Shown in pieces: positions 1-64,000 of a stretch of 64,000 nucleotides of DNA. This stretch comes from Dimorphilus gyrociliatus (lineage: Eukaryota; Animalia; Annelida), in the NCBI GenBank assembly GCA_904063045.1, contig CAJFCJ010000005.1, forward strand, positions 2,396,088-2,460,087, read 5' to 3'. Positions within the stretch are counted from its first letter, which is position 1, and each line of letters opens with the position of its first letter. The translations under genes were made by a program, and so were the position numbers. The notes below the pieces were generated by a model. That model searched no databases. It was not told where the DNA came from and saw only the letters and a list, made by a program, of their open reading frames with translations.

Positions 1-1175
1 CTTGTAAGAAATTTCTTGAATTTAAAGAGAATTTAGAAACTACATTAAAACATAAAAGTTTTAATCAACAAATTAATGAAGAGATTAAAAAATATCAATT
101 AATTCTTGGGGAATCGATAAAGAAATTTGAAAATATTAATTGTGAATGTAAAGAGGAGAATAGTGAACATTCACGAAAAGAATTGCAAGACTTTTACGGT
201 AAGATACTTAAGGATTTGGAAAGTTTACGTTTGAGATACGAAAGTGTTGAAAACATATTTCAACAGTCAAAAAACGAGCTTTTGAGGAAGGAGTATAACA
301 CTTTGAAAAATCAATACATTATCGACTTTTACAATACAGTAAGAAATGAAACGAAAGTAGAATTCACTACGGCTAAGGAAGGTCCTTGTAAAACGGTATT
401 AATCACAAACAATCAATCAGCTTATGAATATTCATTCGATATTTGCGATAGTCATACTCTATTCGGAGGTGAAGGTTGCTTTCAAGTATTAACTAATACA
501 GCACTTTACAAAATAAGAGATGGACAATACGACAGACACGAAACAACGAATTTTGTATCTGTTGATAAAGGGGAAAATAATATTCTTTATGCTTTGAATA
601 CAAAATGCAAACCATACAATTTTCCGATTTTTTATGAATGGGATGATGAAGAGAAAATATTCAAAGAAATGGCGACAAACTTTCTTTTAAACAGGTATTC
701 AGCACCAACTGCTACAGTTTTTGTACAAAATGAGCACGTGATACTGTTCGACAACCGTCTGAAAAATTTTAAAAGGGCAGAGTACTTTTGGACTGTCCTA
801 GATTGTAAAGACAAGAAAGTGAGAGACGGTCTAATTTATGTATTGAGAGACGAAGTAGACCTTCAATTTTACAGTTTAAATGCTATAGACGATCTGTTAG
901 GTGAAATTGTTCAAGTTCAAATTATAGATCGACAAACGTCAGTACTGGACGATATAATTAATCCAATAAGAAATGGTAGCCTACTAATGAGAAATTATCA
1001 ATACATTTTCATAATTGATCATCAAAAGAAAGTGGCTACAGCATTTCCCCATGATAAAATCTTTAAAGAAGGTGAAATAAGAGATTATTATTTCACTGAA
1101 AATCAATTCAATTTCTGCATTTTAAAGTCGTTTTACCCAAAATGGGAATATTTGGTGAAAATGTTTCCAAATTAA
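1..1175 (+). CDS. TRIM-NHL-like family member (coiled coil + propeller-like domain), 5' end outside window
   Basis: Frame is open from base 3 (CKKFLEFKENLETTLK...). Heptad-rich N half. C-terminal family signature SVLDDIINPIRNGSLLMRNYQYIFIIDHQKKVATAFPHDKIFKEGEIRDYYFT matches the RING-type members. Confidence 0.8.
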   Translation, partial: CKKFLEFKENLETTLKHKSFNQQINEEIKKYQLILGESIKKFENINCECKEENSEHSRKELQDFYGKILKDLESLRLRYESVENIFQQSKNELLRKEYNTLKNQYIIDFYNTVRNETKVEFTTAKEGPCKTVLITNNQSAYEYSFDICDSHTLFGGEGCFQVLTNTALYKIRDGQYDRHETTNFVSVDKGENNILYALNTKCKPYNFPIFYEWDDEEKIFKEMATNFLLNRYSAPTATVFVQNEHVILFDNRLKNFKRAEYFWTVLDCKDKKVRDGLIYVLRDEVDLQFYSLNAIDDLLGEIVQVQIIDRQTSVLDDIINPIRNGSLLMRNYQYIFIIDHQKKVATAFPHDKIFKEGEIRDYYFTENQFNFCILKSFYPKWEYLVKMFPN

Positions 1176-1289
1176 TTATCAAAATCAATATATTCTCTCT
1201 TCTATTTGTTTTTGGATAAGAAATTCTCCCTCACCCCTTTCTTTCTCTTCACTTCTTCACTTAAACAATACATTGTTTTCATATGAAAT

Positions 1290-1357
1290 ATCTATATGTA
1301 TATATATATATATATATATTGTCTACTGTTTATATATACAGTATATATATATATATA
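1290..1357. repeat. (TA)n microsatellite, interrupted
   Basis: Direct TA runs, one interrupted by CAG. Confidence 0.85.
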
Positions 1358-1602
1358 AATGATGCAATACATAATTATCTATACATATATTTAAGCTTGA
1401 AATTTAGTTAATCATCTAAAGAAAGAATGACTGAGTAGTATTTTTTATTTAAAGAACACAACTCTTAATTAACACAAAAAAATTAATTGGCCAGGACATA
1501 AGTAATAATCACTTGAAAAGAAGATTGTAAACAGTTCAAGTTTTATTATTAGAGTATTTATATTTTATAATAACGATAAATATATGTATATATAAAAAAA
1601 TT

Positions 1603-3060
1603 ATGGATTGTCCTAGTTGTCGACGAGATATGGCATTTTTAGATGACTGCCGACTGTTACCCTGTAGGGTATCTTGTATTTTATGTTCAGCTTGTTTAAA
1701 GGATCACGTTGAAAGGAGTCAAGTAAAAGTTAATGATAATTTTTCATGTCCACTTTGTAAAGGACAATTAAAATGGACTCATAATGGATTGAAATCGTTT
1801 AAAAAGATTATTATCGATAAGTCGAGTAGCGTTAACCTACAACAATTAATCTTTGGCGAAAAGAGGAGGATTATGGAGAAGAAAACGCAAGAGATTGATA
1901 AGATAAGAAGAAGAGCTTTTCAATTAAACGCTCTAATTGCTAAAAGGCAAATTTATCTTATTCAAGAGATAAATAGTTTATATAATAAAAAGATGGCTGA
2001 ATGCGAAAGAGGAATTGGCCTTTACGAAAAGAACATGAATCTATCTAGTAGGAAAATGGGTAATGATGATTCTAGTCTTGTTCTTTCAATTGTTTACGAT
2101 TACGAGAAAAATGGTAATAAACTACCCGAATTCTTTCCGGATCATTGCAATTTATCTTTGGGTAAAATTCAAGAATTTGACGAGGAGAAACCAGTTTATT
2201 CAAAATTTACTGAACTAATTAGGCCTATTGAAATTTTAACTAGTAACGATTGTTGTTATTTAAAGACAAATTTGAATATATTAAAAGTATCTAATACCAT
2301 AGAAATTGAATTTCCAAGTATAATTGTTAAATATCCGGTAAGTGTTTTTATAGTTTTATTATTATTCATGTTATATAATTAATAATTGACCTAAAATGAT
2401 AATTAATTAATAAATTAGGTTATTTTCGATGGTCTTGGAATTACTGATATAAATGTTTCGAAAGATAAAACTCTTTATGGTCTAAAATATGATAATTATA
2501 AGAATTTTCAAATTTTTCGCTGGAGGAAAAGGGATGGACACGTTGAAAAGTGTAATTATGATATTTGCCAAAATTTAGCATCTTCTAATGATAATGACGT
2601 CATAAGCTTTCTAGCTAAAGACGATCTAATTGTTCACGATGTTAACTTGAAACAAGTTTCTATAAAAAGAAATTTCTATTCGTCTAATTTTCGCCCATTA
2701 ACAATTTTTAGAGATGGTTTTCTGTTTGTTTTACAAACAAGCCTTAATTTCGTCTGTTATAAAGTGAGCAATGTCAACGGTAAATTATTTTTAGATGGAA
2801 TTGTTGAAACAACAATTATGGATGGAAAATATTCAATTAGGAAAGATATAATTAACGAAATAAAAAGAGGTTGCCTTTTAGTTACGAATGATAAGTTTGT
2901 CTTTTTAATCGATCCAAGAATTAGGGAGGCAAAAGCCTATTTACAACAAAATAACTACGAATCTGGTACATTGAAAGGTTATTATACGAAAATTGATGAG
3001 ATACATTTCTATTTCTGGAAGACCAATAGTCTATCCAAAACGGAATGCTACTACTTTTGA
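1603..3060 (+). CDS. RING-coiled coil-propeller (B-box-less TRIM-like) E3 ligase, 2 exons
   Basis: RING CPSC..LPCRVSCILCSAC..CPLC. Phase-0 intron 2338-2418 (CCG|GTAAGT...AATTAG|GTT) joins ORF 1603 to the frame of ORF 2647. The C-terminal family motif IINEIKRGCLLVTNDKFVFLID is present. Confidence 0.85.
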
Positions 3061-3454
3061 TTAATGATATTATAATAATCGTATATTATGTAAATATATA
3101 AGTCAAGTATTTATTAAATAGGTAATAATGATTTTTTATTATATTAATTATTAATGATGTTAAAATTACACAATTAAAAAAAAGAATAAATTAAATTTGT
3201 CCTATCTATTTTGATACTTAGTGATATCCTTTAATTAGAACAGTCAATTAGTAGTTACTTTACTCATGATCCTTCATTGAAATCTGTTAAAATATTATTG
3301 AGTACTAAACGAATAAAGTTTACTTGTTAAATATTATAATATGGATAAAGATAATCTTATTCGTTCAATCTCTTTCCTTTACTAGACAAAGTTCTACGTT
3401 GTTTTCACTCGGTAAAAATTTTATTCAGAATGGAAAAAAAACGTCACGTAAATA

Positions 3455-4759
3455 TTAATAATTTCTATTTTCCAATCGGGGATAATGTTGAAAATATAAC
3501 TTTTTAGGATTTTCATTATCCGATAGACAGAATATTATTTCATCATCTGTTAATTGATATTCCAATAACCTTTTCCCGGGGAATATCTTTTCATTTTCAA
3601 TTGATATAGCTTCTTGAAATTTAATGTTAAATATAATAATTTTCTCATTATCAGGTAGGATTCTATGACCATCGTTCAACTTGTTAATTACGTTCTCGTA
3701 CATTGAATAGTTTTCTTTATTAGATTTTTCAATATTTATAATTATTGAATCGATTTGATGATCAGAAAAGTATTCTATATAGTTTTCGTACTCGACGCAT
3801 AAACCATCCATATAGGCTTTGTGGGCAATAACTGCTAATTGTTCATCTTTAGCGTTTCTACCATTCGATACTGTTTCTTTTAAAGATGGTTTCTTAAAAT
3901 AGTAAGTCTTTCCAACATCCGTTGTGAGTATGATGTTATGTTTAAATACTCCAAACATAACTTTAGATTTGAGAACTTTTCTTTGTAAAAGGCATTTTAT
4001 AATACCAACGAAATTATCTAAATTAATGATTTTACAATAGAATTTTGAATCATTATAAGTTATATAAGATAGATGATTATCGTAGGTTGATGCTATATCT
4101 AATATTGATCCTTTCTTCCATATCATACCTTTACCAGTTTTAAGATAATAGATTTGACGATTATCTTGTAATGTTATAAAGCCTTCCTTTGTAGAGATTA
4201 CTTTTATTGGTTCTGATTTTAGTTCCATTGTAGATTGTTTTATAGGTTTCTCGTATATAGGCCTAGTAAGCGTTCCAATAGTTTTAGCTTTAAAGCTACA
4301 ATCTTCTGTAAAAGTACCAGTTTTATTAAAAAGATTTTCGGTTGTATATATTAATTCTTTAGTCATTTTCTGTACATTTCGATAAAGGACTGGATTTGAA
4401 AGATTTCTCTTGAAATCCTTTAATTGAATTGTATCTGTAAGAGCTTGCTTTAAATTTGATTTCTTTTCGTCAAAAAATACATCAATCTCATCGGCTAACC
4501 TTCCCCTTTGCCTGTGAATTGAACTTATTAACTCTTTTACAAAGTCGTCAAGTACTTTCTTTTGTTTTATACAATCGTCATTAATCTTTACTATTTCCGT
4601 TTCAATAGTATCGTCAAAAGACATAAGTTTCTTTTGTAGTGTTTCGTCTTCACTTTCAAACTGTTTATCTTCAAGATTTATATGATTTTCCAACGAGATT
4701 TTCGTTTGTTTACTACGTTGATCATTTGTTAATTTTGTTGTGTTATTGACTGCCAACAT
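3455..4759 (-). CDS. RING-less TRIM-NHL-like protein (CC + propeller-like)
   Basis: Intact 434 aa ORF with coiled coil, ILDIASTYDNHLSYI, MFGVFKHNIIL and KIFPGKRLLEYQLT motifs shared with tandem paralogs. Confidence 0.85.
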   Translation of the reverse strand: MLAVNNTTKLTNDQRSKQTKISLENHINLEDKQFESEDETLQKKLMSFDDTIETEIVKINDDCIKQKKVLDDFVKELISSIHRQRGRLADEIDVFFDEKKSNLKQALTDTIQLKDFKRNLSNPVLYRNVQKMTKELIYTTENLFNKTGTFTEDCSFKAKTIGTLTRPIYEKPIKQSTMELKSEPIKVISTKEGFITLQDNRQIYYLKTGKGMIWKKGSILDIASTYDNHLSYITYNDSKFYCKIINLDNFVGIIKCLLQRKVLKSKVMFGVFKHNIILTTDVGKTYYFKKPSLKETVSNGRNAKDEQLAVIAHKAYMDGLCVEYENYIEYFSDHQIDSIIINIEKSNKENYSMYENVINKLNDGHRILPDNEKIIIFNIKFQEAISIENEKIFPGKRLLEYQLTDDEIIFCLSDNENPKKLYFQHYPRLENRNY

Positions 4760-5130
4760 ATTTACTTTCTTTATTCTAAATTGTTAACTTGATATAGCTG
4801 TTTTCTATTTGATAAAATGAACATTATTTAATAAGGAATTAAGTGTTTTATACGAATAAAACATACCTTCTTAGTAAAAGATGATACCGTTATTTCAAAT
4901 TTAAGACGGGAAAAAATTCCATTCTAATTTAATATGATGTCCATAAATATAACGATAAATTAATTAATTAATTAATTAATTAGTTACCCAATTAGCAAAA
5001 AACTTTTATTCTATATAAAAACAAATAGCTAACTAAGGCAAAACTAAGTATTTTTTATAAAAAAAAAAGAAACAGGGAAATAACAACTAATTTCTATTGG
5101 CTAAAGTAAATCATAAACGATAAATGAGGT

Positions 5131-6364
5131 CTATTTGTAAAGATGGGGAAAAGATTGAATATACAACTTTTTTGAATTAGCCCTATCCATTAAACAGAAT
5201 ATAATATTTTCGCTTGTCACCTTATAATCTATTAATGATTTGTTTTTGAACATGTAATCTTGTTGAATATAATAAGTCGACTCTTTAGAAAATAGAATAA
5301 GCTTATCGTCGTGACCGATAATCTTGTATCCTTCCAATATCTTATTCATTATATTACTGTACATCGAATGGCCATTTATCGAACAACTAACAGCTTTTCT
5401 TTTATAGCTCCTCTTAAAATCAGAATCATAGCAAATAACTGAAGAATTATAAATATAATAGAGTCCATTGTTGAAGACTTTATAAGTAAAGTTGCGGTTC
5501 ATCTTATGAAGTTTATTACTCCATGTTTCACAGCATAAAGTTTTTCTTTCAATAATAAATGTTTCCTTCGAATTGCAACTTCTAATGATGATATTATCTC
5601 TAAAAACTCCAAACATAACAGTTAAAGGATCAATCTTACATTTTGGAAGTCGTACTTCTTCTGTCTGTCTATATTCAAGATTGATTTCTTTGCAGTAAAA
5701 TCTACCTTCTCTGTACTGAATATACGCAAGATTATCTTCGTATGTTGAGTATATATCGAGAATTTCATCTTTTTCAGAGATAAGACACTTTTTTGTTTTT
5801 ACTTCAATAATCTCACAACCATTTTGCAGTGCTAGAAATCCTATCTTTGTAGCGATAACCCTTGTAATTGGTTTAGATAATTCGATTAATTCTTCTTTAA
5901 ATGGAACTTCAAAAATTGGTTTGATTATACCGCCAATGTTCTTGGTTTGGGCAAACTCTGACATAGAATAGATAGCGACCTTATTTAATAGATTCTTTGT
6001 TGAATATATAAAGTTTTTCTTCATTTTTTCCATATTTTGACAAATGATTGGATTTGTTGAATTTTCATGAAGATCTTGCAACCGTTTCACATCGGAAAGC
6101 GCTTGTTGTAAAGAAAATTTTTTTTCAGAGTAAAATAAATCCATTTCATCCAAGATATTCTCCTTTTGCTCTTTAATTGACACAATTAATTCATTAACCG
6201 TTTCGTCAAGTATTCTTTCTTGTTTTATTCTTTCTTGTTCATCGCCAATTCTATTAGTCATTTCTTTAATAAGATCACCAAATGAACCTGCATTATCTAT
6301 GATTTATAATTTCTTCAGATTCTTGTAAAATGTTTTCAGGAATTTCCATCTTGACTTCTGTCAT
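5131..6364 (-). CDS. RING-less TRIM-NHL-like protein with an apparent +1 frameshift near the N-terminus
   Basis: 376 aa ORF 5131-6261 with the family motifs. Upstream ATG at 6364 (MTEVKMEIPENILQESEEIIN) is out of frame by one base near 6300. Confidence 0.75.
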
Positions 6365-6787
6365 TTTTCTATTCTAGCCGACAAATAGAAAGAGTTTCTA
6401 CAGTATATATGAATAATAATTTAGGATGTCCCTACCTTGAGATATTGGGGATGAGCCTCGTTATGCACAATCGAAAACCGTTTTAATATATTTCAATGTC
6501 TCTTTACTACTTCGAATTAATTAAGTAGTTTTCAATATTTTCTATATTACATATTAATACTTAATATACTTTCAAAGTATCTTTAATATTTAGTTATAAT
6601 TAGGATTATATTAAATAATTAAGGATATTTATAATTATTCTATTAAAGACGATAATAGGGGTAATTCCAATATAGTTTTGGCCAAACTGTTGAAAGAAAA
6701 TGCGATGAAAATATTTATTATTTAAAAACACCAAATGATTTGTTATAGAATGTAAAGAGGGAAAAACGAATTGAATAGAGCGTCTAA

Positions 6788-8086
6788 TTAAAAATTCTCA
6801 TCTTTCAATACAGGATAATACTGAATTGTTATCATTTTTGGATTTTCTATATCCAAAAGACAAAATACAATATGAGAATTTGTTAATTGATATTCAAGTA
6901 ATCTTTTGCCAGGGAAGATTTTCTCGTGTTCAATTAAGTATCCTTCGCCAGATTTAACGTTAAATAGTACAAAATCTTTTTCACTGCAGAAGATTTGTTC
7001 ACCTTCAATTAGCTTATCAATTATATTATCGTATAGGGAGAAATCTTGAATAGTAGAAGTTTTAATATTCAAGAATATTTTATCAGCATTAAAGTCGCTA
7101 AAATATTCCAATTCATCTCCAAAATCAATACATAAACCTTTCTTAAATGCTTTATGACTAATTGGTTTCTTTTTTGAAGTTTTATCCTCAATTTCTGATA
7201 CTTCGAGATTAGTTCTATGATAGAAATGAGTTTTACCATTATCCGAACTAATTATAATATTTTTCTTATAAACTCCAAACATAATTGAAGATAAATTATT
7301 AAACGGATATGAGAAACTTCTCATAATCCATTCATCATTTTCCAAGTTTAACGTTTTACAATAGAATTTTGAATCAACATAAACAATGTATGATAATCGA
7401 TTATCAAATGTTGAACAAATATCTAATATATCATTCTTCTCCGAAACTACAGTATGGCCATAATTCAATTCAATAATTTTATTATTCGATTGCCATGCGA
7501 GAAATCCTTTTTTAGTTGCAATAACCTTCTTTAATTGTGAATTTAATAATATTATATGTTCTTTAATAGGTTTTTCGTAAATGGGCGTCTTTAATTTTCC
7601 AATATTATTTTCGTATTTATAATTTTCTTTTAATTCAAAATATTTCATTTTATTTATAATATTTTCAGTTGCGTACATTAATTCTTTGGCCATCTTTTTT
7701 AAATTTCTTTGAACTATTGGATTTTGTGAATTTCTATTAAAATCTTCAAGGCGTTGTGTGTCTGATAAAGCTCGTTTTAAATTTGATTTCTTATCAGCGT
7801 AGAATAATTCAATTTCATCTTTAATTGTTTCTTGTTGTTTATGGAGTGAAGCTATATATTTAGTAACTGCTTTATCAATTATATTCTTTTGCTTTTCGCA
7901 TTCATTGTCAGTGTTGTTGATCTCTTTTTCGATAATCTTATTAAATGATATTAGCCTATCTTGTAAAGACTCGTTTTCTATATTGAACACTTTCATTTCT
8001 TTACTATTTTGATTATTTATCTTTATTGTTTCCGGTGATAAATTGAAATATTCATCAGAAGGTATATTTTCTGCGGTACCGCTCAT
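6788..8086 (-). CDS. RING-less TRIM-NHL-like protein
   Basis: Intact 432 aa ORF and closest paralog of 3455-4759 (shared KIFPGKRLLEYQLT, ADKKSNLK.AL.DT). Confidence 0.85.
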   Translation of the reverse strand: MSGTAENIPSDEYFNLSPETIKINNQNSKEMKVFNIENESLQDRLISFNKIIEKEINNTDNECEKQKNIIDKAVTKYIASLHKQQETIKDEIELFYADKKSNLKRALSDTQRLEDFNRNSQNPIVQRNLKKMAKELMYATENIINKMKYFELKENYKYENNIGKLKTPIYEKPIKEHIILLNSQLKKVIATKKGFLAWQSNNKIIELNYGHTVVSEKNDILDICSTFDNRLSYIVYVDSKFYCKTLNLENDEWIMRSFSYPFNNLSSIMFGVYKKNIIISSDNGKTHFYHRTNLEVSEIEDKTSKKKPISHKAFKKGLCIDFGDELEYFSDFNADKIFLNIKTSTIQDFSLYDNIIDKLIEGEQIFCSEKDFVLFNVKSGEGYLIEHEKIFPGKRLLEYQLTNSHIVFCLLDIENPKMITIQYYPVLKDENF

Positions 8087-8685
8087 CTAAATGAAATATA
8101 ATACTTATAAATCAATATATCAATTTTTAAAAGTAGCTAAATAAAATAGTTTATAATATAATATGTGAATGATTATATTTACGAATCAATTATCTATAAA
8201 ATTACTAATTAATGCAGTCTTTTTACTGTTAAATATACCTTTTATTCTTTTACTTGAAAGTCTTTGAGTAAAGAGAAATTAAAACTCTATACCTATATAT
8301 AAACGTATATTGTTCCAATTGTAATTATTTACAGTGTCCAGTCATTTAAAAATTTGTCAACAAAACTTTTTAGACAGTTCAACCAAGTCCTTTATTTTTT
8401 TTTTATTTAGATAATTAACTAGAAATTAAAAAACAAAATCTATTTTTGTAAACTTTTGGAATAACAAAAATAGCTAAATATGATACTCTCTTAATTCAAT
8501 AACGTTTAAGAATCGTAATAGTGTACTATTTATAGAATATATGACGGTCATGTGATGAGAATATAATTTTATTAAAATCAAATTACTAAATGTAAGCGTG
8601 GTATACGGTTCGATATAAGTTCGTAATGACTAATAAAGTAGAAGAGGAGGAGGATAAGTAGAAAGCTTCCGATTGAAAAATATGT

Positions 8686-9935
8686 CTATGCTAAATTCAA
8701 ATAACGATCAATAGTTATATTTTTCGATTTATCCTTGTCAGTTAAACAAAACATTACCATCTCTCCTTCAATTCGATACTCTAACAAAATTTTACCATTG
8801 AAATAAGCGTCATTATCTAAAGAGAATCCAACTTTTTTGCCAAAATGAACAAGAAAATGTTGATTTCGTATCGAAAAAATTTCATATCCTTCGTTTAATT
8901 TCGATATTATCTCGTTAGATACCGATGGATATTCCTTTACAATAGGAACAATTCTAATAAGGTAGGTAAACTTCGCTTCGGAGCTATAATACTCAATAAA
9001 TGATCCAAGTATCCTGCATAAACCGTGAGGAAAGGTTTTATAATTATCCTTTGAATATTGAAATAGATCATTACGATCATCTTTCAAATAGCTCATTGGT
9101 CTATAGTTGGATTTTTTGAAGAGACATTCGTCAAATGAATTCTCATTCTTTAATAAGATAGAATCTTTGAAAACGCAAAATATCGCCATAGAAGGACAAC
9201 TATCACGTTCCACTAAAGGAATTCCTTTTCTTTGTCTTATTCTTTCATTTATATAATCTCCTTCCAGAACTACTTCTTTATAATAAAATACACCTTTTAT
9301 ATATTGGATATATGCCAAATCTCTATTGTACGTTGGGCAAATATCAAGAATTTCGTTATCATCTTCCACTAAAAGTGCTTCGGAAAATAACGCGTATACC
9401 CTCGATCTACCTAAAAGCACCAGAAATCCTACCTTTGTATCAATAATCTTTCTTGGTTTTACCACGAGTTGAAACGATAATTCAGAAATTGGTCTTTCAA
9501 AAGTATGCTCAACAATCTTTACCTTATCTAATTCACTTAAAAATGAATATTTATCATAAATCTCAGCTTTATGCATTTCATTTATACACGATTCAAGATA
9601 ATCTTTAATATTCAATCTAAATGAGTCACGACTATAGGTATCCTCCATATTTTTCGTCGTCTCTAGTAGATCTTTGATAACATTTTTCGTTTGTTTCAAT
9701 TCAGATTTGTTCTTTTCATAAATTACATCTATTTCGGAAACAAAACGATTTCTCTTACGATAAAGTGCTACAACGTGCTTTTTAATCGATCTGTCGAGTG
9801 ATTCAATTCGTTTTTCACGATTAATTTTCAATCTCTTAAATTGTTGTTGAATCATTTTTTCAAAAGACTTAAGAAGAGAAATTGTTGATTATGAGAAATT
9901 TATTAAAATTAACATATTCTTACCTTTAAATCCAT
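8686..9935 (-). CDS. RING-less TRIM-NHL-like protein, 2 exons
   Basis: 389 aa ORF plus a probable 12-nt first exon (MDLK, 9935-9924) and a 56-nt intron 9923-9868 (AAG|GTAAGA...CTTAAG|TCT). This gives SFEKMIQQQ, like the paralog SF..II..EI motif. Confidence 0.75.
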
Positions 9936-10012
9936 TGATAATTGTTTGTCGATAACAAGATTATATGAAGTTCGACTTTGATAGGGATTAAATTACTCAG
10001 TGTTTAACAGTG

Positions 10013-10040
10013 TCTCTCTCTCTCTCTCTCTTTCTCACTC
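10013..10040. repeat. (CT)n microsatellite
   Basis: Direct CT run. Confidence 0.85.
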
Positions 10041-10231
10041 TCTGACTATCTCTGCCTCCAACTCTTACGTACTCTCTACTATCTAATTGAATTTAGTTAG
10101 GTTGTCAATTAAAAATAGATTTATAAGACCTAATTCGTAAATTAGAGATGTTTTTGTCCTAAATTCCTGCAACTATTAAATGAAAAACAGGTTGTTGTAT
10201 ATATTAATATATAAGTATATATATATATATA

Positions 10232-10423
10232 TGTAGTCGACGAGTACTGTATTGTTTCAAAGCGTCTAGTTTTAAAGTCTATACTGGTAAATAGCAGTAA
10301 TTATGAGTAATACACGTACACAAAGAAATGATAACGGGTAAAAGTCAGTTGGTTTTAAAATTATATAAGCGTAACGATAATTTGGCTCGCTGACAAATTT
10401 AGGCGATGTACTCATCGACTACA
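10232..10423 (-). repeat. 3' LTR of the BEL/Pao element
   Basis: 10261-10423 aligns with 12041-12204 with about 12 mismatches and 1 indel by eye. Ends are TGTAGTCGACGAGTAC and GTACTCATCGACTACA. Confidence 0.85.
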
Positions 10424-11943
10424 CTGGCCGGGGGAAGAGGAAAAGAGAGAGGCTCTTTTGGTAGGTAGGGGATTATATCTCTAACGTCTCTCTCTATATT
10501 ACTGTGACCAGTGTAGATCTCGAAGGTGCGGTCTGTGATTTGTTGATTTACCAGACGCTGGAATTTGTACTGTTGTCTCATATACGGTCATTCTTTTTTA
10601 CTTTTCCTTTAATTGATTATAGTTGATGGCAGATGTCGTTTTCGGGATCATTGCCTCTTTATGATATAACGTCGTGTGATGAGCTTGGCTGCATTTTTTG
10701 CAATTGAATTTTGACGGACATTTTTCACTGGTATGCCCGCCTCGTAGGCAGTTCTGGCATCTGTGGAACCTTTGAACCATCCTCTGTCTTCCTTTCAGAT
10801 CAAAATTGATGTAAATCGGGCAATAGGCCAAACATACGTGATTTTCATAACACAGACATCTGTATTCTTTGCTCGAAGCTTGAGTCTTCGCCTTATTTTT
10901 CAGTTCGACGTGTGCCAAGGGTCTATCATCCGGGAAGGGGGGCTCTGCCTCGCGAATGTGCTATTGGGTTTGGCCATGTTGGAAGCCACGAGGCTTGTTT
11001 CGTCATCTTGACATACATACGTTCCCTTTTCAATCCCTTCAATGACCTTCGATACATAGTGACCTATCTTTTCTACAAGTGAACCAAAATCGTCCAGATA
11101 TTCATTAGTTAAGATTATAATTTGTAATCGAGCGTCAAAGGGCAGTCTCATTGAGAACTGTTTAAGCTTTTCAAATTGAGGGCGTCCTTCATATTTTGGC
11201 AAATCCAACAATGCAAGAAATATCCTAAATTCAACCCAATCGGCGACATTTTGAGGTTGGAATGGAGCGGTTTTGTCCAAAATTTGTTGTACTATTTTAC
11301 CTTGGTATAGATTGATGTCGCCGTAAACATAATCTTAAGCTTTGACGAAATTTAAGAAGTTTTCTTTACTGTCTCTACTATATGCCATATTGTGATACTC
11401 GTTGCACATTGTCTCCTCTGATGACCATTTATTTAAAATCTGACATTTTTCTAAATCATCTATATTGGCTTCCAACAGTGGGACAATGATGTCGTCGCGG
11501 AAAATCAGAAAGTTGGTACCGTTAAACTTTTCAGTTGGAGTAGGTTCATTGTTTCTTAGTTTCTCGATTCTATGATTGAGTTGTATCAAATGGTTTTCGA
11601 CTTCCTGGTTACGCTTCGAAGTATTTCGAATTTTTGAACTTCAACCATCTTGTTCTTCGACCGTTGGGAAATGTTCCGCTTCTGGATCATCACCAGAATT
11701 CAACGGATTTTCTTTGAAAGAGTTGAGCTTAATGGATTTGAGCAGTTGAAAGAGTTGTTCCAACTTTGTTTCCATCGCAACTCTAATTTGAGCTTTCGAT
11801 TCTTCGAATATTCTTCTCTGTTCCTCCAATTTCTCATCGAGTGTTGCTAAGTCGACCATGTTGGTCTGTTGGATGGTGGTTTCCAGTTGATTTGGAGAGT
11901 TGGCGGATTTAGCGACCATTTTATTTTGTCTTTTCCTAGTCAT
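10424..11943 (-). pseudogene. Broken gag plus integrase-tail remnant
   Basis: Consecutive ORF fragments 11641-11943, 11335-11589, 10900-11280, 10598-10918 and 10399-10581 are separated by stops or frameshifts. Confidence 0.8.
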
Positions 11944-12009
11944 TTCAGTATTGTTATACCTTTACATACTTATAATTACTATAGTCGTTGAGCGGGTTGA
12001 GGACATAAG

Positions 12010-12204
12010 TTGTCGCAACGTTATTGACTTATCAGTACAGCGCGTTTAGTTTTAAAGTCTATACTGGTAATATAGCAGTAAGTATAAGTAATACACATAC
12101 ACAAAGAAATGATAAGGTGTAGAAGTCAGTTGGTTTTACAATTATATAAGCGTAACGATATTTTGGCTCGCTGCCAAATTTAGGCGATGTACTCGTCGAC
12201 TACA
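12010..12204 (-). repeat. 5' LTR of the BEL/Pao element (inner boundary uncertain)
   Basis: Direct repeat of the left LTR. Homology is lost in the last 30-45 nt of the U5 side. A possible degenerate PBS TATGTCCTCAACCCG lies near 11993-12007. Confidence 0.7.
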
Positions 12205-13010
12205 TATGTATATGGGCGAATAGATTGGTATCGTCCTCTAACCGTTGATTTGTTATTTTGTAATTTCACTGGATCGCATTTAAAGGGTAGAGGGAAAGTC
12301 TAATAATCAATAGAAGGTTGAGTGTAACTTACGAGTATGTCACATGTTACATTAGTATAGGACCGCGATGGTCTGTGCATTAACCACTAAGCAGATCGAG
12401 ATTGGTTGATGGTAATGCCTTCTCAGTATAGTTCCGGTTGATATAGATAGCTGGTTGATCTTTTATCTCTGGTAAGAAATCAACTACATAGGCCAATATA
12501 TCATAGTGATGGTCTTGGTGAGGAAAGATGATTTCCACTCTTTACGATATATAATTGGTTGAAACACGTTATTTGGGTACGATAAGTTGGTTTGACACTG
12601 TTTATTAGGATCTGGTTTGTAGGAGGAATTGCCGGCTTTATAAGCGATATTGATGCTCCAATATGGATCAATGCAACGATCTTATGAGTTGAGGATGTGC
12701 CTGTGGCCAGGACTTGTACTTTGGTCTCACAGATGGGCATTCTGTAATTATAATGATCGGAGTGATTGATATTAACAGGAAAGGTTGTTTTAGGAGACGT
12801 TGGGTTCTTGTGATGGAAAGATGTAAAGTTGATTGCATTTATGGCCACGGGACTAAGAAGGACAGTTGTCATTAGTATGACCACTTCGTAAGAAATTGAT
12901 GCATCTGTGAAGAAGCTGAACGAATCTTCTGTATTTGTATTTGTTGGTAAATTGGAGTGTTTAATTCTGCTTTCATTTCGTGGTTCTGGGTAGTCATTCA
13001 TTCTTCCATA
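12205..13010 (-). mobile_element. Degenerate retroelement aspartic-protease remnant
   Basis: KIVALIHIGASISLIK at 12651-12671 is two single-base changes from the retropepsin motif LIDTGAS. The downstream frame ILAYVVDFLP...NLDLLSG* resembles Pao protease-region sequence. Confidence 0.5.
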
Positions 13011-13270
13011 TATGTATATATATATATACAGTGTACACACTATATATTTGTAACTTTTCAACTCTCTTACTGTGGAATATAATTGTTTTTTTATCTAACA
13101 ACAAAAGATATGAGACGAATTAAGATTTATATCTTTAAAACTATTTACTTAAAATAGACACATAAAGCTGTTCAAAAAAACATAAAAATATATACAGTAT
13201 AATACCGTTTGTTATGTTCAAATTGAACATTCCTAAAAGATTATCAATTATCATTGTAAAGAGAAAAGCA

Positions 13271-14500
13271 TTATATTATTGGATAATATTGAATTGTAAC
13301 TTTTATCGTATCACCACGATTTGATAAACAGAATATTAATTCTTCATTTGTTATTTTATATTCTCTAAGTGTTTTTCCATTGAATATTTTATCTTCTTCT
13401 ATTGCATCTGCCAATTTCGACTCGGAATTTATCAAATAAATGAATCCATCGTCGGTGAAAATCTTTATACCTTTGTTAATCTTTTGTATTATATCTTCGT
13501 AGAGAGAAAATTTACTCTTCTTTACGTATTTTATATCAAAATCGTAATGAAGCTGTTCGTTGAAATCAAAATATCTTGCTTTAAAAGCTGATGCCATGCA
13601 CCAACCGTCCATAAAGACTTTGTGAGAGTGCATTGTTCCTTGAGTTTCAATAGATGTTAGCATAGATGACGATATCTCAAAACGGTATATTACAGATGAA
13701 CTATGACTGCTAATAAAAACATAGCCTTTAAAAACTGCAAACATTACTGTTGATGGTATCAGTTCTAATATGGGTAAGCATATTTCATTTGATTCGTTAT
13801 TTTCCAAATTGTGAATATAGCAGTAGAATCTATCGTTTAAATGTTTAAGATAAGCTAAATTACCATCAGAAGTTGTAGATATATCTAGAATATCTCTATT
13901 CTCTGAAACCAACGAAATTTGTGTCTCTAAATTGATAATTTCATTACAGCGATTAAGTGCAATAAAACCTTTATTAGTAAGGATAACCTTACTAGGTTGC
14001 TCTTTCAATCTTATTGAATGTTCTTTAATAGGTTTCTCGTAAGCGGTTTCAATGATATCTCCAATATTTTTATCAATAGTTAGTAGAGATTTTTCAAAAA
14101 TTGTATACTTTTTAAAGAATAATTTCGTCGAATAGAGGAATTCTTTAGTTAAATTTAATAAATTCCTTTGAATTATAGCGTTTGTTGAACTTATTTGTAA
14201 TTCGTGCAAAAGTTTTGTATCAGATATTGCTTGTTGTAGAGTTGCTTTCTTCTCGGCATAGAATTCATTAATCTCATTTGTAATAGACATTTTCTGTTTA
14301 AGAATAAAAGTAATTAGGTTCATTATGAATTGATCCATTTTTTTCTTATCAATTTCTCGATTTTTATCAATTTCATTTAATTCATGTTCAACTGTTGAAC
14401 GCAGTGATTGCAATGAAACAACCAAAGAATCTTCTTTCTCATCTGAAGATGGTAAGCTGTTGCATTCATTTTCTAAATTTTCTGTCATATGTTTATCCAT
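13271..14500 (-). CDS. RING-less TRIM-NHL-like protein
   Basis: Intact 409 aa ORF with ILDISTTSDGNLAYL (NHL-like blade) and the family C-terminal signature. Confidence 0.85.
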   Translation of the reverse strand: MDKHMTENLENECNSLPSSDEKEDSLVVSLQSLRSTVEHELNEIDKNREIDKKKMDQFIMNLITFILKQKMSITNEINEFYAEKKATLQQAISDTKLLHELQISSTNAIIQRNLLNLTKEFLYSTKLFFKKYTIFEKSLLTIDKNIGDIIETAYEKPIKEHSIRLKEQPSKVILTNKGFIALNRCNEIINLETQISLVSENRDILDISTTSDGNLAYLKHLNDRFYCYIHNLENNESNEICLPILELIPSTVMFAVFKGYVFISSHSSSVIYRFEISSSMLTSIETQGTMHSHKVFMDGWCMASAFKARYFDFNEQLHYDFDIKYVKKSKFSLYEDIIQKINKGIKIFTDDGFIYLINSESKLADAIEEDKIFNGKTLREYKITNEELIFCLSNRGDTIKVTIQYYPII

Positions 14501-14718
14501 TATAGATAGCCTATTATAATAAAAATATATATCACATGGAATGTCCCTCTTATATCCCGAATATCGCTACGAAATAACAACACAAAAGATTGGTTTTTTA
14601 TTTTTTTAATTAGGGCACAAATTGTATTCCACAATAATTAAGTTCAGTGTCCAATAAATATTATTTACATTAGGTTCTTAGCCTTTAAAAATGACTTCAT
14701 GATTAAAATATATTAATT

Positions 14719-15981
14719 TTATATATGGGAATTAGGATAGTAGTGAATGCAAATATGTTTGGGATCGTTTAAATGGATTAAACACAATTTTACCTCAATA
14801 TCTGTTATATTACATTCTTTCAAAGTGAATCCCTTAATTAACTTATCTTGTTCAATTAAGGTTGCTGTCCATGTTTGTTCATCAATTATGAAAATGTTAT
14901 GATTAGTGCAAAATATTTCCCTACCTTCGTTGAGTTTATGTATAATGGAATCGTATAACGAATAGTTATGCGATTCGTTTTCTCTTATATTGAATTGATG
15001 GTAAAAGCCATCAATAGAGTTAAAGATAGCAATTTGAGACGAACCTCCAACGCATAAACCATTGGTAAACGACTTGTTATCGAATATCTCTGATTTATTT
15101 TCTAAATCAATCATTCTCGATGAAGTTATATCGTAAAAGTAAACTTTCTCTCCTTTCTGACTTCCTATTATAATGCTATGTTTAAAAACTGCGAACATGA
15201 CTGTTGAAGAGTCAATATTGCATTTTGGTAAAATCGTATCACTAGATTCATGAATGTCAAGATTCACTATTGTGCATATAAATCTATCTTTATCGAAATG
15301 AAGATACGCTAAATTGTTATCATAAGTTCTACAAATATCCAATATCTTCTTTGCTGTTGAAATTAAACGTTTTCCACTTTCCAATTCAATAATTCTATAA
15401 TCAGTTTCCAAAACTATAAATCCTTTCCTTGATGTGATAATCTTTTTTGGTGAATTATCAAATTTAATTGACAACTCCTTAATTGGAATCTCGTAAAGTG
15501 GTTTAATCAACTTTCCAATTTCTCCACTTAAACATTGATCTTTTCGATCGAAATGAATAGTTTTTTCCAATAGATTATTAGTAGAATAGATAAAATCTTT
15601 CGTAAGCTTTTGTAAAGATTTTGGATTAATGAAATTTGTTGAATTTTGTTGTAATTTCTCCAAACGATTAATATCTTCTAATGCTTTAGCAAGATTAACT
15701 TTCTTATCTGTATAAAAGTTATCAATTTGCTCCATAATAGATTCTCGTTTCTTTTTAATACTAGTAATTAATTCAGTGATTGAATTATTGACAATTTTCT
15801 GTTGTTCTTCTCTTTGATAATCAACTTTATCAATTTCCTGTTCAATTGTTGCGTCAAAACTTTGTACTTCCGCTTTCAAAATATTAATTTCATTTTTAAG
15901 GAGAAGTTTTTGATTTTTAGGTGAAATATTAGAGTAAGAATCTTGATTTTCTTCCAACGTATTTTCATTCAATTTATTCAT
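14719..15981 (-). CDS. RING-less TRIM-NHL-like protein
   Basis: Intact 420 aa ORF with ILDICRTYDNNLAYL, MFAVFKHSIII and SLYDSIIHKLNEG. Confidence 0.85.
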   Translation of the reverse strand: MNKLNENTLEENQDSYSNISPKNQKLLLKNEINILKAEVQSFDATIEQEIDKVDYQREEQQKIVNNSITELITSIKKKRESIMEQIDNFYTDKKVNLAKALEDINRLEKLQQNSTNFINPKSLQKLTKDFIYSTNNLLEKTIHFDRKDQCLSGEIGKLIKPLYEIPIKELSIKFDNSPKKIITSRKGFIVLETDYRIIELESGKRLISTAKKILDICRTYDNNLAYLHFDKDRFICTIVNLDIHESSDTILPKCNIDSSTVMFAVFKHSIIIGSQKGEKVYFYDITSSRMIDLENKSEIFDNKSFTNGLCVGGSSQIAIFNSIDGFYHQFNIRENESHNYSLYDSIIHKLNEGREIFCTNHNIFIIDEQTWTATLIEQDKLIKGFTLKECNITDIEVKLCLIHLNDPKHICIHYYPNSHI

Positions 15982-16354
15982 TTTCTTCTTGAAATAAAAC
16001 TCAAAATTCCAACTTGAACAAAATCTGCAAAATATGAATTAAAAGATTATTCAGTTAACAATAGTTTAATAAATCTAAGACAATTTCTATATCAATACTT
16101 AAATTGAGGCTAAAATCGAATGTGATTCTTTTAAATTAATTAAATTTTCTCCAGTGTCCATAATACTATTCAAGAATATTATCTTATTTTTTGTTTGTAA
16201 GCTATTATATAGCAGTATTAAATGTATTTGAATTACAAATTGTCAATTAATATGATAATAAGTTTTATTGAAAAAAAAATATATCAAAGGAAAGTATTTG
16301 AACATTAATAAATAACATAATGAGAATAGGCTTTCTATAATTACGTTCCCTATT

Positions 16355-17638
16355 TCACATTGTTAGATTTGGATAGAATTCTAAAGTGATCATTTTCGAA
16401 TCGTTCCTATCCGATAAACAAAATACAATCTCATTTTCCGTTATTCGATAATCTAATAAATTTTTCCCTTTAAATATTCTATCTTGTTCAATCGAATTTG
16501 CAGTTTCATTTCTTTGATTAATAATTACTAATTCATTACTTTTCGATAGTAATTTTTGATTTTCAATCAACTTATTTATAATATCTCCGTAGAGTGAAAG
16601 ATCATCTTTCGGATATGATTTTATATTGATGATTAAACGTTGCGTTCTATCAACATTGAAATATTCAACCTTAGTTTCATTGGCAGTGAATATACCGTCG
16701 AAGAATGTTTTATGATAGTAATTATCCTTTTCTATATCTATTTCATTCTTAAAGTTGGTCTCGTTCAGATACGGTTTTTCAAAATAGTAAGCAGTTTTAC
16801 TACGTAAGCTCCTTAACATAATACAATCTTTGAATACTCCGTATACAATAGATTGTGCATCAATTTCTCGTTTATTAATAAAGTATTCGCATTGTCCGTA
16901 ATTATCATACTCTAATAGCTTTACGTAGAAAATACCATCGTTTATTGCAAGATACGATAGGCGACCCTCGTATGTTGCACACATATCCAATATCTTCCTA
17001 TCCTCATTTACAACGATAGCTTTATTCTGTAGATCGTATATTATAAAATCATTTTGTAATATAAAAAATGAATCTTTAGTAGAGATTATCTTTCTGGGTT
17101 TTGCTCTAAGCTCTGCAAAATACCTTCTAACAGGTTTCTCATAAATAGGTCTTACTAAATGTCCTATATCTTTCTCAACAAAAAGGTTAGAACCTTCGAA
17201 GACTGTCTCCCTTCGGAGGAGGTTCTCGGTTGAGTATAAAAATTCGCTAATCATTTTAGTGAGATTACGTTGAATAATTTCGTTGGATGAAGTTTCGTAT
17301 AATGAATTTAATTGTTTAGCTTCTGAAAGAGCTTTTTCAAGTTGTGCCTTTTTATCTGTATAGAATAGATCTATTCTACTATCGATATCTATCTTTTTAC
17401 TATGAATTGAGTCGATTAAACTGTTAACGTCTGTGATAAATTCGTTACGCTTCTTCTCTTTTTCCGTATCTACTTTCTCAATCTCTTCTCTTATTCTGTT
17501 CAGTAATAACTGCAATTTATTTTCGGGTATATCGTGCTCATCCGATGATGATATATATGCCTCTGATGTATAATTTTCAGCTGACATAATCGACCCACTA
17601 TCGTCGCTATCTACGGGTATTGTATCCAAAGTGTCCAT
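16355..17638 (-). CDS. RING-less TRIM-NHL-like protein
   Basis: Intact 427 aa ORF with an acidic N-terminus, coiled coil and RIFKGKNLLDYRITENEIVFCL. Confidence 0.85.
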   Translation of the reverse strand: MDTLDTIPVDSDDSGSIMSAENYTSEAYISSSDEHDIPENKLQLLLNRIREEIEKVDTEKEKKRNEFITDVNSLIDSIHSKKIDIDSRIDLFYTDKKAQLEKALSEAKQLNSLYETSSNEIIQRNLTKMISEFLYSTENLLRRETVFEGSNLFVEKDIGHLVRPIYEKPVRRYFAELRAKPRKIISTKDSFFILQNDFIIYDLQNKAIVVNEDRKILDMCATYEGRLSYLAINDGIFYVKLLEYDNYGQCEYFINKREIDAQSIVYGVFKDCIMLRSLRSKTAYYFEKPYLNETNFKNEIDIEKDNYYHKTFFDGIFTANETKVEYFNVDRTQRLIINIKSYPKDDLSLYGDIINKLIENQKLLSKSNELVIINQRNETANSIEQDRIFKGKNLLDYRITENEIVFCLSDRNDSKMITLEFYPNLTM

Positions 17639-18124
17639 CCTTTTTCTAAATAAGCCAGACCAGTAACGATGATTATTTCTACTTCGGTAAGGTTGTAACT
17701 TGGATGGAATACGTTTGAATAGTATTCAGTTGAAAGTACTCAAACATATTCTGAACGTCTTTAATACTCTTTTAAAATCAAACCAATAGTGATAATTTCT
17801 TTAATATATTGTTAACCTAGTGACCTATTTTGATTTATAATAATTTTTATTATATTTGTTTCAAAGAGACATTTTCTTTAGTTACTTTTCAAAGTAAAAT
17901 TTTTATTTTTATTCAAAGTTTCCCTACATACAAAAATAATCGATGGCATACATTTTATTCAGGTTCTGTTGAGCCCCATCCTGTTTAATGGACTCTGTCC
18001 AATGGATGTCTCATACACGGTATCCAATCCTCTTGTTTCTGTTGGTTCGATACAGCTATCTGCCGTTTTAGGATTTGGTATGCAAGCCTTCGCTTACGAT
18101 GAGGGAGTCACAAATGTTTTGCAA

Positions 18125-18572
18125 TTAAAACTGAAGCATTTGACCCTTTGACTTCTTTTCTCCTCCAAGTTCGAAATGTTTGCATCTTTTAATTGCCAAT
18201 TGTTTCTTTCTATGACAAACTGTACACTCCATTTTCAAGACAATCTTTTTAGTCGTTTTTGCCTTTTTAAAAGTATGTTTGAATAGAATTAGAAAGAGGG
18301 GAAGAGAGCGAAAGAAGAAAGTACTATTACCTTTTTATGGAAGATTGGTCTAGTTTGTCCTCCATAACCTTCTTGTTTTATGTGATATCTTCTATCACCT
18401 TATTTTTTCAAAAGAGAAGCATTTTAAAATTCTAATAACAGCAATAAAATACTATACCTAAAGCTAAACCATTAGCTTTTCCCTTCTTATACTGAGTCAC
18501 TTTATGCAGAGTATGCTTTCGGCATTTACGACCTTTGCAAAAGGTGTTTCTTGATTTTGGAATATTCACCAT
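18125..18572 (-). CDS. RPL36A: 60S ribosomal protein L36a (eL42/L44), 3 coding exons
   Basis: Exons 18572-18458, 18398-18331 and 18262-18125 splice to 106 aa: [32 protein letters not shown]...[29 protein letters not shown]...[21 protein letters not shown]. Confidence 0.97.
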
Positions 18573-18975
18573 GGCTTCAAAGAACAGAGTGAAAGAATTA
18601 GTTAATTCTATAACATATAATACTAACTTGTACATAACTTATGGACTTGTTGTGCAATATCTGCTTGGATGAGTCATACAAAATGAAAAGTATCCATTAA
18701 ACAATGACTGAGAGTGTTATCTTTGTTTTTCACTATATTTAGAAAAATAGTTTTTGACGATGATTTTAAATAATTATCATATATGAATATGTAAAAATGT
18801 GATATTATGACGTCTTAATAGACTAATTCTTCTACGAGCATTGGTGGTGTAGCGGTAGCATTGGTGCCTTCCAAGCACTAGACCCGGGTTCAACTCCCGG
18901 CCAATGCATTGTGAATTTTTTTGTCTTTTTTCTAAATCAATAAAAGATTGCAGTAGCTTTTATTTGGTTGTCTTT
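18545..18975. repeat. Duplicated block copy A: RPL36A start, 5'UTR intron, promoter and tRNA-Gly
   Basis: Colinear homology with 22490-22915 (TTCACCATGGCTTCAA, CTTATGGACTTGT, TGAGTCATACAAA, tRNA, AAGATTGCAGTAGC). Confidence 0.9.
18838..18908 (+). tRNA. tRNA-Gly(TCC) copy 1
   Basis: Cloverleaf GCATTGG..GGTGC-CTTCCAA-GCACT..CCGGG-TTCAACT-CCCGG-CCAATGC-A followed by an oligo-T terminator. Confidence 0.95.
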
Positions 18976-19013
18976 AATACAAGATTTAATAATTAAAAAT
19001 ATTATAGTAAAAT

Positions 19014-20228
19014 CTAAACAGCAAAAGATTTAAGACGAATTAAACATTCATCTTTGCAGTCGACAAGGCAAAATGTTACTTCATTACCATTCGTCGAACA
19101 ATCAAATAATTTACCATCGGTGAATACTTTATCCATTTCAATAAGAATTCCTTCGTATTTTGTATTATCCAAAAGAATTAGATTATTATTATAAACAATT
19201 GAATAAAATCCATCTTTTATCCTATTCAATATACTTGTAAAGATAGAATCATTTATCTTATCATCTCCACTGAATATTTCTATATTATAAAGTTGCCTTT
19301 TTTCCGTTAAAGTATCAAAAGAATAAAAAGAATCGCCAACTTTTAAAAATATCTTATCATCTTTAAATTTCAATAGAAGAATTGAATCGTTAAAAGAAAT
19401 TCTTTTTACTTGATCATCTCCATTCTTGAAATTAATATACATTGAATTTTTATCAAAGATATAGATAAAATTTCCATCTATTGCGTAATTTATGAATGTA
19501 TCTATTCCAATGTTGATGTTACTAGAATACTTTAATTTAAAATCGTCGTCTAATACTGTTACAATAAATTGTTTTTCATTATTAATCGTTATGAAAGATA
19601 GTTGTTGATGAGAGGATATCGCTATATCGTAGATAGTGTTGTTTGCCTTTAATAAAGATCTATTAGTTTGTATTTCAATTATTTCATGATCATTTCGAAT
19701 TGTGAAATATCCTAAAGAATTTGAAACAATTCTCTGTGATTTCTCTCTTAATTCAAATGATCGTTCTTTCATTAATCGTTTTTCATTTCCAATTATTAAT
19801 AGTTCGCCTATTGATAGATTATCAAGATAACTAGGTCTTTCAATATTTACTTTCACTTTCATTAGTTCATTACAAGAGTTGTTTAAATTCTTTAAAAGTT
19901 TATCTAGGTCGTTTTGTAATAATTCATTTGTCGTTATACGTCTAATTTCAATTAATCTTTGAATATCATCTAATAACTGTTCCATTTTTAAACTTTTCCG
20001 TTTGTAAAACTCTCTTAATTCATCTTGAAGTATAAATTTCTTTCTATGTATTAATGTTAATAGCATTAAACTTTCACGATTAATTTGATTTAGTTCTGTA
20101 TTCGTCTCTTCGTCAATATTATCTATTTCTAGAAGAATCTTATTCGAAAGTGATTCAAATGTATCATCGATATCATCTTGGTTACTTTCGTCATCGTTAT
20201 CTTCTTTATTCATTGAATTTTGATTCAT
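19014..20228 (-). CDS. RING-less TRIM-NHL-like protein (divergent)
   Basis: Intact 404 aa ORF with IYDIAISSHQQLSFI and KVFTDGKLFDCSTNGNEVTFCL. Confidence 0.8.
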   Translation of the reverse strand: MNQNSMNKEDNDDESNQDDIDDTFESLSNKILLEIDNIDEETNTELNQINRESLMLLTLIHRKKFILQDELREFYKRKSLKMEQLLDDIQRLIEIRRITTNELLQNDLDKLLKNLNNSCNELMKVKVNIERPSYLDNLSIGELLIIGNEKRLMKERSFELREKSQRIVSNSLGYFTIRNDHEIIEIQTNRSLLKANNTIYDIAISSHQQLSFITINNEKQFIVTVLDDDFKLKYSSNINIGIDTFINYAIDGNFIYIFDKNSMYINFKNGDDQVKRISFNDSILLLKFKDDKIFLKVGDSFYSFDTLTEKRQLYNIEIFSGDDKINDSIFTSILNRIKDGFYSIVYNNNLILLDNTKYEGILIEMDKVFTDGKLFDCSTNGNEVTFCLVDCKDECLIRLKSFAV

Positions 20229-20870
20229 TTAATGGAAAATAATTCCTTTTTTCTTGTCTATATTGCTATCGATATAAAATTGTATTTGGCCTATTTTTGT
20301 CTTAAGTTCAATTATGATTATCTATATTTATAATATTGGATTATCGAATAGCATATAATATCTTCTACGTTATCAAGTATATACAATATACATGAAAATA
20401 TTACTTAAACTAAGTTTTAATGTTATAAATCAATGGATGACGCAGTCTTCGGTTCACCAAAGCTCTTACTGCTACTATCAATTCTGCTCGAGAGATCACT
20501 GCAGATAAAGTATTTACCCTTCTGTTTAGGATCCTCATAGAGGAATCCAGAATCAGATTCATCCGAAGTATCAACGCGGATGCTCATGAACATGGACTTA
20601 GTGTTCGCTAATATGAAGTAATTACCCTACTGTCGGAAGTCAACATTGAATATTTTGAGAAATGTCATATTTCAAAACCGCCGGACTGTCGCAAACTCTA
20701 CGACGCGAATAATGATAAGGACGAAAATAGCAGATCTAAGATATCTATGCCCAGATAATCATCTATGTTTGGCATTATTGTATAAATTAATAATAGTAGA
20801 TAATAAACATAAAGGTTTAGTCGTATTTTTTAGGGAAATCTACAATATATTAGTACACTGTATATATTGT

Positions 20871-22438
20871 CTATTCAGGTTGTTGTTTGTCAATAGAGAA
20901 TTGAACGTATTCATTTTCCCACCAACTTTTCTTGAATTTTCTCAATAATAGGCATGTAACATAGAATATGCTACAGAAAAAGTAAGATCCGCATCCAAGG
21001 TAGAATAGCGAATGAAAAGAATGAGTTAAATCGAAGAGGGCACCTGTAAAGAAACAAAAGGAAGAGACAGGTTAATGTGGAACGTATGTTTTAGGGGAAA
21101 AAGACAAAACCTGCAAGAGTTGGTCCGATAAAGGAACCAATGCCCATAGATATTCTGAAAATCGAGAATGTTTCCGACAGATGTCTTCCATCGTGAAGTT
21201 CTATTGATGCTGATATTTGGGCTGCCATTATTGGACCATCAAATAGACCAAGAGCTATTAAATTACAACCATTAGTTTGTTTATATCGTGCTAGTTGTAT
21301 AGCTTACCAATAATGTAAATGAGAACAGTCGGAAAATTATATGTGAATATAGCAAAGCAGTTTGTCAATGACAACAGTAAACTGGCGACTGTGTACGAAA
21401 AGATTAAATGTCCTTTAAGGTTATCTCCAAAGAGGGAAAAAATTAAACGACTAAGTCCCTCGCAAATACCCATAACAGACATTCCAATACTAGCTTTTTC
21501 CGGTGAAACTCCCAAGCTTGTCATGTAGTGAACCTATTCAAGTTATTAACAATACTATTCATAAAGCGACAAAAAACTATGCTTTATAACAAACCAGAAA
21601 CATAATGGAACCTGAGTATCCAACACTGCGAAGGCATGTTGCAAAAAACCAACACATTCCGACAATTATTCTTGTCTTTTTTTTTAATTGCCCTTCTTCA
21701 GCCGGTCGAATAAGAGGAATTGTTTCGTCTCTCTCACCCGCCTTATCTTCCAACTGGTCAGGATCCACAACCCCCAGAGAGAACGGAAAGCAAAGAAGGA
21801 ATAGAATTAAACCGTGTATACCGAATGTCTTCTGCCACCCGAAATTACGAATAAGAATTTCTAATACTGGATTTAGAATAAAAGTACCCAAAGGATATCC
21901 GCAAGTTAATAAACTATTAATAAGTACGTGTCTTGGATGGCTAAATGGATAAAAGCGATTAACTGTAAAATATAATGGATTGATCATTAAACAGCTAGCC
22001 GGACCAAACAGAATTCCGAAAAATACCAAAACAGACCAAAAATTCGCATAAACCCCAGTTAAAGCAAGAACTAATGGTCCAAAAAAGGATCCTAACATTA
22101 GGCATTTTCTAGTTCCTACTTTGTCAGCAACAAAATTGGCAAATGGAGCGCATATATAAACCAGAGCTAGGGCACCAGACGCAATTAACCCTACAAATTG
22201 AATAGTTTTTGAATGATTAGAATTATATTAACTATAGATTTTGAACAAATAAATAAAAAGAATCACCTAAATAGGCTTCTTGGTTAGAAATGCTTCCTTT
22301 TAAAGGTGCAATATATTCACCAAAAGTAAAGAATGATCCGCAACTTGCCGAATAAATAACAATACAAAAGAAACAGACAAAAGGTCCACGGAAACTCCTA
22401 GTGTTCCATTTTTTCATAAAGCTATTAAAGAAACCCAT
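20871..22438 (-). CDS. Monocarboxylate transporter (SLC16/MCT, MFS), 5 exons, 436 aa
   Basis: Exons 22438-22267, 22190-21595, 21533-21308, 21254-21111 and 21043-20871 total 1311 nt in frame with GT-AG introns. MFS motifs APFANFVADKVGTRKC, GYPLGTFILNP, NFGWQKTF and GSFIGPTLAGALFDLTHSF. Confidence 0.9.
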
Positions 22439-22489
22439 CTCCGTCGTTTGTAAGTTACTTTTTAAGAGTTTGAAAGTTTCTTCAAAAAG

Positions 22490-22915
22490 GCTTTTTTTGA
22501 TTTAGGAGTGTTCACCATGGCTTCAATGAACAGAGTGAGAAAACCAAACAATTCTTTAAGACATAATACCAACTTATATGTAGCTTATGGACTTGTGCAA
22601 TAACTGATTGGCTGAGTCATACAAAGTGGAGACTATCTATTGGACAAGGATTGCTTTGCTTTATATATAGAATAGTAATTACTCAGACGTTAAAATTTTG
22701 GAGACGTTTAGGTGAAGATAATGAACAATTGCTACATGTGAATATCTATGACATCTTAATAGACCTATTCCTTTACGAGCATTGGTGGTGTAGCGGTAGC
22801 ATTGGTGCCTTCCAAGCACTAGACCCGGGTTCAACTCCCGGCCAATGCATTGTGACATTTTTGTCTTTTTCCTAAATAAATAGAAGATTGCAGTAGCAAT
22901 TATTTGATTGTTGAA
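22490..22915. repeat. Duplicated block copy B: RPL36A-derived promoter/5' end upstream of the MCT gene
   Basis: Homologous to 18545-18975. Retains the ATG (MVNTPKSKKAF vs [11 protein letters not shown]) and a 53-nt GT-AG intron (22573-22521). Confidence 0.9.
22779..22849 (+). tRNA. tRNA-Gly(TCC) copy 2
   Basis: Identical to copy 1. Confidence 0.95.
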
Positions 22916-23158
22916 AGTATCGTATCAAAGGTTTTGGGATTGTTTAGGAATGAATGAAAAAACTCTTCATCGGAAGGAGGTTAATGAATTCTTTGACTTT
23001 GGTTTTCTATTGTTCTATTGTTAAAAACGGGGAAATTACAATAGTCTTTGTACTTCTTGCGAAATAGTTTCCTGAAAGTTCAAACTATTCGAAAGATACT
23101 ATTTTCCCAAAATATTACAGTAAAAGAGAAAAACTGCATTTTATTAATAACGATACAA

Positions 23159-24352
23159 TTAAAAGTTACATTCAATTGGAAAGTGTTTAAATTTAATTGT
23201 AAACTCATCTGTTTGATTAATTAGGCAAAATATAATTTCTGTTTTTGTTATTCTATAATCCAAAAGCTTCTCAGCCGGAAATAGCTTATCTTTATCAAGA
23301 GAGATACCATTCTGATTGTTGGCTCCAACGAAGACAATATTTTTTGAATTGCAGAATAATATTTTACCTTTTTTAAGATTTTCAATAACATCGTAATAGA
23401 TTGAATAGCTCTCCTTTTCGGATTTACTAACATTTTGAGTTGCAAATTCATCATCTTTAAAAACGAATAGTGAACTTCCGGAAAATTGATATAAAATGTT
23501 TCCTTGCAATCTATTAGAAAGATTTGATATTTCTCTATCATATTTCCAAGCGTTAACAATATTACTAGTTTCTTTAGAAAATACCAACAGTTTATTCATA
23601 TCGTTTATTATTATATCGTCTTTTAGAACTGCAAAACCGGCTTCATTCGGATTGACGGCATTTCTTGGTAAAACATACTTAGTTTTCCCATAATTATCTT
23701 TTGATAACAATTGAATAACATAATGATTTTCAGTAAATTGCAGATACGAGAGTCCATTATCATACGTTGTTGATATATCATAAATCTTATTCTCCGTCCA
23801 AATGATAATTTCCTGAGTTTCAAGATTCACAATCTTATTCTTATTTTGTATATTATAGAAGCCGTGTCTATTTGAAATAACTTTACCAGGTTTTTCATTC
23901 AATTCAATTGAATGATTTTCAATTGGTTTCTCAAAGAAAGGTGTATTTAACTTTCCAATTTCAAAATGATCTAATATTTCCGATCTATCAAAGATTTTCT
24001 TCTTCCTCATTAAATTCTCCGAAGAGTACTTTAGTTTCTTGATAATAAGAGATAATTCTGATTGTAGGAATGGTATATTAGATTTTTTTTTAGCTTCGTA
24101 CAAACGTTTGATGTCGGAGAGAGCATGACAAAGATTTCTCTTCTTTTCTTCATTAAACGATAAAATCTCATTTTTAAGACTAATTTGTTTTGCTTTTACC
24201 TCATTTATTAATGTTATAATTTCATTATTTACTTTATTAATTTCAATTTCAGCCTCTTTATCAATATCATTAATATTTTGTCGGATTTCTTCAGTTAATT
24301 CCAGAAATTCTTGTTCCAATACACCATTTTCTTCGTTTAGATTACCTGCCAT
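23159..24352 (-). CDS. RING-less TRIM-NHL-like protein
   Basis: Intact 397 aa ORF with IYDISTTYDNGLSYL and KLFPAEKLLDYRITKTEIIFCL. Confidence 0.85.
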   Translation of the reverse strand: MAGNLNEENGVLEQEFLELTEEIRQNINDIDKEAEIEINKVNNEIITLINEVKAKQISLKNEILSFNEEKKRNLCHALSDIKRLYEAKKKSNIPFLQSELSLIIKKLKYSSENLMRKKKIFDRSEILDHFEIGKLNTPFFEKPIENHSIELNEKPGKVISNRHGFYNIQNKNKIVNLETQEIIIWTENKIYDISTTYDNGLSYLQFTENHYVIQLLSKDNYGKTKYVLPRNAVNPNEAGFAVLKDDIIINDMNKLLVFSKETSNIVNAWKYDREISNLSNRLQGNILYQFSGSSLFVFKDDEFATQNVSKSEKESYSIYYDVIENLKKGKILFCNSKNIVFVGANNQNGISLDKDKLFPAEKLLDYRITKTEIIFCLINQTDEFTIKFKHFPIECNF

Positions 24353-24617
24353 TGTACATTTGTTAAATCTCTGTTATTCTATGAAAAAGAAAAATCAAAT
24401 AAATAAATTATTGAAGGTCAAAGTCAATGTTTTTTCGAATCTTATCAGATTATATTTTCTTATTTGTGACCTAGCTGGAAGACGTCTGGAAATGATAATA
24501 CTTTTATTAACTATATATATACAGTATATATAATTCTTTCAAACATTTTTATAGAATAATCACGGAGTTGTAAAGTTATTTTAAAGTTTCGTAGTTCATT
24601 GAAAAAAATAACTTGGA

Positions 24618-24632
24618 AGCGCCATCTGGTGT
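24618..24632 (-). promoter_or_regulatory. CTCF-like motif
   Basis: Minus strand ACACCAGATGGCGCT matches the CCASYAGRKGGCRS-type consensus. It is a GC-rich 15-mer in AT-rich intergenic DNA. Confidence 0.6.
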
Positions 24633-24741
24633 GTGAGGAGTTGGATTTTTCATTAACATTTATTTTTTGAGGGGATTTCATAACAATGTCATCAGAAAAT
24701 GTATTCTTTATATTGCGAGAGGAATTAAAGAATAAATATGA

Positions 24742-24814
24742 AGCAGAATAGCACAGGAGGTAGTGCGCTAGGCTCATAACCTAGAGGTCCAAGGTTCGAT
24801 TCCTTGTTCTGCTT
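24742..24814 (+). tRNA. tRNA-Met(CAT) with mixed initiator/elongator features
   Basis: All 21 stem pairs are Watson-Crick: AGCAGAA/TTCTGCT, GCAC/GTGC, CTAGG/CCTAG, CAAGG/CCTTG. Anticodon loop CTCATAA, T-loop TTCGATT, downstream T5. Confidence 0.85.
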
Positions 24815-25472
24815 TAATGTTTTTACTTATCATTACTACCTATTTATTAAACATCAATTATCGGCTTAGATTCTTTCAATTTTGTCTTGAAAAACAGCTT
24901 TTTTCCTTTTAAATTCCTTAATTTGTAATTAAACTTATTCAATTCAACAGTTTTCTAATCTTCCATCTTTGTACCACTTTCTTCTCATAAATGAATCACA
25001 ATCGAAATTTATACGATGATTTCTCTTCAATTAATGAAAGATTTGTTGTTCATGATTGAAAAATACTATCAAGTCATTAACTGTTGAGCATCTTCAATAA
25101 AGAACTAATTACTAATTGTTTCTGTCTATACAAGTTGAGCTGTGTTTATTATTTTGTGTTAGGGTATTCTAACGAATTACACTATAAGCCTATTAGATAA
25201 TATTATATTAAAGAGACAAAAGTATCTGTCTAATAATTTACTTAAACTGATAGAAAAGGGTAAATTATTAAGGTAAAAGCAGTAAAAGCTCACTTGGGAA
25301 AAAGGTGAAGGACAACAATAAAAAAGAGGAAGAAGAGAGTTACCTTCTCTTGTTATTTTACCATATATTACGTTTGTTTGCTTTCATAAAGCGCACAGAA
25401 TATATGTATCGCTTCACTACTCAACGTAGCTTCAGACGATTAATCGAAATAGAAGATATTTTATTGGGAACT

Positions 25473-26687
25473 ATGGACGAAACAACGGCTGATATGCAAG
25501 AATTTGAAATTCAAAAATCATATATTGATAATACCAAAGAAATGGCTGAAGAAATTATTAACAAACTTAAGAAAATCGACGAAGAAAAGGAGAATGAAAC
25601 GAGTAAGCTAAATTATGAAATTACTAAATTAGTAGTTTCTATCCGTAATCAACAATCTTCAGTTCAAGATCAACTTAATAACTTCTATGAAAAGAAGAGA
25701 ACGATGCTATACGAAATTTATGAGAATATAAGAAAACTTGATAAATTAGCTGAAGGAGATTCGGAGGAAAATAATACCAATAATTTTTTAACGATAATGA
25801 GTAGAGTCAATACATTAACTGATAGTTTTAAGAGAAAAGAAGAAGCGTATTTAAAGACTGCCGAATTTTTTGATGGTTCTACCATTGGAAGATTATTTTT
25901 TACTACTCCAGATGTTCCGGTTCATGAATATTCTATTGTGGTTGAAGAAAAGCCAATAAAGGTTATATCAAACTCTGAAAGTTTCTTTACTATACAAGGT
26001 AAAAATCGTATTATTAATCTAAGGAATCAAGTAGTACTGGGTCAAGTTGCTGATACGATTGATGATATAGCAATAACTTCGGATGGTAGATTATCCTTTA
26101 TTATAGTTTATAATTGGGAAGAGAGCGCCGTTAATATCCTACCTAAAGGAACTCATAAACCAGAAGCGTATAAACTAGAAAATGCATTTCTTAGATCAGG
26201 AAATTGTAAATTTACAATTCTGAATGATAAAATAGTCGTTGGAGATGGAAATTTGACATCCATTTTCTCGACAGAGAGTAGAAAAAGAGAAAAAGTTTGG
26301 AGGTTATGGTCGTCCAGTCAACATTATAAAATTAAGGATAATACATTATATCAGCTATCCGATAATACTTGGGTATCTTATACAGATAATCAATTAGGAG
26401 AATTTCGCCAAGTTCACGATTATTCGGACACAACTACTCCGATACTTAAAGTTCTTATAAGAAAATTAGTAGCGGGAAATATACTGTTTTGCCTAAATGA
26501 CTATATAACATTAATTGATCCAGACAAGAAGAATGCTATCTCTATAAAAATGCAATTAATATTTCCCGATAAAACGTTATTGGACTATCAAATAAAGAAC
26601 GACGAAGTAATTCTCTGTCTTCATTGTAATATTGATCCATGTAAAATTTCCTTTATGCATTTTCCCTACAAATTCATCTTGAATTAA
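25473..26687 (+). CDS. RING-less TRIM-NHL-like protein (inverted relative to the array)
   Basis: Probable start MDETTADMQEF at 25473. Contains DDIAITSDGRLSFI (clearest NHL-like blade) and LIFPDKTLLDYQIKNDEVILCL. Confidence 0.85.
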   Translation: MDETTADMQEFEIQKSYIDNTKEMAEEIINKLKKIDEEKENETSKLNYEITKLVVSIRNQQSSVQDQLNNFYEKKRTMLYEIYENIRKLDKLAEGDSEENNTNNFLTIMSRVNTLTDSFKRKEEAYLKTAEFFDGSTIGRLFFTTPDVPVHEYSIVVEEKPIKVISNSESFFTIQGKNRIINLRNQVVLGQVADTIDDIAITSDGRLSFIIVYNWEESAVNILPKGTHKPEAYKLENAFLRSGNCKFTILNDKIVVGDGNLTSIFSTESRKREKVWRLWSSSQHYKIKDNTLYQLSDNTWVSYTDNQLGEFRQVHDYSDTTTPILKVLIRKLVAGNILFCLNDYITLIDPDKKNAISIKMQLIFPDKTLLDYQIKNDEVILCLHCNIDPCKISFMHFPYKFILN

Positions 26688-27120
26688 CTCTCCCTGTGAA
26701 GTTAGTATTTATCCCTTTTACAGCGTTTCTCCTCCTCCTTTATGTTGCAGGACTTTCTTTCGTTTATATTTGTTTATTATTAATCATTCATTTAATACAG
26801 AACTTTTAATAATAATATTTTAAAAAATATACTGCAATAGCAAGTTTAAAGTTCGAATTGAGATAGATTATCTACGCAAATCATTATTCTCCACCTACTT
26901 ACGCGCTTACCTCTTTTTCTAATACTTTTTTGCAGACAATCTTAAAATTATTGCGCAAACGAATATAATCACTGCATTAGTTCTTTTAATGAATCTTTCT
27001 AAGAAAAATAATTTTTATATTATAGAAATAATGATATTTATTAATCAATTTCCCATGACCTTTGAACTTTTAATCAATTTTTTTCCTTTACAAAAATACT
27101 TTTCCAACTTACTTCATCAA

Positions 27121-27191
27121 GCATTGGTGGTGTAGCGGTAGCATTGGTGCCTTCCAAGCACTAGACCCGGGTTCAACTCCCGGCCAATGCA
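27121..27191 (+). tRNA. tRNA-Gly(TCC) copy 3
   Basis: Identical to copy 1, followed by an oligo-T terminator. Confidence 0.95.
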
Positions 27192-27443
27192 TTGTGAATT
27201 TTTTTATGCGTTTTGCTGAAAATTCTCACCGATTTAAAATTGGATCCATCGTCTCTAACTGAACAATGAATGATGAGATCGTTATGCCTACTAGCTAGAG
27301 AGTCAATTCAAAATCTCTTATAATCTTTAAATAATCTAAATGAAATGCGCTAACCTTCTTTCCAAAACATTCTAGAACAAGTTAAACAGGAAAAAAGTAT
27401 GTCTTTTTGAACAGTTAGGTAAAATGCAAAAGAAAAAGTCACA

Positions 27444-27514
27444 TGCATTGGCCGGGAGTTGAACCCGGGTCTAGTGCTTGGAAGGCACCAATGCTACCGC
27501 TACACCACCAATGC
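27444..27514 (-). tRNA. tRNA-Gly(TCC) copy 4
   Basis: Exact reverse complement of copy 1. Confidence 0.95.
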
Positions 27515-27814
27515 TATATGATGAAGAAATGTTATTTATTGAAATGGCATCAAAGCTTAATTAAAATGTAATTAGTAAGGATGTAATTAGTCATTGCTAA
27601 TTTATAGACTATAAGCCATTCTTATATCTTCTATCCAGAATCATTGAAAGTTTGCATCTATTTTACTCTTCATATTGTTATATAGAATGACAAAATAAAA
27701 GCAATAAAAGCTAACAGTGTAATAATAGAGTATACTGCATTAGAGATAATATAACTTGTAAACTTGAGGATAATTCAACTTTTATCCTATCCACTTCTGA
27801 CTTCGTTTCCATTG

Positions 27815-28882
27815 TTAAGGTTGATCAATTTCGTAAGAGCAGATGCTCATTTCTTTGCCAATTTCTGCAAACGCTTTTATATAGACGGCTTGACAGTAGT
27901 TAAAACCACAAGTACATGTATATGTACAATCTGTCCCACTATATTCAGTTTTCAGTTTGCAGCCTCTAAATTGCCCAGAAAATATCGCATCAGTTTGATC
28001 ATCGAGGGGTATAAAGGTTGTTAAGCCCGTTAGGGGAGACTGTTCCGAAAAATGAAAACATTTAGACATATCTAATCCTCTTATTCTTATTTCAAACTCT
28101 GTGGTAGGTTTACCCAATGAAGGCCATGGTATTCGTAAATAGAATTCATTCTCAGCCGTTACTTTTACGCATGTATCAGCTAAATTGTCAGTTAGATTCG
28201 TGAGACGTTGACTCTTCTGATTTAGAGAGTTATGGAAAATTGGACCAATGAGACAAGTTGTTTGATAAGGCTTAGATCTAAATTTATCGCTGAAAACATT
28301 GCATAATTTCTTTCCCAAGAAACAAGAGTAATTATCTTTTTCGTGGGAAAGAGTAATATGAGTGCAACTTGAGGTTGCTTTACAGTTTGCGAGACAAGAA
28401 GTAAGGGGATCGCTCCTGTATGTAAGAAGTCTTTTAACTCCAGGTTCATCGTAGCAGTGGGCTTGAAAACAAGTTAATTCCGGATGAGCTTTCCTATTAT
28501 ATTGCATCTCTGATTTACTTTCAACAACAGTTGTTGTAACAACCTGAGATTTAATAGTACAAAACAAATCATCGACTACGTAAGAAAAGCTTGCACATGC
28601 TGGAATTTTTAAACATTCTTTAGCGCATTTAATGGCTGTTGAACTGCTGAATGTATTTAATATAACATTGTTACTTGTCTCTTTCCCATTCATCGTATTG
28701 AATCCACGAATGAAATTTTTCGAATAACTACAAATTCCAGAATTCCACATGCAACCATAAGCGATACACAAAGTTTCGTCTATCGACGATCCTCCACACT
28801 TAAACTTTACGGATGGAATTACAGATTGGACTCTAAAATTGAATAGTATAGAGTAGCTGATTAGAAATATATTCCAGTACAT
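27815..28882 (-). CDS. Secreted Cys-rich protein: trefoil-like + two PAN/apple-like domains + C-terminal domain
   Basis: Hydrophobic N-terminus. CGGSSIDETLCIAYGCMWNSGICSY is P-type trefoil-like; CAKECLKIPACASFSY..C and CLANCKATSSCTHIT..C are PAN-like. Intronless. Confidence 0.75.
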   Translation of the reverse strand: MYWNIFLISYSILFNFRVQSVIPSVKFKCGGSSIDETLCIAYGCMWNSGICSYSKNFIRGFNTMNGKETSNNVILNTFSSSTAIKCAKECLKIPACASFSYVVDDLFCTIKSQVVTTTVVESKSEMQYNRKAHPELTCFQAHCYDEPGVKRLLTYRSDPLTSCLANCKATSSCTHITLSHEKDNYSCFLGKKLCNVFSDKFRSKPYQTTCLIGPIFHNSLNQKSQRLTNLTDNLADTCVKVTAENEFYLRIPWPSLGKPTTEFEIRIRGLDMSKCFHFSEQSPLTGLTTFIPLDDQTDAIFSGQFRGCKLKTEYSGTDCTYTCTCGFNYCQAVYIKAFAEIGKEMSICSYEIDQP

Positions 28883-29085
28883 TATTCTTTACTTTATCCT
28901 TAGCTTAGCTATATTTATATTCAATTTAAGTAATTAATATTCATTAATATTATCAGAAATGTTAATTATGTATGAAAATAAAGAGGCGTTTATGAGAGGG
29001 GGAGGGGGCGTTTAAAGTGAAAAGGCTCAATTATAGGTTTCCTTTGTTGTTCATGTTTCAAATTTTAATGGCTGTTATTCATGAA

Positions 29086-29156
29086 GCATTGGTGGTGTAG
29101 CGGTAGCATTGGTGCCTTCCAAGCACTAGACCCGGGTTCAACTCCCGGCCAATGCA
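29086..29156 (+). tRNA. tRNA-Gly(TCC) copy 5
   Basis: Identical to copy 1, followed by T10. Confidence 0.95.
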
Positions 29157-29524
29157 TATGTTTTTTTTTTCCATGTATCAAATGTTAAACCAAAAAATGT
29201 TGGAAAAGTTTGTGTTTTGGGTGGATAACCCTATTTATTACATTTTAAAAAGGAAGCCATATCCACAGCCTTCGCTCTTTCGTTTATGAAATATTAATGC
29301 TAAGTTTGCTTTATCTACAATACGAAACTAATAGTTAGCTTAGTAATACATAAAGGCTTATCTTATCATCTCTAACATTCCACTTAAAAACTTTACTATT
29401 TAAGCTGTAAAATCATAAAGTTTTCAGCGGTTATTCTTTATTTAATCAGCATTAACGTAAGGTTTAAAGTTGATTTTGAAAAAAAAGAATCTTATTCTCT
29501 TTTACAAATTGTTCATAAAAACTC

Positions 29525-30013
29525 ATGGATTGTCCATTTTGCTTTCGTACTATTACGACTAAACAAACTTCTTCATTTGGTTTTAGATTAGGAGATTACA
29601 TCTGTTCAAAATGTATAAAGGAGAAAAAATTGAATAAAAAGTATTCAATTGAGAATAATACTCACAAGTTTTCTTTCAAAACTCGTCGTATAACACCAAA
29701 TAAAGAAGATGTTGTTAATGTTAAACACAATTCAAAGTTAGAATTGAATTTTAACAGTGAAAATCAATGTTCAGACATTCAATTAGAAGAGACAAAAAAC
29801 GGCGAAGAAGAGTTTAATAGAATAATTAAATCTTGTCAAGAAATAAATAATTTACAACGCGAAATAAATGAAAAGAGAGAGGATTTGTTAAACGATATCG
29901 AAAGGTTAGAAAGAAGGCCGTAGTTGTTTAAAATTGGACTATTAAATGAAAAGAAAAATTATACAACACTTCTAAAAGGGTCAAATCTTAAAGAACATGT
30001 TTATTTCAATTAA
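29525..30013 (+). pseudogene. Degenerate RING-coiled coil fragment of the TRIM-like family
   Basis: MDCPFC...YICSKC with the other RING ligands lost. Coiled coil is interrupted by TAG at 29921-29923, the frame continues 29 codons, and there is no propeller. Confidence 0.6.
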
Positions 30014-30351
30014 TAAAAGACGCTTTTTTGTTAAATATTATGAATAATTAAAGAAATAAATATTAAAAAAAAGATTCATACTTTCTTATTACTTGAACCA
30101 TTAAAAAATATTTAAAAGGATTGAAACTGTAAAAAGATAGCCTATTATGCTGTTTTTTGTTGTTGTATGTATATTATCTATTTTTATCTAGACGTATAAT
30201 TAAAGTTATAAATATATAGATAATATAACAATAATATACTATACTTCAAAATGTAAATCATGATTAATTGAAATTGAGGAAGAAAAAAGCTTTTATTGGT
30301 CTCTACGACACCTCTGAGCACACCTGTTAGTGTTCTCAAGCGTTGACAAGA

Positions 30352-30380
30352 CGACAGACAGACAGACAGATAGACAGAGA
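30352..30380. repeat. (GACA)n/GA microsatellite
   Basis: Direct GACA repeats just 3' of the GPCR stop. Confidence 0.7.
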
Positions 30381-30479
30381 GAAGAAATTATTATCAATAA
30401 CCTACATACAGAGATATACATACACTTCATATACTGTATATATTATAATTCAATACAGTAATAACTATCAGTGTGCTGT

Positions 30480-31520
30480 TTACTCTTTCACCGACTTAGC
30501 TATTTGCTCACTGTGATTTGTTGTATGTCTGGTATTATAATTGCTATTCTTATAGCCAAACAATTTAAACATTTCTTTAATAAAAGTTTTTCCAGATAGG
30601 CAATAGAATACAAAATTAACCACGTGATTAAAGCTATTAAATGAGATAAGAATTTCAGATATAAAGTATTGCGGTTGAGGTATACCGCGACTTGTATCTA
30701 CTGTTCGAAAGTATATTGTTAACAAAGAAAGTGGTACAGTAAAGATAATGAACGCTGAAGATACTAAAATTGTTGTCATGGTTAATCTCTTTGCGGAATC
30801 TCTTAATTTCGTGCTCTTGTCTTTCATACTATCTTCTGTGGAGGTTATATGACTTTTCAAGCTTCTTATCATGAGTACATTTAATATTACTAGTAAGGTT
30901 GATGGAATTAGCGAATAAACCACAATATAGTTTGTTAAAATGTGAGTTCTAAAGATATCAAAGATTTTGGTGTAGGATGACGAACATATGATAAGATTTT
31001 TCGATAGTCTTATTCCTTTATCGTAGATGACGAGAGGTAGAAAGAACAAGATGCAAGAGTATAAATACAAACACGCAACAACTTTATTACACCTTCCAAC
31101 AGTAGACCATACTTTTGCTTTCGTTGGCCAACTAACGCAAATATATCGATCAAAGGTTACCGCCACAAGACACATGGATGAAATTTGATTTGCGCTTAGT
31201 CCAAGAAAATACGTAATTTTGCAGTTAAACCACATATAAGTTTCCGGTGACATCTTTTCAATCAAGAAAAAGCTTATACCTCTTATCGAATAGCTAAAGT
31301 TGACAAGAAAGTCAGCCAATGAGACAAATGCCATATAGCGAAATAGAGTTGTATTTTTTAAATTACTCTTGAATATTGTTATAATTGATATTAAATTGAA
31401 TGGTATTCCAAATACAACGCCAATTGGGAATGATATATATGGAAATATTTTTGGTGTAAGCCAATCCAATTTGGACATTTCACTCCCAAAAAAGTTAGTA
31501 CTATTCATTGTTTTCTTCAC
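30480..31520 (-). CDS. Rhodopsin-class peptide-receptor-like GPCR (orphan), intronless
   Basis: Seven hydrophobic segments with GIPFNLISI, SLADFL, VTFDRYICV, YSLIPSTLLVILN and FNHVVNFVFYCLSGKTF. Confidence 0.9.
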   Translation of the reverse strand: MKKTMNSTNFFGSEMSKLDWLTPKIFPYISFPIGVVFGIPFNLISIITIFKSNLKNTTLFRYMAFVSLADFLVNFSYSIRGISFFLIEKMSPETYMWFNCKITYFLGLSANQISSMCLVAVTFDRYICVSWPTKAKVWSTVGRCNKVVACLYLYSCILFFLPLVIYDKGIRLSKNLIICSSSYTKIFDIFRTHILTNYIVVYSLIPSTLLVILNVLMIRSLKSHITSTEDSMKDKSTKLRDSAKRLTMTTILVSSAFIIFTVPLSLLTIYFRTVDTSRGIPQPQYFISEILISFNSFNHVVNFVFYCLSGKTFIKEMFKLFGYKNSNYNTRHTTNHSEQIAKSVKE

Positions 31521-31930
31521 TCTATAAAAGATTTTTGTTGACTGGTGAGAAGAGTGTTTGACCTGTTATAAATATCCATAATTTTGATAATGAGCTGCTA
31601 ATTAAAATTTTAAACCTGCCGCAAACAATATATTTTAGAGTTTGAAAGATGAGTTTATGTGATAGTTTGAGCCCCACCTTATATTAATAACTGCTTTATT
31701 CAACCTATTTTTATTAGCAATAAGGGTACCGGCAAGACAAGGAACATTACAAAATAATCAATCAATATAAGGGAGGAAAAATTAGGTCATGTTTCTTTTA
31801 CAATCTATCCTTTTGTAATTAGTACATTAAAATTTCATGACAAATATTAATTAATTTACAAATAAATATACAGTATATATATATAAGAAATAATTCAAAT
31901 TTCATTCAATTTCTTGGGAAAATAGAGAAA

Positions 31931-34682
31931 ATGATGTTAAATGCTTCCTTTAAACTTTTAGACTTTATATTGTTCGCAATAAGTCTACTTTTCTCACTAA
32001 GTATTGGGATATTTTACCTTTGTCGAAAAAACAATAAAAATTCTCATAATTACTTTATGGGTGGAGAAAAATTGAAATTAATACCAATTGCCTTATCCAT
32101 TTTGGCTACGAATGTTACGACTATTGAACTTTTAGGAACACCCGCCGAAATCTATAGTTATGGTACGCAATTTTCATTGCAAATACTAGCAATGATCCTT
32201 GGTAATACGTTGGCTTCATTTGTAATTGTCCCATTATTTTACCCTTTAAAGTTAACGAGTAGTTTTGAGGTGAATATATTTATCTATTTTCGTTATTATA
32301 TATCTGTCATTCATACATTTTGAACAGTATTTTTCAATGAGATATAAAGAAAACACTATTAAATATTTTGCAATCCTTCTTTATACAATTTTTTTGGTAA
32401 GATTCTTTCTCTCCCTCTATCTTCCCTACTCGTTCACTCACTCTTCTTTCATTTTAGATTGTTGTTAGCGGAGTTGGAGTTTACGCAGCGTCAACAGCAT
32501 TGCACGGTGTGTCTGGTCTATCAAATTATATAACAATACCAGTTTGTATCGGAATTGGAACCCTATACACAACTATCGTAATTAAACTTAACATTTTGTA
32601 AACGTATCTATTAGTATAAAATTTATGATTATGATTATATAATCCTAGGGTGGAGTGAGAGCTGTAATATGGACAGATGTTTTTCAATCGGTTGTTATTA
32701 TATTGAGTTTACTATACGTTTTAACTAAGGTATACAAAATGAAAAAACTACTTATTATAGTTATTCTAATTAAATACTGTTTTACCGAACGTAAAACAGG
32801 GAATTATCAATGTTGGAGGATTGAAAAAAATATGGACAATTAACTCGGAATACAAAAGAATTGAATTTTTCAAGTTAAAAACATTTCAAATTGTTTTGTT
32901 TTTTATTATTATTTATCTAATATAGATAATATTAATTTATTAGTATAAGCTTTGATCCTACTGAAAGAACAACTTTCTGGCTAATAGTCTTTGTAATGCC
33001 AATCTTATGGTTTTGTACGGGTGCGTTGCAGTTAAACATTCAACGATTTTCCATGTTGAAAACGATTAAAGAAGCTAGAATGTAAGATAATAATTATATT
33101 GTTTAACTATTAAAGAATATGTTTTGTTTATTATAAAGGTCTCTTCTCATTCCTATTCCTTTTTATGCATTTATTCACCTGGCAGCAAGTTTATGCGGTT
33201 TTTGCGCTTTCGCCTATTATGCTTCGAGAGGTTGCGATCCTTTAAAATCTCATCAGATATCGAATCCAAATCAAGTAAGGAAGAGAAAATATTATTAAAT
33301 AATCCTAGTTATTCATTTTAAAATTGATAATCTAATAGATATTACCATTATTTATAATGGAGATAATGAGCTCATCAGGAATACCTGGTCTCTTTATAGC
33401 ATGTCTCTTCAGTGCATCGTTAAGGTAATGGAAGTATTTTTTAAAATTAATTGAAATATTCTTAAAATATATCAACATCATTAAAGTACTTTATCGTCAT
33501 CGTTAAATTCCTTAACTGCTGTATTTTGGGAAAGTATTATAGTTCCAAATTTTCCTAGTATAAACAAGACAATCTACTGTAAACTTAATAAATTAATTGG
33601 TTTGTTTTTAAAAGCAAAAATTAGGGAATTTATTCAATTTGCTTTTTAATCATAAACATCAAATAATAGGTGTAGTGTTGGGTATCTTAATGTTAACGGT
33701 TTCAATTAGCATTCAACACGTTAAAGCTACATTATTCGAAGTAATTATTAAAATATTCATTAAGTATAAAAGAGTTTATTTGATGGTCTTATATTTATAT
33801 ATCTTTCAGCTGGCGTATAGTTTTATTGGTTCTGTTGTAGGCCCATTGGGCGCTTGTACTCTTTTATCGGCAACATTTCCCTGGATCTCAGGCTTTGTAA
33901 TTAAATTTTAAATGATAAATATATATATATAATAGCTTTCGATTTTCATTTTCTTCTTCTTTTCAACAGTCAATACTCATTAGTTGCATAGCATCGTTTA
34001 TCAGTATAATTTGGTTGAATATGGGTTCAATATACTATAAATTTTCGCCCAGTTTAAAACTTTCACCAGTGTTTAACTGTTCATCTATTGAAATTATTGA
34101 AAATTGTTTAAATATATCTAATATATATAGAACTGTACTTAATGAAACAATCTATTCGAATGAAATATTTATTAAAAATCAACGTATAACAAGATTGAAT
34201 ATGTCTTTGAATGACTGTAATAGTTTTTTAACCGAACTACCAAAAAGTCTCCATCGAAAGCCGTAAGTTTTTAATACTTTATATTAAAATGAATGTATGA
34301 TATATGTATATGTAATTCTATAAAACTACCTTAACTTTATTAGAGAAGGATTGCAAAGTTTATATGCTATTTCTTATCTTTATTATCCGGCTATCGGTAT
34401 GATTTTAAGTTTCTTATTGAGTAATATGCTTAGTCTATTTCCATGTAAGTAAAATTTTACTTTATAAGCTTTTTCTTTTCATTTTCAATTGAACAACGAT
34501 GTACAGGTCTCCGATGTCGGCATTACGTTGAAGATCGTTTTCTTTTTGAACACGCACGCATTGTTAGGAGGTATTTGAATAGATGTCTACATGGGTCAGA
34601 ATATGTTTTTGAATCAAGAGAAGAGGATGACAACAGCAATGAAATCCAACTTCGAAAAATAGAAACTTCCTTAGATATTTAG
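31931..34682 (+). CDS. Sodium:solute symporter (SLC5, SMCT/SMVT-like), multi-exon
   Basis: NYFMGG..IPIALSILAT..LLGTPAEIYSYGTQF, GGVRAVIWTDVFQ, SGIPGLFIACLFSASL and LYAISYLYY. Many short GT-AG introns; stop TAG at 34680-34682. Not every junction was checked. Confidence 0.88.
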
Positions 34683-35224
34683 TTCGTTCAAAGTTCATTT
34701 GCATAAAATATAAACAATTATATTTATGTACAAAATAATATTTTTGTTGTATGTAGAGGTGGTGACATGAGTGTTTGAATGCATAAACGTGAATACGTCC
34801 ACATTCTCTGCACTGCGCCGTAACCTATAATCACCGATGAAATGAGTTTGCTTCTTCTGCTCTTACTAGACTAAATATATATATATATGTCAGAGATAAC
34901 ATTTTGTACTATGACGGTGTGAATGCTTGAATGTGAACATCATCCGTTATTCATGTTATTCCACCATTCTCAGTCACGAACCTTAATCGCCGATTGCGTG
35001 ATTGTTTATGTATGTATATGCATATGTTGTTAGTGGGTCAAACTGGTTTGGTGAGCGTTAATAAGTGTTGAGCAGTGCCTGATAGTCACCTATAAAAGAA
35101 TGATAGGGAACTCTTATGAGGCCGTAAGCTCAAAACGAAACAACCAAAAACAAACTAAGGACATCTCTATATCAGAAAATCAGCAACGTTTTATACAATA
35201 TTTTTTCAATAAAATACAAGAAAT

Positions 35225-35619
35225 ATGTTGAATTCTGAAACAGAAGAAGTAGCAAAATTAATCGACTCAGAAAATGTGGAAACAGGTGAAGTCGTCTTTA
35301 TCAGACAAAAAAAAGTAAAATCATACTGGGTATGTAAACAAGAGAAAACTAGACTATTTATTCAAGTTCAATACATTTTAAATAATCAAATTTACAGCCC
35401 TTTGCAGTCTTTACAATACTTTGCTGTAATCCCCTGTGTGGCCTTGTTGCATTTCAAAAAAGTATTATTTCAAAAGCTTACCAAATAAATGGAAATATGG
35501 AAAAAGCCGCAGAGTATTCAAAATGTTCTTTTATTTGCAGTTGTCTTGGTCTTGTGGTGGGAATTATAACTTTACTTGCGTGTCTCGTGTTATGTTTGTT
35601 TATCATGCAAATACTGTAA
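35225..35619 (+). CDS. CD225/dispanin (IFITM/PRRT-like) protein 1, 2 exons
   Basis: Exons 35225-35329 and 35398-35619 splice to ...VKSYW|PFAVFTILCCNPLCGLVAFQKSIISKAYQINGNMEKAAEYSKCSFICSCLGLVVGII..., the CD225 pattern. The ORF track splits it into two wrong frames. Confidence 0.85.
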
Positions 35620-36555
35620 GGTTATCTCACCGTATATAAATTTTAAAAGAAGATAAAACGTGCAATTAAAAATTTTTAACACTTGCTATTTGTTTACTTA
35701 ATACAACGAACAAAACAATTCTTATCAGCTATGTTATGGGTTAGTATGAATGTGTGTGTGAGAGAAGGAACGAATGTGTAAGGTGCGAGTGTGTGTCATA
35801 TGGTGAGGGTAGGCGATTTAGGCTCATATCAATGTATGTCAGCTTGACCTGATATCACAGCCTATGAACGGAATGAGGCGATGTCAAGTGAGACAACACG
35901 AACGTGGCTTCACAGTAATGAGTAGAATCAAATAACCATTTAGAGACATAAACAGGCACAAAGATCTATAAAAAGAACAAAATACAGCAAAATGAGTGAG
36001 TGACAAACACTGAAAGCCAAAATAAAATTGAAACGAAATTGCTAACGTATAAACAAAAAACAACATATTCCTGAGTTCGTGATTAGAGTAGAGAATTTAT
36101 CTTGTTAATACAATATCTACTGATTGTAAAGTTGTCTTTCTTATTTGTCCTAAGATTCATAAACATCATTGATATTCAAAACAAACTGAATAAAGCTAAC
36201 AGCGTTAATCGTTTAAGCTTACAGTATTGTGATTAATCGAATTTATATTTATTAATTTAGGGAACATAACTAAAAGATATAAAGAGTTTGGTTGTTGTAA
36301 TTACCAATCACTATTGGTAGAAAAAACTCTTTTTTTTATGGGAATTCAATACTTGATGAATGGTCATGTCATTCTTTTTTATTAGTATATGCATGTATAT
36401 TGATAAACATCATGTAAACAAACTGAAAAAGGATAATCTACAAATGTGCTCCACTTAATTGACAATAGACTTTAAAACGTCTAAATATTAATAGAAATAC
36501 TACCACTACTAACTAATATTTTGTTTAAATGATAAGAACTTTTAACACTCTATCT

Positions 36556-36557
<2 letters not shown>

Positions 36558-36599
<42 letters not shown>

Positions 36600-36603
36600 A
36601 TAT
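36558..36603. repeat. (TA)n microsatellite
   Basis: Direct TA run. Confidence 0.85.
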
Positions 36604-36807
36604 ATCATTAAACCACCGTAGATATAGTGCTATGTGACCAGACATCTGTTATTATTTAGTTATAGATTATTCTCATGTTTGGTACGATATTTGCTTTAAA
36701 GAGAGAATATTTAATAATCCAAAAGCAATCTACTCTACGCTTTCGGACTGTTGAAGAAACTAACTAGAAAAGAATACTTGAAAACTAACATTATTTCAAT
36801 TTTAAAA

Positions 36808-37254
36808 ATGGAAGATAATCATCTCTTAAATAAAAAAACAGAGAAATGCGAAGATAACGCGTGTGAAATTGAAATAGAACCATCCAAATCGGCTGATGGG
36901 TTTTGGGTATGTTTGTTCATTTTCCTGTTTTTATTTACTTTATTAACTCTTTTTTTTATCAATTTTCTCACTTAGAAACTATCAATCTTTACATATATGT
37001 TTTGCCTTTTGGGTAACCTTTGCGGTTTGGTAGGGTTGGTTAAAAGTATTTTCTCAAGAATTCATTTAGCAAATGGAAATTTGAAAAAAGCGCGAGAAAC
37101 TACAAAATCATCATTAAAATGGAATATATTTGGTATAGTTATTGGAACAATAACAATTGGACTGCTTGTTACCATAACTACATTTCAAACTTTTGAAACA
37201 TTGAAAATATTAAAGAAAATTTTCAACAATTGCAAACAAGAAGTTTACAAATGA
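36808..37254 (+). CDS. CD225/dispanin protein 2, 2 exons
   Basis: Exons 36808-36906 and 36976-37254 give ...DGFW|KLSIFTYMFCLLGNLCGLVGLVKSIFSRIHLANGNLKKARETTKSSLKWNIFGIVIG. Same phase-0 intron after Trp as paralog 1. Confidence 0.85.
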
Positions 37255-37759
37255 GGCTTATGTTATAAATGTGAAGGTGTAACAAACAAACAAAACAAAC
37301 AAAACAAACAAACTAACAAATAAATATTTTATATTGTTTCCATGTCTGTTATAAATTATACACAGTATATTTTTATTATTGTCTTTTGTAAACGAGATTT
37401 AATTGCCATTCAACGATTATGTCATAACAAACTGTCTTTTTTCAAAGTGTAGATGAATTTATTGCAACATCTTGTGAAAGAAAAATCTATAATAGTAGAA
37501 TATGAATCATACTATCATGTATACAAATAACAATATTCATAATAAAATAAGAAAACAAATATTTTCTATACAACTATCTTAGTATAATAGACAAGTAATA
37601 TTGTAATAATACTTTCCTCTACTAGAGGGTATGATAGTCTCAAATTTAATGGTTATACTTGCAAAAATTTATGCTTATTCTTGTAATATTGCATTTGCTA
37701 TATCAGCAATCTATTTCACCTGTTCGTACTAATATTAAAGTATCCTTCCTTAGACGATC

Positions 37760-39097
37760 ATGGAAGATTTTAAATATGATGGATGTCCTATTTGTTTAAT
37801 GAATTTAGAAAATATGGAATATCGTCGTCTACCTTGCCATTATACTCATATTTTTTGTACTGTCTGTCTTAATAAATTATTGAAAGATAGGTTAAAATGT
37901 GATGGTTTTGCTTGTCCTCTTTGTAAATTCCAAATGAGTTTTCCAGATCGCGGTATCGATAGTTTCAAAAAAATGGATGTTAAAAAGTCAATTAAAGGTA
38001 ATTTAATTCTAAATGTAGAAGCGGAATTAGATCGATTAAAGAAACAAGAAAAGTATGATATGAGTAGACTTGATCGATTTTTTGATAATGTGCTTCTAAT
38101 AGTACGAAATGAAAGAAAATTATTGAAAGGTGAATATACTGAAATTGTCGAAAAAAGGCGTTCCCAGTTGGGAAATATCTTGAATGATTTATCATCACTT
38201 CCTAATAACGATGAGAAAAAACTAAAAGAAACAATTGAACATTTAGACGAGATATCTCAGCAGAATGTTACAATTGATTTGGATACATCAAGATGCGAAG
38301 GTTGGAGAATTCTCTATTCCGAATATGAAAAACCCGATAGTTCTTACCAGAAGAAAGTTGACCATCTTCAACATTTTTTTGGAGCTAAGAACTTCTTCTA
38401 CGCTCTAACCCAAAAAGGAATAATAGAATTTAACAAAGATAGCCATAATACAAGTTATATTGATATCAACTTTAATTGTTTTGAACTATCTACTGATAAA
38501 GAAATGTTTGGCCTATCGAAACTTCCAAGAAATGATTATTCTGTGTTTAAATTTCATGGAATTAGTAAAGTGTTTATGAAATTATTAACAAAGAAAACAT
38601 GGAAAATCTCTAATCCATATCATACTTTATGTTATATTCTAGGATTTGACCTTATTCTCTTTGATACTATAACAAATGAGATTATTTTTAAAAAGGATTT
38701 CTTTTCATCAAATATTTATAGTTATAGGGAAAAAAAAGATGGAATGTTTTATTTGCTAAGATCGGATCTTGACCTCTCTTTTTGTAAGATAGTCGATATG
38801 TTAAAAATATCTTGTTTTCGAGGAGAAAAAGTCGCAGTAACAATAATAGATAAAAAAATCTCATTAAGAAATGATATAATCAAAGAGATGGTTAACGGAA
38901 AACTATTTCTGAGAAATAAAGATTACGTTTTCCTATTAAACTCCGAAAATCAAACAGCCAAGGCCTACCCGCACAAAAATATTTTCAAGGATGGTTCAAT
39001 ATGGCATTACGTTCAAACTGAAAGTCAAATCTCGTTTAGTATTCTAAAGAATTTCGAATCATTTTCAGAAATTTCGGTGAAATGTTATAATTTGTAA
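37760..39097 (+). CDS. RING-CC-propeller (B-box-less TRIM-like) E3 ligase
   Basis: C3HC4-type RING CPIC..LPCHYTHIFCTVC..CPLC, linker PDRGIDSF, coiled coil and the family C-terminus. Confidence 0.88.
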   Translation: MEDFKYDGCPICLMNLENMEYRRLPCHYTHIFCTVCLNKLLKDRLKCDGFACPLCKFQMSFPDRGIDSFKKMDVKKSIKGNLILNVEAELDRLKKQEKYDMSRLDRFFDNVLLIVRNERKLLKGEYTEIVEKRRSQLGNILNDLSSLPNNDEKKLKETIEHLDEISQQNVTIDLDTSRCEGWRILYSEYEKPDSSYQKKVDHLQHFFGAKNFFYALTQKGIIEFNKDSHNTSYIDINFNCFELSTDKEMFGLSKLPRNDYSVFKFHGISKVFMKLLTKKTWKISNPYHTLCYILGFDLILFDTITNEIIFKKDFFSSNIYSYREKKDGMFYLLRSDLDLSFCKIVDMLKISCFRGEKVAVTIIDKKISLRNDIIKEMVNGKLFLRNKDYVFLLNSENQTAKAYPHKNIFKDGSIWHYVQTESQISFSILKNFESFSEISVKCYNL

Positions 39098-39572
39098 TAA
39101 TGACGTCATTAGAGTAAGAAATTTTTAATAAAAGTTCAGTTTTAATGAATAAACAATAGATTTTTTTTATCAATCTATTTGTCCTATATATCTTCATTTT
39201 TAAAACAGTCAATGTCTCTGTGAAAGGAACATACATAGCATACTTTATTTATATGAGATTACTAGGGAATTACATCAGATCATTGACTACAAAACGTTTA
39301 CAAGCAATCATAAATACCTAGACAAGTGAGTAGTATCATAAAAAGATAGTCGAATGGTTAAAGAGCAGTATATGAATATGCAATATGCTGTCTGTATATA
39401 ACCAAGAAGCCTTAGAAGTAAAGATATAACTCCCTGCGGTAAAAACGAGAAAAAATTGGAATACAATCTCTACCAATTCAAATTGTTGTCGTTGATAGTA
39501 AAACAACTATAAAGCTTCGACGCTGTTCAATGCAAAGCCAATTTGGAGAGAGCGTCAACCTAAGTAACAAAC

Positions 39573-42500
39573 ATGGCAACTAATCCACTTCTTAAACATC
39601 ACGAAAAGATTATTGTTCAACTTTTGCAGAACGACGACTCATTTCTCCTAACGTTGAGATCCTGTCACTTTCTAGTCGAGAATGAAGTAAATGATATGAA
39701 AGAGGATTTTAAATCTCATTTGGATAAGATTCTTACTTTAACAATAGGCGAATTTTTCAAAGCTTTAAGTTCAACTAATAAGGAGACATGGCGCCGATTG
39801 CGAAAAACAATTGCACAAACTTGGCAACACATTGTCAAAAAAACTAAAGAAAATGTCTATAATGAATTTTCAATTATAAGAAAATTTTCATTTTCCACAG
39901 AAACAAGATATTTAATTAATTTTCAAGAGATTTCAATGCCAATTAGAATTAAACCGTTGAGAACTTTAAATGCAGATCTATCGAGAGAGCTCTGCTCTAA
40001 TAATATCAAATTTCTTAAATGTATTAACAATGATGATAGGATTTTAATTACAGGAAGTCCGGGAATTGGTAAAACGAGTCACTTTATAAGTATCCTTAAT
40101 TCATGGGCTAAGGATAAAGAATTAATTGATTTTTTAATCCTCAAGATAAAGCTAACTGATTTCAAAATGGAACCAAATTTAGTTGAATTCTTATATGAGA
40201 AGAATATAAAAAATTCGTCCTACGTCACTCTTAATCTCTTTAAATATTATTTATCAAAAGAATGTGAGGATCAAGATAGAAGAATTGTTCTTCTAGTCGA
40301 TGCAGAAGACGAATTATACAGTCGAATAGAAATGTTTATATTAAAAATTAAAGAATGCAATATATGCAATTTTCCCATTATCGTCTGGTCGAGAAAATGT
40401 TACGAAGGTTTATTTGATAGTAGCTTTGAGATTCTTGGTTATAGCGATGAGAATATTGTTGAATTCTTCAAGAAATTCTTCCTAGAAGATACTCCTTGTC
40501 TTGACGAAGATAAGAAACATTTAAAACTGTTGAAATTTTTAAAAGATAATGGAGAGGATTTACTAAAATCGTGTTTTAATCCATTAATTGCAACTATAGT
40601 TGCATATATTTGGCAGAAGAAGCATAATACTATAATGGATAATAAATTTCAAATTTACGAAGAAGCTGCTCATATCCTACTAAATATGAATACGAAGACA
40701 AAAGAGTCAATTTACTTGAATGAAAAGATGAATACATGCGCTGAAAAAGCTTTTCTTAATATTTTCTTTAATAAAGATATTAATATGGCTGGGCATAAAT
40801 TGACAAATTTTGGAAATTTACTTATATCTCCAGTTCATCAACAAGAAGATAGAGATGGAGAACAATTTCATTTTCTCAATGATACGTTTAAAGAATATTT
40901 CGCAGCTAAATTTATTGTTAAATCGTTACAAAATAATCTATTAAGCCTAGTTTCGGAGGTAACAAATGAAAAGAATGATACTAAATTGATACAGGTTATC
41001 TGTAATCCCGATAAAGTTGGTAATCGAAGAGCGATATTCGATTTCATAAAGAATATGAACGAAAATATATTTTCGATATTAGTAAAACATAATATCGATA
41101 TTCTTACCATTTCTGAAACGGTTACAACCGATATAATCAATCTTTTTAGTCGTGAAAAGCAGACTGAAAGAGTGAAATTAATTGGTGGATCATTAACAAA
41201 ACTTCTATGGTCAATTATTATTAATAGCTACTCAACTGAGATAACTAGTATCACTCTTATCGATGTAGAAATTAATTTTCAAGAATTTATACATAGTTGT
41301 AGTGAAAATTTGAAGGAAACATTACAAAGTTTAACTGTTCATTCCAATATTCAAATTACTGTATCCGGAATATTTTTATGTAAAATAATAAGAAGTTTAC
41401 GTAAACTAACTAAATTACATTTTTCAAATATTACATTTATGAAATTGAAGAGACGAGACTATTCTATTAATTCAATTACTCTAGAAGATCTTCAACTAAA
41501 GAATTGTTTCTCTTCAGGCGATATGCCCTATTTCCATCATTGCCAATTTTTAATACACCTTGATATTTCCCATAATGAATTGAAAGGTAAGAATATAAAA
41601 TTGAACTTTATTGATAATAGATTAGATATACAACTAATTTTTATTATTATTATTATTAAAAGACAACGATTGGGAATTATTATTTAGGTTTTTAGAAAGT
41701 TGCGAAGAGTTGAAATCTCTGGATTTATCTTATTGCTGTCTTCCTTCAAAACTACATTCACAATTGAAAGAATCCATATCCACTCATAAGTATTTAGAAT
41801 ATATTAATCTATCTGGTAATTTATTGAATGAAGATGATAATAATGAATTTTTAAATGCATTCAAAAGTAGGAAATTAAAAACAATAGCATTGAATAATTG
41901 TAAACTAAATCTTCATTCGAACGTCGTTAAAGAAGTCCTTTTAACGAATACAAATTTAAGTGTTTTAGAATTGTCTGGAAATAATTTGATAGAAGTTGAA
42001 GAACTCTTATTCTTGAATGCAATTCTTGAAATTAAAAAATTAAAAAAAGTCAAACTACCATCATTACCTTTGGATAATTTACAGTTTAATCCTAAGAAAT
42101 GTCAAGTAGAAAAGAGTCACTCAAAACTGGAATTATTGGATTTTAGTGAAAATAATTTACAAGATAAGATACTTTATTCAATATTTAAGAATATATTATC
42201 ATTTCAACATCAACTTCATACGTTAATGATTGATCATTGCAACATTACATCTAGTAATATTGAAGAGATATCAAAATGCTTTAGCTATCTGAAAAATATC
42301 AGTAACTTTAGCGCCAGAGGCAATCATCTTGCAGATTGCAACATATCTGTACTTTTACAATTTAAATTGGCAAATGATAGAGAAAGTAATATAGATTTGA
42401 ATCTTTCATCTTGTAACTTAAATCAAGCATCATTAGAATCAATTTCAAGGTTAAAGTATTCAAAATTAGATTTATCTTTTAACGATTTTCATGAATTCCT

Positions 42501-45500
42501 CTCCTGGAAGGAATTCTCATTAATATCATTCACTTATTTAAAAGTGTTAAAATTGAAAAAATGTAATCTTGAATCGAATTTCTTAGAAAGATTTATGGAT
42601 AGTTTTGAAGAAGGATCAACAATAGAATATATTGATATATCAAAAAATTCATTAACAAATGGAATTATGTTAAAATTTTTCCAGAATAAGAAAGTCATAA
42701 ATAGTCGTTTAAAGACTATAATCATTTACGGTGGTAATTTAAATGGAAAGATATTTCTTGATTTAATTATTCAAGTTGATAAACTTTCAAAGTTAAATGT
42801 ATTTAACTCTCCTAATACTTATAGAAAGAAGAAATATCCACTCGATCAGATAGATGTTGATGAGTTAATTAACTTGAAAATATTTAACAAAACAATCATT
42901 AAATACTTTCTAAATGAATTTAAAGAAGTTGTAAATTATAAAAGACTTCGTTTAAAGTTTTGTTCAACCATTCAACATCTTAAAATACTGAGTAGTAGTA
43001 GAATAGAAATAAAGCATTTTGATTTGGATGATTCCCTAACGGAAGAAGCTTATGAATATTTATTACAAATTATAAGGAATCAATATAACATTGAGACAAT
43101 TTCATTTAAACAAACATTTAATCAAATACATAGCGAGAATATTGTGAAATTACTTGTAATTTTCTCTAATAATATTCAATATTTTCACTCAGAAAAGATG
43201 CTTCAAGTCTCACTTTTGATGGAATATTTACCAAAGTTTAAAAATTTAAAATATCTTAAAGTTAATGGCATGAATCTATCAAATCAGAATAAAGTGTTTC
43301 TTCAACATTTCAATAGGAATATTAGAAATTTAAAAGTATTACATTTAGAAAAGTTATTTATCAATTCCGAATGTTCACTCCTCTTGGGCAATTCGTTAAA
43401 ACAGCAAACACATCTAACGGAATTAAGTCTCTCTAATTCTAATCTAGAGAATCTTCTTGGCAAAAATATCTTTCAAATTGAAGATGTTCGATGTTGTTCT
43501 ATAATAAAGCTTGATCTATCTCATTGTAGATTTTGCCCTAGAATGTCAAGGAATCTTGGAATTTTTATAGGATTACAAAGAGGTCTAATTCTTCTAAATT
43601 TATCATTTACAAATTTAATGGGAAGAATTGGAGAAATTTTATTCTCGAATATATCAAGCTCTTGTAATTTTCTTGAAGAATTTGATCTATCATATTGCGA
43701 TGTAAGTCTGTGCGGAATTGAACATGTAGGAAGATTTATTGGAAATCAAAAAAGATTGGAAATATTAAAACTGGTAAGGTTTAATTTAGCTGGAAATTTT
43801 GGAGAGACTTTTTTTGGTAGTATTAATGAATCTACATGCCATATTACACAATTAACGCTTGATTGGTGTACTCTAAGTTCAGAAAGCGCAAAAAGTTTAG
43901 GGAAATTCATTAGTTATCATAATAATCTATTCCAATTAAGTTTAAAAGGTATAGAATTGCAAACAGAAATTATAGAAAATCTTTTTGAAAGTATGTCAAC
44001 ACATTACTGCTCCATACGTCAATTAGAGTTGGTTGAAGCGCAATTCAACGAAAAGTCGGCATGTTTTCTACGAAACTATATTGAAAAAAATCAAACTGAA
44101 ATGAAAGCTCTCAACTTTAGAGGTATAGATCTAAGACATTCTATTGGTTTAGAAATGTTTAACGTTAGCGTCTGTTCATTATCAATTCTCTGTCAATTGG
44201 ATATTATTTCCTGTAAATTGTCTGAGGATATGTCATTATGTCTTGGAAAATTTATTAGTAATCAATTGAAGTTGAAAATTCTAAATATTCAATCATCTTC
44301 CTTAGATGGAAAGATTGGAGAAAACCTTTTCAAAACCCTATCGGATTCTTGCTATTCTTTAGAAAAATTCAGTCTATTTAACACGAATCTAAGCGAACAA
44401 GCAGTATCCCTTTTAGGAATGACCATCTCCAATCAAACTCAATTAAAATCTCTATGCCTTCGACAAACAAACTTTGCAGGCAGAATAGGAAAAAGCCTAC
44501 TTCTTTGTAATAGTTATGTTAGGTCAACAGTACAACAATTTAAACTTTCTCTAACCGAATTCAGTGCAATCATAGACACTGAACTGGGAGAATCTGCTAG
44601 CGATCAGTCAAATTTCAAGGAAATAGTTTGTAAAGATATTAACTTCGATGAAGATATAAAAGAGAACATTCTGCAAAAGTTGAATACCACTTGTGTTTCA
44701 GTTGAAATAATTAATATTTCATCTACAGAAATGAATGTTAATACTTCGGAAATACTTATTATATTCATCTGCAATCAAATGAACTTACAGAATCTTACTC
44801 TTTGCAATATTATTATAAAGAATAATGGTATTATTGAAGATAAATTATCAGAAGATATTAATTTTCCTTCCTCTTTACATGAAGTTCAATTCCAAAAGTG
44901 TGATTTGTGCATTGTAAAAAGTAAAATTATGGGAAGATTTCTCAGTTTTCAAATGCATCTATTAAAAATCAATTTTAGTAATATGAAATTAGAAGGAAAT
45001 GTAGGAGAGAATATCTTTAAAGGACTCTCGAATAATTGTTCATCGATTGAAGACCTAAACTTGACCAATGTTCAATTATGTCAGCGGTCAGCTTCTTATC
45101 TTGGAAATTTAATAAATAGACAAACTAATTTAAAAATACTATGCTTAAAAAATATAAATTTAGAGGGATTAATAGGAGTGAATCTCTTCAAGAATAGCAA
45201 TCAAAGTACCTCTCTTAAAAAGTTATGTATGTCATACTGCAAATTCGATTCTGAAATGACACGCCATCTTCAAAAATTTATTGCCAATCAACGCAAATTA
45301 ATAAGTATCGACTTAAGAAATACAAAATTAACAGACGAAAGAGGAGCAGGAGAGATATTTCATAATATTAGCGCAACATGCTCTTTAATAGAAATACTCT
45401 TAAATGGAATCTGCCTTGGTGAAATGGCTGCCAATAAACTAGGCCTATTTATAAGTTATCAGACAAATTTAAAGATATTGGAGTTAGATAAGGTAAAATT

Positions 45501-47289
45501 TGAAGGAATTGTTGGAGAAAATCTGTTTTCTAATCTATTAAATACAAGTAATTTCATAAGAAAACTTGATTTCCGTAATATAAACTTTACGACTACTTTG
45601 GCAAGTCATCTCGGAAAATTTATTAATAATCAAAAGTTTTTAAAAACACTTATTCTTAAAGGAAACAATTTAAAAGGGGAAATTGGAGAGAATCTTTTCA
45701 AGAGTATGTCATCTTCATGCTGCTCTCTTGAAATTATAGATATAAGCGGTTGTAAATTAAGTGAGAAAACGTCATCCTATCTTGGTAAATTTCTTAGTTA
45801 TCAAACTAATTTGATAGGTTTAAATAGAGAAAAAATTGAATTTGAAGGAAGAAGCGAAGAATTTCTGTTTGGAGAGATGAAAAGTCTTTGTTCTTTGATA
45901 AAAAAACTAGATTTTAGAAATGGAAATTATAGAGAAAATGCCGCAATAATTATATTAAAATTCGTTTTTAATCAGAGTCACTTGGAATTTCTATATATAG
46001 AAAACACGATATTAGAAGCATCAGATGGTATTGGACGGTTTGAGACACTACCTTTGCATCTCACTGAAATACGTCTTAAAGGCAGTGTTATAAGCGAATA
46101 TCTAGCATCATATATTGGAAAATTAATAGGCAATCAAATGAAAATGAAGGAATTAAATCTTTCCAAAGCAAAATTGGAGGGAAGAGTAGGAGAAAATCTC
46201 TTCAAAAATATTTCCAATTGTTGTTGTTTCTTAAAGGAATTGGACTTATCCTATACGAAAATCAGCTCCCAAGCGGCATATTATCTTCGATTATTTATTG
46301 AGAAACAAACTGTTCTAGAATCGCTTGATCTGAGTCATATGAATTTAGGAATGGAGATAGGAAGTACTCTATTTAATAATCTTCATGAACATTTATCATT
46401 TCTTCGCAAGCTCTCTCTTCAGAAGAGCATTTTAGACGAGAATATGGTAAGATATCTAGGAGAGTTTATCGGTAATCAAATAAATTTATACATGATCAAC
46501 TTTGGAGAAGTTGATTTTTGTGGAAATTTGGGAGAAATTCTATTTAGTAACATATCGTCTTCTTGCTCTTCCGTAGAAATACTTGATCTATCCAATGCAA
46601 AGTTGGATAGTACAGCTGCAAAGTATCTAGGAATATTTATACGAAATCAGTATGGATTAAAAACTCTCTCCTTTGAAAATACAGATTTAAGTGCTTCAAT
46701 TGGAGAGAATCTATTTTGGAGTTTAGAGAGTTCATGCTCTTCTCTGTCTGCCTTTAATTTTCAAAATAGTAATATATGTCATGCAACTGCCCCTTGTATT
46801 GGAAAATTCTTAAGCCTTCAAAAGAAATTAAGGGTATTAAACTTTGATAATGCATTCTCAGCAGAAATTGTTGGAGAGCGTATTTTTAAAACTATTACGG
46901 AAGATTGTTGTTGGATAGAATATTTAAATTTAAATCACATTTGCCTAAATGAACAGTCGGCATACAATCTTGGGAAAATTATAAGTAATCAACGTCATCT
47001 ATTGATGATTAGTTTAAAGGAAATAAATTTAAATGGATCTATTGGAGGTAGTTTGTTCAAAGGGATGTTTGGCGCTTCAGTAGAAGCGATTAGTTTGTCA
47101 GATATAGCAATTGATTTTTATGCAGTAGAAAAATTAGGAGAATTCTTAAAAAGCCAAAGAATTATGCAAAGTATTATTTTTGATTTTAAATTGGATTCGG
47201 AGTCTAAGAACCATCTTCTAGACGTTATAAGTAACCTACAATACAATTTAGAATCGTTTGGTCTAGATCCCAATTTCAATAAAGAATAA
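39573..47289 (+). CDS. Giant NLR: CARD-like - NACHT - very long LRR array, 2 exons, about 2,535 aa
   Basis: Walker A GSPGIGKT (40053-40076), Walker B VLLVDAEDE, NPLIATIV and TFKEYFAA. Phase-1 intron 41587-41695 (AAAG|GTAAGA...TTTTAG|AA) joins the 704 and 1859 aa ORFs. RI-type LRRs. Confidence 0.9.
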
Positions 47290-47644
47290 AATGTTTTTTT
47301 TCCTTCAAGAACTTAACCATATCTCTTATATTATAGAATTTAATTGGCCTATTTTTTCAAAACCTTTATATACTGTATTATATATACTTTTAGAAAGCGA
47401 AAGTAGACATAGATAGTTTGGAATGAAGAAGTAGAATAGAAAACTGTTTTATTTCAATTGATATCGCTTTTTATGTTATTCTTTACACATTTGAAAATAT
47501 ATAAAAATATTTATTTTACCCGATTTTAATCGATTACTGTTTAGTATTTTGTTTAGTATTGAACAAATGGGTGGGGGTAGTGATTCATAAGAGTTTAGTT
47601 GAATTTGAATTTAGCAGCAGTGTATTTCATTTATTCTTAATAAA

Positions 47645-48988
47645 ATGGAATGTTGTATTTGTTTCAAACCAACTAAAACTAAGGATATACGACAATTACC
47701 TTGTCATAGTTCTCGTATAATTTGTATTCAATGTTTACGGAAATACGCAACTAATAAGACTAATTTTAATTGTCCTCGTTGTGGTGATAAAATTTTATGC
47801 CCTAAACTTGGTCTAGACGAATTTAAAGTAAAAAACATCTTTGGAATATTACAAGAAAACCTAAGAGAAGAGATCAGTATATCTGGTCAAGAGTTAAAAT
47901 TTAGTGAGCGTAGTGCAAATGATACATTCGGACAAACAATCGGTAATCTTAAAAAGGAAATAGCAGAAGAACAGAATAACTTAAAACAGAATATTGAAGA
48001 GTATCTTAGCGAAAAAACTAACAACTTGGATGTATTGTTAAAGATATTGAATAATAATATTGAAAGTGAGGAGGCCGATGAAGAAACTCTATCCAGGCAA
48101 GAAGAAGACCTTAATAATATACAAGATGTTTTAGAGAGTCTTAGTAACGAGTATTTAAAGTTTGATTCAAATATTAACGACTTTAATAATTTGTGCCTTG
48201 CTCTCTACGGATATGAGAAACCGATTAATCAATACGAGAAATTCATCAAAGATATAAAATTAACATTTGCTCATTATCCTTATTTTTATATCTTTTGCTC
48301 GAATAGACGTTATCATATATTAGATAAAGATAATATGACAACTCATCATTGTATCAATTTCATTGATATTGCTGAAGATGATAGAAACAATTTCTACTTT
48401 CTAGTTAGAGAGAATGATTATAAAATCTTTAAAATGAAAAAGACTTCAAACAGTTTTAAAGATGTTAATGTAACTCATGGAGATGTTCAACGACGTCACA
48501 GTAAAACGTTACTATTTTTGGATAAAAGGAATTTTATAGTATTCGATCCATCGGCAAAAGTCTTTAATATATTTGAAAATCTCCTGCAAAATTCAAAAGT
48601 ATATAAGAAATTCAAGATAAAAGAATTCATTTATTTTATTCTTGAAGAAGAGATTATGTACTGTAGAATGGATGATATTACAACTCATTCAAACTGGAAA
48701 ACGCAACAACAAACTATATTTAAAAAGTGTTCAATTCAAATAACTAAGAAAGAAGAGATCTTTCAAAGGGAGAATATTTTAAAAGAAATAAAAACTGGTA
48801 AAATCTTTACAAAAAGTAGTAAATATATCTTCCTTTTAGACTGTGAAACGAAGAATGCAACTAGGATTCCATCGTCGAATTTAAAATATATTGAAGATGC
48901 CGATAACTATATGACTTGTAAAGATGAAATACAATTTCTATTTTATAATGCTAGCGGTATAGCTAGATCAATAACGTACGACTTTTAG
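47645..48988 (+). CDS. RING-CC-propeller TRIM-like protein (4th Zn ligand replaced by Arg)
   Basis: CCIC..LPCHSSRIICIQC..CPRC, coiled coil and ILKEIKTGKIFTKSSKYIFLLD. Confidence 0.85.
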   Translation: MECCICFKPTKTKDIRQLPCHSSRIICIQCLRKYATNKTNFNCPRCGDKILCPKLGLDEFKVKNIFGILQENLREEISISGQELKFSERSANDTFGQTIGNLKKEIAEEQNNLKQNIEEYLSEKTNNLDVLLKILNNNIESEEADEETLSRQEEDLNNIQDVLESLSNEYLKFDSNINDFNNLCLALYGYEKPINQYEKFIKDIKLTFAHYPYFYIFCSNRRYHILDKDNMTTHHCINFIDIAEDDRNNFYFLVRENDYKIFKMKKTSNSFKDVNVTHGDVQRRHSKTLLFLDKRNFIVFDPSAKVFNIFENLLQNSKVYKKFKIKEFIYFILEEEIMYCRMDDITTHSNWKTQQQTIFKKCSIQITKKEEIFQRENILKEIKTGKIFTKSSKYIFLLDCETKNATRIPSSNLKYIEDADNYMTCKDEIQFLFYNASGIARSITYDF

Positions 48989-49003
48989 AAAATATCTGTT
49001 TAT

Positions 49004-50392
49004 TTAGGTCATTCTATATTCTTTTAATTTTTGTTCATTTCTCAATACATTTATTAAATAGAAACTAAATCCATCCTCTGATTGATGATATTCCGTAACT
49101 ATATAAGTTTGAAAGAGACTTTTCTGTTTATAAGCTTTAGCAGTTTTCTCAATAGAGTTTATAGTAAATACGAAATCTCTTGTAGACATAAACAAACATC
49201 CGTTTACAATATCATCAAAGATACTTTTCAATGATGCTGATGTATCATTTACAAACTCAATTGTTATTGGAATACCAGAATAAGTTGCATTTTTGTTAAT
49301 TTCGTTTATACTACTGTAACTTAGGTCAATAGTTTCGTCGTCATCACTACAATTAGTGTATCTATATACGTATAGAGTATTTTTCCAATGTCTTGTAATA
49401 AAGGACGAATCAATAGGCAAAAAATAGTTCCGTCTCCAGCAAATTTCTCCTCGTTCATTGGTTAAATAGACATCGTTATCTATATTAAAAAATACAATAC
49501 CATCCATATTGGTTAGTTCGTTTTTAGCAGGAAGATATAAACGTAGTATTTTATCGACTTTCCAATAAAATAGATAGTATGCTGTAACATCTATTGTTAT
49601 TTTAATTGCAATTAACTCATGAAATTCTCTTGAATTATCAACTCCATCAACTACAAAATTTTCTTGTCTCTCAAAAGACAGAGCTTTTCTAAATTTTCCA
49701 CATAATTTCCTATTTTCGGTTTTCATCCCATTCATTAATGAATATCCAAGTTTATCAAAATATAATTTCCTAAACGAATAGGAATCGAACCAACAGACTC
49801 TTTCAAAGTTTATTGACGTTTTTGGAACGAGTGATATATGCAATTTAAACTCTCTCAGTCTTTCAAGGCCTATTATATGAAAATTATTTTTACAGATTTT
49901 TATACACTCCATCCTAAGATCTGACAGTTTCTTTAAATTTTGAGCTACTGCTAAATCTCCACTTTCGGATTCTATTAAGTTGATTCTCTTAAGAATATCC
50001 TCTAATTCGCCTTTTTTCTTTAAACATTTTACCTCCAATGAATTCAAGATTGTATTCTTCTTTTCTGAACATAATTTTTCAAACTCTTTTAGATCTTTTA
50101 TAGCGCATTCAGCCCTTCTTCGATCTTCCTGTTTTAAGTCTTTAACCTTCTGTATAAGCAATTTCTTCTTTGCTTCGGACGCCTTCGGAGAAGAGTATTT
50201 TTCAAATCCTTTAATTCCATTTCTAGGTATCTTTAATATTCTTTTACAAAGAGGGCAATCAAATTCCTTATTAATTAGACCTCTTTTCGGTAGCTTTTCC
50301 AGACACGAATCACAAAAAATATGCGATTCATGACAGGGCAAAAGCCTGCAATCCGACTTTGATAGTGTACCAAAACAAACAGGGCAAGACAT
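49004..50392 (-). CDS. RING-CC-propeller TRIM-like E3 ligase
   Basis: CPVC..LPCHESHIFCDSC..CPLC and SLKSIFDDIVNGCLFMSTRDFVFTIN. Confidence 0.88.
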   Translation of the reverse strand: MSCPVCFGTLSKSDCRLLPCHESHIFCDSCLEKLPKRGLINKEFDCPLCKRILKIPRNGIKGFEKYSSPKASEAKKKLLIQKVKDLKQEDRRRAECAIKDLKEFEKLCSEKKNTILNSLEVKCLKKKGELEDILKRINLIESESGDLAVAQNLKKLSDLRMECIKICKNNFHIIGLERLREFKLHISLVPKTSINFERVCWFDSYSFRKLYFDKLGYSLMNGMKTENRKLCGKFRKALSFERQENFVVDGVDNSREFHELIAIKITIDVTAYYLFYWKVDKILRLYLPAKNELTNMDGIVFFNIDNDVYLTNERGEICWRRNYFLPIDSSFITRHWKNTLYVYRYTNCSDDDETIDLSYSSINEINKNATYSGIPITIEFVNDTSASLKSIFDDIVNGCLFMSTRDFVFTINSIEKTAKAYKQKSLFQTYIVTEYHQSEDGFSFYLINVLRNEQKLKEYRMT

Positions 50393-50633
50393 TGTACATT
50401 CGAAATGGTGTTAGTAATTAAAAGAAATAAAAAGAATATCCTATATTCTATCTAATAGCCAAGTCATGAACGTTTCGTGTAGAAAGACAGTATTATTAAA
50501 TAACGTTCTATTCATAACTAAAATGAGAAGGACCTATATGGAATAATTTACCTTTTCTATTGTATAAATTACTAAATATTGAAAACGGTATTTTTGAATG
50601 TAAGGTTCTGGGAGCTGAAAACGGAAATTACAA

Positions 50634-50672
50634 TATATATATATATATATAAACATATATATATATATATAT
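50634..50672. repeat. (TA)n microsatellite
   Basis: Direct TA run in the divergent intergenic region. Confidence 0.85.
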
Positions 50673-51129
50673 GTTTACTAATATTAACATATACACCTAA
50701 ATCATATAGAAAGACGATCAATGAACATAATATATCGATTTCATTCAAATACGGAGGGAATTGACTCATTCAAAAGAGGCCTGTAAATAACAATAGCTAA
50801 CATATTCCTGAATTTTTATTTCTTGATATTTCCTGTCGGTATTAACATACCACAAGATATTATTTATAAGCTTAAAAGAAACGTTACAGAGCTTGCTTTA
50901 AAAGGTAAATTAATTTAAAAAAGAGAATACAAACAGCAACGTCATCATCAAAATTTGTAACACAAAACTAAATATAAATCTTATATCATCCAACTCTATT
51001 TTTATACGTAAGACTCTTTTTCTCTATTACTCATTTTAACCTTTTGGCCTACGTGCTTAGTTTATTTATAAAGACATCTTCACAAAGAAAAGAGTAATAT
51101 TTCTATTTGGATTAGCATTATTGTCGATT

Positions 51130-52482
51130 ATGAGGTGTTTAATTTGTTTGATTGATGTAAAAAAAGAAGAGGATATCCGTTGTCTTCCTTGCAATGATTG
51201 CCATTTTTTTTGTTTAGTTTGCCTTAAAAAGACTGTTAAAAATGAAATATATTTAAAATTTGATGATCGGATTAAATGTCCTATTTGTCAAGAAGAAATT
51301 TTATGGCCTCTAGGTGGTCTGGATGATTTAAAACTAGAAAATGTATTCAAATCTTTGAAAGAGGATTTATATACAAAATTAATATCGAAACGAGAGGAAC
51401 TTCAAATAGAAGAGGAGAAGATTCTTGAAGATTTGGAGAACAGAGTAGCAAAGTTAAAAGCGAATGTTCTACACAAGCTGCAAACGTTAATTGAAAGGAA
51501 ACAGATGATTCTGAATCAAAAACTCAAAGAGTACTCTACAATGATTAATAAGCTTGAACATCAATATTCACAAAATTCAACATTATCCAATCAGATTGAA
51601 GAGGAGAAAGTTATAAATGATGTAATACTCTTTCTAGAAAAGTCAAGCAATCTAACAATGGACAAAAAAGATATTGTATCAAAACTGAATGACTGGAATT
51701 TCTATTTATTTAACCATATTCAACCTGAATCTTCATTTGAACAGCAATTAGAAAAGTTTAATTTTACATTTTTTGTCAATTCCAATTGGCTTTTGTTTAC
51801 AAAAAGTTATTTTTACGAGTGTAGTACCAATTTTCAATTAAGAAGAATAACACTAAATGACGAATCTTTCGAAATTGTTGATGTAGAGATGTTTAATAAT
51901 ACTATCTATATTCTATTGAAAAGATTTTTGGTCTATAGGATTATGAAAATGGAAAAAAATTCAAATATTCAAGTCTGTTCATTAAAACAAAAATTATTTT
52001 TAGAAAATCAACAACCGTTTTTAGTGTTTCGCGAAAATTATAATTTATTCATTTATCAAATTGAAGAAGGTTCTTTAGTAGTTAAAAAGAATTTTATGCC
52101 TTATTTACAAACAAAAAGCAAAAAGTTTGTAAATGGAACATTGTATTTTTCAACCGAATACAAAGAAGTATATTATTGTAATGATAATGACATACTTAAT
52201 GAAGAATTTATGCCGGTAAAGGAGGCTACAAGATTACCAATCCAAAAGAGAATATCGTTAAAGGAAGATATAATAGAAGAAATATTAAATGATAAAATAT
52301 TATTATTAAATGATTCGTACGTTTTTCTTGTTGATTCAATAAGAAAAGAAGTTAAATTGATAGCTCAAAAGCATCTTTTCAAAGAAGGAATAATTGTAAA
52401 TATAACTGTTAAAAGGAATTTTGCATCATTTCTATTAAAAAATTCAAAATGTAAGCTTTTTATTAAAAATTACAAATTTTAA
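51130..52482 (+). CDS. RING-CC-propeller TRIM-like E3 ligase
   Basis: ATG at 51130. CLIC..LPCNDCHFFCLVC..CPIC and SLKEDIIEEILNDKILLLNDSYVFLVD. Confidence 0.88.
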   Translation: MRCLICLIDVKKEEDIRCLPCNDCHFFCLVCLKKTVKNEIYLKFDDRIKCPICQEEILWPLGGLDDLKLENVFKSLKEDLYTKLISKREELQIEEEKILEDLENRVAKLKANVLHKLQTLIERKQMILNQKLKEYSTMINKLEHQYSQNSTLSNQIEEEKVINDVILFLEKSSNLTMDKKDIVSKLNDWNFYLFNHIQPESSFEQQLEKFNFTFFVNSNWLLFTKSYFYECSTNFQLRRITLNDESFEIVDVEMFNNTIYILLKRFLVYRIMKMEKNSNIQVCSLKQKLFLENQQPFLVFRENYNLFIYQIEEGSLVVKKNFMPYLQTKSKKFVNGTLYFSTEYKEVYYCNDNDILNEEFMPVKEATRLPIQKRISLKEDIIEEILNDKILLLNDSYVFLVDSIRKEVKLIAQKHLFKEGIIVNITVKRNFASFLLKNSKCKLFIKNYKF

Positions 52483-52648
52483 GCATAATTTATTAATACA
52501 AATAAATAACAAAAATAACAAAACTAATAGATTAAAGACCATCAAATATTGCGCAATTTTTAATTTTCAAAAAAACCATATATATAGATAGGTTAGACAA
52601 ACAATCAATAGCAAACATTTTTGTAATAAAAGTCTACTTGATGAGTTA

Positions 52649-53251
52649 TCATTGTGATAAGTCATTTTGAGAAATTTGTAGACGGATTTTAGGCATATCC
52701 AAATTAAATGGTAATTGAATTGTTTCGTTCGATTTCATATTCAAAAAATTTAGTAACTTTCTTCTTATTTTAAATAAGTTCTTTAGTTTTCTTTCTCCTG
52801 TTTCATCGCCAAATTTCAAGTCGAGATTGTCAATTTCATCTTTAATGCTAAAGATTTTTAAATTTCTCTTAAAATAAATATTTCTAATTTCTTCTTTTAT
52901 CAATTCCTTCTTTTTATCCATATTGCTGATCAACTCTTCTATTTGAACTTTAAGTATTTTGTCCTCTTTAATACACTTATCTGTTAATTCATTTCTCATT
53001 TTAATTAAGGCATTATTCAAGCTATGAACCAGCGTAGGTTCCCATTCGACTATTGGCAAAGCTTCGATTCCTCTTCTTCCCAAACAAATAATAGCTTTAC
53101 ACAAAGGACAGCTGAACTGATTTTTAATCGTTGACTTTGTAAATTTAGCAATTTCTCTGAGACATTTTGAACAAAATATATGTGTTGTATGGCAGGGTAG
53201 ACGTCTACCAACTAAATTCTGTAAACTGGTTAAACAAACCGGGCATTCCAT
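52649..53251 (-). CDS. Truncated RING-coiled coil TRIM-like gene (no propeller), possibly a pseudogene
   Basis: ATG at 53251 (MECPVC..LPCHTTHIFCSKC..CPLC). Coiled coil, then a stop after 200 aa; there is no room for a propeller before the convergent neighbour. Confidence 0.75.
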   Translation of the reverse strand: MECPVCLTSLQNLVGRRLPCHTTHIFCSKCLREIAKFTKSTIKNQFSCPLCKAIICLGRRGIEALPIVEWEPTLVHSLNNALIKMRNELTDKCIKEDKILKVQIEELISNMDKKKELIKEEIRNIYFKRNLKIFSIKDEIDNLDLKFGDETGERKLKNLFKIRRKLLNFLNMKSNETIQLPFNLDMPKIRLQISQNDLSQ

Positions 53252-53649
53252 TCGTAATTGTAGAACGAAGAGATCTTCTAACGATATAAATGTTTTATTT
53301 CTCACGATAACCACTCTATTCGGCTAGAATGAATAAAATAAATCATGAATAAACTATTCTAAGTATTGCAAAGTGACAGCAAAAAATCGATTGATACGGG
53401 ATTAGTAAAACACCTAAATAATAGCGTATACTAGTTATAGTAGTAGTGAATATGATCTACACACGCAATTCGATACCTGCAAGTCCAACGAGTTGACCTA
53501 TTACATAAGAAATATAGAGTACAAAGAATTAAGGTCTAATAACTAAATGAGTCATCATTCTCGATGTATTTTAACAGAAATTCCCCTTATATTGTTAGTA
53601 AAGAATAGACTTTTTATATAGAAAACAACTTTTCAAAGTCATTCTTTCT

Positions 53650-53680
53650 TTTCTCTCTATCTCTCTCTCTCTCTCTGTCT
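53650..53680. repeat. (CT)n microsatellite
   Basis: Direct CT run. Confidence 0.8.
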
Positions 53681-54227
53681 CTAACTTGTCATCAAAACCA
53701 TAGATATTTTTATTTCTAAAAATAGATTATTACACAATTAACCACGTTTTTTTATTATCAAACTAATAATAATAATAATAATAAAAAATTACTCTTCAAC
53801 CTTTCAATTGCCTAACTAAAAGCAATGTACGAAAAATTTTGTCGCTTAAATCTATTTTTGTACAGAGTGTAGGAGGGTATAGGCTAAAAAATAACTTCGA
53901 TAAAATTGTTCGAGTAATAAAATAAGAAACAATAACTAAATAGATATATATTAATATTTGAATTATATACATGAATAAATGACATAGATAAATAGTATGT
54001 TGTATGATAATTACTATTCTAAAGATTATAGTTCAACAATGTAGAATAGGGAGACACGGAAATGTTGAATAGACGAAGAGAGATTTTAATGTTTTGTAGT
54101 TGAAATATAATATTTACTAAGTATAATAATACGCTTATTGAAATATAAAATTTCAATTGTAATTACTTTATTATTATTAAAATGAATGAAGCATAAATGT
54201 TGAAAAACAGCCAATATTTTGAAGAAA

Positions 54228-57200
54228 ATGCTGCTAAATAGGTTTTGGATTGTTTTTCCAGCTGTTACTTTGTTATATTCTATGTTAATTAATGGAAAAT
54301 GTTTACAATTTAAACCTATTCAAGTTAAAAATATATCTTTTTCTTTAATCAAATCTTTAAAGGATAATCTTATTGGTATGATTACCCAAGGAATTGTTCT
54401 TGCTGAAATAAAAGAAAATTTATATACAATTTCCTTTAATTCTACAAAGGAACATCGTAGATCTATGTATATTTTTGGGGAATATTTTTGCAAAATGAAT
54501 GGTTTTGATACATTCTATCAGAGTGTTTATAACTGTCCTTCGTATAAAAGTAACTCTATTTATATAGGAGTAGGGAAAGGGGGTATAGTTCGTTTGACAG
54601 GAGTGTGTTTTATAGAGGTTCGTTTTAAAGGAAAAATACGTTTTATACACAATTCACTTAATAGAAATGTGTTCTATTGAAGGTGGATTCAAAAGGAAAA
54701 TTACTATTGGAGTTATCAATAGAAATACAAATTTCAGTAAGAATGAAATCTTATTTGACAAAAGACAAGATTTACAGATAGTTTTAAATGCATAACTATT
54801 ACCCAATGTCAGTTATTTAACCCACTGCAATAGAAACTTTGACATAGAATTGGATATTTCAAAGCTTGAAGGAACTCATCTTTTGAATTATGCTAAAAGC
54901 TTCTTCACATGCTCTAGGAAAGAGTTGCTACAAGCTGTATAGAGGATAAATTGTAGATGCTTGTAAACTGAAAATAGGATGTACCGGAAAAGAGAAGATG
55001 TAAAGAAGAGGCAAGATATTGTAAAGGAATACAGAAGAAACTGAACTGCTTTTACATAACTTACTAATTTTGAATGAGAAAAATATGTTACTTCCACTCA
55101 TGACGCAGGCTATTTGCTTCGGGAGACTGTCTCTCAGTAACATTTACAAAGATGATGAGCACTTTACTTGAAATAGCTTTAGGCTTCTGATCTGACAAAT
55201 GAGCGTATTTCTATAAAACTGACCTCTGTAAAAATAAGTTCACTTTTGTTAAATGTATTATACACCCTTGAATCAACACTTTTACATATCATATTTATTT
55301 TTATTACCTAGCTGAAAAAGAAGTTGAAATTCATTGCCATAACAATGAAACTGACGGAGGAAATTGTTTATTGTTGTTTTTATCTTAATATAGTATTCTA
55401 ATATAATAATTATATGTTTTTTTTATAGAACAGAAAAGTATTGTAGCCAAAATAAAGGAAAACTATCCAATGCTTTATGTGTTAGCTGTCTCTCTTGGGA
55501 AATGCAATGTATATTATCTCAAAACTTCTTTATTAGATTAACAATAGTTTACCATACAATATTCAGACGCATTTACTATAGACAATGAGCAGTTACCAAT
55601 TTTTAGACGTCACTATGGAAAAGTGTATTTACATTGTTTTAATGGTCAACCTATTGAATGTAGTACAGTAATTAAAATTGATTTTACAAATTCAACGAAA
55701 TATTTAAAAAATTGGACATCTGTGAAACAATTTACAAAAGGAAATTGTATTCCTGAATACTGTTCTGATAATCAATCTCTCAAAGGTATGATGAATCTAA
55801 TGGTATTCTTTTGAATAATCTTAATAAATAACTCATTATCTATAGACTTTAAAATAGTAAGGTTTAAAGATTTCTTCAACTATTCGCACGCATCTATAGA
55901 AGTGGATAAAGAGATTATATTTCCGGTGGTAGATATTGATTATATTGGACCCAGATCTGTAAAATTTTCTAACGAAATTACTATGTCAATGATTAATAAA
56001 GTTATTTGTAAAAAATTTCATTTAAAATCGGGAAATGACGTTAATATCTCTAGTCGAGGAGACAGTTTAATCCATTTAACAAATTATAAAGAAAGCCGTA
56101 GCGTTGTTTTCTTCTGTCCTGAAAAATTTTCTAGAATAGAACAATGTCAATATAGAATTTCTACAAAAGTCAATTATTTAATAATATCTTCTGTACGTTG
56201 TAAAAGATATCAAGTATCTGGTAGACATCTAATATCATTTTAATATAAGGTAACGTTTGTTTACTTGCAGATTTTTTATTCAAATTAGTATCATTAAATA
56301 CTAATGAACAGTTGAAGGTAGTTTATGCAAACAGTACAGAGAAACCTGTTTATATTGAAGGAGAAATTCATGGTTTTTTCGAAGGAGTCTGGTATATCTT
56401 TTTCTTAAATAGTAATCTAAAATTTCAAACAAACGTTAGTTTGTAATTTAATTATGGAATAATATTTAAAAGCTTTCCGTTAATTAGATTGTTTGTAATC
56501 ATTTTGGATATAGAGAGAGTACATTGATAAAACTACGTTCAAGGAAGTATCCTCAAAAAGTTGAACTTTTTGAAATAGAATGTTCAAAGTTCTCTTCTTT
56601 CGAAAATTGTCAATTAAATCAAAAAATTTTCCTTCATCCTTTCAAAAGAGTTGAATATTAATTTTCTCTTCCAAATTTAATCATTTATGTAGAATATTTC
56701 AAATTTTAGATATTCTTTATAAAATGTCTAAATTCTTTATCGAAAATATCGAAAAGTATGTGTAAACGTTATCTAAATTTCATTAAATAATTAACATTTA
56801 AAGAGAAAATTGCATCAGATTGCTCATTGAAAGATATATCGAGTTTTAATAGAAAAATATCAACTACTGGTCAAAATATTCCATTCGATCTAATTGGAAT
56901 TTGGTACTTACAAAACGGGTAAAACTGTATTTAGTTTTTGTAACAATTCTTCAAATTTTCGAATCTTTAGAGAAGATTGGTCTATTCAATTGAAAAATGC
57001 TCGAAAACATTTTCTCAGTTGGGTGATTAATAGTTCTTGCGCATACCCCTCCAAGTATGATATTAAGGCAATCCCGTGCAATTTCCCTCTAATTACCTCA
57101 GTCATTTGCGAAGGGAATCTCCGTAATTAATTCACTATAATAAATCAATATATAGAAATACTTATATAATATATATCACAATCGTTAAATAGATATTTTT

Positions 57201-60121
57201 AATAATCAAACCGTTGATAACATTACGCAATATCTAAGTTTAACAAACTTTTCCGGCTGTCCAATAGGAACTTTTGAATGTAGATATGGAAGATTTTGCA
57301 TTAGTTCCAATTACGTTTGTGATGGTTATTCGGATTGTTTATATTGGGAGGATGAAGTTAATTGTACATCAATTTATCATTTCAAGTGTACATCGGGTGA
57401 ATTAATTAATGTAAGATTAGTATGCGATATTATAGGTGACTGTAAGGATGGGAGTGACGAAGCAAACTGTTGTAAGTTATATGTTTGTTAAATTCTCGTA
57501 ATTAGCCTATTAATTCAAGAAATATAATAAAACCAGCCTTTCTATGTCAGTCGACAAAGTAAGATTAACGCAAGTTATTAAGGACTCATTTAATAAAGTT
57601 TATAATTTATCAGATGCGATAATGGACAATGTATATATCCGGAAGATTTATGCGATAATCAGAGACATTGCGTTGATAGCAGTGATGAAAACTGTAGTCC
57701 TCGTATGTATAGAACTTGTTAATACTATTCACTACTATTAAATGAAATCAAATCAAAACTAAGCCTGTACCGAAAAGAAATTTCAATGCGGTAATAGATG
57801 TGTACCTATAATTAATCAATGCGATATGAAAACGGATTGTGAAGATATTCTCTCCTCTCATAAATCTTTGTCGTGCTTTAAAGAATTCAACTCAAAGATG
57901 AATAGAACAAGATCATTTTGGCATATATCTTTAAAAGATACTCTTTGTCATCTAATTTACGATTCTATGGAAAATATGCTAATTGAAATTCATTTTCCTT
58001 TCTACAATTTGCAATTTTGTCGTACAAGTAAAAAGTGTCAACAAGGAGAATATAAATGTCAAAAAGTGAACTATTGTATATCAATCAATCAAGTATGCGA
58101 CGGTTTAAGTCATTGTCTATATCTAGATGATGAAATTGATTGCCGTAAGTTTCATCACCTTGAGAAGATTTTATACTGGTTCATATGAAAAAAAGGTCAC
58201 TATTTGCTGTTTAAGAGGATATTGTAAGAAATGAAAAGAAAGCATTGATTACCTAAACCATAAGCAAAACTTATCCTCCCTAACTGCAAATCGACTGGCC
58301 ATTTTTAAGTGAACTAGGGTCAAATTACATAACATTTTAATTTTAATTTTTAATGTTTAGATCATTTTGCACCAAAAGGATATTTTAAATGTCGTTTACA
58401 AAATCGTTATCTAAACTTTTATCAAGTCTGCAATAGAAAACTGGAATGTCTACACGGCAATGACGAATACTATTGTATGTTAAATAAAAATTGCCCTAGA
58501 AACTGTACATGCAATCAATCTTTTGGAATGATTTGTAATCAATCATCAATAGTCGATTTAATATATGAATCCGCTAGAACAGTTCAACTAATATTACCAA
58601 ATGATAGTATTTATCATTATCTACAAAATTCCGCCTATATCGTCTATTTAAACATTTCGTTTGGACGAATAACGCATTTTCTGATTAGAAATTATCCAAA
58701 TCTAGCTATATTAGACCTACAAAATAATTTAATTAATAAATTAAATAATTCATTAAATATCATTTTATATAAACTGCAATATTTGGATTTAAAAGACAAT
58801 AGAATACAAGAAATTGAAGATTACTTTTTTAAAATTACTCCTAACTTATTACATCTTGATTTATCTAATTCAAATATTCGATTTATAACTAGTAATAAAT
58901 TAAAAGGACTTGAAAAGTTAACCATGTTAATAATAGTTAAAAGTAACTTGTACAACATTGAAAAAGAATCTTTTAAATACTTTCTAAACTTGAAAGTATT
59001 GTTTATGAATAAAACTCATCTTCCGGAAGATTATTTCAGTGATTTTATATATTTTCTACCGAAATTACAATATCTTAAAAGTGAATATTATCAATTTTGT
59101 TGTTTGGTTAAAAGATTTAGTTTTAATCTTCAAAAATGTCAACCAAAAGAGACAGTACTAAAATCTTGTAAACATCTTATAGGATCATTATTTCTAAGGA
59201 TTATAACTTGGATTATAATTGTATTTTGCCTAATTGGGAATATTTTTAGTTTAGTAGCCAAAATAAAATGTTTTAAATCAATAATATACATCTGGCATAT
59301 TGGATTGAATGTTTCGGATATAATTTCAGCCATTTATTTGACAATTATTGGTATTATTGATCAATACTACTTTGGGAAATATATCCAAAATGATATGGCA
59401 TGGCGGAATAGTATTTTATGTAAAACTATTGGAGTTTTTAACAATTTTGCAATCTTATCATCAACTCTATTCATTCTGGTAATTACCATTGATAGATATA
59501 TTGCTTTTAAGAGTCCTTTTAAAAAACATTATATTGAGAAGACTACTGCAATAGCTGTACTTATGGGGATAATCGTATTAGGCTTTATCCTTTCAACTAT
59601 TCCCTTTCTTTTTAATAAAGTTTGATATAAGAAATTCCATTTTGCCATTTCTTCTATGAGTCTTAATATCTATTTTATAGAAATACTATTCAATATCTAC
59701 AGTTTGTTTTACACTGCATCTAACCCGAAAGAAACATAGAGGATGGCAATATTCTTTTATCGTCTTTAGTTGTTTTATGATGTTGATACGTATATCTATA
59801 ATCTTTCTATATACTTCTATTGTGAAAATAGTACTTGGCTCTAAAAAGCTAATAAGTCAATACCACTATAAGAAACGTAAACGCAAAATGTTATCATTTA
59901 GTTTATTAATCGTTATAACTAATACGTTATGCTGGTTCCCAATTTCACTTTTGAATCTAATGGCTACTTTTAATATATCCAATATTTCTGAAAAGATACA
60001 CGTATGGATAATTATCATTCTTTTACCTTTAAATTCATCGTTAAATCCTTATATTTATTCGATTGGTGAAATCTTACTCCTACTAAAACGGCGAAAGATT
60101 AAATCTGAAGTTGAACAGTAA
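54228..60121 (+). CDS. GRL101/RXFP-like LDLa-LRR GPCR with an extended SRCR-like/C-type-lectin-like ectodomain, multi-exon
   Basis: About six LDLa modules at 57.2-58.5 kb (e.g. CPIGTFECRYGRFCISSNYVCDGYSDCLYWEDEVNC), then LRRs and a 7TM with ITIDRY and LPLNSSLNPYIYS. Intron 59620-59680 joins the 7TM halves. Exons 5' of ~55.9 kb are only partly resolved, so the 5' boundary is uncertain. Confidence 0.75.
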
Positions 60122-60871
60122 AACTTTAAATCTATAATCTGTAGTAGAGTTTTTAATTATCTTTGTTTTCTATGTATAGATTACATATGATGAAGAATTA
60201 TTCTCAACTTAATAAGAATAATCGTTAATAGTTTTTTTTATATCATTATTTTTGTTTCTTTAAAAAAACAAATTAATTAATAATTAATTTCTTTTTTTTT
60301 CAGTATTTCAATTTTTTATGTCAAAAGATAGTTTTTGTTCGAGAAAGCATTTTGAAGATAAGAGTTATCAATTAATAAAATTTGATAAAAGTTTCTTAAA
60401 GTTAAAGATAACTTTTAGAATAATGAAAGTAATCTTTCAAGCTTTTCAAATAATTCATGAACTAAGCGTTTGTATGAATGGAAAATTTTCTGATAAGAAT
60501 ATTCTCTATAATGTATATACTGTTTTACAGTATTACTATTAATACTAAAGTAGTACTTTGTGTTTTTCCTTTAAGATAAAGGAAGATAAATTCAAGATTT
60601 TTCTATACGATCGTTTTGTTTTAACATTCAATGATAACTACGCAAGTGATATATTAAGTTTAGGTTGTTTTCTAAGGAAGATACTCCAAATACAAACTAG
60701 ACGTGGTGAATGAAAAAGATAAAATTAACAATCTCAATTTTATATAGTTATCTTTACAGACTAGGCTAAAGTTGCCCAGATTGGAATATTCTGCATATTC
60801 GTGAAGGAATTTGGTGATAATTGAAAATGCATAAAAAAAAGTAGCAAATATAAGAGCATACTGGAACAAAA

Positions 60872-60945
60872 AGGCTCTGGAGGGATTCGAACCCTCGATC
60901 TCCTGTTTACTAGACAGGCGCTTTAACCAACTAAGCCACAGAGCC
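60872..60945 (-). tRNA. tRNA-Thr(AGT)
   Basis: GGCTCTGTGGCTTAGTTGGTTAAAGCGCCTGTCTAGTAAACAGGAGATCGAGGGTTCGAATCCCTCCAGAGCCT is a canonical cloverleaf. Confidence 0.95.
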
Positions 60946-61145
60946 AAGATAAATTCCACAAATTCTTCATCAATTTTGCATGTTTAAAGCTATACAACTA
61001 TGAAAATAGTCATTCTTTCTACAAACAAATAAGTATATTTTATCTGTTGTATATATAATAGAATCAAACTTTTCCAATATTTACAAACATCTATATGTAG
61101 CATACAAAAGTCAATTATTTCTCTTCTCATAAATGTAAAATATAT

Positions 61146-62474
61146 TCAAAAATATTTCAATAGAATCTCTTTTCCATTTTGACTCTTAACTGCAAAGACG
61201 ATAGTACCATTGTTCTTTGTATAACCAAGTATTTGTCCTTCTATTATATCCTTTTGTTGGTAAATTACTGCTGTTTCAAATTTAGTATTGATTGCATATA
61301 TAAAATTTGCATCGAATAGTAGAATACCATTATTTACTAAATTTATAACTAAACTTTTTAAACAAGTTGCGTAATTGATTGAATTCTTGCACTGAAATGT
61401 TGAATTAACTATAATACTTCTGTTGCTGGTTAATTTGTGAATTTTCATATCTGCTTCTAATAAATATAGAGCGTCATCGTAATATTTTGTGTCAATTATC
61501 ATTTTATCTCCGCTATAGGCTATAAAATTATTTGTAGTACAATCGTAAGTTAGGAGATGATCCCTAACTGAGAAGAACATTTGTTGGATTTCATTTTTAT
61601 TGACGGGTTTAGTTCCCCGAGTAATTGTTAGATTTTCATTTTCCTCTATAGCAGTGAGATTTGGAGCAGCTTTTAATATCCTTGCTTTAGTAATACTCTC
61701 GAATTCGACCAAGAGATAGAGACTTCCGTCAGGACCTCGACATATATCGTAATTTTCCGATTGAAATTTATAGTTTAGATCGTGGGCTACTGTTAGCTTT
61801 CTGGCTTCTTCTTCATCCTTGCATGAAGATTTATATTTTCGATAATCCAAGTTGAATATATATTGTTCGTTGAAATTTTCCACATTAATGAATGTAACGT
61901 CATTTGGTGTTTTTAGAATTGCGTACATTTTATTCGAAAAAGAACGAACTCTTGTAATTATTCCATTTACCGAAATTCTTTTCTCTCGTTGATGTTCGAC
62001 CCTATTATTTGTGTAACTCAACTCACCAAGGACAAAATTTTCTACAATTCCTGCTGAATTGTAAACAACTTCCGGTTTAATGACGTCCCTCTGTATCTTT
62101 TGCAGTTTGCTCTTTATTCCTTCAATTTGATCGTCTAATATACCAGAAGCGGAACTCGTCGTAAAATCAGGTGCTCTTTGTAATAGGGAATAATAATCCA
62201 AAACGTTCTTAAGCTCATTTTGCTGTTGTCCATAAAAACTCTTCAATTCATTAAGCAAGCGGGCTTCCTTATTTTTAATTTGCATAACCATATCCCAAGC
62301 TTGAGTGCTAACCTTCTTCATTTCAGTTTGCTTCTTCTGTTCAATTTTTTGTATATCGTCAAAAACTGACTTTTTCAAATGACCAAAATAACTTGTTTTT
62401 CCATGATTTATCTGTTCAGTAGCAGCTCCACTGCGGGGCCCTACTTCTGGATCCGCTTTAGGTTTATCCTCCAT
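61146..62474 (-). CDS. RING-less TRIM-NHL-like protein (divergent subfamily)
   Basis: Intact 442 aa ORF with coiled coil, YDICRGPDGSLYLLV (NHL-like) and a C-terminus LVINLVNNGILLFDANFIYAIN..AVIYQQKDII resembling the family signature. Confidence 0.75.
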   Translation of the reverse strand: MEDKPKADPEVGPRSGAATEQINHGKTSYFGHLKKSVFDDIQKIEQKKQTEMKKVSTQAWDMVMQIKNKEARLLNELKSFYGQQQNELKNVLDYYSLLQRAPDFTTSSASGILDDQIEGIKSKLQKIQRDVIKPEVVYNSAGIVENFVLGELSYTNNRVEHQREKRISVNGIITRVRSFSNKMYAILKTPNDVTFINVENFNEQYIFNLDYRKYKSSCKDEEEARKLTVAHDLNYKFQSENYDICRGPDGSLYLLVEFESITKARILKAAPNLTAIEENENLTITRGTKPVNKNEIQQMFFSVRDHLLTYDCTTNNFIAYSGDKMIIDTKYYDDALYLLEADMKIHKLTSNRSIIVNSTFQCKNSINYATCLKSLVINLVNNGILLFDANFIYAINTKFETAVIYQQKDIIEGQILGYTKNNGTIVFAVKSQNGKEILLKYF

Positions 62475-62740
62475 AACTTTTCTTTAATAAATATATCAAA
62501 ATATTTTTAATGTTTTCAATAATGTCAAAAATTTATTTAATTTGTTCTTTTACTTACTTAAGATAATAATTTTGTAAATATACCCTTTTGTTTTAGTAAA
62601 GGAACTCCGTTGTCATTTCGTAATCAACAGTCGGAAAAACGTGACTAATGTAAAAGATACCTGCTACTCTTACCAGTTTTCATTACTTTCCACAAATATA
62701 CATGGGGACGTTTTCGGAGGCAAAACGCAATAAATTCTCA

Positions 62741-62753
62741 CAGCGCCACCTAT
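62741..62753 (-). promoter_or_regulatory. CTCF-like motif
   Basis: Minus strand ATAGGTGGCGCTG matches the AGRKGGCGC core. It lies between divergent genes. Confidence 0.55.
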
Positions 62754-63190
62754 AAGTTTAGCAGTCTACCTTATAAATTAGAAAATATACTATAAGTTTA
62801 ATAAGTAAATTTTAAAATCATTGCCTGCCGATTTTAGTTAATAAGTACTTTGCTCGAATCATTTATTGCAAAACCTTTTAATAGAATCAAACAACTCGAA
62901 AGCTCTCATTGAAAATAAATTATGAAATTAAGAATTCTTGGAAATCTACCTGAAAATAAAAAAGACTTTCATTATATAAATTAACTATCTATTCTTTTAT
63001 CGAATACTTAATTTTATATTAAATATGTCGTTAAATCTTAATCCTTTGCGATTTTTATATTGAACAGCAGAGATTCTTTTGTTTCTATTGAATACAAAAA
63101 AAGATTTAAAGAATCGTGAACGACTGCTCTGTTCCTTTCTATCTTATTTGCATTCTAAAAATTGAATCAACCTTTATTATTCTGCTTGTT

Positions 63191-63828
63191 ATGAAGATGA
63201 AACTGAAATATATTCATTGGATATTCTTATACGTTTTAAGTTAGTATAAACATTCCATTATCAACACTTAAATAAATACCTTTTGCAGTTTTACAGACGA
63301 AAGACAGTCTACAAATTAAAAGCATTGCTAGAAATACTCTATCTTATCAAAGTTCTAGATACCAATTTTTCGATGCTAGCAGGGCTAATGATGATATTAT
63401 AGGCTCTAACGCTGCAACTTGCAGTCATACTTTAAATGATCAAAACGCTTGGTGGGCCACAGATTTAGCTGCAATATATAATATTCAAGAAGTCTACCTC
63501 TTGAATCGAAACTCATTTGGTAAGCTTAAATATTCATAAATATTATTTTAATTGTTTCTTTTAAGATTTCAGATTGGCTAATTTTAAAATTTTGGTAAAA
63601 TATTTCATTCATCAAACTTCAATTGGAAGTCTTTGTTTCTACGAAACGGGAACTGTTAAAAAACCAAATTCAACGAATATCGATCAATATCAAAAATACG
63701 AATGTCCACAAAATACTACTGGTTCATTTATTATAGTAGAATTTCAAGCTAAACAATATCTAACCATTTGCGATATTATCGTTGTTGGTGAATTCGTAAA
63801 AGAATCGAGTATTTATAAGATTACATAA
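63191..63828 (+). CDS. Secreted F-type lectin (fucolectin/F5/8C-like) single-domain protein, 3 exons
   Basis: Exons 63191-63239, 63289-63519 and 63566-63828. Motifs YQSSRY..ASRAND..CSHTLNDQNAWWATDL..IQEVYLLNR..RLANFKI..LTICDIIV. Confidence 0.85.
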
Positions 63829-64000
63829 TCAAATTAATAATTATTATCTTAAAATTGTATCTTTGCAATAGAAATAATTCATTTAAATTCAAAAATTAAT
63901 AATATTTTTGCCGGAAATGTTGCTAAATCGGAAATGGAAAAATTATTCGATATGAATATTGCAACTTTTATTAAAACAAGACTTTTACCATCACACCCAA

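Follow-up and report, generated by a model that had tools for sequence, protein, structure and literature searches.

A tandem array of RING-less coiled-coil and propeller genes in Dimorphilus gyrociliatus, probably functional and non-catalytic members of an orphan family

What can a protein do when it is built like a TRIM-type ubiquitin ligase and has no RING? The question is raised by ten genes at positions 3455-26687 of the window analysed here, a 64,000-nucleotide stretch of the genome of the tiny marine annelid Dimorphilus gyrociliatus (contig CAJFCJ010000005.1, positions 2,396,088 to 2,460,087). The original prediction described them as a tandem array of coiled-coil and propeller proteins devoid of RING and B-box. 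In our view they probably encode functional proteins with no catalytic role and belong to a family known so far only from D. gyrociliatus and its relatives. The full-length form of this family runs from a RING through a coiled coil to a six-bladed beta-propeller, with no B-box.

The array consists of ten single-exon open reading frames (ORFs) that are 376-434 aa long; nine lie on the minus strand and the tenth is inverted (Table 1). They are paralogues that align end to end with copy 1 at 21-44% identity and all ten are open, as expected from the initial description of mostly intact, strongly diverged frames. The count, the orientations and the coordinates of the predicted array stand, and so does the 218-nt intergenic gap (at 14501-14718), but the array is interrupted, its copies being interspersed with a foreign insertion of 3.4 kb, an RPL36A-like exon and the gene of an MFS transporter. 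The RING-less clade also reaches past the window, with at least seven further genes upstream. The leader had been described as short and often acidic; most copies do show an acidic excess, but copies 2 and 4 are nearly leaderless, and the N-terminus of copy 4 is basic. A GTG start of copy 10 at 25305 was discarded as an artefact of the ORF tool. Look-ups of the exact proteins of copies 1, 3 and 6 among contigs, as transcript evidence, returned no match.

Table 1. The ten genes of the array, with their counterparts in the second species (identity in brackets).
Gene	Position	Strand	Length (aa)	Features	Second-species counterpart
Copy 1	3455..4759	-	434	intact ORF; exact public model; RING-less coiled coil + propeller	L001:5363-6679 (47%), reciprocal best match; joined in the tree with support 100/100
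Copy 2	5131..6261	-	376	nearly leaderless; start falls within the coiled coil; public model	
Copy 3	6788..8086	-	432	member used for the AlphaFold2 model	L001:101-1372 (51%), orthologue
Copy 4	8686..9855	-	389	N-terminus short and basic; greatest divergence within the inner group; public model	
Copy 5	13271..14500	-	409	intact ORF; public model	L021:8543-9787 (41%), reciprocal best match
Copy 6	14719..15981	-	420	intact ORF; public model	L021:7006-8265 (42%), reciprocal best match
Copy 7	16355..17638	-	427	leader strongly acidic; public model	
Copy 8	19014..20228	-	404	diverged; sole copy without an exact-ORF public protein model	
Copy 9	23159..24352	-	397	head-to-head with copy 10; public model	
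Copy 10	25404..26687	+	427	inverted; length from ATG 25404, where the public model begins	

The absence of the RING is genuine. Neither a tblastn search with five RING N-termini nor a RING profile run at full sensitivity over all six-frame fragments gave anything credible in 3455-26687, and both matched only RING-bearing genes outside the array. The array proteins have at most one cysteine in their first 100 residues, and the only Cys-rich stretches of the region are those of the foreign insertion and the transporter exon. The B-box is missing as well: zf-B_box has no match in the ten proteins or in their RING-bearing paralogues, and none of the 27 matches to PF00643 in the genome falls in C5:2.36-2.61 Mb. 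A RING might be encoded by a distant upstream exon that is spliced, or otherwise joined, to each ORF. We regard this as highly improbable: neither 3455-26687 nor 25 kb of second-species arrays has any RING-like coding sequence, a single exon encodes all three parts (RING, coiled coil, propeller) of the RING-bearing paralogues, and in-frame stops lie 1-45 codons upstream of the array ORFs. Furthermore, the public protein models are the exact ORFs for nine of the ten copies (the tree places the exception, copy 8, within the 18-gene RING-less clade), and the genome paper reports neither trans-splicing nor operons (PMC7854359).

The predicted propeller is confirmed by modelling and by structure search. 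In the AlphaFold2 model of copy 3 (pLDDT 86.3, pTM 0.79), a disordered segment (1-36) precedes two helices (41-119, 79 residues; 123-145, 23 residues) and a beta domain (149-425) of 26 strands with pLDDT mostly above 90. The structure search aligned 220-240 residues with six-bladed propellers at an rmsd of 3.7-4.2, the division into six blades being our reading of the strand list rather than of the coordinates. The array proteins are thereby modelled, with high confidence, as a disordered leader followed by a long helical hairpin and a six-bladed beta-propeller.

Sequence methods do not tie this fold to a known family. Pfam gave nothing above cut-off in any of the ten proteins: TRIM_CC was approached by copy 6 only (E=0.02, 15 bits against a cut-off of 30), and the NHL repeat (PF01436) had no match. 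No TRIM or NHL model of Pfam reaches its threshold in any family member, with or without a RING. The family profile retrieved no NHL structure from the PDB sequences (weak coiled-coil noise only), and hhalign gave a probability of 1% against the six-repeat NHL domain of D. gyrociliatus itself. Descent from canonical TRIM-NHL proteins was thus left without sequence support, although the structure is compatible with it, and, as no member has a B-box or reaches a TRIM or NHL threshold, "TRIM" is on these profile searches a loose label for the family. With no characterised family detectably related to the propeller in sequence, there is no basis for naming a candidate ligand.

The relatives with a RING are close at hand. 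The window contains four, each encoding RING, coiled coil and propeller in a single exon and also without a B-box; in the model of one of them (37760-39097), the RING and the helix lie only about 14 residues apart. The RING-less profile matches RING-bearing ORFs at E values from 1e-8 to 1e-31, the propeller profile recovers RING-bearing proteins (e.g., P0030, P0058 and P0060), and both types fall in one tree. By these comparisons the array genes are homologous to the RING-bearing members in both the coiled coil and the propeller. The family belongs to a 250-kb cluster, which adjoins NACHT-LRR and IFITM-like genes.

This proximity raises the possibility of a modular ligase, in which coiled-coil contacts would join RING-less proteins to RING-bearing paralogues or stubs as heterodimers, so that a few catalytic subunits serve many propellers or are poisoned in a dominant-negative way. 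The same gene cluster has, besides the RING-bearing paralogues, an ORF with a RING and a coiled coil only (52649-53314), and the main helices are compatible, being alike in length (79 residues in the RING-less model and 73 in the RING-bearing one). There are precedents: the RING-less TRIM16 homodimerises and also heterodimerises with other TRIMs via its coiled coil (PMC3357404), and pairs of inactive and active TRIMs are on record (PMC11992055). However, the coiled coils of RING-less proteins and of the four RING-bearing genes of the window are 14% identical (range 8-21%), against 29% within the RING-less group (identity among the RING-bearing genes is not below that 14%), whereas the published TRIM hetero-pairs are 35-75% identical overall (PMC11992055). 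Heterodimerisation with RING-bearing relatives is somewhat weakened by these sequence identities, and we think the modular ligase rather unlikely. In its most specific form, about twenty RING-less proteins would recognise targets and pair through their coiled coils with fewer RING-bearing paralogues or stubs of the same 250-kb cluster. Such a split, mix-and-match ubiquitin ligase seems to us distinctly unlikely; if true, it would be a combinatorial recognition panel with a logic like the modularity of F-box proteins and cullins, built on TRIM-like dimers.

The propeller family is an orphan, so far known only from D. gyrociliatus and its relatives: it has 68 matches among 1.84 billion cluster representatives, mostly in these worms, and no relatives outside this group were found among the representatives searched. 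A word-index search for homologues gave three relatives only, all in Logan assemblies. A 36-aa cluster mate of copy 1 (P0006) pointed to two contigs, L024 and L025; these are GC-rich, contain nothing similar to the window, have a mammalian and possibly human look, and were dropped.

In the family tree, 23 RING-less genes from both species lie on one side of a well-supported branch that adjoins a RING-bearing gene. The second species has 14 tandem RING-less genes that are collinear with those of D. gyrociliatus, with orthologues 41-51% identical. Among its sample accessions, ERR14224706 belongs to a metagenome run on coral (PMC13083261). The branch and the collinear orthologues together suggest a single old loss of the RING, most likely ahead of the split between the two sampled species, followed by a tandem expansion that gave D. 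gyrociliatus 17 or more genes of this lineage. The tree is unrooted and has no outgroup, so the preference for loss over gain is based on parsimony together with the RING-bearing neighbour. In the opposite scenario, the coiled coil and propeller would be ancestral and the RING gained in the other lineage, such that the array genes lost nothing and are not degenerate ligases; the arbitrary root and the lack of relatives found beyond this group of worms leave room for it. Yet the RING-bearing gene C5:2604957 groups with the RING-less clade (support 96/88), and four additional RING-less genes are nested among RING-bearing ones, which makes presence of the RING the more parsimonious ancestral state. 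The plan of RING, coiled coil and six-bladed propeller also fits TRIM-NHL proteins (from the structure search and an ESM lead). A gain of the RING is therefore quite improbable.

Are the array genes still under selection? The copies might be decaying, functionless duplicates, as their divergence, the N-terminal shortening of copies 2 and 4 and the fragments of the family elsewhere in the cluster could indicate. But all ten frames are open in DNA of 27-29% GC, where we estimate about 0.08 stops per random codon (8%) and a chance of about 1e-14 for an open frame of 376 codons. The ratio dN/dS is 0.2-0.25, well below 1 (indicative only, as dS is saturated), the family alignment yields a confident fold, and orthologues are one-to-one and collinear in a species whose MFS transporter exon is only 67% identical. 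There is thus very little chance that the array is mere decay. The same values led us to reject rapid, arms-race evolution, with orthologues 41-51% identical against 67% for the transporter exon, whose orthology is uncertain, as the genome also has a paralogue of it at 61% identity. In sum, the RING was probably lost once, long ago, and expansion under purifying selection probably followed.

For functional, non-catalytic proteins of this kind we propose the following mode of action. Where the RING would otherwise be, this lineage has a leader of about 40 residues that is poorly conserved, disordered and mostly acidic, and each protein retains the long helical hairpin and the propeller. The helices may dimerise as in TRIM coiled coils, and the dimer would then display two propellers, making it a putative bivalent binder of protein, RNA or another ligand. 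With no RING, the array proteins would be unable to recruit an E2 themselves, and their effect would therefore come from binding, be it as scaffolds, by sequestration or in competition with ligase-competent paralogues for targets.

Several known systems offer parallels. The TRIM-NHL proteins are the class VII TRIMs (Brat, Mei-P26, TRIM2/3/32/71, NHL-2); their plan of RING, coiled coil and six-bladed propeller matches that of the RING-bearing paralogues, but the array family has neither a B-box nor NHL repeats that sequence can detect. The RING-less vertebrate TRIMs (TRIM16, TRIM29 and TRIML2, and also TRIM14 and TRIM44) likewise come from a family of RING ligases and have kept the coiled coil and a C-terminal domain but not the RING. 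They are single genes, however, with B-boxes retained and, mostly, PRY-SPRY or other domains at the end, whereas the array belongs to a clade without RING or B-box and with a propeller at the end; that clade counts at least 17 genes, or 23 when those of the second species are included. LIS1 may be compared with such a bivalent binder in how it works: it has an N-terminal dimerising helical part, then a propeller, and no enzymatic domain. LIS1 chains are among the Foldseek matches to the copy 3 model, which are generic (TM 0.3-0.37 by query); LIS1 itself carries a LisH motif, its WD40 propeller is seven-bladed, and it has no sequence relation to the array proteins. The TRIM pseudoligases (TRIM51/TRIM49, TRIM17/TRIM41) resemble the array proteins in the proposal that an inactive relative modulates a catalytic one, but they retain the RING fold and their pairs are 35-75% identical (PMC11992055), whereas in the array the RING is gone and coiled-coil identity to the RING-bearing paralogues is 14%.

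RING-less TRIM-like proteins are thus a known theme, and the gene family of this array is itself undescribed. TRIMs that are RING-less or catalytically dead raise the question of what roles remain for ligase relatives once ligase activity is gone; in vertebrates such genes occur singly and dispersed. In D. gyrociliatus, with its 78-Mb genome, both RING and B-box are missing from an entire old clade of 17 or more genes that has stayed intact and in order across two species. This argues that selection can act on a function which coiled coil and propeller have by themselves. RING-less TRIMs do have regulatory functions (PMC11992055). The D. gyrociliatus genome paper makes no mention of TRIM proteins, RING or ubiquitin (PMC7854359), and the array gives this genome one more expanded family, itself undescribed. 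Being compact, intron-free and unannotated, with a propeller that sequence ties to no known family, the family offers a clean setting for learning if such proteins work by themselves or in partnership with their RING-bearing paralogues.

The array comprises ten open reading frames of 376-434 aa, nine on the minus strand and one on the plus strand (copies 1 to 10 along the window), in agreement with the original prediction of nine co-oriented genes and one inverted copy. Successive minus-strand copies are separated by 371, 526, 599, 3415, 218, 373, 1375 and 2930 nt, which also bears out the predicted shortest gap of 218 nt (14500-14719, between copies 5 and 6), and copies 9 and 10 form a head-to-head pair. 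Copy 10 is 427 aa long when translation begins at the ATG (25404), or 460 aa with the GTG start of the ORF tool. Stops would make up about 8% of random codons, as estimated from the composition of this AT-rich animal DNA (27-29% GC), which rules out chance as the origin of ten frames that each stay open for about 400 codons. Aligned end to end, the other array ORFs are 21-44% identical to copy 1. Since nine of the ten are letter-for-letter identical to NCBI/UniRef proteins, the public annotation also has RING-less single-exon genes.

Coordinates of the array, its relatives and the sequences between its copies.
Feature	Position	Strand	Remarks
330-aa ORF	183-1175	+	C-terminal part matches family propeller (807-1133, E 1.7e-11)
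RING-bearing member	1603-3060	+	convergent with copy 1
RING-less array, copies 1-10	3455-26687	-; copy 10 +	
Insertion	9856-13270		3.4-kb gap between copies 4 and 5
RPL36A/L44-like first exon	18432-18635	-	1375-nt gap between copies 7 and 8
MFS (monocarboxylate-type) transporter exons	20410-22438	-	2930-nt gap between copies 8 and 9
Family fragment, 132 aa	29525-29923	+	degenerate RING (profile E=0.08), no propeller
RING-bearing member, intact	37760-39097		
RING-bearing member, intact	47645-48988		
RING-bearing member, intact	49004-50392		
RING-bearing member, intact	51121-52482		
RING and coiled-coil stub, 221 aa	52649-53314	-	no propeller
Eleventh RING-less member, 442 aa	61146-62474	-	

The RPL36A/L44-like exon and the MFS transporter lie between copies, so the array is broken up by unrelated genes. 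The insertion between copies 4 and 5 is richer in GC (33-38% vs 27%) and contains several short minus-strand ORFs, Cys/His-rich ones among them, one with a gag-knuckle-like stretch; a Pfam search of it gave no match. It is probably a degraded retroelement.

That the RING is truly absent from the array, as originally predicted, is a point on which several sequence analyses agree. When five RING N-termini were used as tblastn queries, only RING-bearing relatives were matched, with nothing at E<1 within 3455-26687. We also built a RING profile from 37 family members and ran it unfiltered over all six-frame fragments; it scored the six RING genes at E <= 2e-15 and gave no credible match in the array. 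In every array ORF the reading frame is closed by a stop 1-45 codons 5' of the ATG, the public gene models lack the domain, and the D. gyrociliatus genome paper reported neither trans-splicing nor operons (PMC7854359). No B-box was found in the family members or across the whole cluster (C5:2.36-2.61 Mb, on contig CAJFCJ010000005.1). The array proteins lack two of the three defining motifs of TRIMs, so "TRIM-like" is a label for their architecture, not for family membership.

We modelled copy 3 with AlphaFold2 from a 33-sequence family alignment (pLDDT 86.3, pTM 0.79). In it, residues 1-36 are a disordered leader, two helices span 41-119 and 123-145, and the 26 strands within 149-425 are read as six four-stranded blades. 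The same fold is predicted for the RING-bearing gene at 37760-39097 (pLDDT 83.8; RING 8-60, helices 74-146 and 152-166, propeller 186-444), where the spacing of the domains leaves no space for a B-box. At the sequence level the propeller is an orphan: Pfam and PDB searches gave no match, hhalign gave a probability of 1% with the canonical filamin-NHL gene of the worm itself, and ESM-Atlas provided only a sub-threshold lead to mollusc NHL clusters. A propeller-only profile matched 68 of 1.84 billion cluster representatives (E <= 0.001), bacterial propellers being the weakest matches; of the ten examined individually, all but one bacterial protein belonged to D. gyrociliatus or Logan assemblies. 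The D. gyrociliatus genome (77.9-Mb assembly) has at least 41 family matches, mostly in the cluster. The window corresponds to C5:2396088-2460087, and the family members encoded on this 4,546,684-bp contig are listed at NCBI as D. gyrociliatus proteins.

A single exon holds the RING, coiled coil and C-terminal domain in all four intact genes of 37760-52482. The member convergent with copy 1 is a single reading frame with five stops inside ~50 nt near 2380-2430, which look like a short in-frame intron, not a broken gene. More single-domain pieces, like the stub and the fragment, occur elsewhere in the cluster, and the ORF near the window start may be another family member. The window also encodes a PAN/trefoil-like secreted protein (27815-28882), a rhodopsin-type GPCR (30480-31520), and, at 39573-47289 on the plus strand, a NACHT ORF with a 1859-aa leucine-rich-repeat ORF downstream of it; this pair has RING-bearing members on its flanks.

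The history of the family was analysed with an unrooted maximum-likelihood tree of 46 members from which the RING columns were removed. One branch (support 97/93) separates 23 RING-less genes, i.e., the ten of the array (within a clade supported 100/98), seven that lie directly upstream, and six of a second species sampled in Logan runs (SRR233722xx series); nearest to this group is the RING-bearing C5:2604957 (96/88). Four other RING-less genes are nested among RING-bearing ones. One of them, the eleventh member of the window, clusters with RING-bearing genes (99/98) apart from the array's ten, which looks like a separate loss. One old loss of the RING followed by a few later ones is the parsimonious history, but it is not proven, since the tree has no root.

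In the second species, two contigs carry 14 co-oriented RING-less genes spaced 144-812 nt apart, and the RING profile has no match there. Four reciprocal best pairs with the array are 41-51% identical and collinear with the window (dN/dS 0.21-0.25 by Nei-Gojobori, with dS saturated). A transporter exon in these runs shares 67% identity with its counterpart in the window, so the two species are far apart, and the family's rate of evolution is only moderately above that of an ordinary membrane protein. Two further Logan contigs (L024, L025), to which a spurious 36-aa cluster representative grouped with copy 1 had led, were set aside: they are GC-rich, had no similarity to the window in one comparison, and look mammalian, possibly human.

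The helical hairpin and the propeller form an intact, conserved module without zinc fingers. Dimerisation of the coiled coil is established for TRIM5, TRIM25 and TRIM69, and the helices of the array proteins would dimerise likewise. Such a dimer would show two propellers and act as a bivalent binder unable to recruit an E2. As for mixed pairs, main-helix lengths are compatible between RING-less and RING-bearing members, but their coiled coils are 14% identical, against 29% among RING-less genes, and the TRIM hetero-pairs on record are 35-75% identical (PMC11992055). RING-less TRIMs and TRIM pseudoligases have already been described (PMC3357404, PMC11992055). In contrast to these, the array proteins also lack the B-box, end in an unclassified six-bladed propeller, and belong to a large, old, tandemly expanded clade instead of being the product of a single gene.
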